Shown: positions 1-64,000 of the stretch, piece after piece
Position numbering within the stretch: the first letter of the stretch is position 1
How the letters are laid out: each line of letters starts with the position of its first letter
Virus genome (UHGV): UHGV-0318153
DNA: 64,000 nucleotides
Strand: one strand, 5' to 3'
Origin: a virus
Program-made: the position numbers and the translations under genes
The notes under the pieces: model-generated
Told to the model about the DNA's origin: nothing
The model's input: only the letters and a program-made list of their open reading frames with translations
The model's database searches: none

Positions 1-1179
1 ATCGAAGTTAATAGTTCCTAGAGATATATTAATCATATATACCCTATTATTCAAACAATTATCCGGATTTATGACAATACCACCATCCCTGAACCAAGTA
101 TTGTTAATCCCAATAAGTCCCGCCAGAACTGACGCAACCTGCTCTTTTGTCATAACTCCCGCAACTTTTCCGTTTTCATCTATACATACTAATTTAGATA
201 TATCTTCAAGTGCTGGTAATTCAGCAATTTCACTACTTAATTCTTTTTTACCTACATATTCAGTCAAATCAATAGCAGCTTCATATTGTCCTAATAATTC
301 CCACGCATCATTAACAACAAGATATTCATCATATTTATTAGCTTCTCCTTGATGAACAGATATTTTAAGATATATTTTATTTTTATCTTCATCAGTCATA
401 GAAGGAATAGAAGGTAAATCACTAACAACTCTATAAATATTTAAATCTAATGTTGATATTCTATCAGCTTCTCTTTTAGCATAATCTCCTTGTTCTTTAG
501 CATAAGTTGATTGTTTATTAGCTTCAGTTATAGCAGCATTTGTATTTTGAGTAGCTTGATTTGCATTATTTGTAGCTTCTATAACAGCTGGTTTTAAATT
601 ATCATTATAATCTGTTTTTATTTCATTAGCTGCATCATAAGCCGGTTTCTTTAAATCTTCAATTTGCTCAGGTGTAAAATCTTCATATTTAAATTTAATA
701 GTACCGCTATTATTCCATTTAGGGTTACTAACAACATTGCCATTTTTTTCTACATATAAATATAAATTGCCATCAATAAGATAACCATCTCCATATTTAC
801 CAGTATCAGGTAATTCATCTTCACCAGTAAGATTAGATATAATATTTATACTAGCTCCTGTATCTCCTTTTAGATTTTTAAATTCAAGATTTATAATTCT
901 ATTAAATTCATCCCCCGATAATGTTACAACAACTTCTGGAGTTCCTATATGATTATCAACAGTGGCTGTTACATTTTGTATAGTAGCATTTTTACCACTA
1001 GCTATTTCCATCCAATATTCTTCATTATCAGTAGGAGTTCCTTTTGGTACATTTTTCTTAGCAATAAAAGTTTTACCGTTATCATTTATTGTATCAAGAA
1101 TTTTATAATCTATTCCAACATCATAATCTCCTTGTGGAGTTATACTAACTTTTCCTAATTTACGTATTATTGGTTTCAT
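1..1179 (-). CDS. Partial structural (tail-like) protein. The N-terminal ~393 aa lie in the window and the gene continues past position 1.
   Basis: Start is ATG at 1179..1177 (MKPIIRKLGKVSITPQGDYDVGIDYK...). Hand translation of the reverse strand shows no stop codon down to position 1. It lies in the late structural block directly after the 985-aa tail protein. Confidence 0.7.
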   Translation of the reverse strand, partial: MKPIIRKLGKVSITPQGDYDVGIDYKILDTINDNGKTFIAKKNVPKGTPTDNEEYWMEIASGKNATIQNVTATVDNHIGTPEVVVTLSGDEFNRIINLEFKNLKGDTGASINIISNLTGEDELPDTGKYGDGYLIDGNLYLYVEKNGNVVSNPKWNNSGTIKFKYEDFTPEQIEDLKKPAYDAANEIKTDYNDNLKPAVIEATNNANQATQNTNAAITEANKQSTYAKEQGDYAKREADRISTLDLNIYRVVSDLPSIPSMTDEDKNKIYLKISVHQGEANKYDEYLVVNDAWELLGQYEAAIDLTEYVGKKELSSEIAELPALEDISKLVCIDENGKVAGVMTKEQVASVLAGLIGINNTWFRDGGIVINPDNCLNNRVYMINISLGTINFD

Positions 1180-4117
1180 CTTTATTTACTTTTTGATAAA
1201 TATTACCATCTTCATTATTAACATAAAAATCAATATCGTCTATTGTTATTTCTGTTCCTCTTATTCCAATCATATCAGGATGTTCGAAATAGAAAGTTTC
1301 ATTATATATTTCTCCATATTTATTAATTATATTATCTATATTACAATTTATAAAACTTATAAAGAAATCAGCATCTTTTTCAAATCCTAAATTATAAGCA
1401 GCAACAGCACTTTGAAATAAATTCCAACAATCGATAATTTGTTTATTAACAACATTATCAGGCTTTTCTTTTATTGCTTTATTATTATTAATTATAAGGG
1501 TTATAAGTTTTTGATAAATTGTGATATAATTTTCAGGAATAAGAAGATAAATATCAGAAAGTAATATTTCTTTTATATTTATACTATTAACACCGTCATC
1601 ATATATAACATAACTGTTTGCATCTCCTATTGGAGTTTTCATTGTATACATAGATGTAAATGTTGTAAGTCCAGTAATTTCACATGTTATATCAAGTTTA
1701 TTATAAATTAAATTATACATCTCAGATGAAGAATCATTTCTTATAATTTTTGTTATTGAATATTCAGTTTCATTTTCAATTATATGACCATTTATTACAT
1801 TATATGATTTAACAACAGCAGTTTTTACTTTTGTATTTTCAGGTTTGTGAAAATGAAACTCAGGAGCAACTATTTCTTTTTCATATTTTGTACTAGATGC
1901 TTTTTGACTAATATTAATTGTTTTATTATTATTACTTTCTGTTTGTGTAATTGTAACAATAGCTGTTCTTGAAAAATCTAAATTTTCATCAACAGATATT
2001 TGAGTTGAATTATTACTTACTTTACACCATGATTGCTTAGATGAAACATTATAAGGTACATTAACTTGTTGGTCTTGATAAACACCATTAATATATAATT
2101 TTCTATAACTTTGTATTGTAAAATTTCTTGTAATGCCTTTACTTTCATAATTAGGAACACTTATTTCAGTTTCAGTTACTTCAAGAGTATATCTCCATTC
2201 AGATATTCCAGCAGCTTGTTCTAAACTAATTGGTAATTCTTTATTACTTTCATCTTGAACAAATCTAACACTACCTATTCTTATATTAGTTGTTTTATTT
2301 TCACTAACTTTAATTTCAGCAGTATTATTTGTTGTTGCATCAACACTATAACCATCTCCTTGTATAATTGTTTTAAAAGCAACTTGTACTTTACCACCTG
2401 AAGGACTACCATTTAATAATTTTTGTTTTTCAGATGTTATATTAAATGTTTTTTGACTAGCATTATATGGAAAACTAACTTTATTTGTTCCTTCTGCTAC
2501 TGTAAATGTATATTCATAAGATTCAGTAGCAGCGTTTTGAATAATAGTTACAGTAAATTGTTTTTTACTTTCATCTTGTATAAATGTTGCAGTTCCTTGC
2601 TTTTCTTCTTCATCTTGATTTTCTGAAATATTTATAACATTTTTATTAATAGAAAACCCTTCTGTAATTGAAGAATTATAATTAATTTGAATAGCATCAC
2701 CGTAAGGCTTTCCGTTAACAGTTTTTTGTTTCGTTGATATAACATTTAATGTTTTATTACCTCCAGTAGCTTCTATACGTATAGTATCTGCATCAGTGTT
2801 AAAAGCATAAATATAATCAACTACAGCTGGTTGCTGTACAATTTTAATTCTTACTTCTTTACCTTCAGCATTATTTTGTGTAACAATTAATGTATCTTCT
2901 CGTGTTGTTTCAGATATATTTTCTGTCATATTCCAAACAGCACCGTTTTCGCTTACACCACTTAAAAATCCTCTAACAGAAGTAATAGTAAATGGAACTT
3001 GTTCTGGTTCACCGATAGGTTCATTACCATAATAACCTTGTTTAGTAGATAAAACAGTTATTGTTACTTTTCCATTTAAAGCTGGAATAATACTATTATC
3101 AGTAATTGCTTGTAAACTATATATAATAGTTAATTCTCCAGCTTTTTGTGTAATAGGAATTTCAATATCTTTTGATGTTCCTAATTCAGGTCTATTAATA
3201 ATAAGTTTGCCTGTACGTGCTTTATAATTATTAGCTTCAGCTATAACTTCATTTTTAAATACGTTATAATTAAAACCGTATCCATCAATTTTAGCGTTCC
3301 ATTCAACTGGTATTTCATCTCCTACGGGCAAGCTATCTTTTAATTCTCTTTTACTACTTTTTGTAACATTAAGTTGAATTCTTCCACCTTCTTTTTCAAA
3401 AATAAAAGATTTAGGTTCATATTCAAAATAATATTCATATTCAGTAGTATCTTTAGCTTGATTAATAATAATATCTATTCGTTTATTACTTGCATTTTGT
3501 TCAAAATAAATATTTCCTGTTCTTGGTTCAGAAGAATTAGGTTTAATGGTTAAAGTTTTATTATTATAATTATATATTATCCAATTGGCATCATTTATAT
3601 TATTGTATCTTATATCAAATGGTATATCTTCTGTTTGAATATCATTTCCATCTGATACAGTTTTTGTCGATGTAATTTGAATATTTATTGTTTGTCCTTT
3701 ACCATCATCTTCAATAGTTGTTCCACCAGACATTACAAATTCATAAGTTGTAATAAAATTTGGTGTTTCATATATCCAACCATTACAAACTATACAAGTA
3801 TGTTTATTACCTTCTTCATCAATATAATAATTATTTGCTCCTTTATAATTAGGTATTTTAATTGAATTATATATTTTATCAAGATTAGATTTTATATAAT
3901 CAATAAAATAATCAGCTTTATCAATTTCATTCTTTTCAAAACAAACAATAGCAAGTTGAAATAAATTCCAAAGTTCTATAATATTTTTATTATTTGTTTT
4001 GCAAGAAGCAGAACAATCTTTAATTATATCTATACCATAAGAATATAAACAATATGCAAGTTTATTATAAATACAAATATAATCAAGTGGTATTTTTAAA
4101 TAAGAATATTTATTCAT
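1160..4117 (-). CDS. Large tail fiber / receptor-binding-like protein (985 aa) with a central run of Ig/BACON-like beta repeats. Its N- and C-terminal ~130-aa domains are homologous to each other.
   Basis: Long ORF in the six-frame track. The Thr/Asn-rich repeats are typical of Ig-like tail domains. The N-terminal segment (NKNIIELWNLFQLA...KADYFIDYI) parallels the C-terminal segment (NKQIIDCWNLFQSA...KDADFFISFI). Confidence 0.8.
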   Translation of the reverse strand: MNKYSYLKIPLDYICIYNKLAYCLYSYGIDIIKDCSASCKTNNKNIIELWNLFQLAIVCFEKNEIDKADYFIDYIKSNLDKIYNSIKIPNYKGANNYYIDEEGNKHTCIVCNGWIYETPNFITTYEFVMSGGTTIEDDGKGQTINIQITSTKTVSDGNDIQTEDIPFDIRYNNINDANWIIYNYNNKTLTIKPNSSEPRTGNIYFEQNASNKRIDIIINQAKDTTEYEYYFEYEPKSFIFEKEGGRIQLNVTKSSKRELKDSLPVGDEIPVEWNAKIDGYGFNYNVFKNEVIAEANNYKARTGKLIINRPELGTSKDIEIPITQKAGELTIIYSLQAITDNSIIPALNGKVTITVLSTKQGYYGNEPIGEPEQVPFTITSVRGFLSGVSENGAVWNMTENISETTREDTLIVTQNNAEGKEVRIKIVQQPAVVDYIYAFNTDADTIRIEATGGNKTLNVISTKQKTVNGKPYGDAIQINYNSSITEGFSINKNVINISENQDEEEKQGTATFIQDESKKQFTVTIIQNAATESYEYTFTVAEGTNKVSFPYNASQKTFNITSEKQKLLNGSPSGGKVQVAFKTIIQGDGYSVDATTNNTAEIKVSENKTTNIRIGSVRFVQDESNKELPISLEQAAGISEWRYTLEVTETEISVPNYESKGITRNFTIQSYRKLYINGVYQDQQVNVPYNVSSKQSWCKVSNNSTQISVDENLDFSRTAIVTITQTESNNNKTINISQKASSTKYEKEIVAPEFHFHKPENTKVKTAVVKSYNVINGHIIENETEYSITKIIRNDSSSEMYNLIYNKLDITCEITGLTTFTSMYTMKTPIGDANSYVIYDDGVNSINIKEILLSDIYLLIPENYITIYQKLITLIINNNKAIKEKPDNVVNKQIIDCWNLFQSAVAAYNLGFEKDADFFISFINCNIDNIINKYGEIYNETFYFEHPDMIGIRGTEITIDDIDFYVNNEDGNIYQKVNKDETNNT

Positions 4118-4337
4118 ATACTATATTATTACTCATATCAAATAAATTTAATTTAGTATCATCATCAAATATATCTATATTGTCAAATCCATGTAAAACA
4201 ACAATAGATAATATTTGTCCAATATCTTTTTCTTTTCCTTGTATCATAAATCCAAGTTTCTTTTTCTTAATATTATTTGTCTCTATTGATACAAGTCTTT
4301 CTTCATATCTTGGTTTTACAATATCTATATCTAACAT
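4110..4337 (-). CDS. small hypothetical protein (75 aa)
   Basis: ORF packed between its neighbours in the same operon, with start/stop overlaps. Confidence 0.35.
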   Translation of the reverse strand: MLDIDIVKPRYEERLVSIETNNIKKKKLGFMIQGKEKDIGQILSIVVLHGFDNIDIFDDDTKLNLFDMSNNIVYE

Positions 4338-4966
4338 TTTTCTAAATATTTATTAGTTACATAAATACAATAATCATTTATTTTGATATTTATCTTATTA
4401 TTTATATTATAAAGTTTTTGTTCTTTATTAAGATTTTCATTATAAATAATATCTATCAATACATCTTTAATTTCATTTTTCCAATCTACTTTTATATAAT
4501 TAGTAATAGGATTTACATCAGTATGATAAAGTATTAATGCACTATACAAACTATAATATTCAGCATTAACAATATCTTCAATATTATCTAATATGTTTTG
4601 TTTATTAATCTGAATATTATTTGCAATAATAGTATCAGTACCAAATTTTATAACAGAATTAGCAGATGATTTAAACAAATGTTTAATAGCATTTACACAT
4701 CTTTCTTTATCTTTATCTATTATATTTTTTGTTGTCAATGTTATAAAATCACTAATTGTAGAAATACTATCAACTAATTTTTGATTAATAATTATTTGAT
4801 GCTTTTTTACTTCTTCTTCTTTATTATGTTTTTTAATTTCTTTATAAGTATCAATTATTTTAGCAATAACAAGATAAATACCAACAACAATAGCAGACCA
4901 AATTCCTTGTTCTATAGCACTATTCATCAAATCCATAAAAACATATACAATAAAAGGAGTTACCAA
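4331..4966 (-). CDS. hypothetical protein with an N-terminal transmembrane helix (211 aa)
   Basis: ORF; hydrophobic N-terminus (IWSAIVVGIYLVIAKII). Confidence 0.55.
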   Translation of the reverse strand: MVTPFIVYVFMDLMNSAIEQGIWSAIVVGIYLVIAKIIDTYKEIKKHNKEEEVKKHQIIINQKLVDSISTISDFITLTTKNIIDKDKERCVNAIKHLFKSSANSVIKFGTDTIIANNIQINKQNILDNIEDIVNAEYYSLYSALILYHTDVNPITNYIKVDWKNEIKDVLIDIIYNENLNKEQKLYNINNKINIKINDYCIYVTNKYLEKC

Positions 4967-5037
4967 TACTAATCATAAGATTAATATCAATAGCTCCTTT
5001 TTGATTAATATTCGGCTAACATTTCTAATCAATTAAG

Positions 5038-5901
5038 TTATTCAGCAAGTTTAGCAAGTACAGCTTCAATTTCAGTAACAGTTGTACCTGTCGGCAAAGC
5101 AATTTGAACAATTTGATTAATAGCAGTATCTACAGTTCTTGTAGTTCTAGGTTCAGCAAACTGAAGAGTATAAACAATAAAACCTGCATCAGCAGAATCG
5201 CTTGCCCGTAGAGGATTAAGAGGATAATGACCACGATAAATAAAATCATCAAATGTATCTGTATATCCCATATCTCCAGCAGCTTGTAACCACATTTCTT
5301 GAATAGCTTTAGCATCGTTAATTGGGGCAACAGCATGAGTAGGGGTCTGAGCAGTTCCAGCTAAATCATCAGCAAATACAATTTCATAATCTTGTCGCTC
5401 ATCATTACCTCTAATAATAACATGACTAGTAAGACCTGTTACTTTAATATCAAGTTCAGCTGCATTAGCTGCAAAATATTTTCTAAAATAAGCTGCAACT
5501 GTGTCTGCTGTATCACCATCTTTCGCCAAATAAGTTCCTGTCCATTTATTTCTATGATTAAAAGGCATGCCTTTCTTAACAAGAATCATAGTATAAGTAA
5601 GACCAGCTGTAGGAGCAGGAATTGTTACATCACAAGCAAATGCAGTACCAGCAGAATAAACACTTTTTACATAACTAAAGTTATTCTTATAGATTGGAAT
5701 ATTCCACATCTTCTGCCCATCGTGATAAAGAATAACTCCTTCTTTTTTAATTTTTGTACCATCACTATCAATGTCTAATCCTGTATTACTAGTTCCTGCA
5801 CCACTTTTAAAAGCTGCAAATGCAATCTGACCAGCAGTCAAAGGAATAGTCTTAGGATAAGCAGTCATAGGAGCTTTTTGTCCTAAAATAAATCTTCTCA
5901 T
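5038..5901 (-). CDS. Putative abundant virion structural protein (287 aa). It carries one copy of the dispersed repeat.
   Basis: ORF with GC-richer, Ala/Gly/Thr-rich codon usage like the capsid gene, located in the head/tail module. Confidence 0.7.
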   Translation of the reverse strand: MRRFILGQKAPMTAYPKTIPLTAGQIAFAAFKSGAGTSNTGLDIDSDGTKIKKEGVILYHDGQKMWNIPIYKNNFSYVKSVYSAGTAFACDVTIPAPTAGLTYTMILVKKGMPFNHRNKWTGTYLAKDGDTADTVAAYFRKYFAANAAELDIKVTGLTSHVIIRGNDERQDYEIVFADDLAGTAQTPTHAVAPINDAKAIQEMWLQAAGDMGYTDTFDDFIYRGHYPLNPLRASDSADAGFIVYTLQFAEPRTTRTVDTAINQIVQIALPTGTTVTEIEAVLAKLAE

Positions 5902-5912
5902 AATTCATTAAT

Positions 5913-6572
5913 TTAATTTTTACTAACACTAGATAAATAATATTTTACTGCATCATTTACTATATCATTATGAAGATATATCGGTAAATCACAATTTATA
6001 TTATTATCCCCATATTCTTCATCATATACAACCGTATTTGGTAATTTGATATAACTATACTTTATTTGTTTAGGTTTTGTCTTATCATCACCATTATATA
6101 ATTGTATATCTATTTCATTTTCAGTACCAAATGCAGTAACTATAGGATATGTCTTAGATGCTCTATTGCAAAAATCTCGTAATGTATCACTAAGTTCTTC
6201 ATTCTCAATTATTCTACATTCATAAAGTTTTGTATCATAATAAAGTTTGAAGCCTGTTATTAACATTATTTCGGTAGTATCAATATTAAATGTAAAAGGA
6301 TTTATTTCAGTACCTTCTCCATTGATATTATCTGCATTAATAATTCCTTCTTTATATAAAGTTCGTAAACTATTTAATGGAGATACTCCTATTTGTTTTG
6401 CTTTATTAGTTGGTATATTACCAATATTTTCAGCTAACAAATTTCGAGTTTTTGCAATAATAGCATTATTAAGACATATATCTATATTTTCAGAAAAGAT
6501 AGCACGTACAGTCTGTAACCCCATCTGTTGTGCTACCTCTCTAAACATGACGTGCATCTCTTCTATTGTCAT
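5913..6572 (-). CDS. hypothetical structural-module protein (219 aa)
   Basis: ORF tightly packed after the capsid gene cluster. Confidence 0.6.
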   Translation of the reverse strand: MTIEEMHVMFREVAQQMGLQTVRAIFSENIDICLNNAIIAKTRNLLAENIGNIPTNKAKQIGVSPLNSLRTLYKEGIINADNINGEGTEINPFTFNIDTTEIMLITGFKLYYDTKLYECRIIENEELSDTLRDFCNRASKTYPIVTAFGTENEIDIQLYNGDDKTKPKQIKYSYIKLPNTVVYDEEYGDNNINCDLPIYLHNDIVNDAVKYYLSSVSKN

Positions 6573-6573
6573 A

Positions 6574-7707
6574 TTACATATAATTTAATTTATTCTTATA
6601 TGCTTCAACGGCATTAGCATTATCTGGATTAGTAAACCATATTACAGCCTCTTTCATATTTGCTCCAATATAATCACCACTATCAGCAGCAACAATATTT
6701 TGTGAATAAGGATGTCTATTAAGAACTCCATTTTCAATAAGACGTTCAATCAATGACTTAACAACAAGTTGTTTATCTGAACATATCTTATTAAATTTAA
6801 CAGGTTCTTCTTGACTAAATTTATCAAGATTATTCTGCTGTACAATCTTACTTTCAGCAAGAGAAGCAGTAATAGGCAAACCTTTAATAACACAATATTG
6901 AACATAAACATCTTTAAAGTAATCATCATCATCACAAATTCCAACATAATTACGTTTAGCTTTGTTAAGTTCAATACGCAATCCTTCTTGCAGTTTAGCT
7001 TCTTTAGCTTCATCTTTAATCCAAAAACGAATAGATTTATCATTATTGATTAAAGCTGGCTCTTTTGCTATATCTTTATACAACAAACAATGTCTATATA
7101 AAAGATAATCAGCAATATTTTCAGGATAACCATATTTGTATTGTTCACTTTCAAGAACATTAAGAGCTATAATTTTCTTTTCAAGTCCTTCTTTAAGAGC
7201 TTTAGTATTTGTTTTGTCTATTGCATCATATTCAGCATTAATTTTATCTTCAGCTTCTTTATATTTAAGATAATATCTATACTGATAATAAACAAAACTT
7301 GTATTAAGTTTAACACCTAACTTATCTACTTTTACTTGAATGTTATTCAAATACTCTTTGACTTTTGTAATATAATTTTCATTACTAGGAGAAACTCCAA
7401 TAAGATTTGGAAAATAAGCATTCATTTCTTCTTTATTGCTAGCTAAAGCACGTGAAGTACGAACACAACTACCAATATACTCATTACGTTCATCTAATAC
7501 TTTATCGTTAGCTTTTCTATAGAAAGAATAATTATTTGTCAAGGCAATAGTAACACTTCTTTTATTTGTATATTCTTTACTAAGAAATGCCTCTCGTTCC
7601 TCACTATTTGAAAATTTTTGTTTTACTTCTTTAGTTTCTTCTGTGGCTTCTTTTGTTACTTCTGCTTTATTAGCATTACCATTCGTCATACCAAATTCTA
7701 ATCCCAT
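6574..7707 (-). CDS. Structural-module protein (377 aa). Its N-terminal leader MGLEFGM is paralogous to the leader of the protein at 9226..10488.
   Basis: ORF. The first 18 nt are nearly identical to the start of the 9226..10488 gene. Confidence 0.65.
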   Translation of the reverse strand: MGLEFGMTNGNANKAEVTKEATEETKEVKQKFSNSEEREAFLSKEYTNKRSVTIALTNNYSFYRKANDKVLDERNEYIGSCVRTSRALASNKEEMNAYFPNLIGVSPSNENYITKVKEYLNNIQVKVDKLGVKLNTSFVYYQYRYYLKYKEAEDKINAEYDAIDKTNTKALKEGLEKKIIALNVLESEQYKYGYPENIADYLLYRHCLLYKDIAKEPALINNDKSIRFWIKDEAKEAKLQEGLRIELNKAKRNYVGICDDDDYFKDVYVQYCVIKGLPITASLAESKIVQQNNLDKFSQEEPVKFNKICSDKQLVVKSLIERLIENGVLNRHPYSQNIVAADSGDYIGANMKEAVIWFTNPDNANAVEAYKNKLNYM

Positions 7708-7727
7708 AATACTATTATTTTAAATTA

Positions 7728-9200
7728 TTACAATACACATTTCAACAAGAACATCTTAGTTGTATTATTAACCTGTAATCCCATTGAACCTTTAATTTCA
7801 TAACGAGCCATATCAACATCTGTAGCTGCATGACCAGTAGAAGGAATACCCCAAGATGCAGGAATAGGTGTCATACCTTCAATAACTTTTGCCATATATT
7901 CTTGTCCAGCTTGTTTAACAATACGAACATTCTGTACACCTTTATAACTAGACATATCAATAAGACAAGCCTGATGTGAAGTAATAGGAAGTCCTGTACG
8001 AGGATGAATCATACCATTCTGTTTAGCAGCTTCAGCAGGAGTACCGTGGTCAAAGAAAGCACAATGTTTAACTGTAATAGTATGACCATCTGGTGTTTTA
8101 TACTGATTAAAGTATTTACCATAAGCAAGACCATCACCGTTTTCCATAATTTTCTTTTCTCCAAGTGGAGTAACAAAACCTTTAGCTCTTGCATCATTTT
8201 CAACTGCCAACTGGAAATCTTGAATAAACCCTTTACCACCCATAAGAACAACATCCATTGTTCCATCATCAGTATCTTTATTCAAAACATCACCAATAGT
8301 TCTTTCAAGTTTAGTCAATGTCAGATATTCACCATAAGTATCATAATTACTTTCACGACAAATTTCTAACATACCAGCAGTATGATAAATAGGTTTACCG
8401 TTATCTCTATCAATAAGTTTAACAGTACCATCAGGCAATCTATTATATTCATGTAACCACAAACGCTCTTCGTTCATTACACGCATATTCAAATTAAATT
8501 GCCGCATTTCTTCATTAATCCAAAGTTTATTACTAGCACCATTTTCATCAATAAATTCATATTGAGTAACAGTATTAGCAAGATTACCAGCAATTTCTTT
8601 ACTATATCTAAAGAACTCTAATTGTGAAGTCATCTCACCAGGACCCATAGAATTACTTCTATTACCTTTAGAATAACTTTCACTAACAGTAGGAGCTGTT
8701 AAACTCCAATATTTACCTTTAGTTAGAAGGTCTGGGTCAATAAAGAAATTCGGGTCAGGATTAGTACAAACAAGAATATATTTATATCCATAAGCACTTT
8801 GTCCACAATCTTTCTGAATACGAACTTGTGTAATACCGTCAGGTGCAAGCAAACCATATTGTTCAATAAACCAATGAGAAGCAAAATGAACTTCAAATTC
8901 AGTACCACCAATACCAGGTTTAATATTAGCTGTATTAAAATAAGTTACATAATCAGTAAACTTCATTCTTCCCATAGTTTTCCAAGTCCACTGAACAGTC
9001 TTACAAGTAGTAATACCTCTACTACCTTGTCCTTCTGTCATAAAACTAAGAGGAAATCTATCACTATCCATACCATAATTATAAGTAAGGAAAGCATTTA
9101 ATTCAACAGGACGAGTAAGCTGGAGATTAGCAATAGATTCTTCATTAGAATAACCTCTATCATCATATCTACCAGTACTCAATTTTCGCATCGTGTACAT
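7728..9200 (-). CDS. major capsid protein, crAss-like (490 aa)
   Basis: Size and position follow portal and scaffold-like genes, codon usage is GC-shifted (highly expressed), and the sequence resembles crAss-like MCPs (HK97 fold). Confidence 0.75.
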   Translation of the reverse strand: MYTMRKLSTGRYDDRGYSNEESIANLQLTRPVELNAFLTYNYGMDSDRFPLSFMTEGQGSRGITTCKTVQWTWKTMGRMKFTDYVTYFNTANIKPGIGGTEFEVHFASHWFIEQYGLLAPDGITQVRIQKDCGQSAYGYKYILVCTNPDPNFFIDPDLLTKGKYWSLTAPTVSESYSKGNRSNSMGPGEMTSQLEFFRYSKEIAGNLANTVTQYEFIDENGASNKLWINEEMRQFNLNMRVMNEERLWLHEYNRLPDGTVKLIDRDNGKPIYHTAGMLEICRESNYDTYGEYLTLTKLERTIGDVLNKDTDDGTMDVVLMGGKGFIQDFQLAVENDARAKGFVTPLGEKKIMENGDGLAYGKYFNQYKTPDGHTITVKHCAFFDHGTPAEAAKQNGMIHPRTGLPITSHQACLIDMSSYKGVQNVRIVKQAGQEYMAKVIEGMTPIPASWGIPSTGHAATDVDMARYEIKGSMGLQVNNTTKMFLLKCVL

Positions 9201-9225
9201 AAATAAAATGATTTTAAATTAAACA

Positions 9226-10488
9226 TTAATAACTTCCTGCTATTTTATTAGCAGTAGAAGCAGCAGTTTTACTTTCTTCTCTCTTTGGTTTAGTAATAGT
9301 TACCTTTGTCTTTCTATTTGCAGAAGTCAATACCAATTGTTTCTTCTTTTCTTCAGCCATTGCTAAATTAATAAGACTAGTATAATCATTACCTGTAAAA
9401 TCTAAATAAGCCTCAAGAAGTTGTCTTTCGCATCTTTCTCTTGGAGTCTTATTCATTAAAGAATATTCATATCTACTAACACCTTTATCATCAACTTGAT
9501 AAACATAATTATAGAAATCATTCAAAGAAACAGTAACTTGTTTACCATCTCTATTGAGCATAATCACTTCTGGAAGTTTGTAACCAGCAATTTGTTTATT
9601 GTCAATTATTTCTTTGACCATTCCCCAATATTGCTCTTGTTCTTGTTGCTCTTTTACTATTCTTTCTTGTGCTTCTTTAGCAATTTGTTCTTTAATTTGT
9701 TTATCATATTCTTGCAATCCTTCTAATTCAGATTGGGCAACATCTTTTAATTGATTACTATCTTTAAGATATTTAATATAAGCATCAACATTACCTGCTC
9801 GTTTACTTTCTTTCCAAGCTTCACGAATAATAGCTTCTTGTTGAGCCTCATTATTTTCATCAATTATGATAGAACTTCTATCTTTATTTTGTCCAAATCC
9901 TTCATAAGAATTACCATTTGCAATATAATAATTAAGGAAATCATTTACAATAGGATATTTTTCAATTAATGCTTCAACACCAGCTTTAGCAAATTCTTCT
10001 TTCTTTAATTCAAGAACTTCATTAACATAAGCCGCAGCTCCTTGTGGTGTATTTTCAAATATTACATCTTTGCCATCTTCATCAGTAATTTTTGTTCCAA
10101 CAGCTTCAATCATACCATTAATATCAAATACTGGAGTTTCATCTTTTTCAGAAACTTCATATTCTTCAAGAAAAGCTTTTACATCTTTAGCTTCTTTAAA
10201 GATATTACCATCTTTATCAACTAAATCACCTTTCTCATTAACAGTATAATTATCTTCACCTAAAGTAACAACAGTTCCAACTTCTAAATTATCATCACCA
10301 TTATTACCACCTTCTCCATTATTATCTGCTGGAGGAGTTTGTTCACCAGGATTGCCATTATTATCTAAAGTAGAAACTTCTTCACCATTGTTATCAACTT
10401 TAGTTTCTTCTCCTGTATTAACATCAACTTTTGTTTCTTGTGCAGCAGCAGCACTTTTTTGTCCTTCAAAACCAAATTGTAATCCCAT
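9226..10488 (-). CDS. Scaffold-like or head-internal protein (420 aa). It has an acidic low-complexity N-terminal region and a coiled-coil centre.
   Basis: ORF between the portal and capsid genes. It is highly acidic/Gly-Asn rich and has KEQQEQEQ coiled-coil segments. Confidence 0.6.
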   Translation of the reverse strand: MGLQFGFEGQKSAAAAQETKVDVNTGEETKVDNNGEEVSTLDNNGNPGEQTPPADNNGEGGNNGDDNLEVGTVVTLGEDNYTVNEKGDLVDKDGNIFKEAKDVKAFLEEYEVSEKDETPVFDINGMIEAVGTKITDEDGKDVIFENTPQGAAAYVNEVLELKKEEFAKAGVEALIEKYPIVNDFLNYYIANGNSYEGFGQNKDRSSIIIDENNEAQQEAIIREAWKESKRAGNVDAYIKYLKDSNQLKDVAQSELEGLQEYDKQIKEQIAKEAQERIVKEQQEQEQYWGMVKEIIDNKQIAGYKLPEVIMLNRDGKQVTVSLNDFYNYVYQVDDKGVSRYEYSLMNKTPRERCERQLLEAYLDFTGNDYTSLINLAMAEEKKKQLVLTSANRKTKVTITKPKREESKTAASTANKIAGSY

Positions 10489-10805
10489 ATTTATATACGT
10501 TTAATTATTATTATGAAAACAAATATATTCATCATCAATTATATCAGCAATCCATATCGACAAGCCCATTATCAGCAATTTATTATCATTGGTGCAAAAT
10601 GTTATAAATGAGCCGAAATGAGCCGATTCTTTTTGCTTCTGTGCCACTTATTTGCAGTTAGTGGACAATTCATCAGAAATGCCGTAAAACGCCGGCAAAG
10701 AGCCTGAAAATCGGTCAAAATCTAGTCAAAAAATAAAGTCTGACATCATTCATCACGAACAATATCAGACTTATCATTAACATTTATAGCAATACGTCTT
10801 TCGGT

Positions 10806-13184
10806 TTATTTATCATATTTATTTTTATTAGACTTAGCAATTTTAAGTTTATTATTACTATCAAGAATTTTAGCATTAATTTCTCTATTTTTAAGAGCAG
10901 CTTCAGTTCTATTTTTTTCTCGTTCAGTATTTAGCTTTTCTCTTTCAATAGATTCTTTTATTTCGTCTAGCTTGCCCGTAGGGAATGAAGCATCATCAGA
11001 ACTAAGCATAGCTTTTAAACTTTCTATTTCACTATCAAGATACTTTTCTAATGTTAAAGTTTCTCTATCTTGTTCTCCTTTAGCTTGTATCTTTGCTATT
11101 TCATTCTGTTGTTTCATTTGTTCTATCTGTTGCTCCATTTGCTTCATTGTTTCTTCATGCTTGGTTTTTGCATCTTGTAATTTATCTATAAGACGTTTAA
11201 TCTCAGCACAATTATCGCCTTCAATAGCAGCAACAGCCATACTCATATCTCCATTTTGAGCAGCACTAAAAGCAAATTGTTTATATTGATTTAATTTCTC
11301 TCTTTCTTTAACAGATAGTTTTGCTTTAATAACATAATCTGCATATATATGAGAATTAACATCAAGACTTAAATATCTAATACTTCCTGTATTTTTATCT
11401 TTATATGATGTATTAAGACCATCTATCCAAGCAAGTTTAGTATAATCTAAATCTCTAGCATAATCATGTTCTCTAGCCCAATCAAACATAAACTCAACAA
11501 TAACACTACCCATGCTACCACGAATAACAGCTTCTTCTGTAACACCTTTACCAGCACTATTAGCAATAGCACCATATCGTTGAGGTGTCATATCAACTTT
11601 CATCATAGCTGCTTGTTCATTCTCTTGTAACAGTTGTCCTAATTGAGTAATATAATCATTTTGTCTAGTTTCAAGCATTCTTACTTGTTGGGCTTTTAGC
11701 ATTCCTTGGTCATCTTCATCATCAATATAAAGAACACCATCTGCTGCCATCTTATAAATTACATCATCAGGTTTTGTACCTAATAATGATTTAGCTATCA
11801 TAAGAACATTAAGTTTGTTTTTAGCAATAGCCATTTCTCTATGATAAGCAACAATATTTCCAAATATTTGATATGGTTTAATAATATCAATAATACTAAA
11901 TTTACCATATCCAGGAAGAAGTTCCATCAAACCATTATAAGGAAGTTTACCATTTCTATTATAATCTATTGGTCTAGCTTTAAAAGGATAAATTGAATTA
12001 TGCCTACCTCCAATTCTATCACATTCATAAACTTGTGTATCCCAATACCATTCAATAGAAATATCTCCAATAGCTTTATTTAATTTATAAGTTTCATCAA
12101 CAATTCGAGTTGTAATCAAACCATTATTTTGATAAGTAAGAATTCCTTTTTTAACTTCTCCTTTCCAAACAGTTTTCCAAACATCTATAAGACCTTGATT
12201 TAAATCTCTAGTCATTATAGGAACTTGTTTAATTTCAGTATCATTAAATTTCTTACATATATCAGGAAATGTTTTCTTATAATTATTCCAATACCATGTA
12301 TTATCATATTCTCCACCACGATTACCGTTTTTATAATATGATATTAAATAATCTTTTTCTTTATCTGATAAATCTTCTGAATATTCATCCATAATTTGTT
12401 GTAATGACATTTTTCGTCTTTCAGCAAACATATCAAAATCTTCAACTAATTGATTATCATTTGGAGTAGGAAAAGCATCTCTATTTGAAACAACTCGTTT
12501 ATGTATTGTATTTCCTTTTATTTCTGTATAAGTATAAAAACTACCAAATGTAACCCATTCAAAATATGCTCTAGCATATAAAGCAATACTATCTGTCAAA
12601 TCATCTATAACATCTAATATTGCTTGTCCTTGTGCTGATATATCATCAATATAATTCTCATTAAAATCTTCTATAAATTTATCAATATCTATAGCTTGTT
12701 GAGGATTAAATTCTTCAGGATTACCACCTTGTTGTACAAACGATTGTAATTCTTGTTGTATTCTTTGTGCTATTTGTTGTTGTACAAGCATAGTTAATTC
12801 TTGATTTAATTTTACATTTCTAGCCAATACAACTTCAGGATTATTAGCACTTACAATAAAATCATGAGCATTTTGTATATATTCTCCAACATATCTTCTT
12901 ATAATACCACTAACAATATCATAATTTCTCATTGTTGCTGGAAATCTTTTATATTTTTCTTCTTTAACATTATAAGGATTTAATATCTTCTTATAATCAT
13001 CTTCTGATATATTTTCTTTTAAAAAATTATATTTATCTTCTATATCTTTTGTATCAATACAATTAAGTCCAGAAGATATAACATAATCACAACAATTAGC
13101 ATACCATTCAGGTTTAGCTTTTTCAGCAGCAGAAACTTTCTGTTGAGGAAAATCTACATTTTGTTTATATCCTATAACATCCAT
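10806..13184 (-). CDS. portal protein (792 aa)
   Basis: Size and position are immediately downstream of the large terminase, and the C-terminal tail is coiled-coil/charged. The FPTGKL peptide near the C-terminus is encoded by one copy of the dispersed repeat. Confidence 0.65.
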   Translation of the reverse strand: MDVIGYKQNVDFPQQKVSAAEKAKPEWYANCCDYVISSGLNCIDTKDIEDKYNFLKENISEDDYKKILNPYNVKEEKYKRFPATMRNYDIVSGIIRRYVGEYIQNAHDFIVSANNPEVVLARNVKLNQELTMLVQQQIAQRIQQELQSFVQQGGNPEEFNPQQAIDIDKFIEDFNENYIDDISAQGQAILDVIDDLTDSIALYARAYFEWVTFGSFYTYTEIKGNTIHKRVVSNRDAFPTPNDNQLVEDFDMFAERRKMSLQQIMDEYSEDLSDKEKDYLISYYKNGNRGGEYDNTWYWNNYKKTFPDICKKFNDTEIKQVPIMTRDLNQGLIDVWKTVWKGEVKKGILTYQNNGLITTRIVDETYKLNKAIGDISIEWYWDTQVYECDRIGGRHNSIYPFKARPIDYNRNGKLPYNGLMELLPGYGKFSIIDIIKPYQIFGNIVAYHREMAIAKNKLNVLMIAKSLLGTKPDDVIYKMAADGVLYIDDEDDQGMLKAQQVRMLETRQNDYITQLGQLLQENEQAAMMKVDMTPQRYGAIANSAGKGVTEEAVIRGSMGSVIVEFMFDWAREHDYARDLDYTKLAWIDGLNTSYKDKNTGSIRYLSLDVNSHIYADYVIKAKLSVKEREKLNQYKQFAFSAAQNGDMSMAVAAIEGDNCAEIKRLIDKLQDAKTKHEETMKQMEQQIEQMKQQNEIAKIQAKGEQDRETLTLEKYLDSEIESLKAMLSSDDASFPTGKLDEIKESIEREKLNTEREKNRTEAALKNREINAKILDSNNKLKIAKSNKNKYDK

Positions 13185-13272
13185 AATTAATACTTTTTTC
13201 TACAAATAAAATAATATCTATAATATCACAATCAATTCCACTATGTTTTATAATAGTAAATAATTATTGGTG

Positions 13273-15531
13273 TCAATCAGCAAACCATTCTCGATTCCAA
13301 AAATCATTTTTAGATTTTTCATCTAAATCTTCTACTTTCTTCTTTGTTTGCATATCTAATTTACCTTTTATATCCAATGATTTATAATATATTGCATATA
13401 ACAACATTTCTGATACTCGGTCAAAGTTTCCTTCTGCGTTCCATTTCTTTAATTCTAATATAGATTGATAATCATATATTTTAGTAAAAGCATATATATC
13501 TTCTCCATTATCAGTTTTACCTATTACTTCATATAATGTTTCTTTTAATAATCGCAACGCATCAAGTTTCTTTGCACCATCTGTAACAACATATCCGTAA
13601 GTTGTACTAAATTTACCTTTAATAGTAGAATCCCAAACAAATAAAGGTTCATGTGCAAGATATTGTAAAGCTTTCCATTTCTTCATATTAGAAACAGTTT
13701 CACCTCTATTTACTTCAACAATACCTGTTCCATAACAATGATACCAAACACAAAGCATATAAAATATTTTATCAGCTTCTTCAAGTTTATCTGGTCTACC
13801 ATAATAAGCGGCACAACACTTAAATTTATATCCATTTCTAGCAGAAGGATTTTCCCAAACTCTTATACTATTATGTGAATGTTTATTTGTAATAGCTTTC
13901 TTTTCTTTATCAATACCGACAGGGTCATAAGTAACAGTATATGTTCCTCTAGGAATAACTTTACGTTGTCCAAATTCAGTATATTCAATATCATATTGAG
14001 GAGGAAACCAAATTCGAACACAACCATGGGGGTCTTCATTTCCTTTTCGAGGAACACCATTTATCCAATCATATATTTTAGCAGTTGGGTCTTCAGCTTT
14101 AATTCGTTCATTACTTTTAAAACTAACAACTCCATTTTGCATAAATAATTGCCCATCAACATAAAATTTTAAATTATTATCTAATCGAAGTTTATCTTCC
14201 CATTTATTAAATTCTTCACTTGCAAATATATTTTCAGTTGCACTACTAAATGCTTCTGCTGGAAACAAAGCTCTTTGCCCACAATAGTTAATATAGTCTG
14301 CATAAGTTTTAGCATTAGCTTTCATATTTTTTCTACCTCTATCAGCTAATTGCAAACCTATATCAATACGCGAATTACCAAATTCATCAACACCTTTAAC
14401 ACCATCTATTTCTCCTTCAATACCCCATGCATAACTTTTAAAAAATCCACATACTTCATGTCTACAATCTTTATCCCAAACATTTTCAAATGGCATAAAA
14501 TTATATCCTTTTGGATTATAAAAATTACTTTCAAATACTTGCATATTGGTAGCAGTAGCTGTTCCCCATGCAACTAACATACCTGTAGTAATATCACCAA
14601 CAGTCATTGCAGGTTCAGTTACAAACATAAAATCATCAAAATTATCCATTGTAGATAATTCTTCTACATTAACTCCAATAGCATCTTTACCAATAGCACA
14701 GTCTGGGTCATTAGCAGCAGATACAGAAATAAGAGAACTTTGCCAACTATCTTCGCTTTCAACTCCATTAGGTAATCTAAATCCTAAACGAAAATCCTCT
14801 ACATTAGGACTAAATATACCTCTTTTAAACATAGTCTTTTCTTCATAGAATTTTAGACTATTAATTGCAAAGTCAGTTAAACCTCCTTTTTTAGTTAGAT
14901 ATTTCTTATCAGATGCAACATTTATAAAAACTTTATGTTTTTGAAGATTAATAGCATTAGCACTTCTAGCAGCCATCATATAGCTAAAACCTCCACGACG
15001 GGTCTTAACAATAATAATATGAAAACCATTATTTCTAGCAAATTCTAGAACATTATGTGTCCAATATTGCGCATCAATAAATTTAGGAAAACTATATTTC
15101 TTTTGACCAACTCCACCTTTATTGCTATTGATAACACTTGCATCATCAGTCATACTCATTCGAGTATAATTAAGAAAATTATAATAATCTCCATTTATAT
15201 GAATATCTTCTATACTACCATCAGGATTTTCCCAACAAGGTGCAGAATATCCATAATATCTTCTATGTGTTTCTCTTTTTCTTAATTGTCTATAAGGAAT
15301 ACTATCTTTCTTAAAGTTTGTATATTTACCTTCTTTTTTAAATATATCAGCCATTTCTGTAAATAAATGAGTATTTACAAATCTACCTGGTCTAATATTC
15401 ATAAGAAATCCGCCACTATCTCCAATAAGAAAATTATTATAAGGGTCATAATATCCAGCTTCAGCAGCAGTTTGATAATGTGATTTATCTTCTTTAATAA
15501 ATTCAGCAAAAGGATATATTTCTTTAGTCAT
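13273..15531 (-). CDS. terL: terminase large subunit (752 aa)
   Basis: A lambda gpA-like Walker A (VKTRRGGFSYMMAA, compare KSARVGYSK) is followed by a C-terminal RNaseH-like nuclease region (VTYDPVGID). Position is upstream of the portal gene. Confidence 0.75.
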   Translation of the reverse strand: MTKEIYPFAEFIKEDKSHYQTAAEAGYYDPYNNFLIGDSGGFLMNIRPGRFVNTHLFTEMADIFKKEGKYTNFKKDSIPYRQLRKRETHRRYYGYSAPCWENPDGSIEDIHINGDYYNFLNYTRMSMTDDASVINSNKGGVGQKKYSFPKFIDAQYWTHNVLEFARNNGFHIIIVKTRRGGFSYMMAARSANAINLQKHKVFINVASDKKYLTKKGGLTDFAINSLKFYEEKTMFKRGIFSPNVEDFRLGFRLPNGVESEDSWQSSLISVSAANDPDCAIGKDAIGVNVEELSTMDNFDDFMFVTEPAMTVGDITTGMLVAWGTATATNMQVFESNFYNPKGYNFMPFENVWDKDCRHEVCGFFKSYAWGIEGEIDGVKGVDEFGNSRIDIGLQLADRGRKNMKANAKTYADYINYCGQRALFPAEAFSSATENIFASEEFNKWEDKLRLDNNLKFYVDGQLFMQNGVVSFKSNERIKAEDPTAKIYDWINGVPRKGNEDPHGCVRIWFPPQYDIEYTEFGQRKVIPRGTYTVTYDPVGIDKEKKAITNKHSHNSIRVWENPSARNGYKFKCCAAYYGRPDKLEEADKIFYMLCVWYHCYGTGIVEVNRGETVSNMKKWKALQYLAHEPLFVWDSTIKGKFSTTYGYVVTDGAKKLDALRLLKETLYEVIGKTDNGEDIYAFTKIYDYQSILELKKWNAEGNFDRVSEMLLYAIYYKSLDIKGKLDMQTKKKVEDLDEKSKNDFWNREWFAD

Positions 15532-15539
15532 ATAATTAT

Positions 15540-15950
15540 TTATTTAATTAATAAAAACAATAAAAGCGAAGTCGCTAATCCACCAGCAACTCCGCCATAT
15601 ATAACATTTCTCCTTTTATATTTATCAACATCATGTTGTAATTGTTGATTTATTCTTTCAGTTGCTATAGCAGCATCTTTCATTTTATTATAAGCATCTT
15701 CATATACATCTATTTTCTTATTTTGAAGATAAATTATACTATCTTTTAAAGCTATAATATTATTTTTAAATTTATATTTAATAAATATTTTGTTAGCTTC
15801 TCGAACTTCATCAATACTAATTTTAATACTATCTTGCTGTAGCTTGCCCGTAGGGAATGTAATGCTATCATTACTTACATTCTTGCAATAACTGTCTAAA
15901 CAGAATAACTGTACTATCATTACTAAGATTATCTGCTTTATTGATTTCAT
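15540..15950 (-). CDS. Spanin-like lysis protein (136 aa) with an N-terminal signal/Cys-containing segment and a C-terminal TM helix (u-spanin-like architecture).
   Basis: N-terminus MKSIKQIILVMIVQLFCLDSYC and C-terminal TM GGVAGGLATSLLLFLLIK. It overlaps the preceding small TM gene out of frame, next to the endolysin. Confidence 0.45.
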   Translation of the reverse strand: MKSIKQIILVMIVQLFCLDSYCKNVSNDSITFPTGKLQQDSIKISIDEVREANKIFIKYKFKNNIIALKDSIIYLQNKKIDVYEDAYNKMKDAAIATERINQQLQHDVDKYKRRNVIYGGVAGGLATSLLLFLLIK

Positions 15951-16167
15951 CTTTCATTGTATTATTAATTGTTATTATTGTACTATCTTTTTGAATAATA
16001 TTATATTGAATAGAGTCAATCTGAAGTTTATTAAAAACAGTATCAACATTGCATTTATTAAAGACTTCTACATTTTTTATTTTATTGACAACAAACAACG
16101 TTAAACTTAAATTAATTATCTCTATAATCAACACTATTATAATAATCTTCTTCATAACTCTATTCAA
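15871..16167 (-). CDS. small N-terminal-TM protein (98 aa), i-spanin/holin candidate
   Basis: N-terminal TM (KKIIIIVLIIEIINLSLTLFVV). It sits immediately downstream of the endolysin and overlaps 15540..15950. Confidence 0.4.
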   Translation of the reverse strand: MNRVMKKIIIIVLIIEIINLSLTLFVVNKIKNVEVFNKCNVDTVFNKLQIDSIQYNIIQKDSTIITINNTMKDEINKADNLSNDSTVILFRQLLQECK

Positions 16168-16175
16168 TTATAATT

Positions 16176-16592
16176 TTATTTTAAAGTAACTAATTTATTA
16201 AATAAATCAAGTTTCCAAATTCCAGTTTCTCTAAGACCAAGACTTCTTTCTGCAAATTTAATTGCAGCAACAGCACCTTGATTAACACAAGTATCAAACA
16301 TAATATCTGCAACTTGTTGATTTGGAATTTCATCTAAATCAAAACAATCCCAATATCTATCTTTATATAAATCATAAACAACTTTTTCAAGTTCAGGATT
16401 TCTATTAAGATAACCTTTAAAATCTTTAGGATGTTCTTTTTTAGTATTATCAATTATACGCCATCCTTTCCAATCAGAATTATATTTTCTTGAAATTCCT
16501 TTATAAGTTTCTCCACCTTTATCATCTGGGTCATTAACATAACCGCCTTCTTTACAAAGAACTTTATCTAATGCAATTTTAAAATTAGCCAT
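16176..16592 (-). CDS. endolysin, GH108-family N-acetylmuramidase (138 aa)
   Basis: Contains the GH108 signature EGGYVNDPDDKGGETYKGI. Confidence 0.85.
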   Translation of the reverse strand: MANFKIALDKVLCKEGGYVNDPDDKGGETYKGISRKYNSDWKGWRIIDNTKKEHPKDFKGYLNRNPELEKVVYDLYKDRYWDCFDLDEIPNQQVADIMFDTCVNQGAVAAIKFAERSLGLRETGIWKLDLFNKLVTLK

Positions 16593-16595
16593 AAT

Positions 16596-16832
16596 TTAAA
16601 CATTTATTATTGTATCAAACAAAGATATTGAATTTATTTTATTAAAATGATATGCTTCTATATCAAATTCATTACAATTAATAGATTTAAAAGTAATCCA
16701 AAGTTTATATCTTTTTACTTGTAATTTAAACTTATGATGAATTACATAATGACCATTTTCTTTAACTGTTCTACGAATTTCAACAAGTCTATAATTTTTC
16801 TTTTGTTTAATAATTTCTTTAATTATTTTCAT
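16596..16832 (-). CDS. hypothetical small protein (78 aa)
   Basis: ORF in the operon, tightly packed. Confidence 0.4.
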   Translation of the reverse strand: MKIIKEIIKQKKNYRLVEIRRTVKENGHYVIHHKFKLQVKRYKLWITFKSINCNEFDIEAYHFNKINSISLFDTIINV

Positions 16833-17094
16833 GATATTTTATTAATTCATTAAATCTGTTTAATAATTCTTCTTTAGTAAGATTATCATCAAAAGTACCT
16901 TCTGTTAATTGATTATTTTTATATAAACAATATTTTGTACACCAATTATTATTAGTGGCAATTTTTGCATTTGGTTTTCCATCAAATATTGGATGTATTT
17001 TAATATTAATATATCCAATTTGATATTCATTACCATTTACAACTTTTTTAATTTCGCCATAACAATATTTACTTATACTCATAACATCATTCAT
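16819..17094 (-). CDS. hypothetical small protein (91 aa)
   Basis: ORF in the operon, with overlapping stop/start. Confidence 0.4.
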   Translation of the reverse strand: MNDVMSISKYCYGEIKKVVNGNEYQIGYINIKIHPIFDGKPNAKIATNNNWCTKYCLYKNNQLTEGTFDDNLTKEELLNRFNELIKYHENN

Positions 17095-17419
17095 TTAAAA
17101 CTCTTAAAACCCAGCCTCTATAATATTTTATATTATTACCTTTTGCAGCTATATTAGTATAATGTCTTATTCTTTCTAATTTATATTTAGCAACAAAAAG
17201 TTCAGCTGAAATAGTTGTATCACATTTATAAGCATTAAGACTATCTTGAGTTCGTCGAAGTAATTCTTTAGTAAGAACAAGTTCTTTTAAACTCGTTGAA
17301 TCTTGCCCGTAGGGAATATAACGTATTTCAGGAACAGGTTTACTATTAAATATTGTAGCAAGTATAATAGTTACAATTCCAATAACAATAGCTATCACAA
17401 GATATAAATCTTTATTCAT
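17087..17419 (-). CDS. small N-terminal-TM protein (110 aa), holin candidate
   Basis: Single N-terminal TM (LYLVIAIVIGIVTIILATIF). It lies in the lysis neighbourhood and contains one dispersed-repeat copy. Confidence 0.45.
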   Translation of the reverse strand: MNKDLYLVIAIVIGIVTIILATIFNSKPVPEIRYIPYGQDSTSLKELVLTKELLRRTQDSLNAYKCDTTISAELFVAKYKLERIRHYTNIAAKGNNIKYYRGWVLRVLNE

Positions 17420-18417
17420 TACATTTCAAGTTTAAATTGTTGTTTAACTTCATTAGCTTTAAGTTTCATTTTTCTATCAGCTAAAATTTTATCTATCTCT
17501 GCACTTCTATAAGGCATAACATAAAATTTAGTTTTCTCAATAGGATTATCTTTTATATGATAAAGACCATCTTCAAATCTTTTCGGCATACCATATTCAT
17601 TAAGTTCATAATCACAATCTATATGTAACAACCATAAACCTTTTAATGTCATACCTGTTATAATTTCTACAGCTTTAGCATATAAACTAATTTGTAAATT
17701 ATATATAGAACCATTACAATTATCCATATGAGTTAATGGTGGTAATAATGTTTCTTTTTTTTGCACCCAAATATTAGTTAATTGAATAGGATTTTGTTTT
17801 TTATCTTTTTTATAAAATCCTGCTTCAAACTTTAAACCATCTCTATTCGACTTATAATCTCCAACAACATAATTTCCATCATCTCTAACTAATAACACGT
17901 CAATAGTTCCAGATATTAAATAATCTATTAAGAAAAAACCTATTTCAGCATATATTTTATATCCAGCATTTGTATATTTTTCATAAACAGAATATACATC
18001 AGGATATTTATTATTAGTTAATTCAATAAAATCTTTTATATTTAATAATTTATATTTAGCTTGTATATTATTTAAATCAGCAACAGTTATCATTTCACCA
18101 TCTTTTGTGCCATAATATTTAACAGCTTGTTGAAATTGACTACTATTGCGAACAGCATCTTCTAAATTATTATGAACTTTATTACCTGCATTACAAGCAT
18201 AATCTGTTATTTCTTTCCATTTATTTTCTAATTCTTTTACACTAATTCCACTTTCTTTTGCTTTTTTATGAAGCCAATATTCTTTATTAAATTTTGGAAC
18301 ATAATCATGTAATAATTGAGTAGTAGATTTATAAGAATTACCTAAACTATCTGTATATTTATGTTCAGCTTCATTAAAAAACAATCTAACATCATTATAT
18401 ATTTTAGGTATCTCCAT
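17419..18417 (-). CDS. PD-(D/E)XK (RecB/Cas4-like) nuclease. The likely start is MEIPK at 18417; the track ORF extends to 18462.
   Basis: The N-terminal EHKY..G..YKSTTQLL motif is typical of phage RecB-family exonucleases. The D...GDYK catalytic motif is present (IDVLLVRDDGNYVVGDYKS). Confidence 0.6.
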   Translation of the reverse strand: MEIPKIYNDVRLFFNEAEHKYTDSLGNSYKSTTQLLHDYVPKFNKEYWLHKKAKESGISVKELENKWKEITDYACNAGNKVHNNLEDAVRNSSQFQQAVKYYGTKDGEMITVADLNNIQAKYKLLNIKDFIELTNNKYPDVYSVYEKYTNAGYKIYAEIGFFLIDYLISGTIDVLLVRDDGNYVVGDYKSNRDGLKFEAGFYKKDKKQNPIQLTNIWVQKKETLLPPLTHMDNCNGSIYNLQISLYAKAVEIITGMTLKGLWLLHIDCDYELNEYGMPKRFEDGLYHIKDNPIEKTKFYVMPYRSAEIDKILADRKMKLKANEVKQQFKLEM

Positions 18418-19147
18418 AATAAAACTTCCATTTAAAACCACCACAAAGAGTTCCTCTACCATTACAACATCTAGATATATTTTGATAATTTAAATTATTA
18501 TCTTTTCCAGCTTCTGCAATACTATCATAAATCTTTATAATTTCATTTGTCTTATTATTTATTTTAGCTATACGCTTTTTATGAGCGGAAACCTCATTCA
18601 AATTATTTAAATCATCTTCATATCTAAATATAAAACCTTTAACAGTTTGTTGTCCTTTTCTATGAGAACAACAATTTGCAACTTCACCTCTTGTAGCACC
18701 AATGGTTAATTCTGCATCATGAGTGCTATCAAATATATAAATTAATTTTTTAGTATGTTTATCAAATTGATAAACCTTTTTACCTTGAGAATAAGTAGTG
18801 TTATCTTTAGCAGTCATCCAATTTAAATTAGATGCTCTATTATCTGTTTTAATTTCATTAATATGATTTACTTGTGATAAATTATTTGGATTTGGAACAA
18901 ATAACATGGCAACAATTCTATGTACAGGATATGTTTTACCTTCTATTAAAGCCATGACATATCCTGTTTTTGGATTAGGAGTATTAAATACTATTTTAGC
19001 TTTTCCACTTTTAATAGATTTAATTCTACCCATATTACTAACAAAATAACCTTTAAATTCTTTCCAAATTTCATTCGGTAAATCTTCTACAGTATTTGTA
19101 TAAAAATTATTTTGTTTATTTGAAAGCGAAAAATTAAATTTAACCAT
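18404..19147 (-). CDS. HNH homing endonuclease (NUMOD4 + HNH_3 + C-terminal NUMOD1-like DNA-binding module)
   Basis: NUMOD4 GYFVSNMGRIKS, HNH region HRIVAMLFVPNP...VNHINEIKTDNRASNLNWMT, and C-terminal GEVANCCSHRKGQQTVKGFIFRY. Confidence 0.8.
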   Translation of the reverse strand: MVKFNFSLSNKQNNFYTNTVEDLPNEIWKEFKGYFVSNMGRIKSIKSGKAKIVFNTPNPKTGYVMALIEGKTYPVHRIVAMLFVPNPNNLSQVNHINEIKTDNRASNLNWMTAKDNTTYSQGKKVYQFDKHTKKLIYIFDSTHDAELTIGATRGEVANCCSHRKGQQTVKGFIFRYEDDLNNLNEVSAHKKRIAKINNKTNEIIKIYDSIAEAGKDNNLNYQNISRCCNGRGTLCGGFKWKFYYGDT

Positions 19148-19149
19148 GA

Positions 19150-19749
19150 TTATACATCTTCTTCAATCATACTAGACTCAGCATTATTACCTCCTCTAAC
19201 TCGTATTGTTTCTTCTTCAAGTTGTAATTGTTGTTGTGCTTCATTTAAACTTTTAATAAGATTTGGCAAATCTGTAATCTTTTTATTAAGTCTATCCATT
19301 ATATCAATAACAGATGTAGCATCTTCATCACTTAAACCGCTACTTAATTTGTTATTTAATAATTCATTTAAAATATTACCAGCAAGAGTAACATTATGAA
19401 TAGCTTTTTGTAAAGATTCAACAGCAGTTCCAACTACACCTATTCGTTCATCATGATAACGCTTTATAAGTTTTTCTACTAATAAATCAGGTCGATAATT
19501 AACAGGTAAATCAAAGTTTTCTATTGCTCGTTTAAGTGCTTCATTTCTACTAAGACCTTCTTGCATACAAGGTCCTTTTGGGTCAGCAAGATAATATATA
19601 ACACCAACTTCTTTTATATACATTATTTTATCAGGAGTATTATCTCTAAGATATAATGCTTTAACATCTTTATCAAGAAGTTGTTTTATATTAGGAGCTT
19701 TTGGCATACCTGTATCATCAATCGTCAAAAGTCTATCTATTTGTATCAT
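19150..19749 (-). CDS. hypothetical protein (199 aa)
   Basis: ORF in the operon. Confidence 0.5.
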   Translation of the reverse strand: MIQIDRLLTIDDTGMPKAPNIKQLLDKDVKALYLRDNTPDKIMYIKEVGVIYYLADPKGPCMQEGLSRNEALKRAIENFDLPVNYRPDLLVEKLIKRYHDERIGVVGTAVESLQKAIHNVTLAGNILNELLNNKLSSGLSDEDATSVIDIMDRLNKKITDLPNLIKSLNEAQQQLQLEEETIRVRGGNNAESSMIEEDV

Positions 19750-20266
19750 CTGTTAAAATCTCCATATAACTATCATGTACTTCTTGTATAAAAGGAATAT
19801 CAATCATTTTCTTTTTAAATTCATAATATAATTTAGCAAATCTCATTCCTTTTTTTCTACAAAGATTTACATAATCAGTAAATTCTTTACCAGGCGTAAG
19901 TTTAAATGCTTTCTTTCTTGCAATTTCTTCATCACGTAATCTTCTTTCTTCAATAGAAGCTGCTCTTAAAAATTCTTTTTTTTCTTCTTTAGTAAGATTA
20001 TTACTTTCAGAAAGAAAATTCTTATATTTCTTTAATACATTTCTACGAATAAGATTTTTACGAAATTTACCAATATAAGGAATATGAACTCCATTATCGG
20101 CACGAAATTGAATACTTGCTTCTAATTCTAGACTTTCAATAATACTTGCACAAAGCAATCTTTCATTATCATTAGCAAAAACTATATCTTTTAAAACATC
20201 ATCAAACTTTTTATAAACAACAGGATAGTCTGTATTTATATCTTCTCCATAAAAAACATCATCCAT
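19733..20266 (-). CDS. hypothetical protein (177 aa)
   Basis: ORF in the operon. Confidence 0.5.
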   Translation of the reverse strand: MDDVFYGEDINTDYPVVYKKFDDVLKDIVFANDNERLLCASIIESLELEASIQFRADNGVHIPYIGKFRKNLIRRNVLKKYKNFLSESNNLTKEEKKEFLRAASIEERRLRDEEIARKKAFKLTPGKEFTDYVNLCRKKGMRFAKLYYEFKKKMIDIPFIQEVHDSYMEILTDDTNR

Positions 20267-20298
20267 ATTATCTAATTGTAGCTTGCCCGTAGGGAATG

Positions 20299-20853
20299 TT
20301 AGAACTTCATTATACTCTCAAATTTAGCATCTTTAGAATATACAGCTTTAATATCACAATTAGGAATAACTTTATATTCTATAAAATAACAATCAGGAGC
20401 ATTATTTTTAGCTTCATTATTAGTTTCATTACCTGTCTTAAAATAAGAACCATTCATAATTGACATATAAAGGTCTTTATCATTTGCACAATATTTACCA
20501 ACAGAAGCAAAACTATTAATATTATTTGGAACATAAAAATGAGTTCCACGTTCAATAGATAAAGCATCTATGATAGGTCTATCACAAGTTTTATATTTAT
20601 TAGATTTAGCAATAATTGGAGTAATATCAATACTAATATCTGATTTATTTTTTACACTCATTACACAATTAAACAATTTATCTTTATAACAAATTGCTAA
20701 CAATGAATAATGTTCAGCAACTTCTACATCTTTAAGAAGTTTTTCAAAATAATCTGTATTAATTTCATTAATACTAGTAGGAACTATAATTCCATAATTC
20801 TTTAAATCACTTTTAATTTTCAACATAATCAATAATTTTATTTGGTTATACAA
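20299..20853 (-). CDS. hypothetical protein (184 aa)
   Basis: ORF in the operon. Confidence 0.5.
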   Translation of the reverse strand: MYNQIKLLIMLKIKSDLKNYGIIVPTSINEINTDYFEKLLKDVEVAEHYSLLAICYKDKLFNCVMSVKNKSDISIDITPIIAKSNKYKTCDRPIIDALSIERGTHFYVPNNINSFASVGKYCANDKDLYMSIMNGSYFKTGNETNNEAKNNAPDCYFIEYKVIPNCDIKAVYSKDAKFESIMKF

Positions 20854-21077
20854 TTAATTCCTAGTTCTCCAAGATTAAACTTTCTATTAGTTTTAACTTT
20901 AATTTCTTCTCTAGTTTCTTCTTTAGCTTTTATAACAGCATTTTGTCTTTTATTTTTACTTATAAATGCTTCAGCTCTTTCAATAACTTTATTCATATCA
21001 TTATCATTTATAATTTCATCAATACAATTATAAGTAATATTATTGAGATAAACAATAGCTGTAACAATTTTTAACAA
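20838..21077 (-). CDS. hypothetical protein (79 aa), first gene of the minus-strand block
   Basis: ORF at the edge of the non-coding origin-like region. Confidence 0.4.
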   Translation of the reverse strand: MLKIVTAIVYLNNITYNCIDEIINDNDMNKVIERAEAFISKNKRQNAVIKAKEETREEIKVKTNRKFNLGELGINCITK

Positions 21078-21167
21078 TTAAGCTGATTAATAACATCTAT
21101 ATAAATCTATCTTATATTATATATCTTATATAGATATATTATCTATATTATATATTATATTATTATA

Positions 21168-21216
<49 letters not shown>

Positions 21217-21274
21217 CTATAATAAGCTAATATAAAGACAGGTTTATAGCTAATATAACAGAAGATAAATATGA

Positions 21275-21600
21275 TTATATAAGAGAAGATGAATATAATA
21301 AACCCCCTATTAAAGATGATGATTGAATAATCCCCCCTATGTTTATAGATAATAAAGAGAAAGTAAAATAAGAAACAAGAGAATAATATAATAGAAGATA
21401 AAGATAATAAGATATAAAGTAAAACGATGAAGATAATGAAAATGATAACATGAAAGTAAAAATAGAGATGAAAATTATAAAGGCAGTAAAAAAGATAATA
21501 AAGAAGGTGAAAGTAGAAATGAAGAGAATAAAGATAATGAAAATGTAAATAATAAACATGATGATGTAAAATGGAAATGAAGAAAATAAAGAAGATGATG
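21275..21600 (+). repeat. Polypurine (A/G-only) tract of ~330 bp with internal GAAGATAATGAAAATG-type repeats
   Basis: Almost no C/T occur on the plus strand here. The ORF-track hit 21275..21559 (MFIIYIFIIF...) is a low-complexity artefact. Confidence 0.8.
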
Positions 21601-21605
21601 TAAAA

Positions 21606-22050
21606 ATAGAAATTAGAATTTAGAATTTATAGTTGTGAAAGTGAAGCTATGTATAAGAATCTCTGTACTTTAAAATTGATTAAAGATTCTCTATATACAA
21701 TAGATAATTATAATAATAAAGATAAAGATATTAAAAATAATTCAATTAATAAAATATATAAAGAATGAAGTAAAATTATAATGATTTAAAATAATGAAGA
21801 TATAATAGAGTTTACCCTTTCTAAAAGTGATTGAACATCCTCTTATATAATAGGGGATTATGATAAGGATATTAAAAATAATTCAAGTAATAAAGCAGGT
21901 GAAGAATAAAGTAAAAATTATAATTATTTGAACGATAAAGATGTAGTAGAGTTTATAGTAAAATTTAGAATTTATAGTTATAAAGATGAGGCTATGTATG
22001 ATAGACCCCCGCCCTTCTAAAATTGATTGAACACCCCCTATAGCTAAAGT
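21606..22050. repeat. 2–3 imperfect ~175-bp tandem repeats (iteron-like)
   Basis: tttagaatttatagtt...ctatgtat occurs twice (21619, 21968). ctttctaaaa(t/g)tgattgaaca occurs three times (21653, 21823, 22013). gataa(a/g)gatattaaaaataattcaa occurs twice (21725, 21872). Confidence 0.7.
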
Positions 22051-22084
22051 TGGAAAAAATAACAAAGTTGATTATTCTCATGGT

Positions 22085-22131
22085 AATAACATAAAAGATT
22101 TTGCAGTCGATGTTGATTGTGCTAAAACTGA
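22085..22131 (+). promoter_or_regulatory. Conserved ~45-bp element AATRACATAAAAGATTTTGC(A/C)G..GATG.TG, copy 1 of 4: promoter/operator candidate
   Basis: Four similar copies (22085, 22504, 23397, 23439), each upstream of a plus-strand gene. Confidence 0.35.
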
Positions 22132-22503
22132 TAATTATGGAATACGTAGAAAATGATTTTACTGATGCTTTAATAGAAGTTATATGTGGTGAGAAAATCA
22201 TCGAAGATGAAAATACCACAACTGAGAGTTATAATGTCATTGATGATGACGATGTTTATCCTTTTTAAATTATTAATCATGAAAAAGATTATCTTGAAGT
22301 CTTTGGCTACTATCTTCTTGCTGATAGTAGCTGTGGTATTTGCGATTGGTTATCTTAATTATTATCATGTAGATAGTGTTAATACAATGCTGTGTGCTAT
22401 AGTTAGTGGTTGTGCTTTTCTTACTAATGTGTTTTATGTCACAGATTAAATTAATGATTAGGCTGGTGTTATACCAGCTTAACTAAAATGTGACATCTCA
22501 TAT

Positions 22504-22550
22504 TAATGACATAAAAGATTTTGCCGATGATGTGTGTCGGTTATAATTTT
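22504..22550 (+). promoter_or_regulatory. Conserved ~45-bp element, copy 2: 72 bp upstream of the 22576 gene
   Basis: Same motif family. Confidence 0.35.
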
Positions 22551-22575
22551 ATTAACAATTTAATACTTAATTATT

Positions 22576-23295
22576 ATGACAGCAAACGAAACAACTCAGA
22601 ATGTGAATAGTAATGCAGCTAACAATGCAGCTAACAATGTAGCTAACAATGTAGCAACTAATAATGCTACTCCTGCAACTGCCAAGACTTATGACGAAAT
22701 TGTAGCAGCTTTGAAGGCTAATTCGTCTAATAAAGACCTTACTGTTACTATTGCATCTGTTCAGCTTGACAAACGTAGTGGCAAAAGTGGCAAGGAATAT
22801 TGGAATTTGTTCATGACTCTTGACAAGCCAATTATTGGTGTTGCTAAAGATGCTAATGGTGTTTATCAGCCAGCTTATATTCGTACTATTCAGATGCCTT
22901 ATTGGCAGCTTGAATTGGCAATGAGAGGTAATCAGTTCTTTGGTAGATTTATCAAGTATATTGCTGATGCTATCGAAGTTGGCTTTGGTGACCAATATAT
23001 TGCTGGTTTGACTATGAATATTCTTGCTGAATTTGTTCCAGCTGGTACTGATGCTCAGAATCCTTTTACTCGTAAGGAGAATAAGTACGGTATCAAAGAA
23101 TACGACAGATATATTTATCATGTTGTAGGCGTTGAACAACCAACTGATGAACTTCTTGTGCAAGCATATCGTGATGCTATTGCTGATACTCGTGACATGA
23201 TGCGTGATGCTATGAAAGCAGCTCGTGCAGCTAAAGCAAATCGTGCAGCATTATTAGCAAGTGCAGAAGCTACAACAGAAGAAGTTCCATTTTAA
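22576..23295 (+). CDS. Highly expressed DNA-binding/SSB-like protein (239 aa) with an Asn/Ala-rich N-terminus and a C-terminal EEVPF tail
   Basis: GC-shifted codon usage followed by a strong terminator. The C-terminal acidic tip plus VPF resembles the E. coli SSB tail DDDIPF. Confidence 0.6.
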   Translation: MTANETTQNVNSNAANNAANNVANNVATNNATPATAKTYDEIVAALKANSSNKDLTVTIASVQLDKRSGKSGKEYWNLFMTLDKPIIGVAKDANGVYQPAYIRTIQMPYWQLELAMRGNQFFGRFIKYIADAIEVGFGDQYIAGLTMNILAEFVPAGTDAQNPFTRKENKYGIKEYDRYIYHVVGVEQPTDELLVQAYRDAIADTRDMMRDAMKAARAAKANRAALLASAEATTEEVPF

Positions 23296-23310
23296 ACTGA
23301 TGATGAGATT

Positions 23311-23346
23311 GGCGGAGTGACTACGGTTACTCTGCCTTTCTTTTTA
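23311..23346 (+). terminator. Rho-independent terminator after the 22576 gene
   Basis: GGCGGAGTGAC...GTTACTCTGCC stem followed by TTTCTTTTT. Confidence 0.7.
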
Positions 23347-23396
23347 AAATGTTTTGTTGATGTTATCGACAAATGATTTACTGCGGCTTCTCGTGA

Positions 23397-23470
23397 TAAT
23401 AACATAAACAATGCTGCCGATAGTGGTGCAACTCGAGTTAATGACATAAAAGATGATGTTGTCGTTGTTG
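23397..23470 (+). promoter_or_regulatory. Conserved ~45-bp elements, copies 3 and 4 in tandem
   Basis: aataacataaacaatgctgccgatagtgg and aatgacataaaagatgatgttgtcgttgttgg. Confidence 0.3.
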
Positions 23471-23697
23471 GAGTTGGTGCTAAGCGTTGTCATGTTCTTA
23501 ATAATATAGCTGATGATATTACTATATATCTATAAGATGCAATTTTTCTATCTATCAGCCTGATTATCAGCATTTTAGCTATAAAAAACTGATACTCCAA
23601 AGTATCAACTTTGTAACTGGCTCGTGCAAACTATATACTTTTGAGTACATATAGAATTTTATGCCTATTATTACTTGTAAATATTAAATACAAGTGA

Positions 23698-23705
23698 TAT
23701 ATTTG
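23698..23705 (+). promoter_or_regulatory. Candidate Bacteroidetes-type -7 promoter box TATATTTG (TAnnTTTG) upstream of the 23743 gene
   Basis: Exact match to the -7 consensus ~38 bp before the ATG. The -33 region is only weak (CTTG). Confidence 0.3.
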
Positions 23706-23742
23706 CAAAATCATTTATTTAATCACTCTAAAGTATTCAATT

Positions 23743-24333
23743 ATGAAAAAACCAACATTTAACTTTTCTAGTAATCCAGCTATTAAAGGACTTACTAAAA
23801 CAGAAAAACAAGCTGTTGCTAATTATGTTTCTTCAGAACTTGATGATGCTGCTAAATGGGTAAAACTTATTAAACCTATGCCATTTGATATTAATCTTGA
23901 AGAATATGTTAAAACTAAAGCATTTATTCTAACAGATGGTAGTACATTTAATATTGATTGTATTACTTATGAAAGAGGTAAATATTGTATTGTTTCACCT
24001 GATATATTTGAAGTATTATCTAATATTAAATCAGAAATAGCTACTAATATTGTTACATTTATTGCTCGCAATATTAAATATAATAGCAATATTATTGTTA
24101 TTAGCGATGATGATGTAGATATTATTACTAAAAATCGACAAGTGTTTGACCGTAATATTAGACAATTATGTTCTTATGAAGTATTAGCTAGAACTACTAG
24201 AAAAGATACATTTATTGTTAATCCTAAATATATTCTTTATGGTAGATATGATGAATTTATGAGACATTATAAGAAATTGTATGAAAATAAAGATATTGAG
24301 ACAAATAAATATGGTAGAATAGTTATAAAATGA
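23743..24333 (+). CDS. hypothetical protein (196 aa). The N-terminus carries TFNFSS.
   Basis: ORF. Confidence 0.55.
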   Translation: MKKPTFNFSSNPAIKGLTKTEKQAVANYVSSELDDAAKWVKLIKPMPFDINLEEYVKTKAFILTDGSTFNIDCITYERGKYCIVSPDIFEVLSNIKSEIATNIVTFIARNIKYNSNIIVISDDDVDIITKNRQVFDRNIRQLCSYEVLARTTRKDTFIVNPKYILYGRYDEFMRHYKKLYENKDIETNKYGRIVIK

Positions 24334-24340
24334 TGATATT

Positions 24341-24625
24341 ATGCAAAAGAAGAATATTGATAAAATTAAAGGTTTAGATAAATCTGATAAAGAGTATATA
24401 AAAAAATATTTATATATGATAGAAGATATAGTAATAGATGAAGTTATAAATCAAACTAAATCAACTGTTAAAGTTTGTGGCGAAGAAGTGCGTCTTAAAC
24501 CTTTACCTATATTTGCAAGAACTATTATGTTAAAAGCATTATATAATCATACTAAAGGAAAAGAAAATAAAATTATAGAAGATGCACTTGATAAGATTTA
24601 TAAATATTATACTCATCGATTTTAA
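24341..24625 (+). CDS. hypothetical protein (94 aa)
   Basis: ORF. Confidence 0.5.
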   Translation: MQKKNIDKIKGLDKSDKEYIKKYLYMIEDIVIDEVINQTKSTVKVCGEEVRLKPLPIFARTIMLKALYNHTKGKENKIIEDALDKIYKYYTHRF

Positions 24626-24639
24626 TGATAATGGGGCAG

Positions 24640-25450
24640 GAGAATGAGCTTGAGTAACTGGAGCTATCCCCTCTGCTCTACTTACTATTATTCCTACTAA
24701 TCTTACAACTTCTACAATTCTATATCTTGCTGCCATAGCTCTTACTGCTATTCCAATTATACTTCTTACTGCTATTCTTACTCCTGTTATTCTTACTCTA
24801 ATCGCTTCTCTTACAACTCTAACTCTCATTATTCTAATTGTTATTATATCTTCTGCTCGAATTACTCTTGCATCATCATTATAACTTTTCGTTATACGCC
24901 TATAACTTTTCGTTATAATCTCATCTTCAATATCTTCATTTGTTATATCTTTTGTTATACCTTTTGTTAATCCTTTATTATCTCTATTATGATACCATTT
25001 CTTACTCCTGCTATTCTTACTTTAACAACTTTAATTATTGCTATTCTTGCTGCTATAATTCTTACTGCTATTATTACTCTATAACTTTTCGTTATATCTT
25101 CATAACTTTTAGTTATAGATTATTCTTAATAACTCTTGCTATTATTCTTTCTATTATATCTTTTGCAGCATCTCTTATTGTTCATTTATTACCTTTATGA
25201 CAATCTCTCGTTATATCATTAATAGCATCTTATTGTTGTCATCATTTGCTATTTTCATAATTAATCGTTTATTATTATATGACGAAATAGCTTATTATAT
25301 AACTTTTAAATCTAATATTATTATCCTTTGTTGATTTATCTATAAGACTTTCAACAATAATTCTCTTGATATTACATTTTCCATATCAATTATATTTACT
25401 TTTAGAACTGCATACAGTTGTTTCATTTGTTACAGCTTATGCAGTTCTTT
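24640..25450 (+). repeat. Pyrimidine-rich (C/T) repetitive non-coding region of ~800 bp with short direct repeats (cttactgctattc, ctataacttttcgttata)
   Basis: Read from the sequence. The ORF-track hits 24539..24829(-) and 24940..25200(+) are low-complexity artefacts. Confidence 0.7.
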
Positions 25451-25585
25451 TATTTGTAGCAATAGTTATAACATCATCTGTTATTATAATATAATATATT
25501 GCTGTAAATAATAATTGTAATAATGATTGTTATATGTGAGAATATTATTATATTTGTAGTTGTAAATCTTTTAAATTAATTAATT

Positions 25586-25912
25586 ATGAAACAGAAAAAA
25601 GAAAAACCTGAAACTCCAGCTCATGTATTAGCTTTATCCAATGTTGTTAGAAACAATGCTAATATTAGAGGTATCATTATTGAATATCTGAAAAGATGTT
25701 TTGGTGAAGATGTAAATGTATCTTTATTGACAGATAGATTTGTTATTATTAAAGATGGATTTAAACAAGAATATCGTTATAATAATAAGCAATTTCTTGA
25801 ATGTTTTGCTGCTGCTTTTGATGAATTTAGTAATAGAACTGCTGTTTTGTTAGATGAATTTATTGCTAAAGAAGTCAAACGTAGCTTGCCCGTAGAGGAT
25901 AACGCTAAATAA
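25586..25912 (+). CDS. hypothetical protein (108 aa). One dispersed-repeat copy (SLPVED) lies near the C-terminus.
   Basis: ORF. Confidence 0.5.
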   Translation: MKQKKEKPETPAHVLALSNVVRNNANIRGIIIEYLKRCFGEDVNVSLLTDRFVIIKDGFKQEYRYNNKQFLECFAAAFDEFSNRTAVLLDEFIAKEVKRSLPVEDNAK

Positions 25913-25920
25913 TATAATAT

Positions 25921-26127
25921 ATGATTAATCTTTTTATATTAAGTACACTTATTGTTATTGTTTTAGTTATGTTTATTATAAGTGTATTTGTTATATATTG
26001 TATTGTATCTGATATTCGATATGGTCGAGATATTGCACGATTTGATATTATAGCATTAATTGTTAGTATTATTGTAATTTTTGCTACTATAAATGGTATT
26101 ATTAAATATATTGATTTATGCCTATAG
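25921..26127 (+). CDS. small two-TM membrane protein (68 aa)
   Basis: ORF with two hydrophobic helices. Confidence 0.45.
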   Translation: MINLFILSTLIVIVLVMFIISVFVIYCIVSDIRYGRDIARFDIIALIVSIIVIFATINGIIKYIDLCL

Positions 26128-26275
26128 AATATGTAAAAACTATTGATAAAGAAGAAAATACTATTAGTATTGATTCTGATATTGTTAATAAAGATATGTC
26201 AGAAATAGATGTTGGCGAACTTTATGAAGATTATGTTAGCGAAGATAATGCATTTGGTTTTAATGATTAAATAAA

Positions 26276-26725
26276 ATGAATATGAAGAAAGTTGTTATGG
26301 TTGCCATTCCCTACGGGCAAGCTGTTGTAGCTAAAACTAATAAAGAAAAGTTTTTAGATGCTATTGATTGGATTGAAGATTTTTGTAAAAAGTATGATGC
26401 AGATAGAACTGGTTTTCTTGAAGCTGTTGTTAAAGCTCAAGAATGTCCATTAAGTTATGCTTATTTGCTGTCAATCCTCTACGGGCAAGCTACAATAGCT
26501 AAAGATATGACAAAAGATGAAATCAAATATGTTAATTGCGTTGTTAATGATGCTATTAATACTATTGTGAAAATCAATAAATCTTTATGTCATCATATTA
26601 ATAATAGTATGAGCGAGTTTAACAAAATTGCTGATAATAATATTAATGAAATAATGGATAGATTTAAAGATATTCCAACTGATATTCTTGAAGCTATTGT
26701 AAAAAAAAGAAAATCTGAAAAATAA
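26276..26725 (+). CDS. hypothetical protein (149 aa) containing two direct copies of the dispersed repeat (IPYGQAV, LYGQATI)
   Basis: ORF. Confidence 0.5.
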   Translation: MNMKKVVMVAIPYGQAVVAKTNKEKFLDAIDWIEDFCKKYDADRTGFLEAVVKAQECPLSYAYLLSILYGQATIAKDMTKDEIKYVNCVVNDAINTIVKINKSLCHHINNSMSEFNKIADNNINEIMDRFKDIPTDILEAIVKKRKSEK

Positions 26726-26763
26726 TTATATGTTTAACTGCAATTTCATAGTAAATAAACAAA

Positions 26764-26793
26764 CTACTCTTGCTTGTGAAAGTAGGAGTAGTT
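26764..26793 (+). terminator. Hairpin actactcTTGCTTGTGAAAGTAGgagtagt, terminator/regulatory
   Basis: Perfect 7-bp stem. The conserved loop is also present at 51183. Confidence 0.4.
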
Positions 26794-26890
26794 ACTCTTC
26801 AACCGATGATGACGAAATGAAGTCGAAACTATTATTAATAGTCTTGGAGTTATTACAACTGCATAAATACATTGGGTTAATTATTTTGGT

Positions 26891-26931
26891 AGCCAGTATT
26901 GTCTGTGAAGATAGTGCTGGCTTTTGTTTTG
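26891..26931 (+). terminator. Rho-independent terminator-like hairpin (agccag...ctggct + TTTTGTTTTG)
   Basis: Stem plus T-run directly upstream of the 26936 gene. Confidence 0.5.
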
Positions 26932-26935
26932 ATTA

Positions 26936-28282
26936 TTGTTTAACTTAAAATATATATTGATTATGGAAAAGAAATATCCTGTTTTAAAATGTAATGAAGA
27001 ACTTTGGGCAGAAATTAAACCAGTTCTTAATAATCTTGGTGTTAATGATTTTCCTAATGAACTTTTTTCTGATAGTACTAATGATTATAATTATATAGTT
27101 AGTAATTGGGGAACAGAAACATTAGATAAATTAAATATAGGTATAACTTATTATTCTAAAGTTCATAGTATTAATGGTTTACGTTATCTTGTAAATACTA
27201 AAGAAGAATTTCTTTCTGCTGTTGCTAAACTTCTTGGTAAAGAATATCCTATTAAAGAAGAAACTGAACAATTTAATGGAGCTATTAAATATCCTTATAT
27301 TAAATGTACTCAACGATTATATGATAGAATAAAAGATATTCTTGAAATTGTTGGTTATAATACTATATATGTAGATAAAATAACAGAAGACGCTAATGAA
27401 CTTATTATTAATTATGCTGATAATTTTGGGGATGTTACAAATTTGCTTGAAAATTGTGCTAATTCAAATAATCGTTATGAATGTTCTAATATTAGAGATT
27501 TTCTTACTGCTGCATGTAAATTAAAAGATTTTGAAGTTTATTATATTGATAATACGGAAGATAATAATTCTGAAAATCATTATTTCGGCTATTGTATAAA
27601 CAAAGAAGATAAAACTATTAGTATTTATGAAAATTTTGAAGAAGATGGTTTACAAGCTATTATAGTAGAAAAATCTGTTGTTCCTAAAAAGAAATTTAAA
27701 AAGAAAAAAGAAAACTATGTTGTTTCTTACGACCCTGCTGTTGGAGAATCTAGTACAGTTGTTGCTACTATTCCAGCAAAAGGTAATGATTTTGATAAAG
27801 ATAAAGGTAGTGATTTAGATATAGATAAGCCTATGGAAAAGATTAATATTGCGGATAAATTAAAACATTGTAAGAAAGGTACTAAACTTTATAGTCCTTT
27901 GTTTGGCGAAGTTGAATTTGAAAATGTTGATGATAAAATAGAAATAATTACACATACCGATGAAGAAGAAATATATAAAGCATATTTTGAAAAAGATGGT
28001 AAATATTATATAATTTATAAAGATGCTGAATGTCTTTTATTTCCTTCTAAAGATAATCGAGATTGGAATAATTTTCAAGTTCTTAAATCAGGGCATCATG
28101 TAATGGTTTCTGATGATGCACATGATTGGTGTTTAAGATTATATGTTACTGATAATAAAACTATTCATTTTAATTCAGATGATGATAAAGATGAAATGAC
28201 ATGGAAATATATTGTTCCTGTAGAAGATTTTGATTTTACTGCTGAAGATATTACTATTAATAAAGAAAAATCTATTATATAA
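26936..28282 (+). CDS. hypothetical protein (448 aa; start possibly MEKKYPV at 26963)
   Basis: Long ORF. Confidence 0.6.
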   Translation: MFNLKYILIMEKKYPVLKCNEELWAEIKPVLNNLGVNDFPNELFSDSTNDYNYIVSNWGTETLDKLNIGITYYSKVHSINGLRYLVNTKEEFLSAVAKLLGKEYPIKEETEQFNGAIKYPYIKCTQRLYDRIKDILEIVGYNTIYVDKITEDANELIINYADNFGDVTNLLENCANSNNRYECSNIRDFLTAACKLKDFEVYYIDNTEDNNSENHYFGYCINKEDKTISIYENFEEDGLQAIIVEKSVVPKKKFKKKKENYVVSYDPAVGESSTVVATIPAKGNDFDKDKGSDLDIDKPMEKINIADKLKHCKKGTKLYSPLFGEVEFENVDDKIEIITHTDEEEIYKAYFEKDGKYYIIYKDAECLLFPSKDNRDWNNFQVLKSGHHVMVSDDAHDWCLRLYVTDNKTIHFNSDDDKDEMTWKYIVPVEDFDFTAEDITINKEKSII

Positions 28283-28284
28283 TT

Positions 28285-28512
28285 ATGGATACTATTGCAA
28301 GCCTTTTAACCGATGCTATGGTTGATAATCTTATTAGTAAATATGCTAAATTCCATAAAGGAGAAACTGTTCATTGTAAAACTAATCAACGCGAAGTTGT
28401 TATTGCTAATGTTATTTATGATAATACTACTGATGCAATATACTATGACATTCGATGCGGTCATTCCCAGTATCATGCGATTCCTGAATACTTATTGACT
28501 GCTACAGCCTAA
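28285..28512 (+). CDS. hypothetical protein (75 aa)
   Basis: ORF. Confidence 0.45.
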   Translation: MDTIASLLTDAMVDNLISKYAKFHKGETVHCKTNQREVVIANVIYDNTTDAIYYDIRCGHSQYHAIPEYLLTATA

Positions 28513-28526
28513 ATTTGCCACTTCTT

Positions 28527-28600
28527 TTGACTTCTGACAGACTTTTATATCAATTGTGATAATTTGTATTACTTTTGTGAGAAAGTCTGTCAGAAGTCAA
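28527..28600. promoter_or_regulatory. Perfect 19-bp inverted repeat TTGACTTCTGACAGACTTT / AAAGTCTGTCAGAAGTCAA with a ~36-nt spacer
   Basis: Read from the sequence. A half-site AAAGTCTGTCAGAA recurs at 45058..45071. Confidence 0.6.
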
Positions 28601-28650
28601 ATAAATAGCTCATCCTGAATTTTTATATAATATAGAAATAAATAATTGAT

Positions 28651-28848
28651 ATGAAATGTTATAAATGTACTAATAAATCTAATAATGTTCTTCTTGTTGC
28701 AGCTAATGATATAGAAGAATTACAACGTGTGATAGAACTTGCTGATGATTGTTATGTTTTAAAAAATGATTATCATGATGTTACTATTGAGAGAATAAAA
28801 GAGTTGAATTATAATACTGATACGGCAACTATAATATTTGAAGTATGA
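28651..28848 (+). CDS. hypothetical protein (65 aa)
   Basis: ORF. Confidence 0.45.
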   Translation: MKCYKCTNKSNNVLLVAANDIEELQRVIELADDCYVLKNDYHDVTIERIKELNYNTDTATIIFEV

Positions 28849-28906
28849 AAAAGATAGATTATAATAAAGAAGTGATTGAATATTTTGCTGCTAAATATAA
28901 AATAAA

Positions 28907-29368
28907 ATGAAAACAATAGAACAATATAAAGTTCTAAATAAAATATTTGATGATAAAGAGGAAGCTCTTGAATATGAAAATAGTATTCGTAATAATTTAG
29001 AATTAAGAGCTAAAAATCTAAAAGTATTTTATTGGCGTATGTTAGGTTATCCTGGACATTATACAGCTATTGAACTTATTAATCATTTTTGTCATTATCA
29101 TAAATTTGATTTTGGCAAATGGAAAGGTGAGTATATTGGAGAAATTATGATGATTTTTCCTAAATATATTGAATGGTGTCTTGAAAATGTTTCTTTTTTT
29201 AAACTTAATAAAGAAGAAGAAGCTTTATATAATACTAGTTGGTCTTATAGTGTAGGCGGTGTATCTTGGGATATTACATTTGATGAAGTTAAAGATATTC
29301 CTGGAGATAGATATGACCATGCTTTAATTGATTGGGAAAGAGAACAACTTAAAAATGATACAAAATGA
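28907..29368 (+). CDS. hypothetical protein (153 aa)
   Basis: ORF. Confidence 0.5.
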   Translation: MKTIEQYKVLNKIFDDKEEALEYENSIRNNLELRAKNLKVFYWRMLGYPGHYTAIELINHFCHYHKFDFGKWKGEYIGEIMMIFPKYIEWCLENVSFFKLNKEEEALYNTSWSYSVGGVSWDITFDEVKDIPGDRYDHALIDWEREQLKNDTK

Positions 29369-29616
29369 AAAGAAGAATATTAAATATAATTAATGCTGGA
29401 ATAGCTACTGCTATGTCACATAATAATCCTATATATGGAATTCCTAATAATGATATGATTTTTGTTCCTAGAAATAGAAAACGTAATATTAGGACTGTAG
29501 CTGAAAGTAAGAAATGTAAATCTTGTAAGAAATTTGGTACAGGTCAATGTTATGTTAGATATGTTAGTCCATTAACTGCCACTTGTGAATATTATCAATC
29601 TAAAAGAAAGAAATAA
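29365..29616 (+). CDS. small Cys-rich (zinc-ribbon-like) protein (83 aa)
   Basis: ORF with CKSCKK...C motifs. Confidence 0.45.
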   Translation: MKRRILNIINAGIATAMSHNNPIYGIPNNDMIFVPRNRKRNIRTVAESKKCKSCKKFGTGQCYVRYVSPLTATCEYYQSKRKK

Positions 29617-29618
29617 TT

Positions 29619-29960
29619 ATGGAAATAACTTTAAGTAAAAATCATGGTCTTAATCCAAGTATAATTAAATGTTTTATTTGTGGAAAAGAACATAGTATTG
29701 CTTTGTTTGGTAGACTTAAAGGAGATGCTCAAGCACCTAGAGAAATAGTAGATGGTAGTATATGTGACGATTGTCAAAAAGTTATTGATAATGGTAATGT
29801 ATTTATCATTGAAGTTGAAAAACAAGAAGCAAATCCATATAGAACAGGAAGATTAGTTGCAGTTAAAAAAGAAATTGTCAATATACCTAATAATGGTATT
29901 CTATTTTGTCCTAAAGAAGATTTTGAACAAATGTTTGGTAAACAATTTAAAAATAAATAA
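29619..29960 (+). CDS. zinc-finger protein (113 aa)
   Basis: CFICGKEH...CDDCQ. Confidence 0.5.
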   Translation: MEITLSKNHGLNPSIIKCFICGKEHSIALFGRLKGDAQAPREIVDGSICDDCQKVIDNGNVFIIEVEKQEANPYRTGRLVAVKKEIVNIPNNGILFCPKEDFEQMFGKQFKNK

Positions 29961-29961
29961 T

Positions 29962-30396
29962 ATGAAATTAATACATTTCTTTAGACTAATACAAATGTCT
30001 ATATTTCAAAAGACTGTTGTAAATATGATGTATAACAAAAGTTATGGTAATAACATGGCTTATGATAATACTTGGTTCTTTTGTCCTCGTGTTGTTTGTA
30101 ATGATGGATTTAGTATAAGTTTGCAAATTCATAATGGTAATTATTGTTCTTCTGAAAATGGTTATAGAACTTTAGGTCACACTATGGAAACTGTTGAATT
30201 TGGTTTTCCTAATCAAGATGAAGAACTTCTTAAAGAATATGCAGAATGTCCTGAATCTATTACTGGAACTGTTGGTCAATTATCTATTGATATTGCTCAA
30301 CAAATAATTGATAAACATGGTGGTATAGATTGGGATAAAACTGTTAGTGTTGAACAATTTAATGATTTTATATATGGCAAAGAAAGTAGAAAATAA
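29962..30396 (+). CDS. hypothetical protein (start adjusted to MKLIHFF)
   Basis: ORF. The adjusted start avoids overlapping the upstream gene. Confidence 0.45.
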   Translation: MKLIHFFRLIQMSIFQKTVVNMMYNKSYGNNMAYDNTWFFCPRVVCNDGFSISLQIHNGNYCSSENGYRTLGHTMETVEFGFPNQDEELLKEYAECPESITGTVGQLSIDIAQQIIDKHGGIDWDKTVSVEQFNDFIYGKESRK

Positions 30397-30670
30397 AGAT
30401 GGTTTTCATATAATAGAACTAACTGTTGATGAAGCTATAAATAAATGTCAGTTTGGTTTTGCTAATGAAATAATATGCGACCAATGTAATAAGGCTATTG
30501 AAGATAAAGATGAAATTATATATTTTATAGCTGTTCTTAATATGGCATTTTGTAAAGAATGTTATGAAGATTTTATTTCAGAAGCTGAACATTATGAAGA
30601 AGATGAAGATTTTGAAAAAGAACAGTATAATGTTGTTGCTGAATTATTAGGCTTAGAGCTGGTTGAATAG
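30374..30670 (+). CDS. Cys-rich hypothetical protein (start adjusted to MAKKVENK)
   Basis: ORF with CDQC...CKEC. Confidence 0.45.
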   Translation: MAKKVENKDGFHIIELTVDEAINKCQFGFANEIICDQCNKAIEDKDEIIYFIAVLNMAFCKECYEDFISEAEHYEEDEDFEKEQYNVVAELLGLELVE

Positions 30671-30769
30671 TCTTACATTTCCCTACGGGCAAGCTACAAT
30701 TTGCAGGAGTAGTTAATACTACTTCTGCTTTTATTAATATTATTGTTTAATTTAAAACTTATGTAAAGT

Positions 30770-31060
30770 ATGGCAAAAAATTATGATGAAGTAAGTGTTA
30801 TCAAAGCACTGAAAGCAATTAATGGAATTAAAATTGTAACTAATGACAAAATTGTTAGAATTAGTAAAGGCACAAGAATGAGTAATTCTGTATCTGGAAA
30901 AATTGATTACTTATGTAATTACAAAGGATATACAAGAATTATGACAGATGATGAAGCAATTGAAGTTCAGGATAGCTTGCCCGTAGAGGATAGAAAGGCA
31001 AACAAACGTGCTATGAAACAAGCTATAATGACTAATAATAAGAAACAATATAAGAGATAA
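30770..31060 (+). CDS. hypothetical protein (96 aa). One dispersed-repeat copy (SLPVED).
   Basis: ORF. Confidence 0.5.
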   Translation: MAKNYDEVSVIKALKAINGIKIVTNDKIVRISKGTRMSNSVSGKIDYLCNYKGYTRIMTDDEAIEVQDSLPVEDRKANKRAMKQAIMTNNKKQYKR

Positions 31061-31064
31061 TGTT

Positions 31065-31487
31065 ATGGTAACTTTTAATTTCTCTTTATCTGCTATTAAG
31101 AAAAAAGAGAAAAATAAACCTAAAACTAATGTAGTAACAACTGTTGAAGGTATTGTAGCTATTGTTAATAATGAATATAAATTAAAAGTTGATAATAGTT
31201 TATATGATATTGATAAAAATAGTATTGCTACTAAAGGAAAACGAATTATTTATGCTAAAAGATTAGATGAACGTGGTCATAGAATAAAAATAATTCGTAA
31301 TGGTGAAGATACTTTTGATGTTGGTTCTGAATATTATTCAAGTATTGCTATAGGTTTAAAAGTTAAAGCTAATGTTTCTATTATTAATAATAAGAAAGTA
31401 TGTGCTATAACTAAAATTTATCATGATACATTATTAAATGATATTGAAATAGAAACAATAAAAGAAATGTTTTTTGAATATGATTAG
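31065..31487 (+). CDS. hypothetical protein (140 aa) with the N-terminus MVTFNFSLS shared with the homing endonucleases
   Basis: ORF. Confidence 0.5.
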   Translation: MVTFNFSLSAIKKKEKNKPKTNVVTTVEGIVAIVNNEYKLKVDNSLYDIDKNSIATKGKRIIYAKRLDERGHRIKIIRNGEDTFDVGSEYYSSIAIGLKVKANVSIINNKKVCAITKIYHDTLLNDIEIETIKEMFFEYD

Positions 31488-32913
31488 TTTAGACCAAAAA
31501 GCCGTCAAACCTAATTTTACTCCTAGTCAAGAAAAAGCTGTCGATAATATAATAAGTTTTATAGCTGAAGATTTTAATAAACTTAAAAATGTTCAAGCAT
31601 TATCTGGCGCAGCAGGGTGTGGTAAAACTTTTGTTACAAATTATATAATTGAGCATAGTAAATATAGTTCAAGTATGTTTTATCTTGCTGCTCCAACACA
31701 TAAAGCTTGTCGTATATTATCTAACGCTACAGGAGGTAGAAAAGTAACTACTATACAAGCTGCTTTTGGGTTTAGACTTGATACTAATATTGAAGATTTT
31801 GACCCAAATTTACCTGCTTTTAAACCTATTGGTCCGCCTAAAGTTGCTAATGTAAAAGTTCTTGTTGTTGATGAAGCTAGTATGCTTAATAAAGCATTAG
31901 TTACTTATATTAATAAATACTGCGCTGATAGAAAAATTAAAGTTCTTTATATTGGTGATGCAAATCAGCTTAGTCCTGTAAATGAGAAAGTTAGTACTGC
32001 TTTTAAAAATGCTTATAAAATTAGTGAACTTAAAGAAATTGTACGACAAGAAAAAGATAATCCTGTTACTGAATTGTTGGCAATGCTACGTGATGATATA
32101 AAACATAGAACATTTAATTTTCTTAGTTATATCTATAAAAACAGAGAAAATATAAATGGTGATATTGGATATAAAGTATATACTCGTCAAGAATTTACAA
32201 ATGTTGTTATAAATAAATTTTCTGATGAAAATTTTGCAACAAATGTTGATTTATATCGTATGGTAGCATATACTAATAATGCTGTATCTTATTGGAATAA
32301 AGTTATTCGTCAAACTATTGTTCGAAATGCTGATAAGACTATAATTAATAGAAATGATTTGATAATGTCTTATACAACTATTGTTGATGATTTTAATGAT
32401 ATTATTATTAATAATAGTGAAGAATACATTATTAAAGATATAGTTAATTATGAAGATGAAACTTATAATTTTAAAGGTTTTATGATAAAGTTTCAAGCTA
32501 TACATGGTGGAGCTGTTACTAAGCCTTTATTTGTTATAAATCATTTTGATGCTTATACATTGAAAACATATTGTGATGAGGTAAATTATCTTATTAATAA
32601 AGCAAAAAATGCTGATACTAGTACTCGTTCTTCTTGTTGGAAGAAATATTATGAGTTTAAGAGAAAGTATCTTTTGCTTGAAAATGTAGTTGATTATGCA
32701 GGTAAGATTATTATTTCAAGAGATATAGATTATGGATTTGCTTTAACAAGTCATCGAAGCCAAGGTAGTACTTATGATAATGTATTTGTTGATATAAATG
32801 ATATGTGTTATGATAAGAATGGAAATCCTTATAATGATATTTCAGAATTATTACGTAGGTTATATGTAGCTTGCAGTAGATGTAGGAATAAATTGTATAT
32901 ATGCTACGGATAA
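31474..32913 (+). CDS. SF1B DNA helicase, Dda/RecD-like (479 aa)
   Basis: Walker A GAAGCGKTF, Walker B VVDEASML, and C-terminal motif ALTSHRSQGSTYDNVFV. Confidence 0.8.
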   Translation: MNMISLDQKAVKPNFTPSQEKAVDNIISFIAEDFNKLKNVQALSGAAGCGKTFVTNYIIEHSKYSSSMFYLAAPTHKACRILSNATGGRKVTTIQAAFGFRLDTNIEDFDPNLPAFKPIGPPKVANVKVLVVDEASMLNKALVTYINKYCADRKIKVLYIGDANQLSPVNEKVSTAFKNAYKISELKEIVRQEKDNPVTELLAMLRDDIKHRTFNFLSYIYKNRENINGDIGYKVYTRQEFTNVVINKFSDENFATNVDLYRMVAYTNNAVSYWNKVIRQTIVRNADKTIINRNDLIMSYTTIVDDFNDIIINNSEEYIIKDIVNYEDETYNFKGFMIKFQAIHGGAVTKPLFVINHFDAYTLKTYCDEVNYLINKAKNADTSTRSSCWKKYYEFKRKYLLLENVVDYAGKIIISRDIDYGFALTSHRSQGSTYDNVFVDINDMCYDKNGNPYNDISELLRRLYVACSRCRNKLYICYG

Positions 32914-32914
32914 A

Positions 32915-33445
32915 ATGTTTTATATGACTGTTGATACTTGTGTTCATTGTCAGCATTGTATAAATAGAATGTTTAATATTGGTCGTATTATTGATATTGG
33001 CATAGGATGTATAACTTCTGATATTGTTATTCTTTTGCCTATGTATGGTAATAAGAATTTTCGTAATAAATTATTAGAAGATTTAAAAGCTATTTGGCTT
33101 GAATATACAGGACGAAATATGCTTGAACAATGTTACATTACATATAATATTAAATGTTCTACTTATAATTGTTCATACAAACTTTATGAGAATAGTATGA
33201 GTAATTGTCGTAATATATTGAATGAAGAACTTATGAGAGTTCCTTATAGATATATGATTATGATTAATTCTACTCGTACTATTTTTCCTAATGGTTGTTC
33301 TAATAAGATTATCAATTATGGAAAGTATTGTTTTTATAATATAAAATTTCCATTTGATAAATATGATGAAGCTGAGGTAAAGAAAGCTATAAAAACAGAT
33401 TTTGTTAATGCTATAAAATATTATAATATGAGAAGATATACATGA
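32915..33445 (+). CDS. Cys-rich hypothetical protein (176 aa)
   Basis: ORF with an N-terminal CVHCQHC cluster. Confidence 0.5.
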   Translation: MFYMTVDTCVHCQHCINRMFNIGRIIDIGIGCITSDIVILLPMYGNKNFRNKLLEDLKAIWLEYTGRNMLEQCYITYNIKCSTYNCSYKLYENSMSNCRNILNEELMRVPYRYMIMINSTRTIFPNGCSNKIINYGKYCFYNIKFPFDKYDEAEVKKAIKTDFVNAIKYYNMRRYT

Positions 33446-34725
33446 TAAGAATAGAATGTTATGATGTGGAAGTACTTCCTAACTTTTTTAGTATTTGTTT
33501 TATTGATTTAGCTAGTTATCTTGATACTTTTAAAGATGTTGTAGATAGTAAAGGAAAACCAATTCCTATTATCCAAAAAATATCTGTTAAAGAGTTATTA
33601 CAAAGACTTGATGCTGTAAAATGTAAACAATTTTATATTACAGATAAAGATGATAGTCAGTTATTTTCAATGATAGAATATATTAATGGATTTAAAGCTA
33701 ATGAACTTTATCCTCGTAGTGATTTATATGGTTATAATAGTCAAAGTTATGATAATCTTATGATTGCTGCTTTATTAATGTATTTTGGTCAAACAGATAC
33801 TACAAAAGAACTTATTACAAAACTTTATGAAACATCAAAAAAGATAATTGAATTACAAGACAATAAAGATGGTGCTAAGAATGATTTTTTATTAAGAAGT
33901 TTGAGAAAATATCCATTACCATTTAAAGGTGTAGATGTTATGAAAATATTTGCTTTGAATAAAGCTGGAACTATTGTTGATAATAAAACTGGAGAAAAGA
34001 AATATGTTCCTAAAGGTTTAAAGCAAACTAGTATTAATCTACAATGGTATGAACTTCTTGAATATGAGTTACCTGATATATGTGATAAAGATTATTACTA
34101 TTATGCAAAAGATACAAGATATAAAGGTTATGATTATAAAAAGCTCACCAATATAATTGATAAATGGGATAGATATATAATAGATGAATATATTCCAGAT
34201 ATGATGCATTATAATAAAAATGATGTATTTATTGTTTGTGAAATTGTTCGTCTTAATCCCGATGAAATTAAATCTCGATATGCTGTTTCTGCTTCTTATA
34301 AAGTAGATGTTCTTAATAGTAGTCGTAGTAATATGGCTAATGTTTTATTTCAAAAGTTTTACACTAAATATAGTGGTATTCCTTATGAAAAATGGAAAGA
34401 TGGAAGAACTAAAAGAACTGCTATGAATTTAGGTAAGATTATTTTTAATTGTGTTGAATTTAAGACACAGCAATTACAAGACTTACTTAAAGAAATAAAA
34501 AAGACTACATTATATAGAGTTAGCAAAGATGCTTTTGAGAAAGAAGTTATTATTGGCGATGTTAATTATACTCTAGCTACAGGTGGACTTCATAGTAAAG
34601 ATAGACCAATGGAGATATGGAGTACAACAGATTGGGATATATCTGGCAATTCCTCTACGGGCAAGCTACAAAAAGATAATGCTTTTACAATTATACATTG
34701 GGACATAAGTGACGCAGTGTCGTAA
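33442..34725 (+). CDS. DNA polymerase family B, exon 1 / N-terminal part (3'-5' exonuclease domain through the first half of motif A)
   Basis: Exo I YDVEV, Exo II YGYNSQSYDNLMI, Exo III YNKND. It ends ...HWDISDAVS* immediately before the expected LYPS of motif A. Confidence 0.75.
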   Translation: MIRIECYDVEVLPNFFSICFIDLASYLDTFKDVVDSKGKPIPIIQKISVKELLQRLDAVKCKQFYITDKDDSQLFSMIEYINGFKANELYPRSDLYGYNSQSYDNLMIAALLMYFGQTDTTKELITKLYETSKKIIELQDNKDGAKNDFLLRSLRKYPLPFKGVDVMKIFALNKAGTIVDNKTGEKKYVPKGLKQTSINLQWYELLEYELPDICDKDYYYYAKDTRYKGYDYKKLTNIIDKWDRYIIDEYIPDMMHYNKNDVFIVCEIVRLNPDEIKSRYAVSASYKVDVLNSSRSNMANVLFQKFYTKYSGIPYEKWKDGRTKRTAMNLGKIIFNCVEFKTQQLQDLLKEIKKTTLYRVSKDAFEKEVIIGDVNYTLATGGLHSKDRPMEIWSTTDWDISGNSSTGKLQKDNAFTIIHWDISDAVS

Positions 34726-35774
34726 TCTCGTGAACTGCTGGAAACTCCTAAAGCTGTTATTACTAAAACAGAAGATGAAAATCTAAATGGCAATAGTTAC
34801 GAAAGTAGAAAAGAAATAACAGATGATATATGGAATAATATTCCTAAGTATTTTAATAATGGACAATCAGCAGCTAAGACTACTCATTATATTGCGAAAT
34901 ATAATAATAGTAAAGTTCATCGACTATCCGAAAGGAGTACACATTGTTGATAAATGTGGAAGTGCGAGAAATCTTGTTAATAATATTGCATTTTGAAAAA
35001 TTAGATATTATCTTTGTCTATATGTTTAATTTTTAATAATATTGATTATGGTAAAATTTAATTTTTCATTAGTTAAAAAAGAAGTTTATGGTGTTGTTAG
35101 AGGTAATGGTGTTATTCCTTATGGAGATTTAGCAAAATACTCTAATGTTATTGGTGTTTATTATATTAAATCTAAAACTACTAATAAACAATATATTGGA
35201 AGTAGTAAAAATGTACAAAGACGTATTGGAAAACATTTTAGTGAATTAAAATATAATAGACATAGAGATAAAGATTTGCAAGAAGAATATAATTTATATG
35301 GATATTCTAATTTTGAATGCGGATTATATGAAACTTGTAATATAAATGAACTTCTTATTAAAGAAAAAGAATGGCAAATTAAAATTGGAATAGATAATCT
35401 TTATAATCAGAAAATCTCTGGATATTATATTACAGAAGAATTAAGACAAATTCATGCTAGAGCTGATAAAAGTTCACATAAAACTAAAGAATATAGAGAA
35501 AAAATGAGTAATATAAAAAGTAATTATATAGCTCAATATAATCTTGATGAAACTTTAATTAAAATTTGGAATAGTTCTAAAGAAATATGTGATACTCTAG
35601 GTTATACTAGAAGTGTAATATTATGTGGATGTAATGGTAGTAAAAAACATCCTTATGGTTATTATTGGAGATATTGTGATAGTAAAGGTAATTTATTAGA
35701 AAACGGTAGAAAAGGAAAACAAGATTAAGATATAGTCAGGTTCATAGTGAAAGCTATGATGTTAATGTGCGTCT
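34723..35774 (+). mobile_element. Group-I-intron-like intervening sequence (~1.05 kb) splitting polB at motif A. It carries a GIY-YIG homing endonuclease ORF.
   Basis: Exon 1 ends DAVS and the downstream in-frame sequence resumes (S)YYPSIM after a stop codon, with no ATG. Joined, they give the DxxSLYPSIM-like motif A. The 5' flank is GC-richer, and a gtgYcgt sequence occurs at both junctions. Confidence 0.5.
35048..35728 (+). CDS. GIY-YIG homing endonuclease with a C-terminal NUMOD1/IENR1-like DNA-binding motif
   Basis: GVYYIKSKTTNKQYIGSSKNVQRRIGKHFSEL (GIY...YIG...R...H...E...N). C-terminal LIKIWNSSKEICDTLGYTRSVILCGCNG. Confidence 0.8.
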   Translation: MVKFNFSLVKKEVYGVVRGNGVIPYGDLAKYSNVIGVYYIKSKTTNKQYIGSSKNVQRRIGKHFSELKYNRHRDKDLQEEYNLYGYSNFECGLYETCNINELLIKEKEWQIKIGIDNLYNQKISGYYITEELRQIHARADKSSHKTKEYREKMSNIKSNYIAQYNLDETLIKIWNSSKEICDTLGYTRSVILCGCNGSKKHPYGYYWRYCDSKGNLLENGRKGKQD

Positions 35775-36812
35775 TATTATCCTTCAATTATGGCTGCATA
35801 TAGTGTTGCACCTGCTCATATGGTTACTAGTGCATTTCGTAATCTTATTCAATGGATGAAAGATACTCGTGTTACTGTAAAACATAGTGAAGAAGCAATT
35901 ATAGATGGTATTCCTAAAGATGTCCTTGCACTTGTATTAAAAATTGTCATTAATAGTATATATGGTAAATTTGGAGATGAAAATAGTCCACTTTATGATA
36001 GACTTGCTACTCTTCAAGTTACTATAAATGGTCAATTAATGATTCTTATGCTTTGTGAAGAACTTGAACTTAATGGTATTCATGTATTGTCAGCTAATAC
36101 AGATGGTATTATGGTTAAGTTGTATGAGAAAGATAAAGAATTATTTAATGATATAGCTGATAGATGGCAAGAAAAAACTAAAATGAAAGCAGATGCTGAT
36201 ATTCTTCATTGTCTTATAGCAAGAGATATAAATTCGTATATAGCCTTATTTAGAGAAGAAAAGAAAGGAGTTAGAAAATTAAAGACAGAATTTAAAGGAG
36301 CAATGAATCCAGATATGTATCGTATTGACTTACAAAAAGGATATGATAAACCTATTGTTGCTAAAGCTGTTTATGAGTATTTTATTAATAAAGTTCCTAT
36401 AATGGAAACTCTTCAAAAAGCTACTAATATTCTTGATTTTTGTATGACTCAAAATGTTGGTAGACAATTTCATGTTGAAGAAACGAAAATTGTTAATGGA
36501 ATGCTTACACGAATAGTTTGTCAGCGATATGTTAGATTTTATATTAGTAATGATGGATATACAATAGAAAAAGTTCATAATATTACTAATAGTAGGTCAA
36601 GAATGGCAGCTGGAGTTAAAGTTTGTGTTGTTAATACTTTGGATGATACTAATATTAGTTTAAGGAATATTGATTTTAAATATTATTATAATGAATGTAT
36701 GAAATTAATAGACCCAATTAAGTTAGGTATTACTCCTAAAGGTAAAGGAAAAAGTAAAATTCGAAAATTTAGTGGAATGTATAATACTTTATTTGATGAT
36801 GTAGATGAATAA
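35772..36812 (+). CDS. DNA polymerase family B, exon 2 / C-terminal polymerase part (second half of motif A, motifs B and C)
   Basis: YYPSIM, then KIVINSIYGKFG (KxxxNSxYG, motif B), then LSANTDGIMV (motif C region). The first ATG is at 35790; the true 5' boundary depends on splicing. Confidence 0.65.
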   Translation, partial: SYYPSIMAAYSVAPAHMVTSAFRNLIQWMKDTRVTVKHSEEAIIDGIPKDVLALVLKIVINSIYGKFGDENSPLYDRLATLQVTINGQLMILMLCEELELNGIHVLSANTDGIMVKLYEKDKELFNDIADRWQEKTKMKADADILHCLIARDINSYIALFREEKKGVRKLKTEFKGAMNPDMYRIDLQKGYDKPIVAKAVYEYFINKVPIMETLQKATNILDFCMTQNVGRQFHVEETKIVNGMLTRIVCQRYVRFYISNDGYTIEKVHNITNSRSRMAAGVKVCVVNTLDDTNISLRNIDFKYYYNECMKLIDPIKLGITPKGKGKSKIRKFSGMYNTLFDDVDE

Positions 36813-38169
36813 AACATATATTGATATAGCTAATAAATGGAGAGAAAATAAATGTAAAGGTTGTTGCATACTTCTTGAACCTTATAATCCTGCTATATTA
36901 ATAGAATATATAATGAAAAGAAGTATAGAAAAAAATCCAAATATAAAAGCACTTATTGTAGTTAAAGATTATGATGTTAGAACTCGTATTGTCAATTATT
37001 TAAAAGAAAACAATATAAGTCCTAATAATTATGCTTGTATTACTTCTGTTTATGTAAAAATAGGTGTACATTATGATTATGATATAGCTTTTTATGTTGG
37101 ATTAACTGATATGTATCAAGCAAATTATATTAATAGTATAATTAAATATGGATTATTTATTATAACAACAGATAAAATTCATCCTGATTCTCGTGCTTAT
37201 CTTTATAAATATTTTCCTATATTAAATCAAGCTGATTATGCTGCTAAATATGCAACTAAATATAGCTTGCCCGTAGAGGAAATTCACATTGGAGTACAGT
37301 TTGCTAGACAAGATGAAAAAGAATTATATGATAAATATAGTGATTATATAAATAAAACTATTAATATATTTGGTAGCCTTGAAAATATAAATCGTGCTAG
37401 AGTAGGAGATAAAACTACAGGTCAATCTGCTGAAGCTGTAAGATTATCTATTGCTCAATATAATGGTTGGAATGAACATCTTGATGTAACTATACCTTTT
37501 AATAAGCAAATAGATGATTTATTTAATCCTATTAGTATAGAAGAAAGATGTTCTACTGCTTATAATATTTTTCGTGAACGTAATAATTTAGTAAATAATA
37601 ATGTAAATAAAATACCTATAATTATAGATTTATTAAATGGAGAATTAAAAGATAAAAAAGTAATAATAGTTAGTAAGAATACTATTCTTGCAACAGAAGT
37701 TTATAAAGCTCTTAATAAAAATAATATACCATGTGGTGAATTTCATAATGATATTGAAGCTAGACCTGTTTATGATGAAAATGTTGGAGATTTTATAAGA
37801 TATAAGACTGGTAATCGAAAAGGAGAAGTAAAAAACTTCGCCGCACAAGCTATTTCCAGCCTTTCTGTGCAATCTTTCAACTCAAACAATATTAGAGTAT
37901 TATCCATTAAAAATTGTTCGTCAGACAGCCTAGAAATCACGTGTGATGCGATTATATTCATGTCACCAAATTGTTATAATATAAAAGAGTTCCTATATAG
38001 ATATAATAAACTTACTTTTAATGTTGATAAAATAAAAATCTATAAATTATATATGATAGGTACAAATGAAGAAAATGATTGTAGTCGGCTAAAACCTATT
38101 AATGAAAATCATGAAATAAAAAATATTACAGAGAATGAAAAATATTATGTTCAAAGTTTTGGTAGTTAA
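36805..38169 (+). CDS. hypothetical replication-module protein (454 aa). One dispersed-repeat copy (SLPVEE).
   Basis: Long ORF with no clear catalytic motifs. Confidence 0.55.
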   Translation: MNKTYIDIANKWRENKCKGCCILLEPYNPAILIEYIMKRSIEKNPNIKALIVVKDYDVRTRIVNYLKENNISPNNYACITSVYVKIGVHYDYDIAFYVGLTDMYQANYINSIIKYGLFIITTDKIHPDSRAYLYKYFPILNQADYAAKYATKYSLPVEEIHIGVQFARQDEKELYDKYSDYINKTINIFGSLENINRARVGDKTTGQSAEAVRLSIAQYNGWNEHLDVTIPFNKQIDDLFNPISIEERCSTAYNIFRERNNLVNNNVNKIPIIIDLLNGELKDKKVIIVSKNTILATEVYKALNKNNIPCGEFHNDIEARPVYDENVGDFIRYKTGNRKGEVKNFAAQAISSLSVQSFNSNNIRVLSIKNCSSDSLEITCDAIIFMSPNCYNIKEFLYRYNKLTFNVDKIKIYKLYMIGTNEENDCSRLKPINENHEIKNITENEKYYVQSFGS

Positions 38170-38223
38170 GAATAATTGCTTATATTTGTCATGTAATCAA
38201 AAACAATAAAGCTCTTTGACATT

Positions 38224-39150
38224 ATGACAGAAGATAAAGAAGTAAAAGAAAAGAAAGATGTTGCTATTGTTAAACATGATGTTGGTAATTGTACAATAGA
38301 TACTATTAATCTATTAGATGATGGACAACTTGCTGCTGCTAAAAGATTTCTTACTGAAATAGTAAGAAGTGAGAAAGGTGGTATTAAGACTATTAACGAT
38401 GGTCTTGCTATTCTTATGAGAGCAAAAGATTTGGCTCTTCCTTTTAGCACTTGTATAGAACATATTCATGTTGTCAGTGGTAAAACGGTAATAGATATTC
38501 ATATTATCAAGGCTTTGTTGTCAAAGGCACAAGTAACTTGGGAATGTACTCACGATTATACTTGTCTGTATCAATATACAGATGGCAATATTGCTTATAA
38601 TGAGAATAATCTACCTGAGTATTGTAAGAAATGCGCTACAGCTAAAGAAGCTGCTGAAATAACTAAAGAAAGTAATGGAGATATAGTTGGAGTTTATCAA
38701 GTTAGATATTATCAAGATTATAATGGTAATGTTTATGACGAATTTAAGTTGAATGGTAATTTTGCTATTGCTCCTAATAGAATGGTTGCTGCTGAAATTG
38801 CTAAACAAAATAAAATTCCAATATTTAGAATACCTCCACAACCTATTGATTATATTACTGAATATAAATTTAAACGTGCTAGAAACATTGGTAATGAAAT
38901 TCATATTCAAGAATGTACATCACATTTTAGTTATCAAGAAGCTCAACAAGCTGGTTTCTTTACTAAAGATACTTATCAAAAATATGCTAGAATAATGATT
39001 AGTCATAGAGCATTTACTCTTGGTGCTAGAGATATTGCTAGTGATATTTTGATGGGTTGTCAAGAAAAATTAGAGTGGAAACTTCAAGATAATGTCAATA
39101 TTGATGATAATGATGTTATTGATGCAGAAGTTGAAACTGTAGAAGAATAG
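38224..39150 (+). CDS. hypothetical protein, possibly recombination/annealing-related (308 aa)
   Basis: ORF; the function is not recognisable from the sequence alone. Confidence 0.55.
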   Translation: MTEDKEVKEKKDVAIVKHDVGNCTIDTINLLDDGQLAAAKRFLTEIVRSEKGGIKTINDGLAILMRAKDLALPFSTCIEHIHVVSGKTVIDIHIIKALLSKAQVTWECTHDYTCLYQYTDGNIAYNENNLPEYCKKCATAKEAAEITKESNGDIVGVYQVRYYQDYNGNVYDEFKLNGNFAIAPNRMVAAEIAKQNKIPIFRIPPQPIDYITEYKFKRARNIGNEIHIQECTSHFSYQEAQQAGFFTKDTYQKYARIMISHRAFTLGARDIASDILMGCQEKLEWKLQDNVNIDDNDVIDAEVETVEE

Positions 39151-39240
39151 AGTTGAATTAGTCAAACTCTTAAAACTTTGATTAATGCTATTTGTATTAA
39201 TATAATTAATTTATTTATTCACATTTAAAATTTTACAATT

Positions 39241-40071
39241 ATGAAAACATTTGGTAAATTGTCTTTCGGTATGTCAGTAGTTAATCTTGCAAAACGTGGT
39301 GTAGTTGCTGAGCCTGAACTTATTGCTAATACAACTCCTGGTTCTTTTAGATTGACTGCTCCTGTTACTCGTGCTTTGGGTATTGCAAGTGGTGATTATG
39401 TAATGTTTGTTGGTAACACTGCTGCTATTGATATGGCTATTGCACAGAAAGATGAAGAATTGGTAGCATGGTGTCAAGAAAATAATATTGATATTACTTC
39501 TCCTGCTGGTGTTGCTGCTATTCACGAAGCATTTGATATGTGGGCTGTTGCTAAAGGTATTCAAGAATTTGATGCTAAAGGTAATCCTGTAAAAGTTTCT
39601 GAAAGATGGACTAAGGATGCTAAGATGGCTTATGTAGCTAATGATTTTGACAATATCTTTGAAAGTGCAAAAGCTAACGGTGATGCTGATTTTGTTGCTG
39701 CTTTGACTGCTGAAGGTATGACTAAAGAAGCACAGATTGAAATGATTGCTAATTCATTGCAGCCAGAAATTGTTGATAAATATCGTGGTGCTAAATGTGC
39801 TAATCCTTCTAAATTGGTTGGTATTGGTAATGTTGTTACATTTGCTGATGCTTCTGTATGGTCAGCATTAAAGGCTAATATGGGAGAAACAATGAAATCT
39901 CATAGTCGTATTTTCTCTGTTGATATTACAGAACTTATGGATGTTGTTATTAATGATGGTTGCAAAGATGTAACAATTAAAGCTGCTGTATTGAAAGAAT
40001 ATCGTGATGTTGAATCTACTCGTAAGAAAGATAACGAGGAAGGAGAAAATGAAGAAACTTCTGCTGAATAA
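39241..40071 (+). CDS. abundant acidic-tailed protein (276 aa)
   Basis: GC-shifted codon usage, followed by a strong terminator. Confidence 0.6.
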   Translation: MKTFGKLSFGMSVVNLAKRGVVAEPELIANTTPGSFRLTAPVTRALGIASGDYVMFVGNTAAIDMAIAQKDEELVAWCQENNIDITSPAGVAAIHEAFDMWAVAKGIQEFDAKGNPVKVSERWTKDAKMAYVANDFDNIFESAKANGDADFVAALTAEGMTKEAQIEMIANSLQPEIVDKYRGAKCANPSKLVGIGNVVTFADASVWSALKANMGETMKSHSRIFSVDITELMDVVINDGCKDVTIKAAVLKEYRDVESTRKKDNEEGENEETSAE

Positions 40072-40096
40072 TCTTCTGTTATAAAAATGATTTTTA

Positions 40097-40142
40097 AAGG
40101 CTGTACATGATACTATAGTTGATTGTACAGCCTTATTTTGTA
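40097..40142 (+). terminator. Rho-independent terminator (11-bp perfect stem AAGGCTGTACA/TGTACAGCCTT + ATTTTG)
   Basis: Read from the sequence. Confidence 0.75.
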
Positions 40143-40179
40143 CAAAATAATTACTAATCTTTTAAAACTTAATTAAGTT

Positions 40180-41178
40180 ATGAACGAAATTAAATCTAAT
40201 GTTGCTAGTGAAGCAAAACCTGAAGTTGCTAATGAAGCTAATGTTGAAACTCCTAAGAAAAAACGTAGAGGTTTAGGAAGTGTTCGTGGTGCTAGTAGAT
40301 TGAAATTTTCTAAAGATGATTATAATCGTTCTAATGGTTTGTTTATTGGTCATCTTGATAGTGTTGAAATGAAATGGGCAACACAAAAAGAAGATAATGC
40401 TACATCATTTGCTGGTCTTGCAGTTCCTTATCTTGCATTTACTTTTGCTAGTAATCATGATAAAGAAGCTGATAGACGTTATATTACTCTTCGTGTAATG
40501 CCTGTTGAAAGTAGTGCATTAACTATTGAAGGTGGTGATGAAGAATGGAAATTTAATCAGCAAATGGGATGGCTTAAACATATTCTTGATGTATTTGTTC
40601 TTCGTGGTAAACCAATGACAGAAGAAATGGAAGATAAACTTGCACTTTCTTATGTTGATACTGATGAAGAAGGACAATATGTTCCTGTTGAGCCAGAAGA
40701 AGTATTAGCTGGTTGGAGAGCATTATTTGAAAACTTTATTGCTATTCTTGAAAATGATGGTAAACCATATTATAAGAATGATAAAGGTGGAATTCTTCCT
40801 GTTTGGATGAAGTTGCTTAAATATGTTCGAGTTCGTGATAGAAAAACTAAAGAAATGTATTGGACGCCTGTAGCTTCAGGTAATCAAGCTGGTGATTATA
40901 GTTTTACTAATTTTGTTGGTGAAGGTGCTATTGAAATTTATCATCAAGATAAAGCTCCTAATTTAAGAGTTGATGTTTCTAAAGAATCTGTAACGGATAA
41001 AGAAGTTCCAAATAAACCTAAAACTCCTAATATGCCAGCTATTCCAGGTGTACCTACTACTGGAGTAACACCTACTAATATTGGTATAGGTGGTGCTGCT
41101 CCTATTGGTGGTGCTGGAGCATTTGACCCTAATGCAAATTATGGTACTCCTGTTACTGGTGAAGATTTACCATTTTAA
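40180..41178 (+). CDS. Single-stranded DNA-binding protein candidate (332 aa): core + Gly/Pro-rich disordered linker + acidic tip GEDLPF
   Basis: The architecture matches bacterial SSB (OB core, PGVPTTGVTPTNIGIGGAAPIGGAG linker, DDDIPF-like C-terminus). Codon usage is that of highly expressed genes. Confidence 0.55.
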   Translation: MNEIKSNVASEAKPEVANEANVETPKKKRRGLGSVRGASRLKFSKDDYNRSNGLFIGHLDSVEMKWATQKEDNATSFAGLAVPYLAFTFASNHDKEADRRYITLRVMPVESSALTIEGGDEEWKFNQQMGWLKHILDVFVLRGKPMTEEMEDKLALSYVDTDEEGQYVPVEPEEVLAGWRALFENFIAILENDGKPYYKNDKGGILPVWMKLLKYVRVRDRKTKEMYWTPVASGNQAGDYSFTNFVGEGAIEIYHQDKAPNLRVDVSKESVTDKEVPNKPKTPNMPAIPGVPTTGVTPTNIGIGGAAPIGGAGAFDPNANYGTPVTGEDLPF

Positions 41179-41195
41179 TATTTAATTGTTAGTAG

Positions 41196-41232
41196 AATGG
41201 CTAGGACTTTAATTAGTTCTAGCCATTTTTTA
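41196..41232 (+). terminator. Rho-independent terminator (AATGGCTAG...CTAGCCATT + TTTTT)
   Basis: Read from the sequence. Confidence 0.65.
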
Positions 41233-41239
41233 TTGTGTT

Positions 41240-42424
41240 ATGAGAAGAAGTGTGAATAATAGTATTATTACTAAAGAACTTATACTATCTAAAGTTAGTC
41301 AAATAAGTATATTTGCAGCTTATACAGGACTATCTATTGAAACTATTCAAGATTGTATAGATAATAATACTATGATTTCTAGTCCTTTTCGCATTGATGA
41401 ACATCCCAGTTTTGGTTTTAGATATGATAATAGAAATAAACTTAAAGGTCGTGACTTCGCCGGGTACTTTTGGGGTGATTGTTTTGATGCAGCCGCTTTT
41501 GTACTTTCTGCTAATAATCAATTTATTAATGTTAGCGAGAAACAATATTTTAGACTTGTTTTAAATCATATAGCAAATACTTTTAAACATATAATTTATG
41601 GAACAGAAAAAGATGAAAATATTAATAATGAAATACAAGTTGGATTAAATATAATTCGTAATAGAAAAAATGTTATAGAACTTGTAATTCGTAATTGGGA
41701 AGATTATGATATAAATTATTGGAAACAATTTGATATAGATATTAGTTTACTTAATACTAATTTTGTTTATCCTATTGACCAATTTTATATTAATCGTAAT
41801 ATTAATCCTGAACCTAAATATTATCATAATAAAAAAGATTTATGTTATGGTTATATATTAGGACAAGATAAACATGGAATATATAACATTAAACTTTATT
41901 TTCCTAATCGTAAAAAAGGTGATGTTAGATTTATTACTAATTGTAATCATATTGAAGGTGTTCTTAATTTTAATACAAACGATAAATATGATTATATAAT
42001 TATAACTAAATCTACTAAAGATAGACTTGCTTTAAAAAGTTATTTAAGCAAGACTACTATGTCATCATTCCTCTACGGGCAAGCTACAATAGGCTTAATT
42101 AATATTCCATGTGAAAGTTATAAATTAAAAGATAGAGAGTATGAATATCTTCTTAATAATATAAAAGATAGATATAATATTATTAGTCTTATGGATAATG
42201 ATATGGCTGGTAAAAAAGAAGCTATATGTTTAAAGAAGGAATTCAATATTACTCCTATACTTATTCCTAAAGAATATGAATGTAAAGATTTTGCTGAATT
42301 AAGACAAAATTATTCTATACAAGTTATTGACAATTTATTTAAAGACGTAATAAATTATATACAAGAAGATGAAAACATTGAAATTGATTGGAATACGGAA
42401 GAGAGCAATACTTTGCCGTTTTAA
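41240..42424 (+). CDS. DnaG-like DNA primase (degenerate zinc-binding motif + Toprim) ending in the SSB-like tail ...NTLPF
   Basis: SPFRIDEHPSFGF (compare DnaG CPFHxExTPSF). Toprim DxD SLMDNDMAGKKEA. Contains one dispersed-repeat copy. Confidence 0.6.
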   Translation: MRRSVNNSIITKELILSKVSQISIFAAYTGLSIETIQDCIDNNTMISSPFRIDEHPSFGFRYDNRNKLKGRDFAGYFWGDCFDAAAFVLSANNQFINVSEKQYFRLVLNHIANTFKHIIYGTEKDENINNEIQVGLNIIRNRKNVIELVIRNWEDYDINYWKQFDIDISLLNTNFVYPIDQFYINRNINPEPKYYHNKKDLCYGYILGQDKHGIYNIKLYFPNRKKGDVRFITNCNHIEGVLNFNTNDKYDYIIITKSTKDRLALKSYLSKTTMSSFLYGQATIGLINIPCESYKLKDREYEYLLNNIKDRYNIISLMDNDMAGKKEAICLKKEFNITPILIPKEYECKDFAELRQNYSIQVIDNLFKDVINYIQEDENIEIDWNTEESNTLPF

Positions 42425-42446
42425 TAATTATGCAAAAGAAGTTGCT

Positions 42447-42797
42447 ATAATGATACCTTTAACTGATGAACAAGTTGAAGAATTAGAAACAAATAGAAAA
42501 ATTATCATTGATGATAAAACAATTACTAGTGATAATATATATTGCTATGGTGATATTGATTTATCAGATAAAGAAAATGTTGAATATATTAAGAAATTTA
42601 ATTTAATTAATCAAGATGATTTTTCTAATACTATACATAGTAATTTTAATTATGAAGAAGGTATTGTTAAATATGAAGGTAAAATTCCTAAAACTTATTC
42701 AACAGATAATGTAATACTATGGTTTAAATATAATTATTTGCTTATTGGAAAACCAAAGAATGTATTAATATATAGATGTAAAAAAGTTGATTTATGA
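42447..42797 (+). CDS. hypothetical protein (start adjusted to MIPLTDEQ)
   Basis: ORF. Confidence 0.45.
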   Translation: MMIPLTDEQVEELETNRKIIIDDKTITSDNIYCYGDIDLSDKENVEYIKKFNLINQDDFSNTIHSNFNYEEGIVKYEGKIPKTYSTDNVILWFKYNYLLIGKPKNVLIYRCKKVDL

Positions 42798-43249
42798 TAG
42801 AATTAGATAAAATAGATATTAATTTTATTAATAGCGAAATCAATAATAAAGGACATTGTAAAGTTTTAGATGAATTATTACATAGTTTAGATGTTACAAG
42901 ACATCTTCCTGATGGTATGAGAATAACAGCAACTACTTATTATACTTATCATGCTGATTTAGCAAGATATGATTATACTATTAAAGATGCTGTTGCAAAA
43001 AATATATTAAGTAATGAGCAATATAATTTGTATTGTAATAAACTTAATGAAAGAATTGCCGCTAATCTTGAATATGAAAAACTTAATCCTCCAATAAATC
43101 CTTATAAAGATGGAAAAAGAAAAGTTAGTAAAAATCCTAGAAGTACTAGAAAAGCTAGAACAACGGATATGTTTACTGGAGAAACTACTATAAGTACTAT
43201 TAATGATAAAGGCGGTATTGTTAGGTCAAAAAAGATTAAAAATGCCTGA
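42794..43249 (+). CDS. hypothetical protein (151 aa)
   Basis: ORF. Confidence 0.5.
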   Translation: MIELDKIDINFINSEINNKGHCKVLDELLHSLDVTRHLPDGMRITATTYYTYHADLARYDYTIKDAVAKNILSNEQYNLYCNKLNERIAANLEYEKLNPPINPYKDGKRKVSKNPRSTRKARTTDMFTGETTISTINDKGGIVRSKKIKNA

Positions 43250-43284
43250 AGGTAAATTAGTATTTAATTTTAATAAGAAATAAT

Positions 43285-44475
43285 ATGCAATGGCTATTTA
43301 GAAGAAATAATGCTGGACAACCTTGTTGTTGGGGTGTTGAATTAAATAATAATTCAATAGTTGTACAATATGGTATTGTTGGCAAAACTATTCATCAAGA
43401 GAAATATATTGTTACTCAAAAAGATGGTTTAAAAGAAGTTCAATCTCGTATTAATAGTAAACTTAAAGAAGGATATATATTTGCTAATGAAATACGTGAT
43501 GATAATACTGTTAATGAATTTCCATCTTTAGATTATCTTAATAATTATCTTCCACATGATAGAAGTAATAACAACAATGATGTTCTTCTTGCTATGTTAG
43601 CTAAAACTTATAATAGTAATTTATGGAAGAAACATTCATTAATGTTAGGACAATGGAAGATTAATGGTTTAAGATGTTTTATATCTGCTTATCAAGATAA
43701 TGATATATTTGCTTCTGTTAGATTAAGATTTCAAAGTAGAGAAGGTGAGATTTGGACTAGTCTTGATAATCTTGAAGATTATTTATTATCAGTATTGCCA
43801 AAAGAATTATTAGATTTAATGGTAAATGAACATTTTGTTCTTGATGGTGAAGTTTATCTTCCTGGTTATAGTATAAATGAGATTAATCATTTTGTTAAAA
43901 ATAAGAGTGATGATAAAAATAAACTATTACAATTTTGGTGTTATGATTTAGCTATTGCTGATATGACACAAGAGCATAGATTTAATATTCTTGATAATTA
44001 TTTATGGAAACATCGTTTTATTTTTATAAGTAAAGATGTTCATTTAAATAATCAAAATAGACTAGTTTATTTACCTTATGTTGATATAACAAATGACAAT
44101 GAAGCTATAAAATATAGAGATGAATTTATTAAAAATGGTTTTGAAGGTCTTATACTTCGTAATCCTTATGTTGAATATCAATTTGGTAAACGTAGAGTTG
44201 GTTTTCTAACTAAATATAAAGATAAAACTGATGGAAGATTTGTTATTATTGATATTCAAAAAGAACAAAAAAGAGATTTACCTATTATAACTTGTCGTAA
44301 TGATATTAATAATGAAACTTTTGATACAAGATTTAGTTATCCTCATGAACGACAAAAAGAAATACTTGATAATAAAGAAAAATATATAGGTAGAAATGTG
44401 TTTATTACTTTTGGCGAAAGAAGTGGTATTACTAATTGTCCATTTCATATTAGAGAAGTTTATTTAATAGATTAA
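43285..44475 (+). CDS. ATP-dependent DNA ligase (396 aa), with a variant motif I KINGLR
   Basis: Motif I KINGLR (KxDGxR with N at the Asp position), motif III FVLDGEVY, motif V EGLILR, and GKRR...KYK near the C-terminus. Confidence 0.55.
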   Translation: MQWLFRRNNAGQPCCWGVELNNNSIVVQYGIVGKTIHQEKYIVTQKDGLKEVQSRINSKLKEGYIFANEIRDDNTVNEFPSLDYLNNYLPHDRSNNNNDVLLAMLAKTYNSNLWKKHSLMLGQWKINGLRCFISAYQDNDIFASVRLRFQSREGEIWTSLDNLEDYLLSVLPKELLDLMVNEHFVLDGEVYLPGYSINEINHFVKNKSDDKNKLLQFWCYDLAIADMTQEHRFNILDNYLWKHRFIFISKDVHLNNQNRLVYLPYVDITNDNEAIKYRDEFIKNGFEGLILRNPYVEYQFGKRRVGFLTKYKDKTDGRFVIIDIQKEQKRDLPIITCRNDINNETFDTRFSYPHERQKEILDNKEKYIGRNVFITFGERSGITNCPFHIREVYLID

Positions 44476-44476
44476 A

Positions 44477-44908
44477 ATGGCAAAGAATGTAAGATTTAAT
44501 TTTGTAAAACGTAGCTTGCCCGTAGGGGATGTCAAGAAGGCTAAACCTACACAAAAGATAACAGGAGATATTAATCTTGAATTTGAAGTTATATCTAATA
44601 AAGTATTTGATAGAAATAAAAGTTATTATTCAGTATTTTTTCAAAGTGTAATTATATTTACTGATTATAAAGCGAAATCATATCAAATATTACATAAATA
44701 TGATGCTGAAACTAATGAACGAAGTTATTATGTTTGTCTTTATAAAGATAAAGTTGATAATGCTATTCCATTAGTTAGAGATTATACAGGTGGATATAAA
44801 ATTTATACTAAAGATATATTTTATGATATAACACAAGATACTAATATAGATGTAAAATTAGTTCAAGAAAGAGAAAATCCTAATTGTATTATTTATAAAA
44901 TACGATGA
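44477..44908 (+). CDS. hypothetical protein (143 aa). One dispersed-repeat copy near the N-terminus (SLPVGD).
   Basis: ORF. Confidence 0.5.
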   Translation: MAKNVRFNFVKRSLPVGDVKKAKPTQKITGDINLEFEVISNKVFDRNKSYYSVFFQSVIIFTDYKAKSYQILHKYDAETNERSYYVCLYKDKVDNAIPLVRDYTGGYKIYTKDIFYDITQDTNIDVKLVQERENPNCIIYKIR

Positions 44909-45186
44909 GAAGTTATTGCTGCTGATAATGATAATGAGTCATTGTCGGCAGCATTTTTGTTTGTATCCAAAATATATCAAAACATGGCTCAGAATAGGTC
45001 AGATTTTGCCTGTATTCGATTTTCTATATTGTCGTGATACATTGTAAGGATTTTGACAAAAGTCTGTCAGAATGGCTAGAAATGCAAAATAGAAAATTTA
45101 TTTCTGCCAGATATTTCTTGATTGTTTGTTTTGATAATATTGATAATAATATTATATTTGTTGTGTAAACTTATAAACTTAAAGAT

Positions 45187-45912
45187 ATGAAACAAGCTAA
45201 AATTATTGGTATTGCTGGCAAAGCACATAGTGGTAAAGATATTGCTGCTAGTATGATTGCTTATCAATTATTAGTTGATAATCCAACTTATAATGAATGG
45301 CATAAAAGACATTATGTTACAAATGCTTTATTAAGAGAAGATTTAATTATTCATTTTGCAGACCCTCTTAAACAAGTTCTTTCTATTATAACAGGACTTA
45401 GTATAAAACAAATTAATGAAAATAAAGATAAAGGTTATTATCTTTGGGATAAACAAGAATTGGTTGGAGATAATTATCTTGATGATTATAGATTAATTGA
45501 TATTAAAAGTTTAGAAATTACAGGATTAATTAATTATATAAAACAATTTGATGGTAAAATAGTTATTAGTATTAGAACTCTTCTTCAATTTATTGGAACA
45601 GAATTAATGAAGAAAAGATTTGATAACAATGTTTGGATTAGACCTACTATTAATAAAGCATATGAAATAGCTAATAGATATTCTTTATGTATTATACCAG
45701 ATGTTAGGTTTAAAGATGAAGAAGAAGCTATTCATAATATAGGTGGTAAAGTTATTCGTATTTGGCGAAATGATGCTCATATAGAATATTATAATAGTAA
45801 TCATAGTAGCGAAGAGATAAATATTGATGCTGATAAAACTATTGATAATAATGGTAGTTTACAAGATTTATATAATGAAATAGCTAAAGTTATAAAAGAT
45901 GAAGTATTGTAG
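45187..45912 (+). CDS. deoxynucleoside monophosphate kinase-like P-loop kinase (241 aa)
   Basis: P-loop GIAGKAHSGKD and C-terminal DVRFKDEEEAI..GGKVIRIWR, typical of phage dNMP kinases. Confidence 0.6.
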   Translation: MKQAKIIGIAGKAHSGKDIAASMIAYQLLVDNPTYNEWHKRHYVTNALLREDLIIHFADPLKQVLSIITGLSIKQINENKDKGYYLWDKQELVGDNYLDDYRLIDIKSLEITGLINYIKQFDGKIVISIRTLLQFIGTELMKKRFDNNVWIRPTINKAYEIANRYSLCIIPDVRFKDEEEAIHNIGGKVIRIWRNDAHIEYYNSNHSSEEINIDADKTIDNNGSLQDLYNEIAKVIKDEVL

Positions 45913-46312
45913 TTATAATGGTAGGCATTCCCTACGGGCAAGCTACAATGTACTTAAAAATCATCCTGATTATGGTGTTAATGCTGCACCTACTGTTTGT
46001 TATATATGTAAGAAACCGATGTTTTATACACCTTTCTTTAATACAATGAACAGAGATTGCTCAAAAGAAATTAATACTATCAATGGTGTAGTTTGTCCAG
46101 AATGTAAAGCAAAGTTAGAAATAGCTACGTTGTTTATTAAAACATTTGAAGAAGAAGATACAATTAGATTTGGTAGTTATATATTTATAAATGATAATGC
46201 TCTTGAAAATTATTTTGATAATGTTGAAGCATTGGATAAAATTAATTATATGCATCCAAAAGATTTTGATTTTCTTCGTAATGATATTAATTTAGATTTG
46301 TCGAATTTTTAA
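45899..46312 (+). CDS. Cys-rich hypothetical protein (137 aa). One dispersed-repeat copy at the N-terminus.
   Basis: ORF with CYIC...CPEC. Confidence 0.45.
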   Translation: MKYCSYNGRHSLRASYNVLKNHPDYGVNAAPTVCYICKKPMFYTPFFNTMNRDCSKEINTINGVVCPECKAKLEIATLFIKTFEEEDTIRFGSYIFINDNALENYFDNVEALDKINYMHPKDFDFLRNDINLDLSNF

Positions 46313-46323
46313 TTATAATTGAT

Positions 46324-47214
46324 ATGAAAATTATTGAACCTTCAGTTGAACTTTGGCTTCAAGAAGATGCTAAAGCTCATGTTGCAAGATGTGCAAGAAT
46401 TTGTTATGGTAGAGAAACAGGTAATGATGAAGCTACTATAAGAAGATTGATTAATGATAAACATTGGAGTATGTTTAGGCATGAAAGTATTTATGCAATA
46501 ATACCTAATCATGATAAAAATTTAGGAGATTTAGCTACTTATTATGATAATTGTCCTTATATTAATATTCATATGTTTGGTGGTTATACTTATGTTTCTA
46601 CAAATAGAAATTTTATAATGGATAATGAAGATTATCCTTTTATTAAATTAATTAAACAATATCAAGTAGATAGACATAAATTTATTAGTATTGAAGAACA
46701 TAGACAAATAACTATGCCTATGTTAAGATATACATTTAAAGTTACTACTCAAATTAGTACTAGTAGAGAACTTAATAGAGTTTCTCCTAATAGTATTGCT
46801 GAAAGAAGTACTAGATATGTATATGAAGATGGTAGTATTTGTAGACCACATTGGTTAAAAGATTATAGTGTGGTTGAAACTTTATATGGTAAATATATTA
46901 TTTATAAAGATGGTATTGAACAAGATAATATTGATGCTTGTAAAGTTCTTAAATATGTTGAGTCCTGTGATAGAGGATTTAATGATTATCAATATCTTGT
47001 AAAAACTGGTTTACATCGTCAAGATGCTAGAGGTGTTCTTCCTCTTGATACTGCTACAGAATGTGTCTACAGTTACTCTTATAAGGAATGGTGTCATATA
47101 TTAGATTTAAGATATTATGGAACTACTGGACGACCACATGAAAACGCCCGTATAATTGCTGGTATGATTAGAAATAAATTAATGGATTTAGGTTATGAAT
47201 TTAGAGAAGGATAA
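46324..47214 (+). CDS. thyX: flavin-dependent thymidylate synthase ThyX-like (296 aa)
   Basis: ARICYG, HWSMFRHESIY, R..S.....RSTRY and ARGVLPL segments resemble ThyX motifs. Confidence 0.6.
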   Translation: MKIIEPSVELWLQEDAKAHVARCARICYGRETGNDEATIRRLINDKHWSMFRHESIYAIIPNHDKNLGDLATYYDNCPYINIHMFGGYTYVSTNRNFIMDNEDYPFIKLIKQYQVDRHKFISIEEHRQITMPMLRYTFKVTTQISTSRELNRVSPNSIAERSTRYVYEDGSICRPHWLKDYSVVETLYGKYIIYKDGIEQDNIDACKVLKYVESCDRGFNDYQYLVKTGLHRQDARGVLPLDTATECVYSYSYKEWCHILDLRYYGTTGRPHENARIIAGMIRNKLMDLGYEFREG

Positions 47215-47360
47215 ATATGAAATAAAACCAAATATATTTGCTCCTAATCTTTGGTCTATATATCATAATGAAGTAATTATATATTGTAATATTTATAAAT
47301 CTGAATGTAAAAGAAAAATAAAAGAATTTGTAAAACAAGATAAACAAAATAATAAAAATT

Positions 47361-48146
47361 ATGGAAGCAATGAATGAATCTCTTTATAGTATTGATTATA
47401 AATTATCTAATATTATTAATGAAATAATTGAAAATGGTGGAGAAATTACCGATGAATTAGCTGAACAACTTGAAATTACTCAAGAAAATCTTAAATTAAA
47501 ACTTGGTGATTATCGTCGTGCTATTGCTGAATTATCTGCCCGTATTGATTATTGTAAAAATGAAAAAACTCGTATTGATGTTTTAACTAAATCTAGACAA
47601 AGAGTTGTTGATAGATTAAAAGCTGCAATGTTAGATGCGGTTGTTAAATATGGAGATGAAAATAAATCAGGAAACAAAGTTATTGATTTAGTTGATTCTA
47701 AATTAATGAGTCGTGCTAGCACAGTTTGTGAAATTGATACTAATCTTGTTTTAGAATTAAAAGATGCTGTTTTTGATAGATTAAGAGAATTATGGAATAA
47801 CAATATGTTGTTAGATTCTAATGAATTGCAAAGTATTGATGTTGATAGTTTTCTTAATACATTAAATGCTAATTTTAATGCTGAATATTCTGAAGAAAAT
47901 CAAATTAATTTTACAAAAGATGATTTAGAATCTACTAATGTTGAAATTAAATTTAATATACCTTTAATTAAACTTCTTGATAAATTAAATTATGATATTG
48001 TTAATACTTATTTTAACCATGAAGATACTGATGGAAGTTTATCTGTTGATATAGATAAAACAAGATATAAGAATTATATTCTTAATCGAGAAGCTAAATT
48101 AAATGTTGCTCGACTTTGTGAAAATCAAACTTTAACTATTAAATAA
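47361..48146 (+). CDS. hypothetical coiled-coil protein (261 aa)
   Basis: ORF. Confidence 0.5.
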   Translation: MEAMNESLYSIDYKLSNIINEIIENGGEITDELAEQLEITQENLKLKLGDYRRAIAELSARIDYCKNEKTRIDVLTKSRQRVVDRLKAAMLDAVVKYGDENKSGNKVIDLVDSKLMSRASTVCEIDTNLVLELKDAVFDRLRELWNNNMLLDSNELQSIDVDSFLNTLNANFNAEYSEENQINFTKDDLESTNVEIKFNIPLIKLLDKLNYDIVNTYFNHEDTDGSLSVDIDKTRYKNYILNREAKLNVARLCENQTLTIK

Positions 48147-48148
48147 TT

Positions 48149-48436
48149 ATGAAAAAGAATACTCTTGCTTTAAATATTGGAGAAGAAGCATTTGTTGAAG
48201 GTTTTGGTATTGTTAGATGTATTAAATCTAATATAAAGTTTAATATATTTTCTTGTTTACAATGTTGTATGTATGGAAAACATAGAAGATGTATGTCTGG
48301 AGAATTAGTAAATATTGATAGTCTTGGATATTGTATTGGTGAATATAGAAATAAAAAAGGACTTGACGATTGTGAAGAAGGAGTTATTTTTACTAGAGTT
48401 ACTGCTGTTGTTAAACTTAAAGATATAGAATTATGA
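48149..48436 (+). CDS. Cys-rich small protein (95 aa)
   Basis: ORF. Confidence 0.45.
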   Translation: MKKNTLALNIGEEAFVEGFGIVRCIKSNIKFNIFSCLQCCMYGKHRRCMSGELVNIDSLGYCIGEYRNKKGLDDCEEGVIFTRVTAVVKLKDIEL

Positions 48437-49500
48437 GTTATAGAGTTATTGGACAACCCTGGCGATATGCTGGGGTTGTCAATGTAGAAGATTGTAAAAC
48501 TACAGAAGAAGTAATGATTAAAGCTGGTCTTAATTATGAAGTTAAGAAACATGAGCTTGTTGCCAAAATGCCTATTGATGTAATGAATATGGATAAAGCA
48601 TTAGATGATTTTAATAATCTTAAAAAGAAAGATTCTGATGCACATATTTTAGGTAGTAATTTATATACTACTTGTCCGAATGCTTATTGTACTTATCGAG
48701 ATGATTATAAAATTCCTCTTGGAACTGTTAAGAAACAATATACTATTGTTCAAAATAAAGAGGCTTTTAAATTCTTTGATGATGCAATAGGTGCTAATGA
48801 AGCTAAATGGCAAACTGCTGGGTTCTTTGGTAATGGAGAAAGAATATTTGTTTCTGCTAAATTGCCTGACAATATTAGAGTAAAAGGTGATATTGTAGAA
48901 AATTATCTTTTGTTTGTTAATAATCATGATGGTAATGGTGGAGTTAAAATATTGTTTACTCCTATTAGAGTTATTTGTCAGAATACTTTAGCTGCTGCTT
49001 TAAAAAATGGTAATGCTTTATCTTATAAACATACTAGTTCTGTTCATAAAAATATAGAAGAAGCCCATCGTGTATTAGGTATTACTAAACAAATTATACA
49101 AGCTACTAATGATGCATATAATTTATTAGAAAGTATTAAGATGACTGATGAACAAGTTATGAAATATATCTGTGAATTTTATTTGACAGATGAAGAAAAA
49201 TCAAAACTTCTTAATACAGGTCATAATTATAAACAAGTTATATATCGAAATGGTTTAGCTTGTAATGATGCAGAAATTAGTACACGTAAATTGAATATTA
49301 TTAGTGATAATTGGGATTATTATAATGTTGGTATTGGTCAAAAAGAAATAGCTGGTACTGCATGGGGTGCTTATAATAGTATCTCAGGATATTATAGTAA
49401 TGTTGATACTGCTACAGGCGCTAAACGAATGGATAGTATAATGTTTGGAGATAAAAGTAGAAAATTAAAAGAAGCATTAGAATATGAATTTGCTATTTAA
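48433..49500 (+). CDS. DUF932-like phage/plasmid protein (355 aa)
   Basis: Resembles the DUF932 family (IRVICQNTL, compare RVVCxNT). Confidence 0.45.
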   Translation: MSYRVIGQPWRYAGVVNVEDCKTTEEVMIKAGLNYEVKKHELVAKMPIDVMNMDKALDDFNNLKKKDSDAHILGSNLYTTCPNAYCTYRDDYKIPLGTVKKQYTIVQNKEAFKFFDDAIGANEAKWQTAGFFGNGERIFVSAKLPDNIRVKGDIVENYLLFVNNHDGNGGVKILFTPIRVICQNTLAAALKNGNALSYKHTSSVHKNIEEAHRVLGITKQIIQATNDAYNLLESIKMTDEQVMKYICEFYLTDEEKSKLLNTGHNYKQVIYRNGLACNDAEISTRKLNIISDNWDYYNVGIGQKEIAGTAWGAYNSISGYYSNVDTATGAKRMDSIMFGDKSRKLKEALEYEFAI

Positions 49501-49506
49501 AATTAT

Positions 49507-50187
49507 ATGATTATGAAAAGAAATGAAAATTATGTAGAACACGCACTTAAAATGCTACTAAATGGTAGTAAAAATGGAGATGTACTTAATTATTTAATTG
49601 AACAAGATGAACTTAATAAAACAATACCTGTTAAATGTTGGAGAGAAAATAAAGATATACCTCTTCCTACTTATGCTCACGATGGGGATGCTTGTTGTGA
49701 TTTATATGCTCAATCTATTGAGTATGATGATAAAAAAGATAGATATATTGTTCATACAGGACTTCATATTGCTTTAGATAAAGATTATGAATGTGAATTA
49801 AGACCTAGAAGTTCTCTTAGTAAAACTGAATATTATATAGCTAATACACCTGGTACTATTGATGAGCCTTATAGAGGAGAAATAATGGTAGTATTTAAAT
49901 CTAGAAACAATATTAGATTAATAAATATAATTGATAATATTAGAATTAATTTAGAGAAAATAAATATTAATAAACTTAATGAATGTCATTTTGAAATATT
50001 TAATATAATAGATAAAAATAGATACGAATTTAATGATATAAATGAATTTCCTTATAAAGTAGGAGATAGAATTGCTCAAATTCTTGTTCGTAAAAGAACT
50101 AAAATTGAATGGCAAGAAGTTGATAAATTAGAAGATTTAGGTGAAACTGATAGAGGACAAGGTGGTTATGGAAGTTCAGGCAAATGA
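49507..50187 (+). CDS. dut: dUTP diphosphatase (trimeric dUTPase) with a ~55-aa insertion between motifs 3 and 4
   Basis: Motifs ACCDLYA, PRSSLS, GTIDEPYRGEI, GDRIAQ and RGQGGYGSSGK. Confidence 0.85.
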   Translation: MIMKRNENYVEHALKMLLNGSKNGDVLNYLIEQDELNKTIPVKCWRENKDIPLPTYAHDGDACCDLYAQSIEYDDKKDRYIVHTGLHIALDKDYECELRPRSSLSKTEYYIANTPGTIDEPYRGEIMVVFKSRNNIRLINIIDNIRINLEKININKLNECHFEIFNIIDKNRYEFNDINEFPYKVGDRIAQILVRKRTKIEWQEVDKLEDLGETDRGQGGYGSSGK

Positions 50188-50437
50188 TTTAAAACCTTTA
50201 GATAATAATTCTCCAGTAAATGCTGGAGATTATTTTATTCATATTAAAACTGAGAATTTATATAAAGTTATAGAAGCAAGAGATAATCTTATTAAATTAA
50301 ATGGTAAATGGAGTCCTGGAGTTATATATACTAGAGCTGATATTGAAAGTCAAATGTATGTTAGAACTCTTGATGATTTTCGTAGTCATTTTAGTCTTGC
50401 TCATAGTTTTACAGATGAAGAAGTTGTACAAGTATGA
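50168..50437 (+). CDS. hypothetical protein (start adjusted to MEVQAN)
   Basis: ORF. Confidence 0.4.
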   Translation: MEVQANDLKPLDNNSPVNAGDYFIHIKTENLYKVIEARDNLIKLNGKWSPGVIYTRADIESQMYVRTLDDFRSHFSLAHSFTDEEVVQV

Positions 50438-50694
50438 AAATAGTAGAAATTATAACAATTAAAGATTGTCTTGCTTGTGAATTTGTGAGTAGTGTATTAC
50501 AAGATATATGCAAAAATATAGATATAAAATGCAATATAGTAACTTGTAATAGAGATGTTGCTAATACAAAATATAAAACTAATGTATTTCCAACTGTTAT
50601 AATAAGAGAAAACATTAGAGAAATAGCCAGAATATTTGGTTCTATGCCTGCTGATTTTTATAAAAGTGTAATTGATAAATTTGAAACATTGTAA
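50434..50694 (+). CDS. glutaredoxin/NrdH-like redoxin (86 aa)
   Basis: CLAC active-site-like CxxC at the N-terminus, small size, and a position next to nucleotide-metabolism genes. Confidence 0.45.
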   Translation: MKIVEIITIKDCLACEFVSSVLQDICKNIDIKCNIVTCNRDVANTKYKTNVFPTVIIRENIREIARIFGSMPADFYKSVIDKFETL

Positions 50695-50696
50695 TT

Positions 50697-50888
50697 ATGG
50701 AAGAAGAAATTGTTGGAATTTATGATGAAGATGGACAAGGTTATATTTGTGATTGTCCTATATGTGGTAATACTGTTCATATAGAAGAATATGCAGATGA
50801 TGAAACAATAGATATGATTACTGATAATGAAGTAGTTGAAATCTATTGCGATAAATGTGATAGTTATTTTGAAGCTCAATTAAGTTAG
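50697..50888 (+). CDS. zinc-ribbon protein (63 aa)
   Basis: CDCPICGN...CDKCD. Confidence 0.45.
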   Translation: MEEEIVGIYDEDGQGYICDCPICGNTVHIEEYADDETIDMITDNEVVEIYCDKCDSYFEAQLS

Positions 50889-50925
50889 AAAGGAGGTGAA
50901 TATGAAAAAGATGTAATAGATAGTA

Positions 50926-51109
50926 TAGCTTGCCCGTAGAGGATATGAGATAATGCTACATTCCCTACGGGCAAGATACTGCCAGTAAATGTTATAATTT
51001 AGTTATTATTAATATTGACAATTTAGTTATTGTTGATATTACAGCTTGCCCGTAGGGAAGTGATGATATAGCTAGCTATCATGCCTAGCAATCCTCTACG
51101 GGCAAGCTA
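50926..51109. repeat. Cluster of four dispersed-repeat copies arranged as two inverted-repeat hairpins (R 50926-50944 / F 50961-50975; R 51042-51059 / F 51091-51109)
   Basis: AGCTTGCCCGTAGAGGA...TTCCCTACGGGCAAG and AGCTTGCCCGTAGGGAA...TCCTCTACGGGCAAGCT. The stems are at least 11 bp perfect. Confidence 0.9.
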
Positions 51110-51182
51110 AAATAATCTAATTGATATTGGAAAAATGAAAGATATTAAAGATACTGTTGTTGATTTAAGTATTAAATTTATT

Positions 51183-51220
51183 GCCGCTATTGCTTGTGAA
51201 AGTAGTAGCGGTTTTATTTG
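51183..51220 (+). terminator. Hairpin gccgctaTTGCTTGTGAAAGTAGtagcgg + TTTTATTTG, sharing its loop with the 26764 hairpin
   Basis: Read from the sequence. Confidence 0.45.
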
Positions 51221-51321
51221 TGATATGCTGGAACACCAATATTTTATTATATATAATAATATTATTAAGGAGCTGTAAATAGCTGATTATCAGGCAGTTA
51301 CAAACATTTTGCATCACTCAT

Positions 51322-51378
51322 TGCGTGATTGAAATCTAATTATTATATTTGCAATATCGGTCTGAATCACTTATAGCG
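51322..51378 (+). promoter_or_regulatory. Two copies of the palindromic element (c/a)ATCACT(C/T)AT(T/A)GCGTGATTGAAAT upstream of the 51382 gene
   Basis: catcactcattgcgtgattgaaatc and aatcacttatagcgtgattgaaatt. Each contains the inverted repeat ATCAC...GTGAT. Confidence 0.5.
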
Positions 51379-51381
51379 TGA

Positions 51382-52194
51382 TTGAAATTTTATGTCGAAT
51401 TTAATAATATTGTTATGGGAAAACTTAGTTTTAATGCTAATGAAGTTACTGATAAGAAACTTCTTAAAGAAGCATTTTATAAAGAATTTGAAGAATATTG
51501 GAAAACACTTGAAGAATCAAATGATAATGATTCTATTAATAATGCAATAGAAAATGTTGCTGAATTAAAGAAAAAACAAAAGAAAATAAATGATAGTAAA
51601 TATGTACCTTCTCCTTATGATAGTACAATTAAAGAAAATAGTAAAACTAAAAAAGTTGATAATGTATCATTAACATTTAATAATGATACTGTTTCTTCTC
51701 CTTTTGTTCAATGCAACCCAATAACAGTTCATACTATTTTAAAAGTTAGTAGAGAAATATCTGGTTTTGGTAGAGCAAGACATGATAAATCTTCTGTTGT
51801 TGGAGAAGGCGGTTTAATAAAAATGTATATGTATATTGTTAGTATTGTTAAAAAAGATAGTAATTTTATTAAACTTGATAAAGAACGTGTTATGCAATAT
51901 ACAGGAGTTGGAACAAATGGATATGCAGAATATTTAAGAATATTAAATAGATTAAATGTTCTTGTTGAAATTAAAAATATGAGAAGTTGTTATGTTATAA
52001 ATCATAATGTTATATACAATGGAGATAAAAAGTATTTATGTGAATGGCTTAATAAAGGTAATAAAGTTGAATTGAAAAAAGATGAAAATAAGAATTATAC
52101 TTATATAGAAATAGATGAAAACAATAAAACTAAATTAAATAATATATTTAAGAATACAATATTTGAACCTTTTGAAGAAGCTAAAATTGAATGA
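51382..52194 (+). CDS. hypothetical protein (270 aa)
   Basis: ORF. Confidence 0.5.
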   Translation: MKFYVEFNNIVMGKLSFNANEVTDKKLLKEAFYKEFEEYWKTLEESNDNDSINNAIENVAELKKKQKKINDSKYVPSPYDSTIKENSKTKKVDNVSLTFNNDTVSSPFVQCNPITVHTILKVSREISGFGRARHDKSSVVGEGGLIKMYMYIVSIVKKDSNFIKLDKERVMQYTGVGTNGYAEYLRILNRLNVLVEIKNMRSCYVINHNVIYNGDKKYLCEWLNKGNKVELKKDENKNYTYIEIDENNKTKLNNIFKNTIFEPFEEAKIE

Positions 52195-52394
52195 TTATGA
52201 AAGAAAAAGAAGAACTTGTTATTGTAAAGAAATTTACTTATAATGGTAAAGAACAATTTGCTGTTCAACAAAAAGCAACTAATGGTAATTATTATACAGT
52301 CATTATAATGATAAATGGAAAAAGTGTAGCTGCTGTATATGATAAAGAAACCGATGCTAAAAGAATGTGTAATTTATTAAAGAAATTGTTATGA
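52191..52394 (+). CDS. hypothetical small protein (67 aa)
   Basis: ORF with a start/stop overlap (ATGA). Confidence 0.45.
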   Translation: MIMKEKEELVIVKKFTYNGKEQFAVQQKATNGNYYTVIIMINGKSVAAVYDKETDAKRMCNLLKKLL

Positions 52395-52795
52395 TATTAC
52401 CTATAGTTGTTATTGCTATTATTGGATATATAATATCTAAAGTGTTTATTAGAGAAGATGATACTGAACAAGAACAATCTAATAAATTTGGTTTTGGTAT
52501 TTTGATTGGAATAATATTATTTATTTTGTTTATTGTTTGGAGAATAGGAGAAACTAATTGAAATGAAAAGAATAATAGATATTATATTTGTCGGTGTTGT
52601 GATTGTTGCTATTATAGCTGGAGTTATTGATGATAACGAATATAGTTGTCGATATAACGACTTATTTTAAGGCTCTCTGACGCATGATTGTCAAAAATCA
52701 ATACAAACTATCATGCTAATATAGAAAATGCAACAGATGGCAAATCTGTAAGCGAGAAGGCATAGTAACGAATAGTTATGAATGTGAGTAGTAGT

Positions 52796-52842
52796 AGGCG
52801 GATGACTGGTTATTAACTGGTTGTCCGCCTATAATTTTTTTC
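52796..52842 (+). terminator. Terminator hairpin AGGCGGA...TCCGCCT + TATAATTTTTTT between convergent transcription units
   Basis: Read from the sequence. Confidence 0.55.
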
Positions 52843-52960
52843 AGTTACTCCATCTTCAATATTAGCAATAATTCTATCAAGTATATTAATACGAAAATGC
52901 CCATAAGGAGCGGCATGATTATTACCATGTCATTCCCTACGGGCAAGTTTCAGTGAGATA

Positions 52961-55900
52961 TTATTTTCTTATCCATTCACCTATTTTTTTAACAGGTATA
53001 ACAGACAAAGCATTATCTCCAAGTTTATAATAACTGTTATTATCAGGCAATTCAATAATACGTTGTATATTACGATATACAGGTATATTTCTACCAATTA
53101 TAACTTTAAGTTTATTTTCTCCAGCATAACGACCAGTTTTATATTCTCCTTCAAATCCATTATCAATCAATGTTTGAACTCCAAATGCTAATCCTTTTAA
53201 TAAATCATCACCACTTTGCCATATAGCAACAGGACTAGACCAAAGTTTTTCACCTTCACTAGCAAGACCAATAGGAGTAAATGCAAATGCTTCTGAAGCA
53301 AGTCTATCAGCCTGATACATTAATAAATTATACCAAATACTTTCTTCATTATCTTTATCACCTCCAGCTATTGCAGTCAAAGCAATTGCAGTAACTACAG
53401 CAGCACCTGTATAAACAAAATCAGCATAAGCACGTCTAATATTAGCACGTTCATTTTCTGATAATAGATTATAATTAAGTTTAATATGAGTAATAAAACT
53501 AATAGCATTTTTACAATATTCTTGTATAGCTTGTAGTGTATCAAGTTCTTCTTGACTGCGTTTATATTTAGTTAAATGATAAGGAGTATTAATAAATTGC
53601 ATAAGACTATTATAAGCACCTTTTTCAATAGTTTCTAATACTTCATCATAATAACCATGTCGTCTATATCTTTTCTTAAATCCAGGATATAGATGTTTAT
53701 GGAATTGCATTACAATACCACCCCACCATTCATTTTCAATTTTAGCAGCACCAATTTTATCATATACACCATGAACTTTCTTATTAACTTTGATAACTTT
53801 TTCTACAAGTTTTGCAAAGTCTTTGAGTTCAATATCTGCATCAGCTTTTAGATTTGCATAATCATCAACAAGTTCAAATTGACTATAAACATCTGGCAAT
53901 TCTTCAAACTTTTTCTTTGCTTCTTTCATCAACTCTTTACGTTTTCTTACAAATTCAATCATTCTTTCTTTTGTAAGATGTGTTCTAATAAAATCTGTTA
54001 TAACATTATCATTAAACATATTATAATTAGCACGTCTATTTTCATCAGCAAGAATATCATTAAAGAATTTATCATAAGCATCACGTTCTTCTTCATTCAG
54101 TACAATCATTAATGCTTCTAATTCTTTTTCTCGTTTAAACATTTCAAACGATACTATTTTAACATTACCATCAGCATCTTTAATTATACGATGATTTTTC
54201 ATCATTGTCAAAAGAACAGTATTTTGCATATAATGTTCACCAGCAGTTTGTGGAGTAAATAACAAACCTCTTAACTTCTTTATATTACCTTTTATATCAT
54301 TAGCTGTCAATTCTGCTATTCTATCATAATCAACAACATTTGCCAGTTTTATAATACCATCTTGTAATGTAGTAGATTTATCATTATACATATTAGACAT
54401 ATAACTAATAGCACCACCAACATAAAGATTTTGACCAACTATCCAATCTTTCTCATTAAAGTATTCTCTAGCAAATCTTTCTGCTGCAAGGTTAGTCTGA
54501 CCTGTAAGAATATTTGCAATACCACCAGTAATATTTAACATCATATATTTAGTACCAGCCATATTTTGAGCAATACTAGCAAACTTTAATAACTGTGGAT
54601 TGGTATTATTTTTATAAGTATCTCTTACAACTCTACGAATATAATTTCTTAATTGAGCAGATGTATTGCGATTACTTTCAGTTTTATATTCAACTTCACT
54701 TTCTGCACTTAATCTATAATCTTGTATTAATTCATTTTTATAATTAAGTTTATAAGCATCATAACTCAACAAAGCATCATCAGCTGCATATAATTTACCT
54801 TTAATTAATCTAATAGCATCATATCTAGCACTATTTATTATAAACGATTTAAATACATTTTCCCAATCTTTATTGATTAATTGATTATGTATCTTTTCAT
54901 TTTCTTCTCTTATCTTAGCATTAACATCTTTAGCTTCTTGTTTACGTTTAATAAATTCAGCTTCACTTTCACCAGGTTTAGGAAAATGAGGAACTTCAAC
55001 ATATTTAGAACTATTTCTATCCAATAACATTTGCAACATTGGATTATCTTTTTCTTCATCAGTATTATAAGTTATATTTTCCAAATCTTGCCATTTAGTA
55101 TCAGTAGGAATATTAGAACTAATACCAATAAATGCCATAGCTTCTTTAAATATATCTTTATAATCAAATTCTTTTTCTTTACTAATAGAAGGAAGATAAC
55201 CTTGTTTTACATAATATTTATTACTATCAGTAAAAGCATATTGCATCATTATCTTCTTTAGATTATTCAACAATTTTAATTCATATTCATTTAATGCTTT
55301 ATAATTAGAATTATCATAACTTACTTCTTTACGAGTTCCATCTTCTTGCTTAGCTTTATATGTACTACCTTCTTTATAAGTTGGATAATTCTTATCATAT
55401 TTCTCATTAAGATAATCTTTATTAGGTTCTAAATCTGTCTGATTAATTCTAGCTTCCCATTTACCTTTAGCTTTATTACCGCTTTCATCTATATATTCAG
55501 TATGTGTCCATATTTTTAATGGTTCATATTGACGACTATAAGGATTATAATAATGATTATCAAAATACCATTTTTTAAATTCTTCTTTACTCATATTATC
55601 TCTATTAGTTCTCATAACTTCATAATAATATTGAGTTTTAGTATTTTGAACGTGTTTATTAATCAATCTTATATAATCAGTTTTATTTTTATTAACCCAT
55701 TTACTTTCATCTTTAGGTTTAAGAACGCCATAGAATATTGTATTAGGAACAACATTACCTTCATCATCTACAGTTTCAAATACTTTTTTCCATGCTTGAT
55801 ACCATTCATCACCATTTTTGTATGCTCTTGCTCTATCTGCTTCATAAGCCGCATTATTATATGTAATAACACATTCTTCAGCAATAAATTCAGCAGCTTT

Positions 55901-58900
55901 TTTATTTTTAGTTTTATCAAGGTCATACAATTCTAACAACTTAGACAATTTATTCAAATCATCCATAGTAAGTTTATCACTACCTGTATTAAGCACTCTA
56001 GCTGTACTATCCCAAACCTTATCAAGAATTTTATTAATTGCTTCTATATCTTCTATTTCATCTTCTGATTTAACTTTATCGTTTCTTAAATTATCATAGA
56101 ATTCATATTCATAAATAACAACATCATCATCTTGACTTCTTAATATACCAGCATAAGGTAAACCACTTCTTTTACTAAAATGAAAATTACGAACAGTTTC
56201 TTTTTTAATTCGTTCTATTTGTTCAGCTGTAAATTTTCTACCATCAAGAATACCAAATTCATCACGAGCATTTGCTTGTTCAATAGCAATATTTAAAGCA
56301 GAAGTTTTACTAATAGTTGGGTCATTAAATGCAGTCAAGCAAGCATTGATTTCATTAATAAAATCAGCATCTGGTTTATACATCGCATTAGCTCTCAACC
56401 ATGCTTTAGCTTTTCTATATTCTTTATTTTGCATAAGAATATTCATTGGAATAAGAAGTCGTCCTTCATGGTCACGAGCACCTTCAATATCAGATATTGT
56501 CTTTAAAGCATTATTAAGTTGTTCTTCAAAACCAACTTTAATATTTCTATCAAAGAATAATTCTTTTAAATATCTATTTCTATCAATAAATGCGTATAAT
56601 GTTCTAGCAGCGGTTAAATCTTCATCATCTTTAATTTCATAATTATCATCAAAGTCAGAAGTCATTAAACGAAGTTTAAGATATATTTGATGTATCTTTT
56701 CATCTTGTTCTTCTGTTGGAGTATTACCAATTATATTACTTAATATATCAGATTGTTCTTTCATTAATCTTTTATATTCAGCATATAATTCAGCAACTTT
56801 TGGATTTTTATTATATAATACAGCGTATTGATTAGCAATAGTTTCTCTTGTATAATCAACCATTACTTCATTACCATCAATATCAATATCTTTAATGGGA
56901 ATAAATTGTGATTCTGTAGTTGCAGCTATAAATGCATCATATTCTAATTTAGCTCTTAATGCCTTAACACTAAATTTATCTTTTGTTTCATCTACAGCTT
57001 TAATATATTCTTTATTAAGTTTGTCTTTCATTTCAAACCATTCTTTATTATTTGGCTGAACAAGACGACCATTTTCATCAACAATTTTATTCCAATCAAT
57101 AGATTTACCATTTTTAGCAGCTTCAGCTTTTAAATCAGAAAGCATTTTAGCAAATTGTTGTGCTTCAATTTTACCTCTAAATTCTCCTTCTTTAATAATA
57201 GCTTGACTTTCACCAACAACAGCTTGAACTAATTGATTATGATTAAATGCAATATCTTGTATATTCAAATCAAAAAATCCTGTATCTCCATAAAATGTAA
57301 GAGCATCTTGTAATCCAGATTTAATATTAGGATTAGTAGTGCTACTATTAATAAATTCTCCCCAATAACTTCTTTTAGCTTGAAGTACAATAGTATCATT
57401 ATTCAATTTATTAATAGCTTCTTTTATAGTTTCTAATGCTGCTTTTGTATCTTCATCATAACCTTCAATATTAATATCTCTAAATGAATATCTATCTTTA
57501 AACGATGTGATTGTATTAATAAGAGTAATAAACTTACGTTCAAGATTATTATCTTTCAACACTCTTTCTATAACTCTAGCATCATTTAATTTCAATTCAT
57601 TGCCATCTTCATCAATAGTAAAATGATAAGCATCATATATTAATCTATCAGCAGTAGCTTTTACAAATTTAGCAACAGTAGAAGAAGCAACAGGAAGATT
57701 ATTGGCGATTTCTTTTGTATCTTTATAGTTAATATTAGCATTATTAAGTATCTTCATCATACTTTCAGCTAATTTATTACCGCCAAAACTTTCTTGTCTA
57801 GCAATAGCAACTGTTTGTTTAATAGCAAAACTAGCTGCATCACGTTCTCCAATGCTACTATATCTTTTGCCATATTCCACTACGGGCAAGATACCGTAAT
57901 CACTTTCTGGTTTATAATTAGGATATTCATCAAGAAAATCAATATAATCTTGATAAAGATTACTAGTATTTCCTCTAAGTCTATCGGCTACTTCTTCTGT
58001 AATTTTTGTAGCAACATATTTCTTACCATTTATAGCATTATTTATTATTAATTTATCTCCTGTAAATCCAGTATTACGAAGAATTAATTGCGGTTTATCA
58101 AAGAAATTATTATTTGCAATAGCTAATGCTTCGTTTATGTTATTTGTTTCATCTATAGTTATTTCTGTAGCACCAACAAACTTATCTTTATATAAAGCAT
58201 ATTGTTCAGCAAGTTTTTCACTTTTATATCCATATACAATATCAAATAAAGATTTATATACATTGTTACGAGCAATTGAACTATCTTCTATTGTTTTATT
58301 GGTATCAATTTCATCAAGTTTGTTTAATGGATAATATGTAACATCTTCTATATGATTAATACCATAATATAATTTTGCTGTATTACCACGTCTAATTTTT
58401 ATTATCTTATAAGCTTCATCTTTATTCAATAATCCTAATTTATTAAAATCTTTTGTATTAGCTGTATCATATGTATAAACAGTTATTGAACCATCATTAT
58501 TAAATTCAATATCTTGAGCATGATTTACATTTTTCTTTATAATTTTATCTACATCTACAAATCTGGCAGGAAAATCATCATAATTTTGACGAACAAAACC
58601 AATAATTAATTTTTCTGAAACATTTGCAGTTGGTGTAATAAATCTATAATTATCAAAAGCTAATTTAGTACTAAATCCAATATTCATACCACCAACATTA
58701 GTAGGTTTTAATGGTAAAGTAGAAATAGCACGAGCAATATTACCAACTTTAAAATTATTTCCTTCTACAACATAAGTATATTTTACTAAATCTATTGCAG
58801 CTAATCTAATAATTGGATTACTACTTAAATAAGCTAAATCAAATAAATCATATAAATAATCATTTGTATAATTACCTTGATTAAGTTTAAGTTCATTTGA

Positions 58901-61900
58901 TATATAACCTTTTTGCTTAATAGTAAATTCATTAAATTTATTTACTGATATAAAATCAAATATACCTATATTATCAAAATTCTCTTTAATATAAAGAACT
59001 TTTTGAGCAGGACTTAATTTAGCAAAGGCTAATACTTCTTCTTTAGTTGGATTATTAATATCAGCTATTTTAAAATCAATATTTTTAGTATATTCACTTC
59101 CAATACCAGCAATTCTAGACATTTCATTTTCAATATCTATCTGTAGCTTGCCCGTAGAGGATTGCTTGATTAATACACTACCATCATCATCTAAAGCAAT
59201 AGGATATATAATAGCTGGATTATTATCATTTACATATAATCTCTTAACTAAATATTTTTTATAATCATTATAAAGTTTTTCTGATAGTTTTCCATTTTTT
59301 GTATATTTAGCTATATCATATATAAGTTCTACAAAATTAGGCTCTGCTGTTTCAAATACTTGTTGTCCAACTTTCAATGCAGTAACAGAAGAATATTTCA
59401 ACATAGCAGCAAGAGAAGGATAACTACTATTTTTAATATCAGATTTAGCAAAAGTATTTATACCTTTACTAATACCAGGATAAATAGCTTCAACTACTGG
59501 AACTATTTCACCTTTTTTATTTTCAGCATATAGTTTATTATCATTTGTCAATATATCATCTATTTGTCTAAATATTCTATCTGTAGCATAATAACTAGGT
59601 TTAGCACCAAATTTATCTGCTGTCAATATACTAAGAGTATTATTAACAATACTACCTAATTGATTTAGTTTATTAAATTGCAGAAGAACCATAAAATCAT
59701 GTATCTTCTTTTCTTCTTCTGTCATTTCATTACTAAATCGTTTTACATTTAATTCTCTATCAATAATAGGAAAACCTACATCACCATAAACATTTGTTAT
59801 ATACCCTTTTTCATTATATTTACGATAAACAGCAGAAGCTAAATCTGACATATTTTTACCATCAGTTGTAATCCCCAAAGCAGTAGCAGCGTCATCAAGA
59901 GCTTTTGATAAAGGATTAATATATTCACTATTAGCAAATGATTGACTTTCATTCCAATACTTAACAAGATTATCCATAGCAGGTTGATACATAAAACTAA
60001 TAGCAGTCTTATAATCAATACCAGCATTAATCATAACTTTGAAGGCATTAAATGTATAAGTATTCTCATTATGAATAGCACCTTCTTTCATAACATCAAG
60101 AATATGTGCTGTAGTTTGAGAACTATAAGGAGTTAAAAGATAACCTTCAACATTTTTATTATCTTCACTCCAACCTTGATTTGTAAAATTAATTACGTTA
60201 TTTTCAACTTTACCAAATCTATTTTTTTCTCCTATCTTTTGTTTATCTATTGTTTCTTTATCATATCTAACAGGTATAGCAAACGGCAATCTTATTTTTG
60301 TTCTATTACCAATACTAGCAAATGTATCAAGATTAACAGATATAGCTTTAAGTTTAATACCAGAACTAGCAGATTCTTTCCAATCTAATTGAGTAACAGC
60401 ATCATGATTACCATAAGATTTATCATCAATAACATATTTATTACTAATATTAGCAATCTTCTTCATCCAACTATTAGCTTCAGCAAGATTACTAAATTGA
60501 GATATACCCATATTTTCTTCAAAAGCAGCAGGACTATTAAGAATGTCAATAAAAGTCTGAACTATATTATTATTTCGTACATCTCTACTCACTCTTTCCT
60601 CTACGGGCAAGCTTAACCAAGATACATAATTAGGAAGATTATTATCATTAGCAAACTTTTCAGCTTCATTTAATTGTTCTTTAGTATTTTCTTCAATAAC
60701 ATCTTTTATTTTATTTCTATTAGTTTCGCTTAAAGCAACATTATCATCTTCTTGACTATCAAATAATTCTTGAGTTGCTATATAAGTATCATAAACATTA
60801 TCAAGTATTTTTGTTTGATTTTGTATTTCTCCACTTTCTTTTAAATTATATAGTCTTTCTATAGCAGAATCTATATATTCTTTAGAAGAAATACCATCTT
60901 CTTTTTTACCAATAGCTTGAATTATTTTATGAAGTTCTTTATCTTTAGTTTCTTTTGCTAATTGATATATATTATATTTATCTTTAAATCGATTATCTAA
61001 TGATTTAAGAATTTTAGCTTGATAATCTTCATTTAATTTTTTTCTATCTTCTTTTTCTTTATCTTTAATAAATTTAATAGAGCTTTCTATTTGACCATTA
61101 TATTTACTTAATGCTTTTCTAGCAGCCATACCGACATTATCTTTAATATATCGAATATAGCCTTTTTCATTTAATGGATAATCATTTTCTGTTGGTTCAA
61201 TAACTTTTCCATCTTTATTTAATGTTATATGTTTAGTCATTGCATAAACACTATCAACGTCAAAGTCAGAACCTGTTTGTGTTACCCATTCATCTGGAAC
61301 TACAACTGTACTACCATAAGCATCAGGAAGAAATTCTACAACTTTCATTATAACAATAGATTGTTTACCTTCTGTTGGAATACGATAACCAATCATTGTT
61401 CGTAAATCTTCAGGAACTTCATTAATGTCTATTGGTATTTTCTTTGTTGTTCCATCTTCTTGTTTTATTGTTCTATATAAAGCATTGCTCCATCTTTTTA
61501 ATCGAATTTCAGCATAATAAACAGGAATACCATTTATTTCACCTTGTTTTCTATATTCAAGTTTATGATTATGTTCAGCTTCATGATTTGCAAGATATTC
61601 ACTATCTTTTACTGTATCTTTATCTACAGTAAATCCAAAATCTGATAACTGAGCAGCGTGCCATCCTTCAATAGTTTGACGAGTAATACGTTTATTAAAT
61701 AAAGCATTAGTAACATTTTCAAGTTTTGTACTAACATTATTCATAATTAATGGAAGTTGGTCACTGCCTTCAAGAGCGGTATCAAGAAATTCCATAAGAA
61801 CTCTATCTGCTCCATTTTTTGCCATATTTTCTTTAACAAGCTGCAAGAATACTTTTCTATTTAAACCAACTATAGCACCATCTTTAAGTTTAATATTGCC

Positions 61901-63994
61901 ACTATTATCTAATTCTATTCCTAATTCTGTAGCAACTTCAACAAAACTTTGTTTAATATTAGCTGTATAGTTATTAAAGAATTTATTAACAAGATTATTA
62001 TGATGTTCATCGTTTGGAAGATTATCCAACATCTTCTTTAATATCTGAATACCAGCTTTGTTTTCTTCATCAACCATATGTTCAGGAACTTCTTGCTGAC
62101 GATATAAATAATTATAGCTATATGGTTCAATAACATCTCTAGCTTGTTCTTTAAATTCATCAAGATGTATATTTCCATCATTATCCCATAAAGTTATAAT
62201 ATTATGATTAGCAGCTTTTGAAGTTTCAATAGTATTTAATTGGTCAATACCAATTTCTTTCATTGCATTATAAACTTGTTCAAGTTCTGTTCCTTTAATA
62301 AGTTTTGGCAATAAAACAAATTCAGCATTTTTAATTTGTCGAGGAACTTCAATACCTGTTTTAGTATCATAATATAAATCATAATAGAAGTTCTTTTGTA
62401 TCGGAACTTTATTTTCAAAAGCAGTCCAATCTATTTCTTCAATAGGAGTATCATTTGTTAATGCTTCTATAAGACTAGCATATTTATTTAATTCTCCAGC
62501 AGCAGTAATTCGTCTTATCCATTCTTCTTGAGTAATATAAGACTGAGCATCATTAGTCTTTGTTTTTTCATCTTTAAATGGTTTCAACAAACTAGCTTTT
62601 GTTTCTTCTGATAACTTGGCTTTATTTAATTGTTTTTCAAGTCTATCGATTACTTCTTGTTTTGATGTTTTATTTGTATTATAAACTGTAACAGCTTTAA
62701 ACTTATCATAAAGTTTAATTGGTTCTTTTGTTGTATAATCTATTACAGCTTTTTTACCATCAGCAGTTGGCATATCTATTGTTTCTTGTACAATTTTAGC
62801 AGGGTCTGTACTAGTTCTAGTAAAATCTACAACTCCAAATGGAGAACCACCAGCTTGAATTTCTTTTAATCGTTTAAGAACATCTTGATTACCTTTATAA
62901 AACTTACTCTTTCCGTTAAATAAATGGTCATAATTAACTTGATTTATAATAGTATTAATAAGATATTCTCTTATATTTTCATCAGAGAAATTTTCCAAGA
63001 ATGTACTAAATTCTCCACGAAGATAATTTGTAGCATTTTTAAGATAACTATCAAGATAAGTTTTAATAGTTTCATTAATTGCATTATCTACAATAGATTG
63101 ATAATTTGTATCAAATACAATTTTACCATTTTCAACTTTTACTCGTTTTTCTCTATCACCATATAATACATCAATAACCTTACCATTACCCATAAGATTA
63201 TGATAAAGAGAAACATCAGCAAATTTACTATTTAAATCAGATAGTTTAAATACAGCTCCTGTTAGAACATATTTTCCATCTACTATGTCATAAACTTTAC
63301 CATTTCTATTTTTTTCATAATTCAAATATAATTCATTAGCATTATAATCATCTTTAAGAACAAGTTGTCCTTCTGACATTATAAGATTACCATTAGCATC
63401 TTCTTTAAATATTCTTCTAGCAGAAGTATAAGCATCAAGAATTTCTTGATAAATAATATTTCTTAAAGCATCAACTACTGGATGGTTAATATCAAATTCA
63501 ATACCAATATTTTGACGTTGTAATAAATATATTTGATTATTAATATAAGCAAGTTTACTATTATTTACTTGAGTTTTAGTAACTTGACCGTCACTAATTA
63601 AGCCTTTAATAATAGCATTTGCCAAATAGAATTGTCCATTAATTTCTTTTAATTGTCCTGTAATAGCATATTTTGCTCCATGTTTATCAACAAAAGCAAA
63701 ACTAGGAGAATTATTTCCAACTTTATAATATTTATTTACATCAACAGGAATATTAATTTTTTCTCCATTAATCAAATCAACAAGATTTTTTGAACTAATA
63801 ATATTTAATTTATTAGTCAGCCAATCTGTATATTTTTCATCTTTTAAATCTATTACATTTAAAGCATTTACTTTATTTGTTGCTTCTTGTCTAAATTTAT
63901 TATATTGTTCTTCATTATATTTATAAAGACCATCTAATGATAATATTGGCATAGTAGCAACAAAAGTTTTAGGAGCATCTGAAGGAATACTCAT
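52961..63994 (-). CDS. Giant virion RNA polymerase-like protein, crAss-type (3677 aa)
   Basis: Single uninterrupted ORF. The DFDVD motif (GSDFDVDSVY, encoded at ~61253-61267) matches the NADFDGD-type catalytic metal-binding loop of the RNAP DPBB domain. It contains four in-frame copies of the dispersed repeat. Confidence 0.85.
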   Translation of the reverse strand: MSIPSDAPKTFVATMPILSLDGLYKYNEEQYNKFRQEATNKVNALNVIDLKDEKYTDWLTNKLNIISSKNLVDLINGEKINIPVDVNKYYKVGNNSPSFAFVDKHGAKYAITGQLKEINGQFYLANAIIKGLISDGQVTKTQVNNSKLAYINNQIYLLQRQNIGIEFDINHPVVDALRNIIYQEILDAYTSARRIFKEDANGNLIMSEGQLVLKDDYNANELYLNYEKNRNGKVYDIVDGKYVLTGAVFKLSDLNSKFADVSLYHNLMGNGKVIDVLYGDREKRVKVENGKIVFDTNYQSIVDNAINETIKTYLDSYLKNATNYLRGEFSTFLENFSDENIREYLINTIINQVNYDHLFNGKSKFYKGNQDVLKRLKEIQAGGSPFGVVDFTRTSTDPAKIVQETIDMPTADGKKAVIDYTTKEPIKLYDKFKAVTVYNTNKTSKQEVIDRLEKQLNKAKLSEETKASLLKPFKDEKTKTNDAQSYITQEEWIRRITAAGELNKYASLIEALTNDTPIEEIDWTAFENKVPIQKNFYYDLYYDTKTGIEVPRQIKNAEFVLLPKLIKGTELEQVYNAMKEIGIDQLNTIETSKAANHNIITLWDNDGNIHLDEFKEQARDVIEPYSYNYLYRQQEVPEHMVDEENKAGIQILKKMLDNLPNDEHHNNLVNKFFNNYTANIKQSFVEVATELGIELDNSGNIKLKDGAIVGLNRKVFLQLVKENMAKNGADRVLMEFLDTALEGSDQLPLIMNNVSTKLENVTNALFNKRITRQTIEGWHAAQLSDFGFTVDKDTVKDSEYLANHEAEHNHKLEYRKQGEINGIPVYYAEIRLKRWSNALYRTIKQEDGTTKKIPIDINEVPEDLRTMIGYRIPTEGKQSIVIMKVVEFLPDAYGSTVVVPDEWVTQTGSDFDVDSVYAMTKHITLNKDGKVIEPTENDYPLNEKGYIRYIKDNVGMAARKALSKYNGQIESSIKFIKDKEKEDRKKLNEDYQAKILKSLDNRFKDKYNIYQLAKETKDKELHKIIQAIGKKEDGISSKEYIDSAIERLYNLKESGEIQNQTKILDNVYDTYIATQELFDSQEDDNVALSETNRNKIKDVIEENTKEQLNEAEKFANDNNLPNYVSWLSLPVEERVSRDVRNNNIVQTFIDILNSPAAFEENMGISQFSNLAEANSWMKKIANISNKYVIDDKSYGNHDAVTQLDWKESASSGIKLKAISVNLDTFASIGNRTKIRLPFAIPVRYDKETIDKQKIGEKNRFGKVENNVINFTNQGWSEDNKNVEGYLLTPYSSQTTAHILDVMKEGAIHNENTYTFNAFKVMINAGIDYKTAISFMYQPAMDNLVKYWNESQSFANSEYINPLSKALDDAATALGITTDGKNMSDLASAVYRKYNEKGYITNVYGDVGFPIIDRELNVKRFSNEMTEEEKKIHDFMVLLQFNKLNQLGSIVNNTLSILTADKFGAKPSYYATDRIFRQIDDILTNDNKLYAENKKGEIVPVVEAIYPGISKGINTFAKSDIKNSSYPSLAAMLKYSSVTALKVGQQVFETAEPNFVELIYDIAKYTKNGKLSEKLYNDYKKYLVKRLYVNDNNPAIIYPIALDDDGSVLIKQSSTGKLQIDIENEMSRIAGIGSEYTKNIDFKIADINNPTKEEVLAFAKLSPAQKVLYIKENFDNIGIFDFISVNKFNEFTIKQKGYISNELKLNQGNYTNDYLYDLFDLAYLSSNPIIRLAAIDLVKYTYVVEGNNFKVGNIARAISTLPLKPTNVGGMNIGFSTKLAFDNYRFITPTANVSEKLIIGFVRQNYDDFPARFVDVDKIIKKNVNHAQDIEFNNDGSITVYTYDTANTKDFNKLGLLNKDEAYKIIKIRRGNTAKLYYGINHIEDVTYYPLNKLDEIDTNKTIEDSSIARNNVYKSLFDIVYGYKSEKLAEQYALYKDKFVGATEITIDETNNINEALAIANNNFFDKPQLILRNTGFTGDKLIINNAINGKKYVATKITEEVADRLRGNTSNLYQDYIDFLDEYPNYKPESDYGILPVVEYGKRYSSIGERDAASFAIKQTVAIARQESFGGNKLAESMMKILNNANINYKDTKEIANNLPVASSTVAKFVKATADRLIYDAYHFTIDEDGNELKLNDARVIERVLKDNNLERKFITLINTITSFKDRYSFRDINIEGYDEDTKAALETIKEAINKLNNDTIVLQAKRSYWGEFINSSTTNPNIKSGLQDALTFYGDTGFFDLNIQDIAFNHNQLVQAVVGESQAIIKEGEFRGKIEAQQFAKMLSDLKAEAAKNGKSIDWNKIVDENGRLVQPNNKEWFEMKDKLNKEYIKAVDETKDKFSVKALRAKLEYDAFIAATTESQFIPIKDIDIDGNEVMVDYTRETIANQYAVLYNKNPKVAELYAEYKRLMKEQSDILSNIIGNTPTEEQDEKIHQIYLKLRLMTSDFDDNYEIKDDEDLTAARTLYAFIDRNRYLKELFFDRNIKVGFEEQLNNALKTISDIEGARDHEGRLLIPMNILMQNKEYRKAKAWLRANAMYKPDADFINEINACLTAFNDPTISKTSALNIAIEQANARDEFGILDGRKFTAEQIERIKKETVRNFHFSKRSGLPYAGILRSQDDDVVIYEYEFYDNLRNDKVKSEDEIEDIEAINKILDKVWDSTARVLNTGSDKLTMDDLNKLSKLLELYDLDKTKNKKAAEFIAEECVITYNNAAYEADRARAYKNGDEWYQAWKKVFETVDDEGNVVPNTIFYGVLKPKDESKWVNKNKTDYIRLINKHVQNTKTQYYYEVMRTNRDNMSKEEFKKWYFDNHYYNPYSRQYEPLKIWTHTEYIDESGNKAKGKWEARINQTDLEPNKDYLNEKYDKNYPTYKEGSTYKAKQEDGTRKEVSYDNSNYKALNEYELKLLNNLKKIMMQYAFTDSNKYYVKQGYLPSISKEKEFDYKDIFKEAMAFIGISSNIPTDTKWQDLENITYNTDEEKDNPMLQMLLDRNSSKYVEVPHFPKPGESEAEFIKRKQEAKDVNAKIREENEKIHNQLINKDWENVFKSFIINSARYDAIRLIKGKLYAADDALLSYDAYKLNYKNELIQDYRLSAESEVEYKTESNRNTSAQLRNYIRRVVRDTYKNNTNPQLLKFASIAQNMAGTKYMMLNITGGIANILTGQTNLAAERFAREYFNEKDWIVGQNLYVGGAISYMSNMYNDKSTTLQDGIIKLANVVDYDRIAELTANDIKGNIKKLRGLLFTPQTAGEHYMQNTVLLTMMKNHRIIKDADGNVKIVSFEMFKREKELEALMIVLNEEERDAYDKFFNDILADENRRANYNMFNDNVITDFIRTHLTKERMIEFVRKRKELMKEAKKKFEELPDVYSQFELVDDYANLKADADIELKDFAKLVEKVIKVNKKVHGVYDKIGAAKIENEWWGGIVMQFHKHLYPGFKKRYRRHGYYDEVLETIEKGAYNSLMQFINTPYHLTKYKRSQEELDTLQAIQEYCKNAISFITHIKLNYNLLSENERANIRRAYADFVYTGAAVVTAIALTAIAGGDKDNEESIWYNLLMYQADRLASEAFAFTPIGLASEGEKLWSSPVAIWQSGDDLLKGLAFGVQTLIDNGFEGEYKTGRYAGENKLKVIIGRNIPVYRNIQRIIELPDNNSYYKLGDNALSVIPVKKIGEWIRK

Positions 63995-64000
63995 AAAGAA

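Follow-up and report, generated by a model that had tools for sequence, protein, structure and literature searches.

The Neisseria DUS and the Pasteurellaceae USS are massively over-represented short words with a conserved flank that occur in both orientations, lie in tolerated frames inside ORFs, are born by substitution and often form inverted pairs between genes. The stoperators of cluster A mycobacteriophages are asymmetric sites of ~13 bp with >20 copies across the whole genome; they are bound by an immunity repressor of the L5 gp71 type, a protein with two DNA-reading domains that occupy successive major grooves, and their consensus varies from one related phage lineage to the next (PMC9283540). 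No lysogeny module or repressor is known in crassviruses (PMC8375218), and how crass-like phages are regulated, how they replicate and how they persist over the long term without lysogeny are open questions (PMC8375218, PMC10136315). Here we describe an array of short sites in the window, i.e. the whole stretch of 64,000 nt that was analysed from virus genome UHGV-0318153, which points to a system of recognition sites, genome-wide and so far undescribed, in crAss-like (Intestiviridae) gut phages. The literature searched contained nothing relevant on the sequence itself or on crAssphage motifs, in keeping with the preliminary description, which knew of no equivalent in crAss-like phages.

An exact search for CTACGGGCAAG returned 24 matches in 64 kb, 12 per strand, as had been counted before, and dinucleotide-preserving shuffles gave 0; the cores lie 1-9 nt from the approximate positions given earlier (Table 1). 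Degenerate copies with ≤2 mismatches to CTACGGGCAAG were found at 1 site against 2.2 expected by chance, i.e. decayed copies were not seen. The motif stands out as GC-rich against an AT-rich genome, and the two subfamilies proposed for its 5′ side are real: TTCCCTAC (n = 10) and TCCTCTAC (n = 11), with three odd copies. The 3′ part reads GC-AAG-CTAC(AAT) in this phage, with CTA present in 16/24 copies and CTAC in 10/24. Because this extension is kept in only part of the copies, the strictly conserved unit is ~16-20 bp, so that the repeat itself stands, and its conservation over the full 22 bp does not.

Table 1. The 24 motif copies in the window, their local context and what is found at the same place in relatives and strains
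Feature	Position	Strand	Context	Relatives and strains
Motif copy, odd 5′ variant TCTCCTAC	3317..3338	+	Antisense in ORF 1160-4117(-), read SLPVGD	Missing at aligned cr11_1 position, without gap
Motif copy TCCTCTAC	5195..5216	-	Sense in ORF 5038-5901(-), orthologue of crAssphage gp71	Orthologues show PLAQPD/PLKQPD, length unchanged
Motif copy TTCCCTAC	10965..10986	-	Sense in portal ORF 10806-13184(-), aa 735/792	Corresponds to cr11_1 site 21768, portal gene
Motif copy	15837..15858	-	Sense, at or just before start of ORF 15540-15950(-), upstream of terminase gene	Syntenic with cr11_1 16880 and crAssphage 91292
Motif copy	17296..17317	-	Sense in ORF 17087-17419(-), read IPYGQD	Syntenic with cr11_1 15457 and cr3_1 79747; one core change in strain 110116
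Motif copy	20276..20297	-	Intergenic, sense; fills spacer of ORFs 20299-20853(-) and 19733-20266(-)	
Motif copy	25879..25900	-	Antisense, C-terminus of ORF 25586-25912(+)	
Motif copy	26306..26327	+	Sense, aa 12 of ORF 26276-26725(+)	
Motif copy	26474..26495	+	Sense, aa 68 of ORF 26276-26725(+); with the preceding copy, the only close direct pair seen	
Motif copy	30678..30699	+	Intergenic, sense; 8 nt past stop codon, then hairpin and T-run	
Motif copy	30970..30991	-	Antisense in ORF 30770-31060(+)	
Motif copy	34650..34671	+	Sense, near end of polB segment 33442-34725(+)	Orthologous sites cr11_1 70, crAssphage 10173, cr3_1 61240
Motif copy	37260..37281	-	Antisense in SNF2 ATPase ORF 36805-38169(+)	Orthologous site in 5/5 genera compared
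Motif copy	42068..42089	+	Sense in primase ORF 41240-42424(+)	Orthologous sites crAssphage 16630, cr3_1 53858, Rudgehvirus 65990, cr11_1 87120
Motif copy TCCCCTAC	44509..44530	-	Antisense, aa 13 of ORF 44477-44908(+)	Unrelated sequence in cr11_1, ungapped
Motif copy	45927..45948	+	Sense, between stop of ORF 45187-45912 and likely ATG at ~45948	
Inverted pair 1, left arm	50923..50944	-	Intergenic	
Inverted pair 1, right arm	50960..50981	+	Intergenic	Two changes in strain 110116
Inverted pair 2, left arm	51039..51060	-	Intergenic	
Inverted pair 2, right arm	51091..51112	+	Intergenic, ~280 bp upstream of RepL-like ORF 51382-52194	
Motif copy	52932..52953	+	Intergenic, 14 nt beyond stop of RNAP ORF 52961-63994(-), convergent junction	
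Motif copy, odd variant TTCCACTAC	57875..57896	+	Antisense in RNAP ORF, aa 2035	
Motif copy	59141..59162	-	Sense in RNAP ORF, aa 1613, read SSTGKL	Missing at aligned position in four relatives
Motif copy	60596..60617	+	Antisense in RNAP ORF, aa 1128, read SLPVEE	Orthologous sites cr11_1 67942, crAssphage 36954; near-compatible W-SIEE / LPIEL in cr3_1 / Rudgehvirus, without motif

Gene identities were assigned by tblastn correspondence to annotated relatives, which agreed with the earlier naming of the portal, primase, polB and RNAP genes and also identified the SNF2 ATPase gene; four sites had been placed in the giant RNAP gene, and the cores at 57880, 59147 and 60601 do lie inside it, whereas the one at 52937 lies outside. 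Seven copies are intergenic (cores at 20282, 30683, 50929, 50965, 51045, 51096 and 52937), and the cores at 15843 and 45932 sit at doubtful ORF starts. Sense copies in ORFs use all three frames (PTGKL/STGKL, YGQA, LRAS), and antisense copies use only the frame without TAG (SLPV-E/G), a usage that the preliminary description had also reported. The use of several frames, both strands and spacers rules out a protein motif; together with a core that is kept while its flanks diverge, it bears out the signal at the DNA level claimed before. Recurrent peptides such as SSTGG, LYGG and PPVED, otherwise mistakable for protein motifs, are accounted for by this DNA motif. Within the species and outside one intergenic cluster, only 1/99 core positions was changed in a strain, compared with 6% in the 100-nt flanks, which indicates at the sequence level that the core is under purifying selection inside the species. 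Several copies had been thought to lie near protein termini, but positions inside ORFs are near uniform (P = 0.62 for antisense copies), with a mild shift of sense copies toward the first half (P = 0.013), and clustering at termini is ruled out.

All seven Intestiviridae genomes that were examined have the core TCC-Y-Y-TAY-R-GGG in common, at 19-33 copies each, among them cr11_1 (33), p-crAssphage (31), cr3_1 (27), Rudgehvirus (22) and crAss002 (19), and 78 of 80 Intestiviridae loci of ~20 kb from IMG/VR contain four copies or more (range 4-14 per locus). The 3′ flank is particular to each lineage, and many distinct flanks, about a dozen by our reading, follow the one core in the IMG/VR loci. 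In this phage and several relatives, two YTAC half-sites are placed about one helical turn apart; the arrangement is a CTAC-N7-CTAC tandem in this phage, crAssphage and cr3_1, and TTTACAG-N5-TTTACAG instead in Rudgehvirus. The core of the SNF2, primase, polB and RNAP sites is retained across up to five genera while the flanks diverge. Judged from these comparisons, the 24 copies are the lineage-specific version of a family-wide cis-element and not a private repeat.

The sites are spaced more evenly than random (CV of 0.46-0.57 vs 0.87 expected, Fisher P = 5e-9). Non-coding DNA makes up ~7.5% of the sequence, and 35 of 137 sites fall in it, outside long ORFs, an enrichment with P = 1e-10; the other ~75% of sites are inside ORFs, where 58 are sense and 44 antisense, near what open frames allow. 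Ten of the 24 copies in this phage run antisense to the genes around them. Intergenic single sites are sense in 18 cases and antisense in 3 (a hand count from annotations, partly non-independent), 23 of 24 close pairs are inverted, intergenic close pairs are head-to-head in 14 of 15, and the orientation of neighbours switches 90 times where 69.9 were expected (z = 3.5). The intergenic sense bias and the head-to-head pairs hint at a direction-dependent process. The family-wide core, the even spacing and the inversion of close pairs go beyond the preliminary description.

With middling confidence, we read the array as sites recognised by a sequence-specific DNA-binding factor that the phage itself encodes and whose specificity evolves together with them. 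Binding sites for a phage protein had been among the candidates named before, and this remains the leading reading, given the signal at the DNA level and the core kept at orthologous sites. The anatomy of the sites, their conserved core, their birth by substitution, their regular spacing and their dependence on phage lineage are observed; that a phage-encoded protein reads them, and does so on DNA, we infer. The element is an asymmetric two-part site, in which a shared core is followed by a lineage-specific 3′ part, and the reader might be a monomer with two reading heads or a tandem dimer, with a specificity that would change together with all sites of one genome. Selection would maintain about one site per 3 kb genome-wide, and new sites would form via point substitution wherever the coding sequence allows, and could thus lie in spacers or in any open frame of an ORF. 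A single function in binding double-stranded DNA does not by itself explain the need for even spacing. That the array serves to punctuate the whole genome, or to control its transcription or replication, by analogy with stoperators, is a tentative suggestion of low probability. Among the early-region ORFs, no DNA-binding candidate was indicated by Pfam or PHROG assignments. Two RepL-like winged-helix paralogues are encoded here (23743-24333 and 51382-52194), with a four-copy cluster upstream of one of them; such paralogues were found in only three motif-bearing genomes, and a six-member profile finds none in motif-bearing cr3_1, Rudgehvirus and crAss002, which rules them out as the universal binder.

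A small mobile insertion element of 18-21 bp, tolerated as in-frame insertions of 6-7 codons, had been proposed earlier, and a GC-rich motif at high copy number in an AT-rich genome, perfect throughout, could look like one; p-crAssphage moreover has a separate GC-rich hairpin module at some of its sites, two of them inside ORFs. Of 129 pairwise comparisons between a present site and an aligned position without one, however, 55 had a net gap of 0 and 78 one of no more than ±1 residue, without a peak at +6 or +7 residues. Since orthologues lacking a site keep the same length, the sites arise by substitution. Neither the exact 18- or 21-bp indels that an insertion should leave in relatives nor any presence/absence polymorphism among strains 90-99% identical was seen, some sites are orthologous across five genera, and at crAssphage 6026 the hairpin module is fixed, in 18/18 strains where recovered, so that a mobile origin is refuted for the core motif and scarcely credible overall. 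It had also been suggested that the copies are nicking or recognition sites of the encoded HNH or GIY-YIG endonucleases; these genes are sporadic and therefore cannot account for a motif conserved across the family. One example, ORF 35042-35728, is missing from a 98.7%-identical strain. A word imposed by the host, whether for Chi-like protection, for uptake or as a restriction/modification site, would match the statistics of Chi and DUS/USS, with about one copy per 3 kb, both orientations, copies in ORFs and inverted pairs. Yet three crassviruses that share B. cellulosilyticus as their host are in three different states, with different motifs or none, Kehishuvirus tikkala has the same word as crAss001, which grows on another species, and many lineage-specific flanks on a 12-20-bp site occur inside one phage family. 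A scan of bacterial genomes gave, among the matches listed, single scattered hits in unrelated taxa and no multi-copy contigs. The motif tracks phage lineage and not host; the same-host comparison and the bacterial matches listed speak against a host-derived word, which we reject, and host imposition in general is largely refuted and very improbable.

Two further readings assign the sites to single strands. They may be substrates of a DNA transaction on one strand, either primase start sites or nick and recombination-initiation sites (T5, phiKMV, tf), and both strands would then have to carry them at intervals; going by the sequence features, we consider this unlikely, though worth weighing beside the DNA-binding factor. 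Even spacing on both strands with alternating neighbours would agree with it, as would a specificity that tracks phage lineage, stable mini-hairpins of the GCGWAGC type directly 3′ of the core in several lineages, and a family that encodes a DnaG-type primase, ligase, RecT and exonuclease. In the primase version, a pyrimidine-rich template 5′ of a CTA/TTA triplet could yield a purine-rich primer, and the invariant centre YTA/CTA does follow a TCCTY tract, an arrangement which we take to resemble DnaG-type initiation triplets. Replicative primases are known to use trinucleotides, however, rather than 12-20-nt words; inverted pairs 26-50 bp apart, if nicked in both arms, would come near to double-strand breaks, and no strand switch is visible around a putative origin. 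The other reading, in which the element works at the level of RNA or of an extruded single strand as a small core hairpin (stem YCCTY/GGGGR, loop TACG), is less probable still. The long hairpins of inverted pairs would then stabilise, terminate or process transcripts, and sense and antisense copies could pair in trans. Most variants give a fold of -5 to -12 kcal/mol, and only with the forward strand; inverted pairs fold at -29 to -38 kcal/mol with z of about -5 to -6 (pair 1, -29.9 kcal/mol, z = -5.5; pair 2, -34.8 kcal/mol); in strain 110116, G has changed to A in parallel in the two arms of pair 2, the outermost stem position pairs slightly above shuffled controls, and the near-uniform inversion of close pairs and the sense bias of intergenic single sites would fit as well. 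In p-crAssphage, 8 of 31 sites have a GC-rich hairpin module of 25-35 nt between the core and the second CTAC box, which would be easier to accommodate for a reader of single-stranded DNA or RNA than for a protein binding double-stranded DNA. Against this, 44 of 102 copies in ORFs are antisense to the mRNA, and this phage's variants hardly fold (-0.6 and -3.8 kcal/mol) while staying perfect, i.e. sequence rather than fold is retained. Covariation is weak and limited to one position: stem positions 1-5 pair by composition, and position 6 alone exceeds the controls, so that a conserved hairpin is ruled out. No T-run accompanies the inverted pairs, and real terminators are present close by, at 51183-51212 and 52794-52832, which excludes the pairs as canonical terminators; no Rfam family matched in the window or in p-crAssphage.

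Under the reading as sites of a phage-encoded DNA-binding factor, the motif predicts a specific trans-acting factor that should be retrievable with an oligonucleotide. Among human gut viruses, crass-like phages rank first in abundance. Each genome offers about 30 mapped sites for ChIP and for mapping of nicks, primers and RNA ends, with crAss002 and Rudgehvirus jaberico in culture, and Intestiviridae genomes have a compact signature in the 12-bp core. The motif may also define specificity groups among co-circulating phages. A bolder version, which we regard as improbable, is that a phage protein bound at ~30 even sites throttles or partitions transcription and replication in the manner of stoperators, with the flank as the code of an immunity or compatibility group; if true, the lineage-specific flank would define mutually exclusive groups of this kind, and the carrier-state persistence of formally virulent Intestiviridae phages, p-crAssphage included, which is so far unexplained, would become accessible.

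Compared with known systems, the array shares with DUS/USS both orientations, copies inside ORFs, inverted pairs and origin by substitution, but those words belong to a bacterial genome and its competence machinery, whereas this motif tracks phage lineage and, among the matches listed, has only single scattered bacterial matches. As with Chi, there is one site per few kb in both orientations, and the protection of a permuted linear genome from either end is a possible shared logic; Chi is a word of 5-8 nt set by the host RecBCD/AddAB, and the present one has 12-20 bp and differs among phages of one host. T7-type promoters are likewise words of ~20 bp, present ~20-30 times, in which a core is conserved and other positions are lineage-specific, but they lie between genes and point with transcription, while here most copies are in ORFs and 10/24 are antisense; transcripts of the virion RNAP of the crass-like phage phi14:2 showed no shared upstream motif. 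REP/BIME, Rickettsia RPE and mitochondrial GC clusters or byps are also GC-rich short repeats in AT-rich genomes, and the hairpins of inverted pairs and the GTAG on the reverse strand recall REP/BIME-type elements and REPs, respectively. REPs are extragenic palindromes, however, and this motif is mostly genic and in this phage barely palindromic; RPE, GC clusters and byps are discrete insertions, and this motif arises without indels. The annotation of the relatives, in a check that was not exhaustive, contains no RAYT or IS200-type gene. Stoperators sit in promoters and in short gaps between genes, whereas here the majority of sites are genic (35/137 outside long ORFs). They also follow the direction of transcription; here the sense:antisense ratio is ~57:43 in ORFs and 18:3 for intergenic singles. 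They are bound by the immunity repressor of a temperate phage, and crassviruses are without a known lysogeny module (PMC8375218). Although not all of these defining features are shared, the stoperators of mycobacteriophages are the closest known architecture: both have an asymmetric core at high copy number (24 in 64 kb here, 19-33 per related genome), a conserved and a variable part, and a consensus that diverges by lineage.

An exact search of the 64-kb window, whose G+C content is 25–31%, returned 24 matches to CTACGGGCAAG, 12 per strand, and none were found in 100 dinucleotide-preserving shuffles of the window. Aligned in one orientation, the copies read (A/T)T-TCCC or TCCT-CTACGGGCAAG-CTA(C)(A)(A)(T), and their 5′ sides form two subfamilies, TTCCCTAC (n = 10) and TCCTCTAC (n = 11), with three odd copies. 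There were no decayed copies in the window: with up to two mismatches allowed, a single further site turned up, whereas 2.2 would be expected. Seven copies are intergenic and about 17 fall within ORFs. Genes point leftward as far as ∼20.3 kb and rightward from there to ∼52 kb, and the giant RNAP ORF that follows is leftward once more. Sense copies use all three reading frames, and the sole frame used by antisense copies is the one avoiding TAG. The exact copies, their alignment and this frame usage therefore bear out the preliminary description of the repeat with small corrections: a 22-bp repeat had been proposed, which is real but has a conserved unit of ∼16–20 bp, and three of the four copies assigned to RNAP are inside its ORF while the fourth is not.

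The window comes from a crass-like phage in the Intestiviridae (subfamily Crudevirinae), with conserved genes ∼76% identical to those of cr11_1 (Delmidovirus) and ∼75% identical to those of p-crAssphage. By k-mer counts, every relative examined has an equally over-represented word; chance alone would give no more than 0.15 copies per genome (see the table). These words share a core, TCC-Y-Y-TAY-R-GGG, followed by a lineage-specific 3′ part, and the window motif is one such variant. Among 80 IMG/VR loci of ∼20 kb fetched by a SNF2 ATPase profile search, 78 contained at least four copies of the core (4–14 per locus), and their distinct 3′ flanks were many, about a dozen when consensus lines were read by eye. 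Several variants contain a pair of direct half-sites separated by about one helical turn, CTAC-N7-CTAC in the window, crAssphage and cr3_1, and TTTACAG-N5-TTTACAG in Rudgehvirus.

Motif variants and coordinates of features discussed in the text
Genome	Feature	Variant or coordinates	Sites
cr11_1	motif variant	TCCTCTACGGGG(GGTCTCA)	33
p-crAssphage	motif variant	(CCA)TCCTCYACGGGGRGTC	31
cr3_1	motif variant	TTCCTYTACGGGGGAAC	27
Rudgehvirus jaberico (cultured)	motif variant	CTCCTYTACAGGGGAGTTTACAG	22
crAss002 (cultured, subfamily Churivirinae)	motif variant	CTCCTTTAYGGGGGAA	19
window	orthologous site, SNF2 ATPase	37271	
window	orthologous site, primase	42078	
window	orthologous site, polB	34660	
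window	orthologous site, RNAP	60606	
window	giant RNAP ORF	52961-63994	
window	ORF with two direct copies	26276-26725	
window	inverted pair 1	50929/50965	
window	inverted pair 2	51045/51096 (51045-51106)	
window	intrinsic terminators	51183-51212, 52794-52832	
window	RepL-like paralogues	23743-24333, 51382-52194	
window	GIY-YIG endonuclease ORF	35042-35728	
window	locus of the GIY-YIG ORF absent from the 98.7%-identical strain	35005-35715	
p-crAssphage	GC-rich modules (examples)	6021-6075, 28077-28140, 28172-28230, 44900-44958	
p-crAssphage	GC-rich modules (further examples)	58670-58732, 93610-93672, 95864-95925	
p-crAssphage (L014)	annotated dUTPase-gene intron with HNH gene	24167-25851	

In IMG/VR, the exact 17-mer of the window occurred in only four contigs, all from one metagenome; they are strains 90–99% identical to the window and show additional copies in the genome part beyond it. 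With one intergenic cluster left out, 1 of 99 core positions was changed in the ∼91%-identical strain, and ∼6% of the 100-nt flanks of the same sites. Within the species to which the window belongs, motif sites are thus stable from strain to strain. In the ∼91%-identical strain, drift has affected three of the four members of the intergenic cluster but not the genic copies. Both arms of inverted pair 2 carry the same G-to-A change there (CTACGGGC to CTACAGGC), which may be either a hairpin-compensatory change or conversion between the arms. Elsewhere in the window, a GIY-YIG endonuclease ORF stands directly 3′ of a polB segment, and its precise absence from the 98.7%-identical strain marks it as a homing-endonuclease insertion of recent mobility, which either splits polB or abuts it. 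For the annotated intron within the dUTPase gene of p-crAssphage, Rfam at gathering thresholds showed neither a group I nor a group II match.

Spacing was measured as the coefficient of variation of inter-site gaps after merging pairs <300 bp apart. It was 0.46–0.57 in each of five genomes against 0.87 expected (Fisher P = 5e-9, for tests not fully independent because the genomes share ancestry), and the widest gap between window sites is 5.8 kb against ∼11 kb expected. Outside long ORFs we found 35 of 137 sites, compared with ∼7.5% non-coding DNA (P = 1e-10); inside ORFs the relative position of sites is near uniform and their orientation (58 sense, 44 antisense) is near what open frames allow. 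Close pairs, at most 300 bp apart in six genomes, are inverted in 23 of 24 cases, and 14 of the 15 intergenic ones are head-to-head, with TCC ends facing. The only direct pair lies in a 149-aa ORF of the window with a weak DUF6563 match, its copies being 168 bp apart. Orientation alternates in 66 of 110 distant neighbours (P = 0.02), and single intergenic sites between co-directional genes were 18 sense and 3 antisense in a hand count from annotations, in which some sites are orthologous and thus non-independent.

Site orthology was followed among five genomes with tblastn coordinate maps. Certain sites have orthologues in several genera, at most all five, with the core preserved and neighbouring nucleotides largely diverged, and many others are lineage-specific; the flank differs from genome to genome, which means that the sites within any one genome changed together. 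A mobile 21-bp element had been put forward in the preliminary description. We compared 129 pairwise cases in which a site was absent at an alignable orthologous position; the net gap, taken over ±5 residues around that position, was 0 in 55 and within ±1 in 78, and no peak at 6–7 residues was seen. Therefore sites arise in place by substitution, and a mobile mini-insertion, with net gaps centring on 0, is effectively rejected and scarcely credible. New sites often arise where the protein is already nearly compatible, e.g. RNAP LP(V/I)E(E/D). A word imposed by the host is very improbable too. Three crassviruses from the same B. cellulosilyticus host differ in motif: the Intestiviridae core is present in Rudgehvirus, whereas Kehishuvirus tikkala carries CTTCTGGAG, a word it shares with its congener crAss001 on B. 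intestinalis, and a comparable word was not found in Kolpuevirus frurule. Moreover, when 185,579 genomes of bacteria and archaea were scanned for the crAss002 variant, the matches listed were all isolated hits in taxa unrelated to one another. Thus the determinant is phage-borne, and host imposition is effectively rejected, since same-host crassviruses carry different words or none. CTTCTGGAG is a different over-represented 9-mer that contains a CTGGAG word and occurs on both strands, with 27 copies per 100 kb in crAss001 and 12 per 50 kb in K. tikkala against ∼0.2 expected per 50 kb; in these two genomes even spacing was not significant and close pairs were absent.

On these data the sites would form a recognition array for a phage-encoded, sequence-specific factor, each joining a conserved half to a lineage-specific half, and would be maintained at about one per 3 kb, positioned wherever coding permits. 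We put the chance that this reader is a DNA-binding protein at about even; within that reading, control of transcription or replication across the whole genome, in the manner of stoperators, is conceivable but unlikely. Action at the RNA level is distinctly improbable. Most variants could form a small forward-strand hairpin (−5 to −12 kcal/mol) with a YCCTY/GGGGR stem including G-U pairs and a TACG loop; the window variant folds only at −0.6 and −3.8 kcal/mol, though perfectly conserved, and pairing exceeded shuffled controls at the outermost stem position only (18 lineages). For the two inverted pairs of the window, folding energies on both strands ranged from −29 to −38 kcal/mol, and neither pair has T-runs. 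Canonical intrinsic terminators, with 13- and 18-bp stems and then T-runs, flank a RepL-like ORF in a convergent junction; the phage therefore uses ordinary terminators, distinct from the motif pairs. Sites of priming, nicking or recombination are a doubtful reading. At 8 of its 31 sites, p-crAssphage separates the core from a second CTACTAAT box by a 25–35-nt GC-rich module, which a single-stranded reader would accommodate more easily; the modules contain GCGWAGC mini-hairpins, all six GCGWAGC words of this genome fall in them (read by eye), and one is fixed in 18 of 18 strains where recovered. The window has no such module. Two of the p-crAssphage module sites are inside ORFs, and akin modules occur in cr3_1 and crAss002.

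For the putative DNA-binding reader, no candidate can be named. Two divergent RepL-like paralogues occur in the window, and likewise in cr11_1 and crAssphage, and one of the two is preceded, at a distance of ∼280 bp, by a four-copy motif cluster; a profile search found no homologues in cr3_1, Rudgehvirus or crAss002. Pfam and PHROGs did not detect the window paralogues, and early-region ORFs had no informative match in either.

Full-text literature searched for the sequences themselves gave no description of the motif, and it is not described in the phi14:2 RNAP preprint, the 2023 Crassvirales review, the 2021 crass-like genome survey or the crAss001 persistence paper. The statistics resemble those of DUS/USS and Chi, but unlike these the motif fails the host-dependence test. 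Among known systems, the stoperators of Cluster A mycobacteriophages come closest in architecture: an asymmetric 13-mer is present in >20 dispersed copies, its consensus varies with lineage, and the repressor has two domains (PMC9283540). In contrast to stoperators, the majority of the present sites fall within ORFs, and their orientation shows no clear overall link to transcription, being mixed in ORFs and mainly sense at single intergenic sites.

Follow-up and report, generated by a model that had tools for sequence, protein, structure and literature searches.

A group I intron carrying a GIY-YIG endonuclease gene very probably interrupts motif A of a crAss-like phage DNA polymerase gene

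Group I introns with homing endonucleases interrupt the replicative polymerase genes of Bacillus phages SPO1 and SP82 (I-HmuI/II) and of Staphylococcus phages, where the polymerase is of family A and the endonuclease an HNH nickase. The td intron of phage T4 carries its endonuclease gene in the P6 region. Among crAss-like phages, group I introns have been described in PolB of the Delta (Suoliviridae) and Zeta groups, where they were recognised through their endonuclease domains (Yutin et al. 2021, PMC7886860; review PMC10136315), while the alpha-gamma group was described as being without mobile-element insertions (Yutin et al. 2021, PMC7886860). The locus analysed here shares virus order, host gene and kind of element with the Delta and Zeta cases, but is Alpha-type.

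The window is a 64,000-nt stretch of the virus genome UHGV-0318153. Its PolB gene (33442–36812) is broken at motif A by ~1.06 kb bearing an intact GIY-YIG endonuclease gene, and 34707–35767 is, on the sequence evidence below, very probably a mobile, self-splicing group I intron with this homing endonuclease inside it. A sequence-only reading had already proposed that a group I-like intron with a GIY-YIG gene interrupts motif A, a proposal borne out by a ribozyme core that covaries and a predicted ligated product that matches intron-less homologues. Its limits for the insertion, 34723–35774, do not hold. The predicted features are as follows.

33442–34706, + strand: PolB exon 1 (open reading frame, tblastn to crAss PolB, splice enumeration)
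34702–34721, + strand: P1 hairpin (sequence, compensatory change in relatives)
34707–35767, + strand: very probable group I intron, 1061 nt, IA-like (RF00028 half-matches, the twin L138, covariation)
34723–34725, + strand: in-frame UAA 17 nt into the intron, in J1/3 directly before P3
34726–34969, + strand: ribozyme 5' core (RNAalifold, pair counts, and the minimum-free-energy fold of the twin, which reproduces the helices), with P3 34726–31/34964–69; P4 34736–41/34867–72; P5 34746–48/34861–63; the P5 extension, comprising P5a 34754–61/34814–22, P5b 34773–84, P5c 34798–807 and an extra hairpin 34832–44; P6 34873–75/34914–16; P6a 34879–82/34908–11; P7 5' strand 34922–26; P7.1 34927–29/34934–36; P7.2 34940–58
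34970–35726, + strand: P8, AAUCUUGUU (34970–78) with AACAAGAUU (35718–26), with the endonuclease cassette in loop L8
35048–35728, + strand: GIY-YIG homing endonuclease gene, 226 aa (Pfam, phrog and I-TevI structure matches)
35727–35767, + strand: intron 3' part, with J8/7 AAGAUA (35727–32), P7 3' strand UAGUC (35733–37), P9 hairpin 35741–48/35753–60 and the 3' tail to omega-G 35767
35768–36812, + strand: PolB exon 2, opening with UGCGUC (35768–73), the P10 partner of the guide

The intron lacks P2, has a large P5 extension and places hairpins 34927–36 and 34940–58 where IA introns have P7.1 and P7.2. All conserved core elements are intact, including an exact AAGAUAUAGUC across J8/7–P7' and a conserved J3/4–P4, and the same UAA stands in J1/3 of five relatives (L001, L075, L142, L138 and L140). 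Across 12 relatives, 97.5% of pairing cells form a pair, as against 32–45% when the partners are slid, and compensatory changes on both sides occur in 30 of the 47 core pairs; none of 500 shuffles reached the observed values. P8 keeps its position across all relatives while its sequence differs, and it shows double changes in nine of nine pairs, a count biased in its favour in that the helix was located in the mini-intron alignment via a complementarity search. P7 and P7.1 are invariant because the relatives were found through the P7 pattern, and so carry no covariation signal for or against; P7.2 lies outside the covariation count.

At the gathering threshold of Rfam RF00028 (50 bits) nothing in the window matched, nor did a scan of the whole window at E ≤ 1 return any match. 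Focused cmscan with this model gave two half-matches, at 34726–34969 (21.8 bits) and 35647–35759 (20.6 bits), which align P3–P7–P3' and P8'–J8/7–P7'–P9; an Infernal/Rfam search of the insertion thus finds the intron in two pieces, each below threshold. The intron falls short because ~740 nt sit in L8. Its endonuclease-less twin, L138, matches the full model with 46.3 bits (E 9.8e-11), 3.7 bits under the threshold, and ORF-less homologues exceed it (L075, 67.4 bits; L080, 53.8; L013, 98.5; cr271_1, 51.7).

For the splice sites, all U/G combinations were enumerated. Ten are in frame, eight of these break the spacing of motif A, and only two restore DxxSxYPS. We place the predicted junction at the canonical group I pair U34706/G35767, with the 5' splice site after U34706 and omega-G 35767 as the last base of the intron. 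Here, P1 joins GACAU at the end of the exon (34702–06) to GUGUC (34717–21), with a U34706·G34717 wobble at the splice site, and its loop contains a guide, GACGCA (34711–16), that pairs perfectly over 6 bp with the 5' end of exon 2 as P10. P1 and P10 add up to 11 base pairs, which covary with the exon codons in three lineages: P1 reads GACGU/GCGUC in L001, L075 and L142, an A-U to G-C compensatory change, and P10 (UGCGUC/GACGCA in the window) reads GUCGUC/GACGAU in L001 and UUCGUC/GACGAA in L142. P10 is also present in the minimum-free-energy fold of L138. The predicted ligated junction is ...CAUUGGGACAU|UGCGUCUUAUUAUCC... (RNA GACAU|UGCGUC), and the predicted protein reads ...FTIIHWD-IA-SYYPSIMA..., of which DIASYYPSIMA has the same residues in the intron-less cr110_1 and L127–L135 and in most intron-less relatives, so that product and intron-less homologues agree at each residue spanning the junction. 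Neither an empty-site allele with exactly these flanks nor a cDNA with the predicted ligated junction was found in viral and metagenome contigs.

The second combination, U34710 and G35771, would give HWD-IS-SYYPS; it likewise restores the spacing, and DISSYYPS does occur in some intron-less relatives (L136, L137). We nevertheless reject it as very unlikely because no P1 can form: 34711–34725 holds no guide complementary to AUAAGU, whereas the 34706/35767 pair has its covarying P1 and P10. The nearest intron-less homologues, moreover, have DIAS.

The earlier reading had found the junction ambiguous, without a canonical U/omega-G pair; such a pair exists 16 nt upstream of its 5' site. With that shift, the three details that it had thought unusual vanish. 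The second of these, a gtgYcgt sequence at both junctions, is only approximate (GTGTCGT 34717–23, GTGCGT 35766–71), one copy being the P1 3' strand and the other omega-G with the P10 exon strand. The third, ~70 codons left open past the exon-1 stop, is correct as a count (74 sense codons, 34726–34947), and the stretch is unusual by shuffling (P ~0.0002 for that frame, ~0.01 for any frame). As a coding sequence it was rejected: only 24 codons are open in the homologous L001 intron, no Pfam model matches and all of it lies within conserved helices. The open reading frame 33442–34725 does end ...IIHWDISDAVS before TAA, but SDAVS is intron kept in frame by chance; motif A is accordingly not DAVS-YYPSIM, with 'DAVS' an in-frame translation of intron sequence in the P1 loop and guide, and splicing would give DIASYYPS. 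A GC-richer 5' part of the insertion is marginal (28.4%, against 23.2% in the endonuclease gene and 27% in the window).

Sequence comparison identifies the host gene as a single family B DNA polymerase gene of a crAss-like, Intestiviridae-type phage. Exon 1 encodes the N-terminal part with the exonuclease and runs to the catalytic Asp codon of motif A (34702–04) plus 'AU' of the next codon, and exon 2 finishes motif A (I-A-SYYPSIM) and bears motif B KIVINSIYGKFG and motif C (SANTDG); splicing rebuilds D(34702–04)-I-A-S-Y-Y-P-S. The spliced coding sequence of 2310 nt has no internal stops and predicts a 769-aa polymerase, which is covered 100% in one piece by cr110_1 at 70.8% identity (tblastn) and matches PF00136 with 26.6 bits (cut-off 23). 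It aligns with Thermococcus PolB over family B motifs A (DxxSLYPS), B (KxxxNSxYG) and C (DTDG), in order, motif A of the archaeal enzyme aligning across the junction. The Pfam scan detected no exonuclease domain in PolB, where the exo motifs were recognised only by eye. Both exons are under purifying selection (dN/dS of the spliced polB sequence 0.19 versus L140). The phage itself is related to Intestiviridae/Crudevirinae, and Alpha-type: its nearest PolB comes from that group, and the gene order UDG–PolB–SNF2 is the same as in p-crAssphage.

A polB gene split by endonuclease insertion into two separately translated, assembling polypeptides, with no splicing, had been offered as an alternative to the intron. 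That a stop codon ends exon 1, that the intron scores under the Rfam gathering threshold and that public annotations of cr3_1 and cr271_1 list two 'DNA polymerase' CDSs would all suit it. The model follows the split gp43 of some T4-like phages, in which two polymerase-coding segments likewise flank an endonuclease gene. Each gp43 half, however, is translated from a start of its own, and a ribozyme is absent, whereas the second half here has no usable start: its frame, which contains motifs B and C, is open only from 35766, being closed by TAA 35763–65, and the first ATG (35790) falls within motif A, which would cost the product SYYPS. The catalytic Asp and SYYPS would then sit on separate chains, a complete covarying ribozyme with guides matched to both exons would have no role, and L138, L075 and cr271_1 are interrupted although they have no endonuclease gene there. 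We consider a split polymerase highly improbable.

Still less credible, and barely worth entertaining, is a decayed, non-splicing intron remnant in a phage that is defective or uses another polymerase. Its sub-threshold Rfam score, its large and unusual P5 extension and the absence of P2 could be taken as signs of decay, but P2-less introns of the same family pass Rfam, the conserved core is intact, selection acts on both exons and three independent contigs carry this intron. An intein is dismissed by the stops at 34723 and 35763 and by an endonuclease in its own ORF.

The group I intron thus remains the preferred reading, and the gene in its P8 loop is, as first reported, a complete GIY-YIG gene. 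The ORF spans 35042/35048–35728, with a stop UAA (35726–28) that overlaps the end of P8 and J8/7 and an ATG that is conserved in L001 and L142. The product matches PF01541 (38.6 bits, E 1.3e-9, cut-off 22.6), phrog_314 and phrog_5123, and the catalytic domain of I-TevI (1mk0, E 7.7e-10; 1mk0/1ln0, E ~1e-9). With the I-TevI catalytic residues (Tyr of GIY and YIG, Arg27, Glu75 and Asn90) as reference, GVY, YIG, Arg (QRRIGKHF) and Glu (EKEW) align, and the Asn90 position is Tyr. No Pfam model matched the C-terminal DNA-binding part. The gene is under purifying selection (dN/dS 0.15 versus L140). An I-TevI-style operator, a conserved element 5' of the gene acting as a homing-site mimic, was rejected, with ungapped matches no better than shuffles (P 0.6–1.0, five lineages), and the window holds no further intron copies or endonuclease paralogues.

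From established group I chemistry, we infer how splicing, endonuclease activity on its target and homing may proceed. Ribosomes on the polB pre-mRNA that pass exon 1 would be halted by the UAA at 34723–25, ahead of the ribozyme core, which would fold into P3–P9 with the P3/P7 pseudoknot. Exogenous guanosine would attack 3' of U34706, which the guide GUGUC holds in P1 via the U·G wobble, and the freed 3'-OH would attack 3' of omega-G35767 while the adjacent guide GACGCA holds UGCGUC of exon 2. The ligated mRNA would encode the 769-aa polymerase with motif A as HWD-IA-SYYPSIM. Where a co-infecting relative has an intron-less polB allele, the endonuclease would cleave that allele close to motif A, and repair from the intron-bearing copy would spread the intron. 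The element would, in all, work as textbook phage introns do.

The twin in L138, a near-identical phage, lacks 35005–35715, so that the endonuclease is polymorphic in presence and absence among introns that are 98–100% identical. Window and L140 gave no clear excess of identity in the intron as a sign of horizontal transfer (intron 95–98%, exons 93–95%). We lean, if only slightly, towards a single, radiating lineage of IA-type introns without P2 that is actively mobile in Alpha-group (Intestiviridae-like) crAss phages from the human gut, with at least five sites in replication genes of relatives (PolB motif A here, 2 nt upstream of it, just after PolB motif B and two in a Dda-like helicase) and with the endonuclease gained or lost between ~99% identical genomes. 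If so, this would contradict the published view of alpha-gamma crAss phages as being without mobile-element insertions, and would offer a natural system in which to follow homing in the human-associated virome.

Exact splice sites allow the predicted 769-aa polymerase to be annotated correctly. Interruptions of this kind in crAss-like PolB stand in public records as two 'DNA polymerase' CDSs (cr271_1, cr3_1, MT838267 and MT837219, with or without a 'homing endonuclease', none annotated as an intron), Rfam defaults miss the intron in the window, and in-frame read-through of a P1 loop can mimic a lost motif, here as 'DAVS'. Alpha-type crAss phages would join the groups with mobile group I introns, with a recent gain or loss of an endonuclease documented.

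Among these records, MT838267 (L001) has a homologous intron, with a homologous endonuclease (57% amino acid identity), inserted at exactly the same nucleotide. Motif A of cr271_1 is interrupted by an ORF-less group I intron 2 nt upstream of the window's site, directly after the Asp codon, and in cr3_1 and MT837219 PolB is interrupted at a far-downstream site. Relative to the published Delta and Zeta cases, the ribozyme, splice sites and guide pairings have here been worked out. Like T4 td with I-TevI, the window combines a core with putative P7.1/P7.2 and the same J8/7–P7' signature, a free-standing GIY-YIG gene in a peripheral loop, an early in-frame stop past the 5' splice site and an insertion site in a strongly conserved part of a nucleotide or DNA metabolism gene. 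The two differ in host gene (family B polymerase in the window, thymidylate synthase in T4), and in that the window's intron is without P2, has a large P5 extension and carries its endonuclease in the P8 loop.

The window comes from the genome of a crAss-like phage in which a uracil-DNA-glycosylase-like ORF, PolB and an SNF2-like ATPase follow one another, as they do in p-crAssphage (Carjivirus communis) and in cr110_1, a Delmidovirus (Intestiviridae/Crudevirinae); on PolB and gene order, we assign it to the Alpha type. A minus-strand ORF of very large size (52961–63994; 3677 aa listed) ends near the window end, as would be expected of the gene block for the virion RNA polymerase of crAss phages. 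The 64 kb contain no tRNA genes.

The three reading frames that the sequence-only reading had described in the interrupted polymerase gene were present: an ORF at 33442–34725 ending ...IIHWDISDAVS*, a GIY-YIG ORF at 35042/35048–35728, and a downstream polymerase frame that lacks a start at its beginning, being open from 35766 with its first ATG (35790) inside motif A. A focused Rfam scan placed the 5′ strand of group I intron helix P3 at 34726, immediately 3′ of the TAA; P1 and the guide therefore lie upstream of 34726, within the apparent end of exon 1. The pairings found there were as follows.

34702–34706 with 34717–34721: P1, GACAU/GUGUC, with a U34706.G34717 wobble
34711–34716 with 35768–35773: P10, guide GACGCA (adjacent to the P1 strand) perfectly complementary to UGCGUC, which is immediately 3′ of G35767

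Enumeration of in-frame U/G combinations found that 2 of 10 restored DxxSxYPS spacing. The pair 34706/35767 gives ...FTIIHWD-IA-SYYPSIMAAYS, and intron-less cr110_1 (motif A region FTILHFDIASYYPSIMAYYG; GATAT/TGCTTCATATTATCC around the insertion point) has GAT AT/T GCT at the same nucleotide position, as most other intron-less relatives do. The other spacing-preserving pair, 34710/35771 (product DISS), was rejected as it allows no P1. We are highly confident of an intron with the former junction, spanning 34707–35767 (1061 nt), with a predicted ligated junction (34706/35768) of 5′-ACAAUUAUACAUUGGGACAU/UGCGUCUUAUUAUCCUUCAAUUAUGG-3′. ‘SDAVS*’ is then the P1 loop and guide read through in frame. 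The earlier proposal of a DAVS–YYPS join thus gives way to DIASYYPS, as in cr110_1, and the canonical U/omega-G pair that had seemed missing is U34706/G35767, with P1 and P10. The likeness of the ‘gtgYcgt’ sequences at both junctions is accounted for, one being the P1 3′ strand and the other omega-G plus the P10 exon strand.

We aligned 12 relatives, removing the interior of loop L8 where it bore an ORF. RNAalifold predicted P3, P4, P5, P6, P6a, P7.1, P8 and P9 unaided; with P7 added, standard pairs occupied 97.5% of cells, compared with 32–45% when partners were slid, both-sided changes occurred in 30 of 47 pairs, and none of 500 shuffles reached the observed values. Two points limit these figures: P8 was located by complementarity, although its place was always directly 3′ of P3′ and directly 5′ of J8/7, and P7 and P7.1 were invariant in this set. 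P1 and P10 co-varied with the exons in three lineages sharing one site.

P1, P10 and spliced motif A at the shared site
Window: P1 GACAU/GUGUC; P10 UGCGUC/GACGCA; DIASYYPS
L001 (MT838267) and L075: P1 GACGU/GCGUC; P10 GUCGUC/GACGAU; DVSSYYPS
L142: P1 GACGU/GCGUC; P10 UUCGUC/GACGAA; DVSSYYPS

DVSSYYPS, the spliced product of L001 and L142, is the motif A of intron-less L139. The pairings, their covariation and the ligated product can be read in the sequences themselves. The co-variation with the exons and the match to L139 give the best support for a functional guide. In L001, a frameshift or deletion splits PolB exon 1 into two overlapping frames at 856–881, which may be an assembly error.

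The Rfam group I model RF00028 matched both parts of the core separately, from P3 to P3′ (34726–34969, 21.8 bits) and across P8′, J8/7, P7′ and P9 (35647–35759, 20.6 bits, including an exact AAGAUAUAGUC), but with about 740 nt lodged in the P8 loop, the window stayed below the gathering score. A near-identical phage, L138 (exons 96–99% identical), carries an intron 98–100% identical to that of the window without 35005–35715, the endonuclease gene:

932–1284 of L138/L149 (IMG/VR_UViG_3300045988_098176): endonuclease-less intron, a presence/absence polymorphism of the endonuclease

Scored against the full model, this natural 353-nt mini-intron reached 46.3 bits (E 9.8e-11), narrowly short of the threshold of 50, and its minimum-free-energy fold gave P10, P3, P4, P5 plus extension, P6, P7.1, P7.2, P8 and P9. 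ORF-less relatives passed the threshold (L075, 67.4 bits; L080, 53.8; L013, 98.5), as did the intron of cr271_1 (51.7). The run of about 70 open codons noted after the exon-1 stop is real (74 codons, 34726–34947, in frame with exon 1) and unusual by shuffling (P ~0.01 for any frame), but we treat it as chance: it had no family match, is not conserved in the L001 homologue (open for 24 codons), and coincides with P3–P7.

Spliced polB matched crAss PolB genes in one piece (best cr110_1, 70.8% identity with 100% query coverage) and reached Pfam DNA_pol_B, and its motifs A, B and C aligned with Thermococcus PolB. Its dN/dS was 0.19, so selection maintains the polymerase, a result that fits poorly with a remnant unable to splice. 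A decayed intron is accordingly contradicted, by this purifying selection on the host gene and by the intact core. A polymerase split into two polypeptides is contradicted as well: the second half would have no usable start, the catalytic Asp would be parted from SYYPS, and L138, L075 and cr271_1 keep the interruption although it contains no endonuclease gene in any of them. Stop codons exclude an intein. The polB intron would instead be removed by standard group I splicing, and its endonuclease would then mediate homing; splicing chemistry, endonuclease target and mobility are presumed from what is established for group I introns and enzymes of the I-TevI type.

The GIY-YIG gene at 35048–35728 is complete, as first described, encoding 226 aa (Pfam, 38.6 bits), and falls in PHROG homing-endonuclease families. 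Its ATG is kept in L001 and L142, and the end of the reading frame, stop included, overlaps the P8 3′ strand and J8/7. In the alignment to the catalytic domain of I-TevI (E 7.7e-10), the two Tyr, the Arg and the Glu are conserved and the Asn90 position is Tyr. Its dN/dS relative to the L140 copy (contig 110116) is 0.15, so selection maintains it. About 30 nt upstream of the ATG, an element at 35001–35016 (TTAGATATTATCTTTG) is conserved in the three endonuclease-bearing lineages (window, L001 and L142); the window version includes TATCTTTG, which resembles TAnnTTTG, the −7 promoter element of Bacteroides. The conserved element may serve the endonuclease gene as a promoter of its own, and showed no likeness to the homing site.

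A P7-motif scan of viral contigs found 120 stretches, 82 of them followed within 1.8 kb by a J8/7–P7′ motif, so this family of group I introns in phages is large; the exact window intron occurred in only two IMG/VR contigs, of which one has the endonuclease and the other lacks it. The Dda-like helicase gene just upstream (31474–32913, phrog_325) is uninterrupted in the window; its orthologues in L028/L036 and L033/L080/L082 carry same-family introns at two different sites (...AHKS/QGST... and ...LYIG/D..QLPPV...), with matching P1/P10 at each. A third insertion site lies just 3′ of PolB motif B (KIVINSIYGKxG/) in L054 (10812–11900) and L147 (IMG/VR); the equivalent position in the window, ~35970, is uninterrupted. 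In cr271_1 (L005, NC_055887), an ORF-less group I intron (1757–2127) directly follows the codon for the Asp of motif A, at a point 2 nt upstream of where the window is interrupted, and RefSeq lists its polB as two separate ‘DNA polymerase’ CDSs. Compared with L140, the exon stretches of 100 nt that flank the window intron (34607–34706 and 35768–35867) are 87–89% identical (one Ser codon is TCA versus AGT), more diverged than the rest of polB (93–95%) or the intron (95–98%), and may be co-conversion or recombination tracts.

Group I introns with homing endonucleases are classical in phage polymerase and nucleotide-metabolism genes, as in T4 td/I-TevI and the SPO1 polymerase. Among crAss-like phages, they have been described in PolB of the Delta group, with many in the Zeta group, whereas alpha–gamma genomes were said to lack mobile-element insertions (Yutin et al. 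2021, PMC7886860); a 2023 review (PMC10136315) repeats what was found for Delta and Zeta. PolB is also interrupted in the public Intestiviridae records cr271_1 and cr3_1, annotated only as two CDSs. Our additions are modest: a ribozyme and its junction worked out, and evidence for an intron family that is radiating among crAss phages of the Alpha type.

Follow-up and report, generated by a model that had tools for sequence, protein, structure and literature searches.

Hairpins in the non-coding gap before a repL-like gene of a crAss-like phage are built from a genome-wide DNA word

The window, i.e. the whole 64-kb stretch of DNA that was analysed, belongs to a crAss-like phage with about 26% G+C, and its replication genes match those of cr11_1, cr110_1, and crAssphage. 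The site under study lies where the replication block ends: a dUTPase gene precedes it, along with a few small genes, and it is followed by one to three small genes and then by the giant RNAP gene in convergent orientation. A non-coding gap of 246 nt, which follows the ORF 50697-50888, holds four copies of tAGCTTGCCCGTAGRGRAT, and these TAGCTTGCCCGTAGRGRAT copies have the strand order + - + -. Copy 1 (50926-50944, plus strand, TAGCTTGCCCGTAGAGGAT, GAG-GAT type) and copy 2 (50960-50978, minus strand, GGG-AAT type) are the 5′ and 3′ arms of hairpin 1, and copy 3 (51042-51060, plus strand, GGG-AAG type) and copy 4 (51091-51109, minus strand, GAG-GAT type) are those of hairpin 2. Directly 5′ of hairpin 1, a perfect Shine-Dalgarno-like sequence, AAAGGAGGTGA, precedes a mini-ORF of four codons, ATG AAA AAG ATG TAA (together 50889-50917, plus strand). 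Inside the outer motif pair lies an AT-rich spacer of 63 bp (50979-51041), which is kept in a relative with 92% identity and contains two 21-nt direct repeats, AATTTAGTTATTRTTRATATT (50996-51016 and 51020-51040). The AT content of this segment has to be read against a genomic background of 26% G+C, and the alignment of such spacers between genera is of very low complexity. The loop of hairpin 2 contains the perfect 12-nt palindrome ATAGCTAGCTAT (51068-51079).

Both hairpins are highly stable when folded as single-stranded DNA. The arms of hairpin 1 begin at 50926 and 50960, comprise 19 nt with 84% complementarity, and are separated by 15 nt, one less than the loop of 16 nt that had been proposed from the sequence; the predicted folding energy is −16.5 kcal/mol (z = −5.9). 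The extended arms of hairpin 2 (51037-51062 and 51089-51114) comprise 26 nt with 81% complementarity, and the value for this hairpin is −19.8 kcal/mol (z = −5.8). In both cases none of 200 shuffled sequences reached the native value. The original prediction had assumed two adjacent hairpins, and the stable folds agree with this, but a nested arrangement fits better. Folding of the whole hairpin region as RNA resulted in a z value of −8.8, and in the minimum-energy fold copy 1, as the outer arm, pairs with copy 4 (92% match over 24 nt), and copy 2 with copy 3 (100% over 15 nt). Nested pairing is superior to adjacent pairing because copies 1 and 4 are both of the GAG-GAT type, while copies 2 and 3 are both of the GGG-AA type. 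In the relative 110116, a C-G to T-A double change between copies 3 and 4 is compensatory; quasipalindrome correction may be the source of this single event, and it is no proof of function.

Neither of the two motif hairpins is followed by a T run or U tract, as would be typical of an intrinsic terminator. A separate stem-loop with these features begins 75 nt downstream of them (51183-51212, plus strand) and continues into the U tract TTTATTTG, which extends to 51220. This TTGTGAAAGTAG hairpin had been noticed before as a single element, but it occurs twice in the window, the second instance being located at 26761-26793. Together with members in cr11_1, crAss002, and crAssphage, the two instances form a family of five. 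The basal stem of the family covaries: 9 of the 14 pairs show double changes, 97% of the cells are paired, and none of 500 shuffles equalled this result. The GNRA-capped apex UUGCUU-GUGA-AAGUAG, in which two of the pairs are G-U wobbles, varies little or not at all. A U-rich tract follows three of the five members, including the one at 51183, which looks like the real terminator of the upstream operon. The stem-loop lies within an ORF of 47 aa (51135-51278). The coding potential of this ORF is doubtful because it contains the conserved stem-loop, which is intergenic in cr11_1. One in-frame indel of 3 nt in 110116 provides weak support for coding; on balance, the ORF is probably spurious and not a gene.

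Downstream of the terminator-type stem-loop lies a gene for a RepL-like replication initiator, repL2 (51415-52194, plus strand, 259 aa from the ATG at 51415). BLASTP against crAssphage gp43 gave an E value of 3e-8, and gp43 itself matches the Pfam family RepL with 36.6 bits (cut-off 20.3). A further repL gene is found at 23743-24333. The window thus has the layout that has been described for C. communis, in which the forward block both begins and ends with a repL gene (Schmidtke et al., PMC10983915), and repL2 is the last-position repL. Upstream of repL2, two operator- or iteron-like palindromes of the form ATCAC-N7-GTGAT are found 53 bp apart (51313-51329 and 51366-51382). The box between them, TATATTTG (51344-51351, plus strand), matches TAnnTTTG, which we take to be the consensus of the Bacteroidetes −7 promoter element, and it is kept in a relative in spite of replaced surroundings.

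The two palindromes had been listed together with the hairpins. Both are present, but they do not form stable hairpins (z = −0.35) and look like protein-binding sites on duplex DNA. In the relative 110116, repL2 is only 44% identical, while the flanks are 92-94% identical. The TATATTTG box is kept there, and the palindromes, at unchanged positions on its two sides, read ATCCC-N7-GGGAT and TTCCC-N7-GGGAT. This divergent repL2 allele still occurs together with the motif hairpins. Because the palindromes co-vary with the repL2 allele, it is they, and not the dispersed word, that point to operators or iterons of RepL2; to judge from this co-variation, RepL2 probably binds them. As an operator or iteron arrangement, the repL2 upstream region conforms to a well-known type. 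RepL was also considered as the reader of the dispersed word and was rejected, because the same word dialect occurs with repL alleles that are only 44% identical. The repL paralogues of crAssphage are only about 25% identical (PMC10983915), and yet that genome has a single word dialect.

All elements that the original prediction had described, i.e. the two hairpins, the palindrome in the loop, the hairpin at 51183, and both ATCAC-N7-GTGAT palindromes, are present. Its proposal of a regulatory or termination hub is supported by the covarying terminator-type stem-loop with its U tract and by the −7 box flanked by operator-like palindromes. The best reading of the gap at 50.9-51.4 kb is that of a composite cis-control region between the replication-gene operon and the last-position repL cassette.

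The two big hairpins are convergent pairs of a DNA word of 13-20 bp with the conserved core CCCGTAGRG. The window contains the core CTTGCCCGTAGRG 24 times, on both strands, compared to an expectation of 0.2, and its density is about one per 2.7-3 kb. Since the hairpins are built from this word, the locus is one visible part of a genome-wide signal. About three quarters of the copies (17-18 of 24) are intragenic, and they use every usable reading frame. They translate as SLPV(E/G)D, FPTGKL, (I/F)(P/L)YGQA, or SLRAS, and seven have the sense orientation versus 10-11 with the antisense orientation. The many frames and both orientations show that the conserved object is DNA, and not a peptide or a polar mRNA signal. 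A repeat at the protein level was rejected in view of the four different translations. A promoter for the virion RNAP or the host RNAP was rejected as well, because the dispersed copies are intragenic and occur in both orientations. The study of phi14:2 described no common early motif, and its middle-promoter motif differs from the word. Neither the word and its variants as strings nor relevant crAss repeats, hairpins, or promoters were found in the searchable literature.

The copies are distributed more evenly than expected by chance. The maximal gap is 5.77 kb (P = 0.009), and the P value is 0.0004 when clusters are collapsed. In IMG/VR relatives with 98% and 92% identity, the copies are found at the same positions, and the core is nearly invariant while the flanks vary, which indicates purifying selection on the core. 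The differences at variable positions of the word are mostly A/G transitions. One copy (52935-52947, minus strand) lies just 3′ of the stop codon of the giant RNAP gene and has an orthologous counterpart in a distant relative (L015). A mobile insertion of 21 nt is not supported, because the copies are positionally stable in relatives. Comparison with the sister clade indicates that some gain or loss of word sites does occur. At the primase site, the word is present in both clades with a length difference of only 2-3 codons. A site in the ligase linker of the sister clade has no counterpart in the window, which also lacks the 8-11 extra codons found there. Close inverted pairs had been predicted to be confined to this locus. 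This is correct within the window, but in relatives (L030) an inverted pair, 119 nt apart, lies just outside it, inside an ORF of 1445 aa.

Several explanations of the word can be weighed against this distribution. A selfish REPIN- or MITE-like element, with mobile inverted doublets and single copies as decayed remnants, would be in accord with the architecture of doublets and singlets, with the GTAG tetranucleotides inside the word, and with a bacterial MAG in which a related word is an intergenic repeat. However, the majority of the copies is intragenic, the core appears to be under purifying selection, and the singlets are evenly spaced at positions that are conserved across clades. No gene of the RAYT or IS200 type was noticed in the regions examined. 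We consider this explanation very improbable, and the positional conservation has already largely refuted it.

The word could also be the target of a site-specific nicking or DNA-modifying phage enzyme, e.g. a nicking HNH endonuclease, so that the pairs would be hot spots of breakage, recombination, or replication restart. T5 and phiKMV-like phages are known to have localized single-strand interruptions. The word, which is asymmetric and long, occurs about once per 3 kb, and the window encodes an I-HmuI-like HNH/NUMOD endonuclease (18404-19147), a member of a family that nicks long asymmetric sites. In contrast, both strands are used about equally here, while the nick motifs known from phages are, to our knowledge, confined to a single strand, and nicks at convergent copies 34-50 bp apart would result in staggered double-strand breaks. 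In addition, none of the other genomes examined was seen to have an annotated HNH gene at the corresponding location, so that the endonuclease is seemingly not a core gene. A nick or modification motif is therefore unlikely.

The same holds, with similar strength of doubt, for a structured non-coding RNA precursor, fragments of which would carry the word and its complement and pair like guides with the dispersed copies on mRNA or DNA. Such an RNA would account for the tolerance of both orientations and of all frames, the very stable nested fold is consistent with it, and the prevalence of A/G transitions is compatible with G-U pairing. Transitions are, however, also simply the most common mutations, no promoter for such an RNA was identified, an Rfam search of the window matched no family at the gathering score, and we know of no associated RNA-guided protein in crAss-like phages. 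Taken together, a guide-like RNA seems rather improbable.

The least probable of the explanations is a pac/cos or genome-terminus site, for which the sole point is the structured non-coding region. The word is dispersed over the genome, synteny with cr11_1 and crAssphage places the terminase region far from the site, and a terminal-repeat signature was not seen. The earlier suggestion of a pac- or cos-proximal site has thus gained no support.

A host origin of the word was also considered. The exact 18-mer was scanned for in about 185,000 species genomes and was abundant in none of them, with only scattered single matches. The scan also recovered a "Clostridia" MAG into which the phage had been mis-binned, and one other MAG that carries the related word repeatedly (at least seven copies) as an intergenic element. 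The lack of abundance in the scanned species genomes argues against a host uptake signal, and a host uptake sequence or host repeat was rejected because no word-rich, host-like genome was found in the scan.

The word is found as lineage-specific dialects across crAss-like phages of the Intestiviridae, and some of the sites are orthologous across dialects. The part common to the dialects is CCCGTAGRGGA, while the 5′ half is specific for the lineage. Distant relatives with 65-70% nucleotide identity have CTTGCCCGTAGAG, with the same core and about one copy per 3 kb, and the sister clade, with about 60% amino acid identity, has GGGCTGTTCCCCCGTAGRRGA. In cr11_1 (Delmidovirus) the word is (G)AGACCCCCCGTAGAGGAT or ACTCCCCGTAGAGGA, with 29 copies, and in the prototypical crAssphage (Carjivirus communis) it is GACYCCCCGTRGAGGATGGA, with 31 copies versus none in shuffled sequences. 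The form in crAss002, a member of another subfamily, is TTCCCCCRTAAAGG. The spacing in crAssphage is even as well (maximal gap 7.1 kb, P = 0.003 or 8e-5), and the orientation of the word is mixed in the window, crAssphage, and cr11_1. The primase linker illustrates an orthologous site across dialects: at the same position the window encodes FLYGQAT and the sister clade ISYGGTALR, each in its own dialect.

Five lineages have a convergent pair of the word in non-coding DNA at a common syntenic location; in addition to the window, these are the sister clade (L068, about 10690-10727), cr11_1 (77223/77256), crAssphage (28078/28173), and crAss002 (L079, 19740/19777). The pairs of crAss002 and L068 are tight hairpins with loops of 8-13 nt, have no AT-rich spacer, and are not accompanied by a detectable RepL gene nearby; the cr11_1 pair is likewise a compact hairpin. 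In two genomes the opposite end of the replication block has a divergent non-coding gap with a second pair, namely in crAssphage (95746/95865), where the pair lies directly upstream of the repL gene gp88, and in cr11_1 (11912/12042). Both repL genes of crAssphage are preceded by a motif pair that encloses an AT-rich spacer of 70-103 bp. The first repL gene of the window has no motif pair upstream. In IMG/VR, close convergent pairs were found at 20 further loci, not counting L006 and L031 as the window's own relatives, and mostly in non-coding DNA. At 7 of these 20 loci, which come from about three or four hairpin families, RepL-like genes are located 0.25-1.5 kb from the pairs. The association between pairs and repL is confounded because pairs need non-coding DNA, which is concentrated at the strand-switch zones that also hold the repL genes.

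The main rival to a function at the DNA level is a role of the pairs as RNA boundary elements. They would form the 3′ UTR of the replication operon and would act as terminators or insulators of transcription, as protection of the 3′ end, or as processing sites for an RNase III-type enzyme. The word might then have accumulated genome-wide for another reason, and the pairs might have been co-opted in the way that uptake sequences are in terminators of Neisseria and Haemophilus. The terminal location in a long co-directional operon, the very stable folds, and the almost exclusive occurrence of close pairs in non-coding DNA are consistent with such a role. Its further support comes from the compact hairpins of crAss002, cr11_1, and L068, from L069, in which a hairpin based on CCCGTAG/CTACGGG is followed by a T run and has the shape of an intrinsic terminator, and from the stems of 21-24 bp, which are long enough for RNase III.

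Several observations are at variance with an RNA boundary element. The window hairpins themselves have no U tract, and a canonical terminator-type stem-loop is located separately downstream. In four of the five genomes, a T-run hairpin, read by eye as an intrinsic terminator, precedes the motif hairpin, which is therefore not needed as a terminator. AT-rich loops of 55-130 nt are atypical for terminators. Furthermore, pairs also occur in the divergent promoter- or origin-type gaps of crAssphage and cr11_1, where no transcript ends are expected. A 3′-end hairpin role is doubtful on this evidence, but nearly as likely as a DNA site.

The best single reading, to which we nevertheless give somewhat less than an even chance, is a DNA-level cis site, at which the clustered tags flanking the AT-rich segment serve replication or maintenance beside repL2. 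The word would be read on duplex DNA by a putative factor, which is probably encoded by the phage. The four clustered inverted copies, which flank the 63-bp AT-rich segment with its two 21-nt repeats, would constitute a strong cooperative site, and this site would act as a replication- or maintenance-type cis element, similar to a secondary origin, next to repL2. RepL2 itself would not be the reader of the dispersed word and would most likely bind the two ATCAC-N7-GTGAT palindromes on either side of its own promoter. The GNRA-capped stem-loop and the U tract at 51183-51220 would be the actual terminator of the upstream operon. Genes for an IHF-like heterodimer, located outside the window, are candidates for word readers.

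The DNA-site reading is favoured by the divergent gaps of crAssphage and cr11_1 and by the RepL-like genes found close to pairs in several independent lineages. One of the crAssphage gaps upstream of a repL gene contains an origin predicted with Ori-Finder (Schmidtke et al., PMC10983915), and that gap holds a motif pair. The coverage and Ori-Finder evidence for crAssphage, however, points to the other repL gene and not to the last-position one (PMC10983915). GC skew, which had been proposed as a check for an origin, does not change locally at 50.9-51.4 kb; its switches, located at about 21 and 52.7 kb, coincide with switches of the gene strand. The crAss002 and L068 pairs without a nearby RepL, the L069 hairpin with its T run, and the first repL gene of the window without an upstream pair are also evidence against a DNA site of this type. 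The replication origin of the original prediction is plausible: the RepL-like gene downstream and the crAssphage pairs upstream of both repL genes are in its favour, while the GC skew and the genome-wide occurrence of the motif are not.

A more general, and more speculative, possibility is that the word is an evenly spaced "self-tag" of 12-20 bp throughout the genomes of Intestiviridae crAss-like phages, read by a putative phage-encoded machine, with the hairpin pairs as master site. As far as can be judged from the sequences, the 5′ half differs from genus to genus in a concerted manner, while the sites seem to keep their places, in any frame. The machine could serve self/non-self discrimination similar to Chi or uptake sequences, it could be a genome-coating protein for maintenance or silencing in a phage-plasmid lifestyle, or it could use a guide RNA derived from the hairpins. 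The even spacing, the coding copies in any frame, the orthologous sites, and the concerted drift imply a strong genome-wide process that reads the sequence. No other viruses of the human gut are as abundant as crAss-like phages. The word can be used as a bait for finding its reader protein or RNA, and its dialect as a marker for lineage classification. The motif pairs, the putative RepL operators, and the terminator family offer cis elements for tests of the phage-plasmid lifestyle and for crAss-based vectors.

For comparison with known systems, the repL2 region and the word have to be considered separately. A RepL-like gene beside palindromic repeats and a segment that is AT-rich, in a genome of only 26% G+C, is reminiscent of P1 oriL, of iteron origins of the lambda O type, and of the predicted origins of C. 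communis. As in iteron origins, a Rep gene is adjacent, and repeated sites track the initiator allele; these sites are the palindromes, at which RepL2 would bind, and not the word hairpins. The differences are that oriL of P1 lies inside repL, that GC skew is unchanged at 50.9-51.4 kb, and that the word is not specific for RepL, the same dialect being found with two very different repL alleles. The predicted origin of C. communis differs in that it concerns the other repL (PMC10983915). The single-strand origins ssoA and palA, known from rolling-circle plasmids such as those of the RepL-encoding pSN2 family, are similar insofar as a large imperfect palindrome of 130-190 nt lies beside a rep gene, in DNA that is non-coding. 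Their conserved RS-B and CS-6 (TAGCGT) elements are, however, not recognisable at the window locus.

The word shares with REP/REPIN-RAYT systems the short GTAG-containing repeats and the combination of hairpin doublets and singlets. It does not belong to this family, because its copies are mostly intragenic instead of extragenic, keep their positions from genus to genus, and are spread evenly. Stoperators of Cluster A mycobacteriophages such as L5 and Bxb1 are asymmetric sites of about 13 bp, with 20-35 copies per genome, some of them intragenic. Their clade-specific variants co-evolve with the binding protein, and one set of sites doubles as a true operator. The word is similarly asymmetric, with about 13 bp, tens of copies, and clade-specific variants. 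In contrast to the word, with its mixed orientations, stoperators follow the direction of transcription, and we know of no repressor in crAss-like phages.

The uptake sequences DUS and USS of Neisseria and Haemophilus have a core of 10-12 nt with weaker flanks and occur about once per 1-3 kb, on both strands and in all frames. They also form intergenic inverted pairs, exist as lineage dialects with kept orthologous positions, and are unusually evenly spaced. The word agrees with them in all of these respects, i.e. core and flanks, excess density, use of both strands, coding copies that are free of frame and orientation, inverted pairs between genes, lineage dialects, and evenness of spacing. 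It differs in that it resides in a phage genome and not in a competent bacterium, that the 18-mer is not abundant in the species genomes scanned, and that uptake machinery would not be involved. By analogy, the pattern of the word thus resembles bacterial uptake sequences most, yet it seems to fail their defining feature of host and uptake. The genome-wide word appears to be a new variant of the idea of a dispersed recognition word, apparently one that has not been described in crAss-like phages before.

The likelier primary origin or promoter zone is the AT-rich, non-coding region of 1.5 kb at 21050-22570, where the GC skew reaches its minimum and the coding strand switches divergently. It contains a (TA)n microsatellite at about 21180-21215 and repeated C-rich boxes, i.e. 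ACCCCCTAT and two copies of CTTCTAAAAnTGATTGAACAyCCyC, and the first repL (23743-24333) is situated downstream. No pair of close inverted copies of the dispersed word was found within 21050-22570.

Directly 5′ of hairpin 1, at 50889-50917, a perfect Shine-Dalgarno (SD) sequence, AAAGGAGGTGA, is followed by a mini-ORF of four codons (MKKM*). AAGGAGGT occurs only twice in the whole 64-kb window, and the relative IMGVR_UViG_3300045988_110116 retains the SD/mini-ORF element. A perfect SD sequence is unexpected in a phage whose Bacteroidota hosts are SD-poor.

The same relative was compared with the window over the last-position repL and its upstream palindromes (window 51311-52194, L066 9860-10720 in 110116). 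The two repL proteins are only 44% identical at the amino-acid level, while the genomes are 91-95% identical at the nucleotide level elsewhere; this sequence comparison marks the last-position repL as a hypervariable cassette. The palindromes upstream of it also differ, ATCAC-N7-GTGAT in the window being replaced by ATCCC-N7-GGGAT in 110116.

An RNA stem-loop family is conserved across Intestiviridae, as seen from five members, i.e. two in the window (26761-26793 and 51183-51212) and one each in cr11_1 (L077, ~27156-27189, minus strand), crAss002 (L079, ~19010-19041), and prototypical crAssphage (L078, ~4486-4517). The apex, UUGCUU-GUGA-AAGUAG, has a GNRA tetraloop and two G-U wobbles and is invariant or nearly so, in contrast to the basal stem, which shows complete covariation. 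The members are usually located at gene 3′ ends, and a U-rich tract then follows in three of the five. The family has no match in Rfam; its members are probably terminators whose apex is recognised.

Copies of the dispersed word also occur in coding DNA. Divergent pairs, 119-158 nt apart, are present in a relative from the window's clade (L030, 1221(-)/1340(+)) and in cr11_1 (L077, 9330(-)/9488(+)), in both cases at a similar location within the coding sequence of a large gene lying upstream of the RNAP gene; the peptide readings are SSTGKL and SLPVED. Many copies in crAssphage (6022, 28078, 28173, 44954, and 95865 in L078/L101) and crAss002 (2841, 19777, 41211, and 44649 in L079) follow a tract that is rich in G+C and in CGCT, e.g. 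TTCGCTTCGCTCCGCT, and lie mostly in apparently non-coding gaps. The copies in the window have no such preceding tract. The structural arm of the window encodes an I-HmuI-like HNH endonuclease (18404-19147, minus strand; domains HNH_3, NUMOD1, NUMOD4, and I-HmuI NUMOD-like), a family that nicks long asymmetric sites.

The word was also found in bacterial metagenome-assembled genomes (MAGs). JBLMZC01, “Deltaproteobacteria bacterium MAG213” (35% G+C), has at least seven intergenic copies of AACTTGTCCGTATAGCTTGCCCGTAGGGGATGGAGAAT (L039, L042, L045, L046, L049, L054, and L060), surrounded by spacers rich in simple repeats; this sequence includes the exact 18-mer of the window and a crAssphage-like 3′ flank, GATGGAGA. 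In the human-gut MAG “Clostridia bacterium HGM13660”, two contigs of 63 kb and 21.5 kb (CAAECB010000035/37; L036, L040, L043, L050, L053, L057, L059, and L061-L064) represent the window phage or a near-identical one. Their presence is probably a binning artefact and is therefore not evidence for the host.

The CCCGTAG word is absent from positions 1-50000 of crAss001 (Steigviridae; L080, MH675552). In the same stretch, CTCCAGAAG occurs 14 times, with copies on each strand, and frequently takes the form aCTCCAGAAGga; compared with ACTCC-CCGT-AGAGGA, it may be a shorter and distant dialect of the word.
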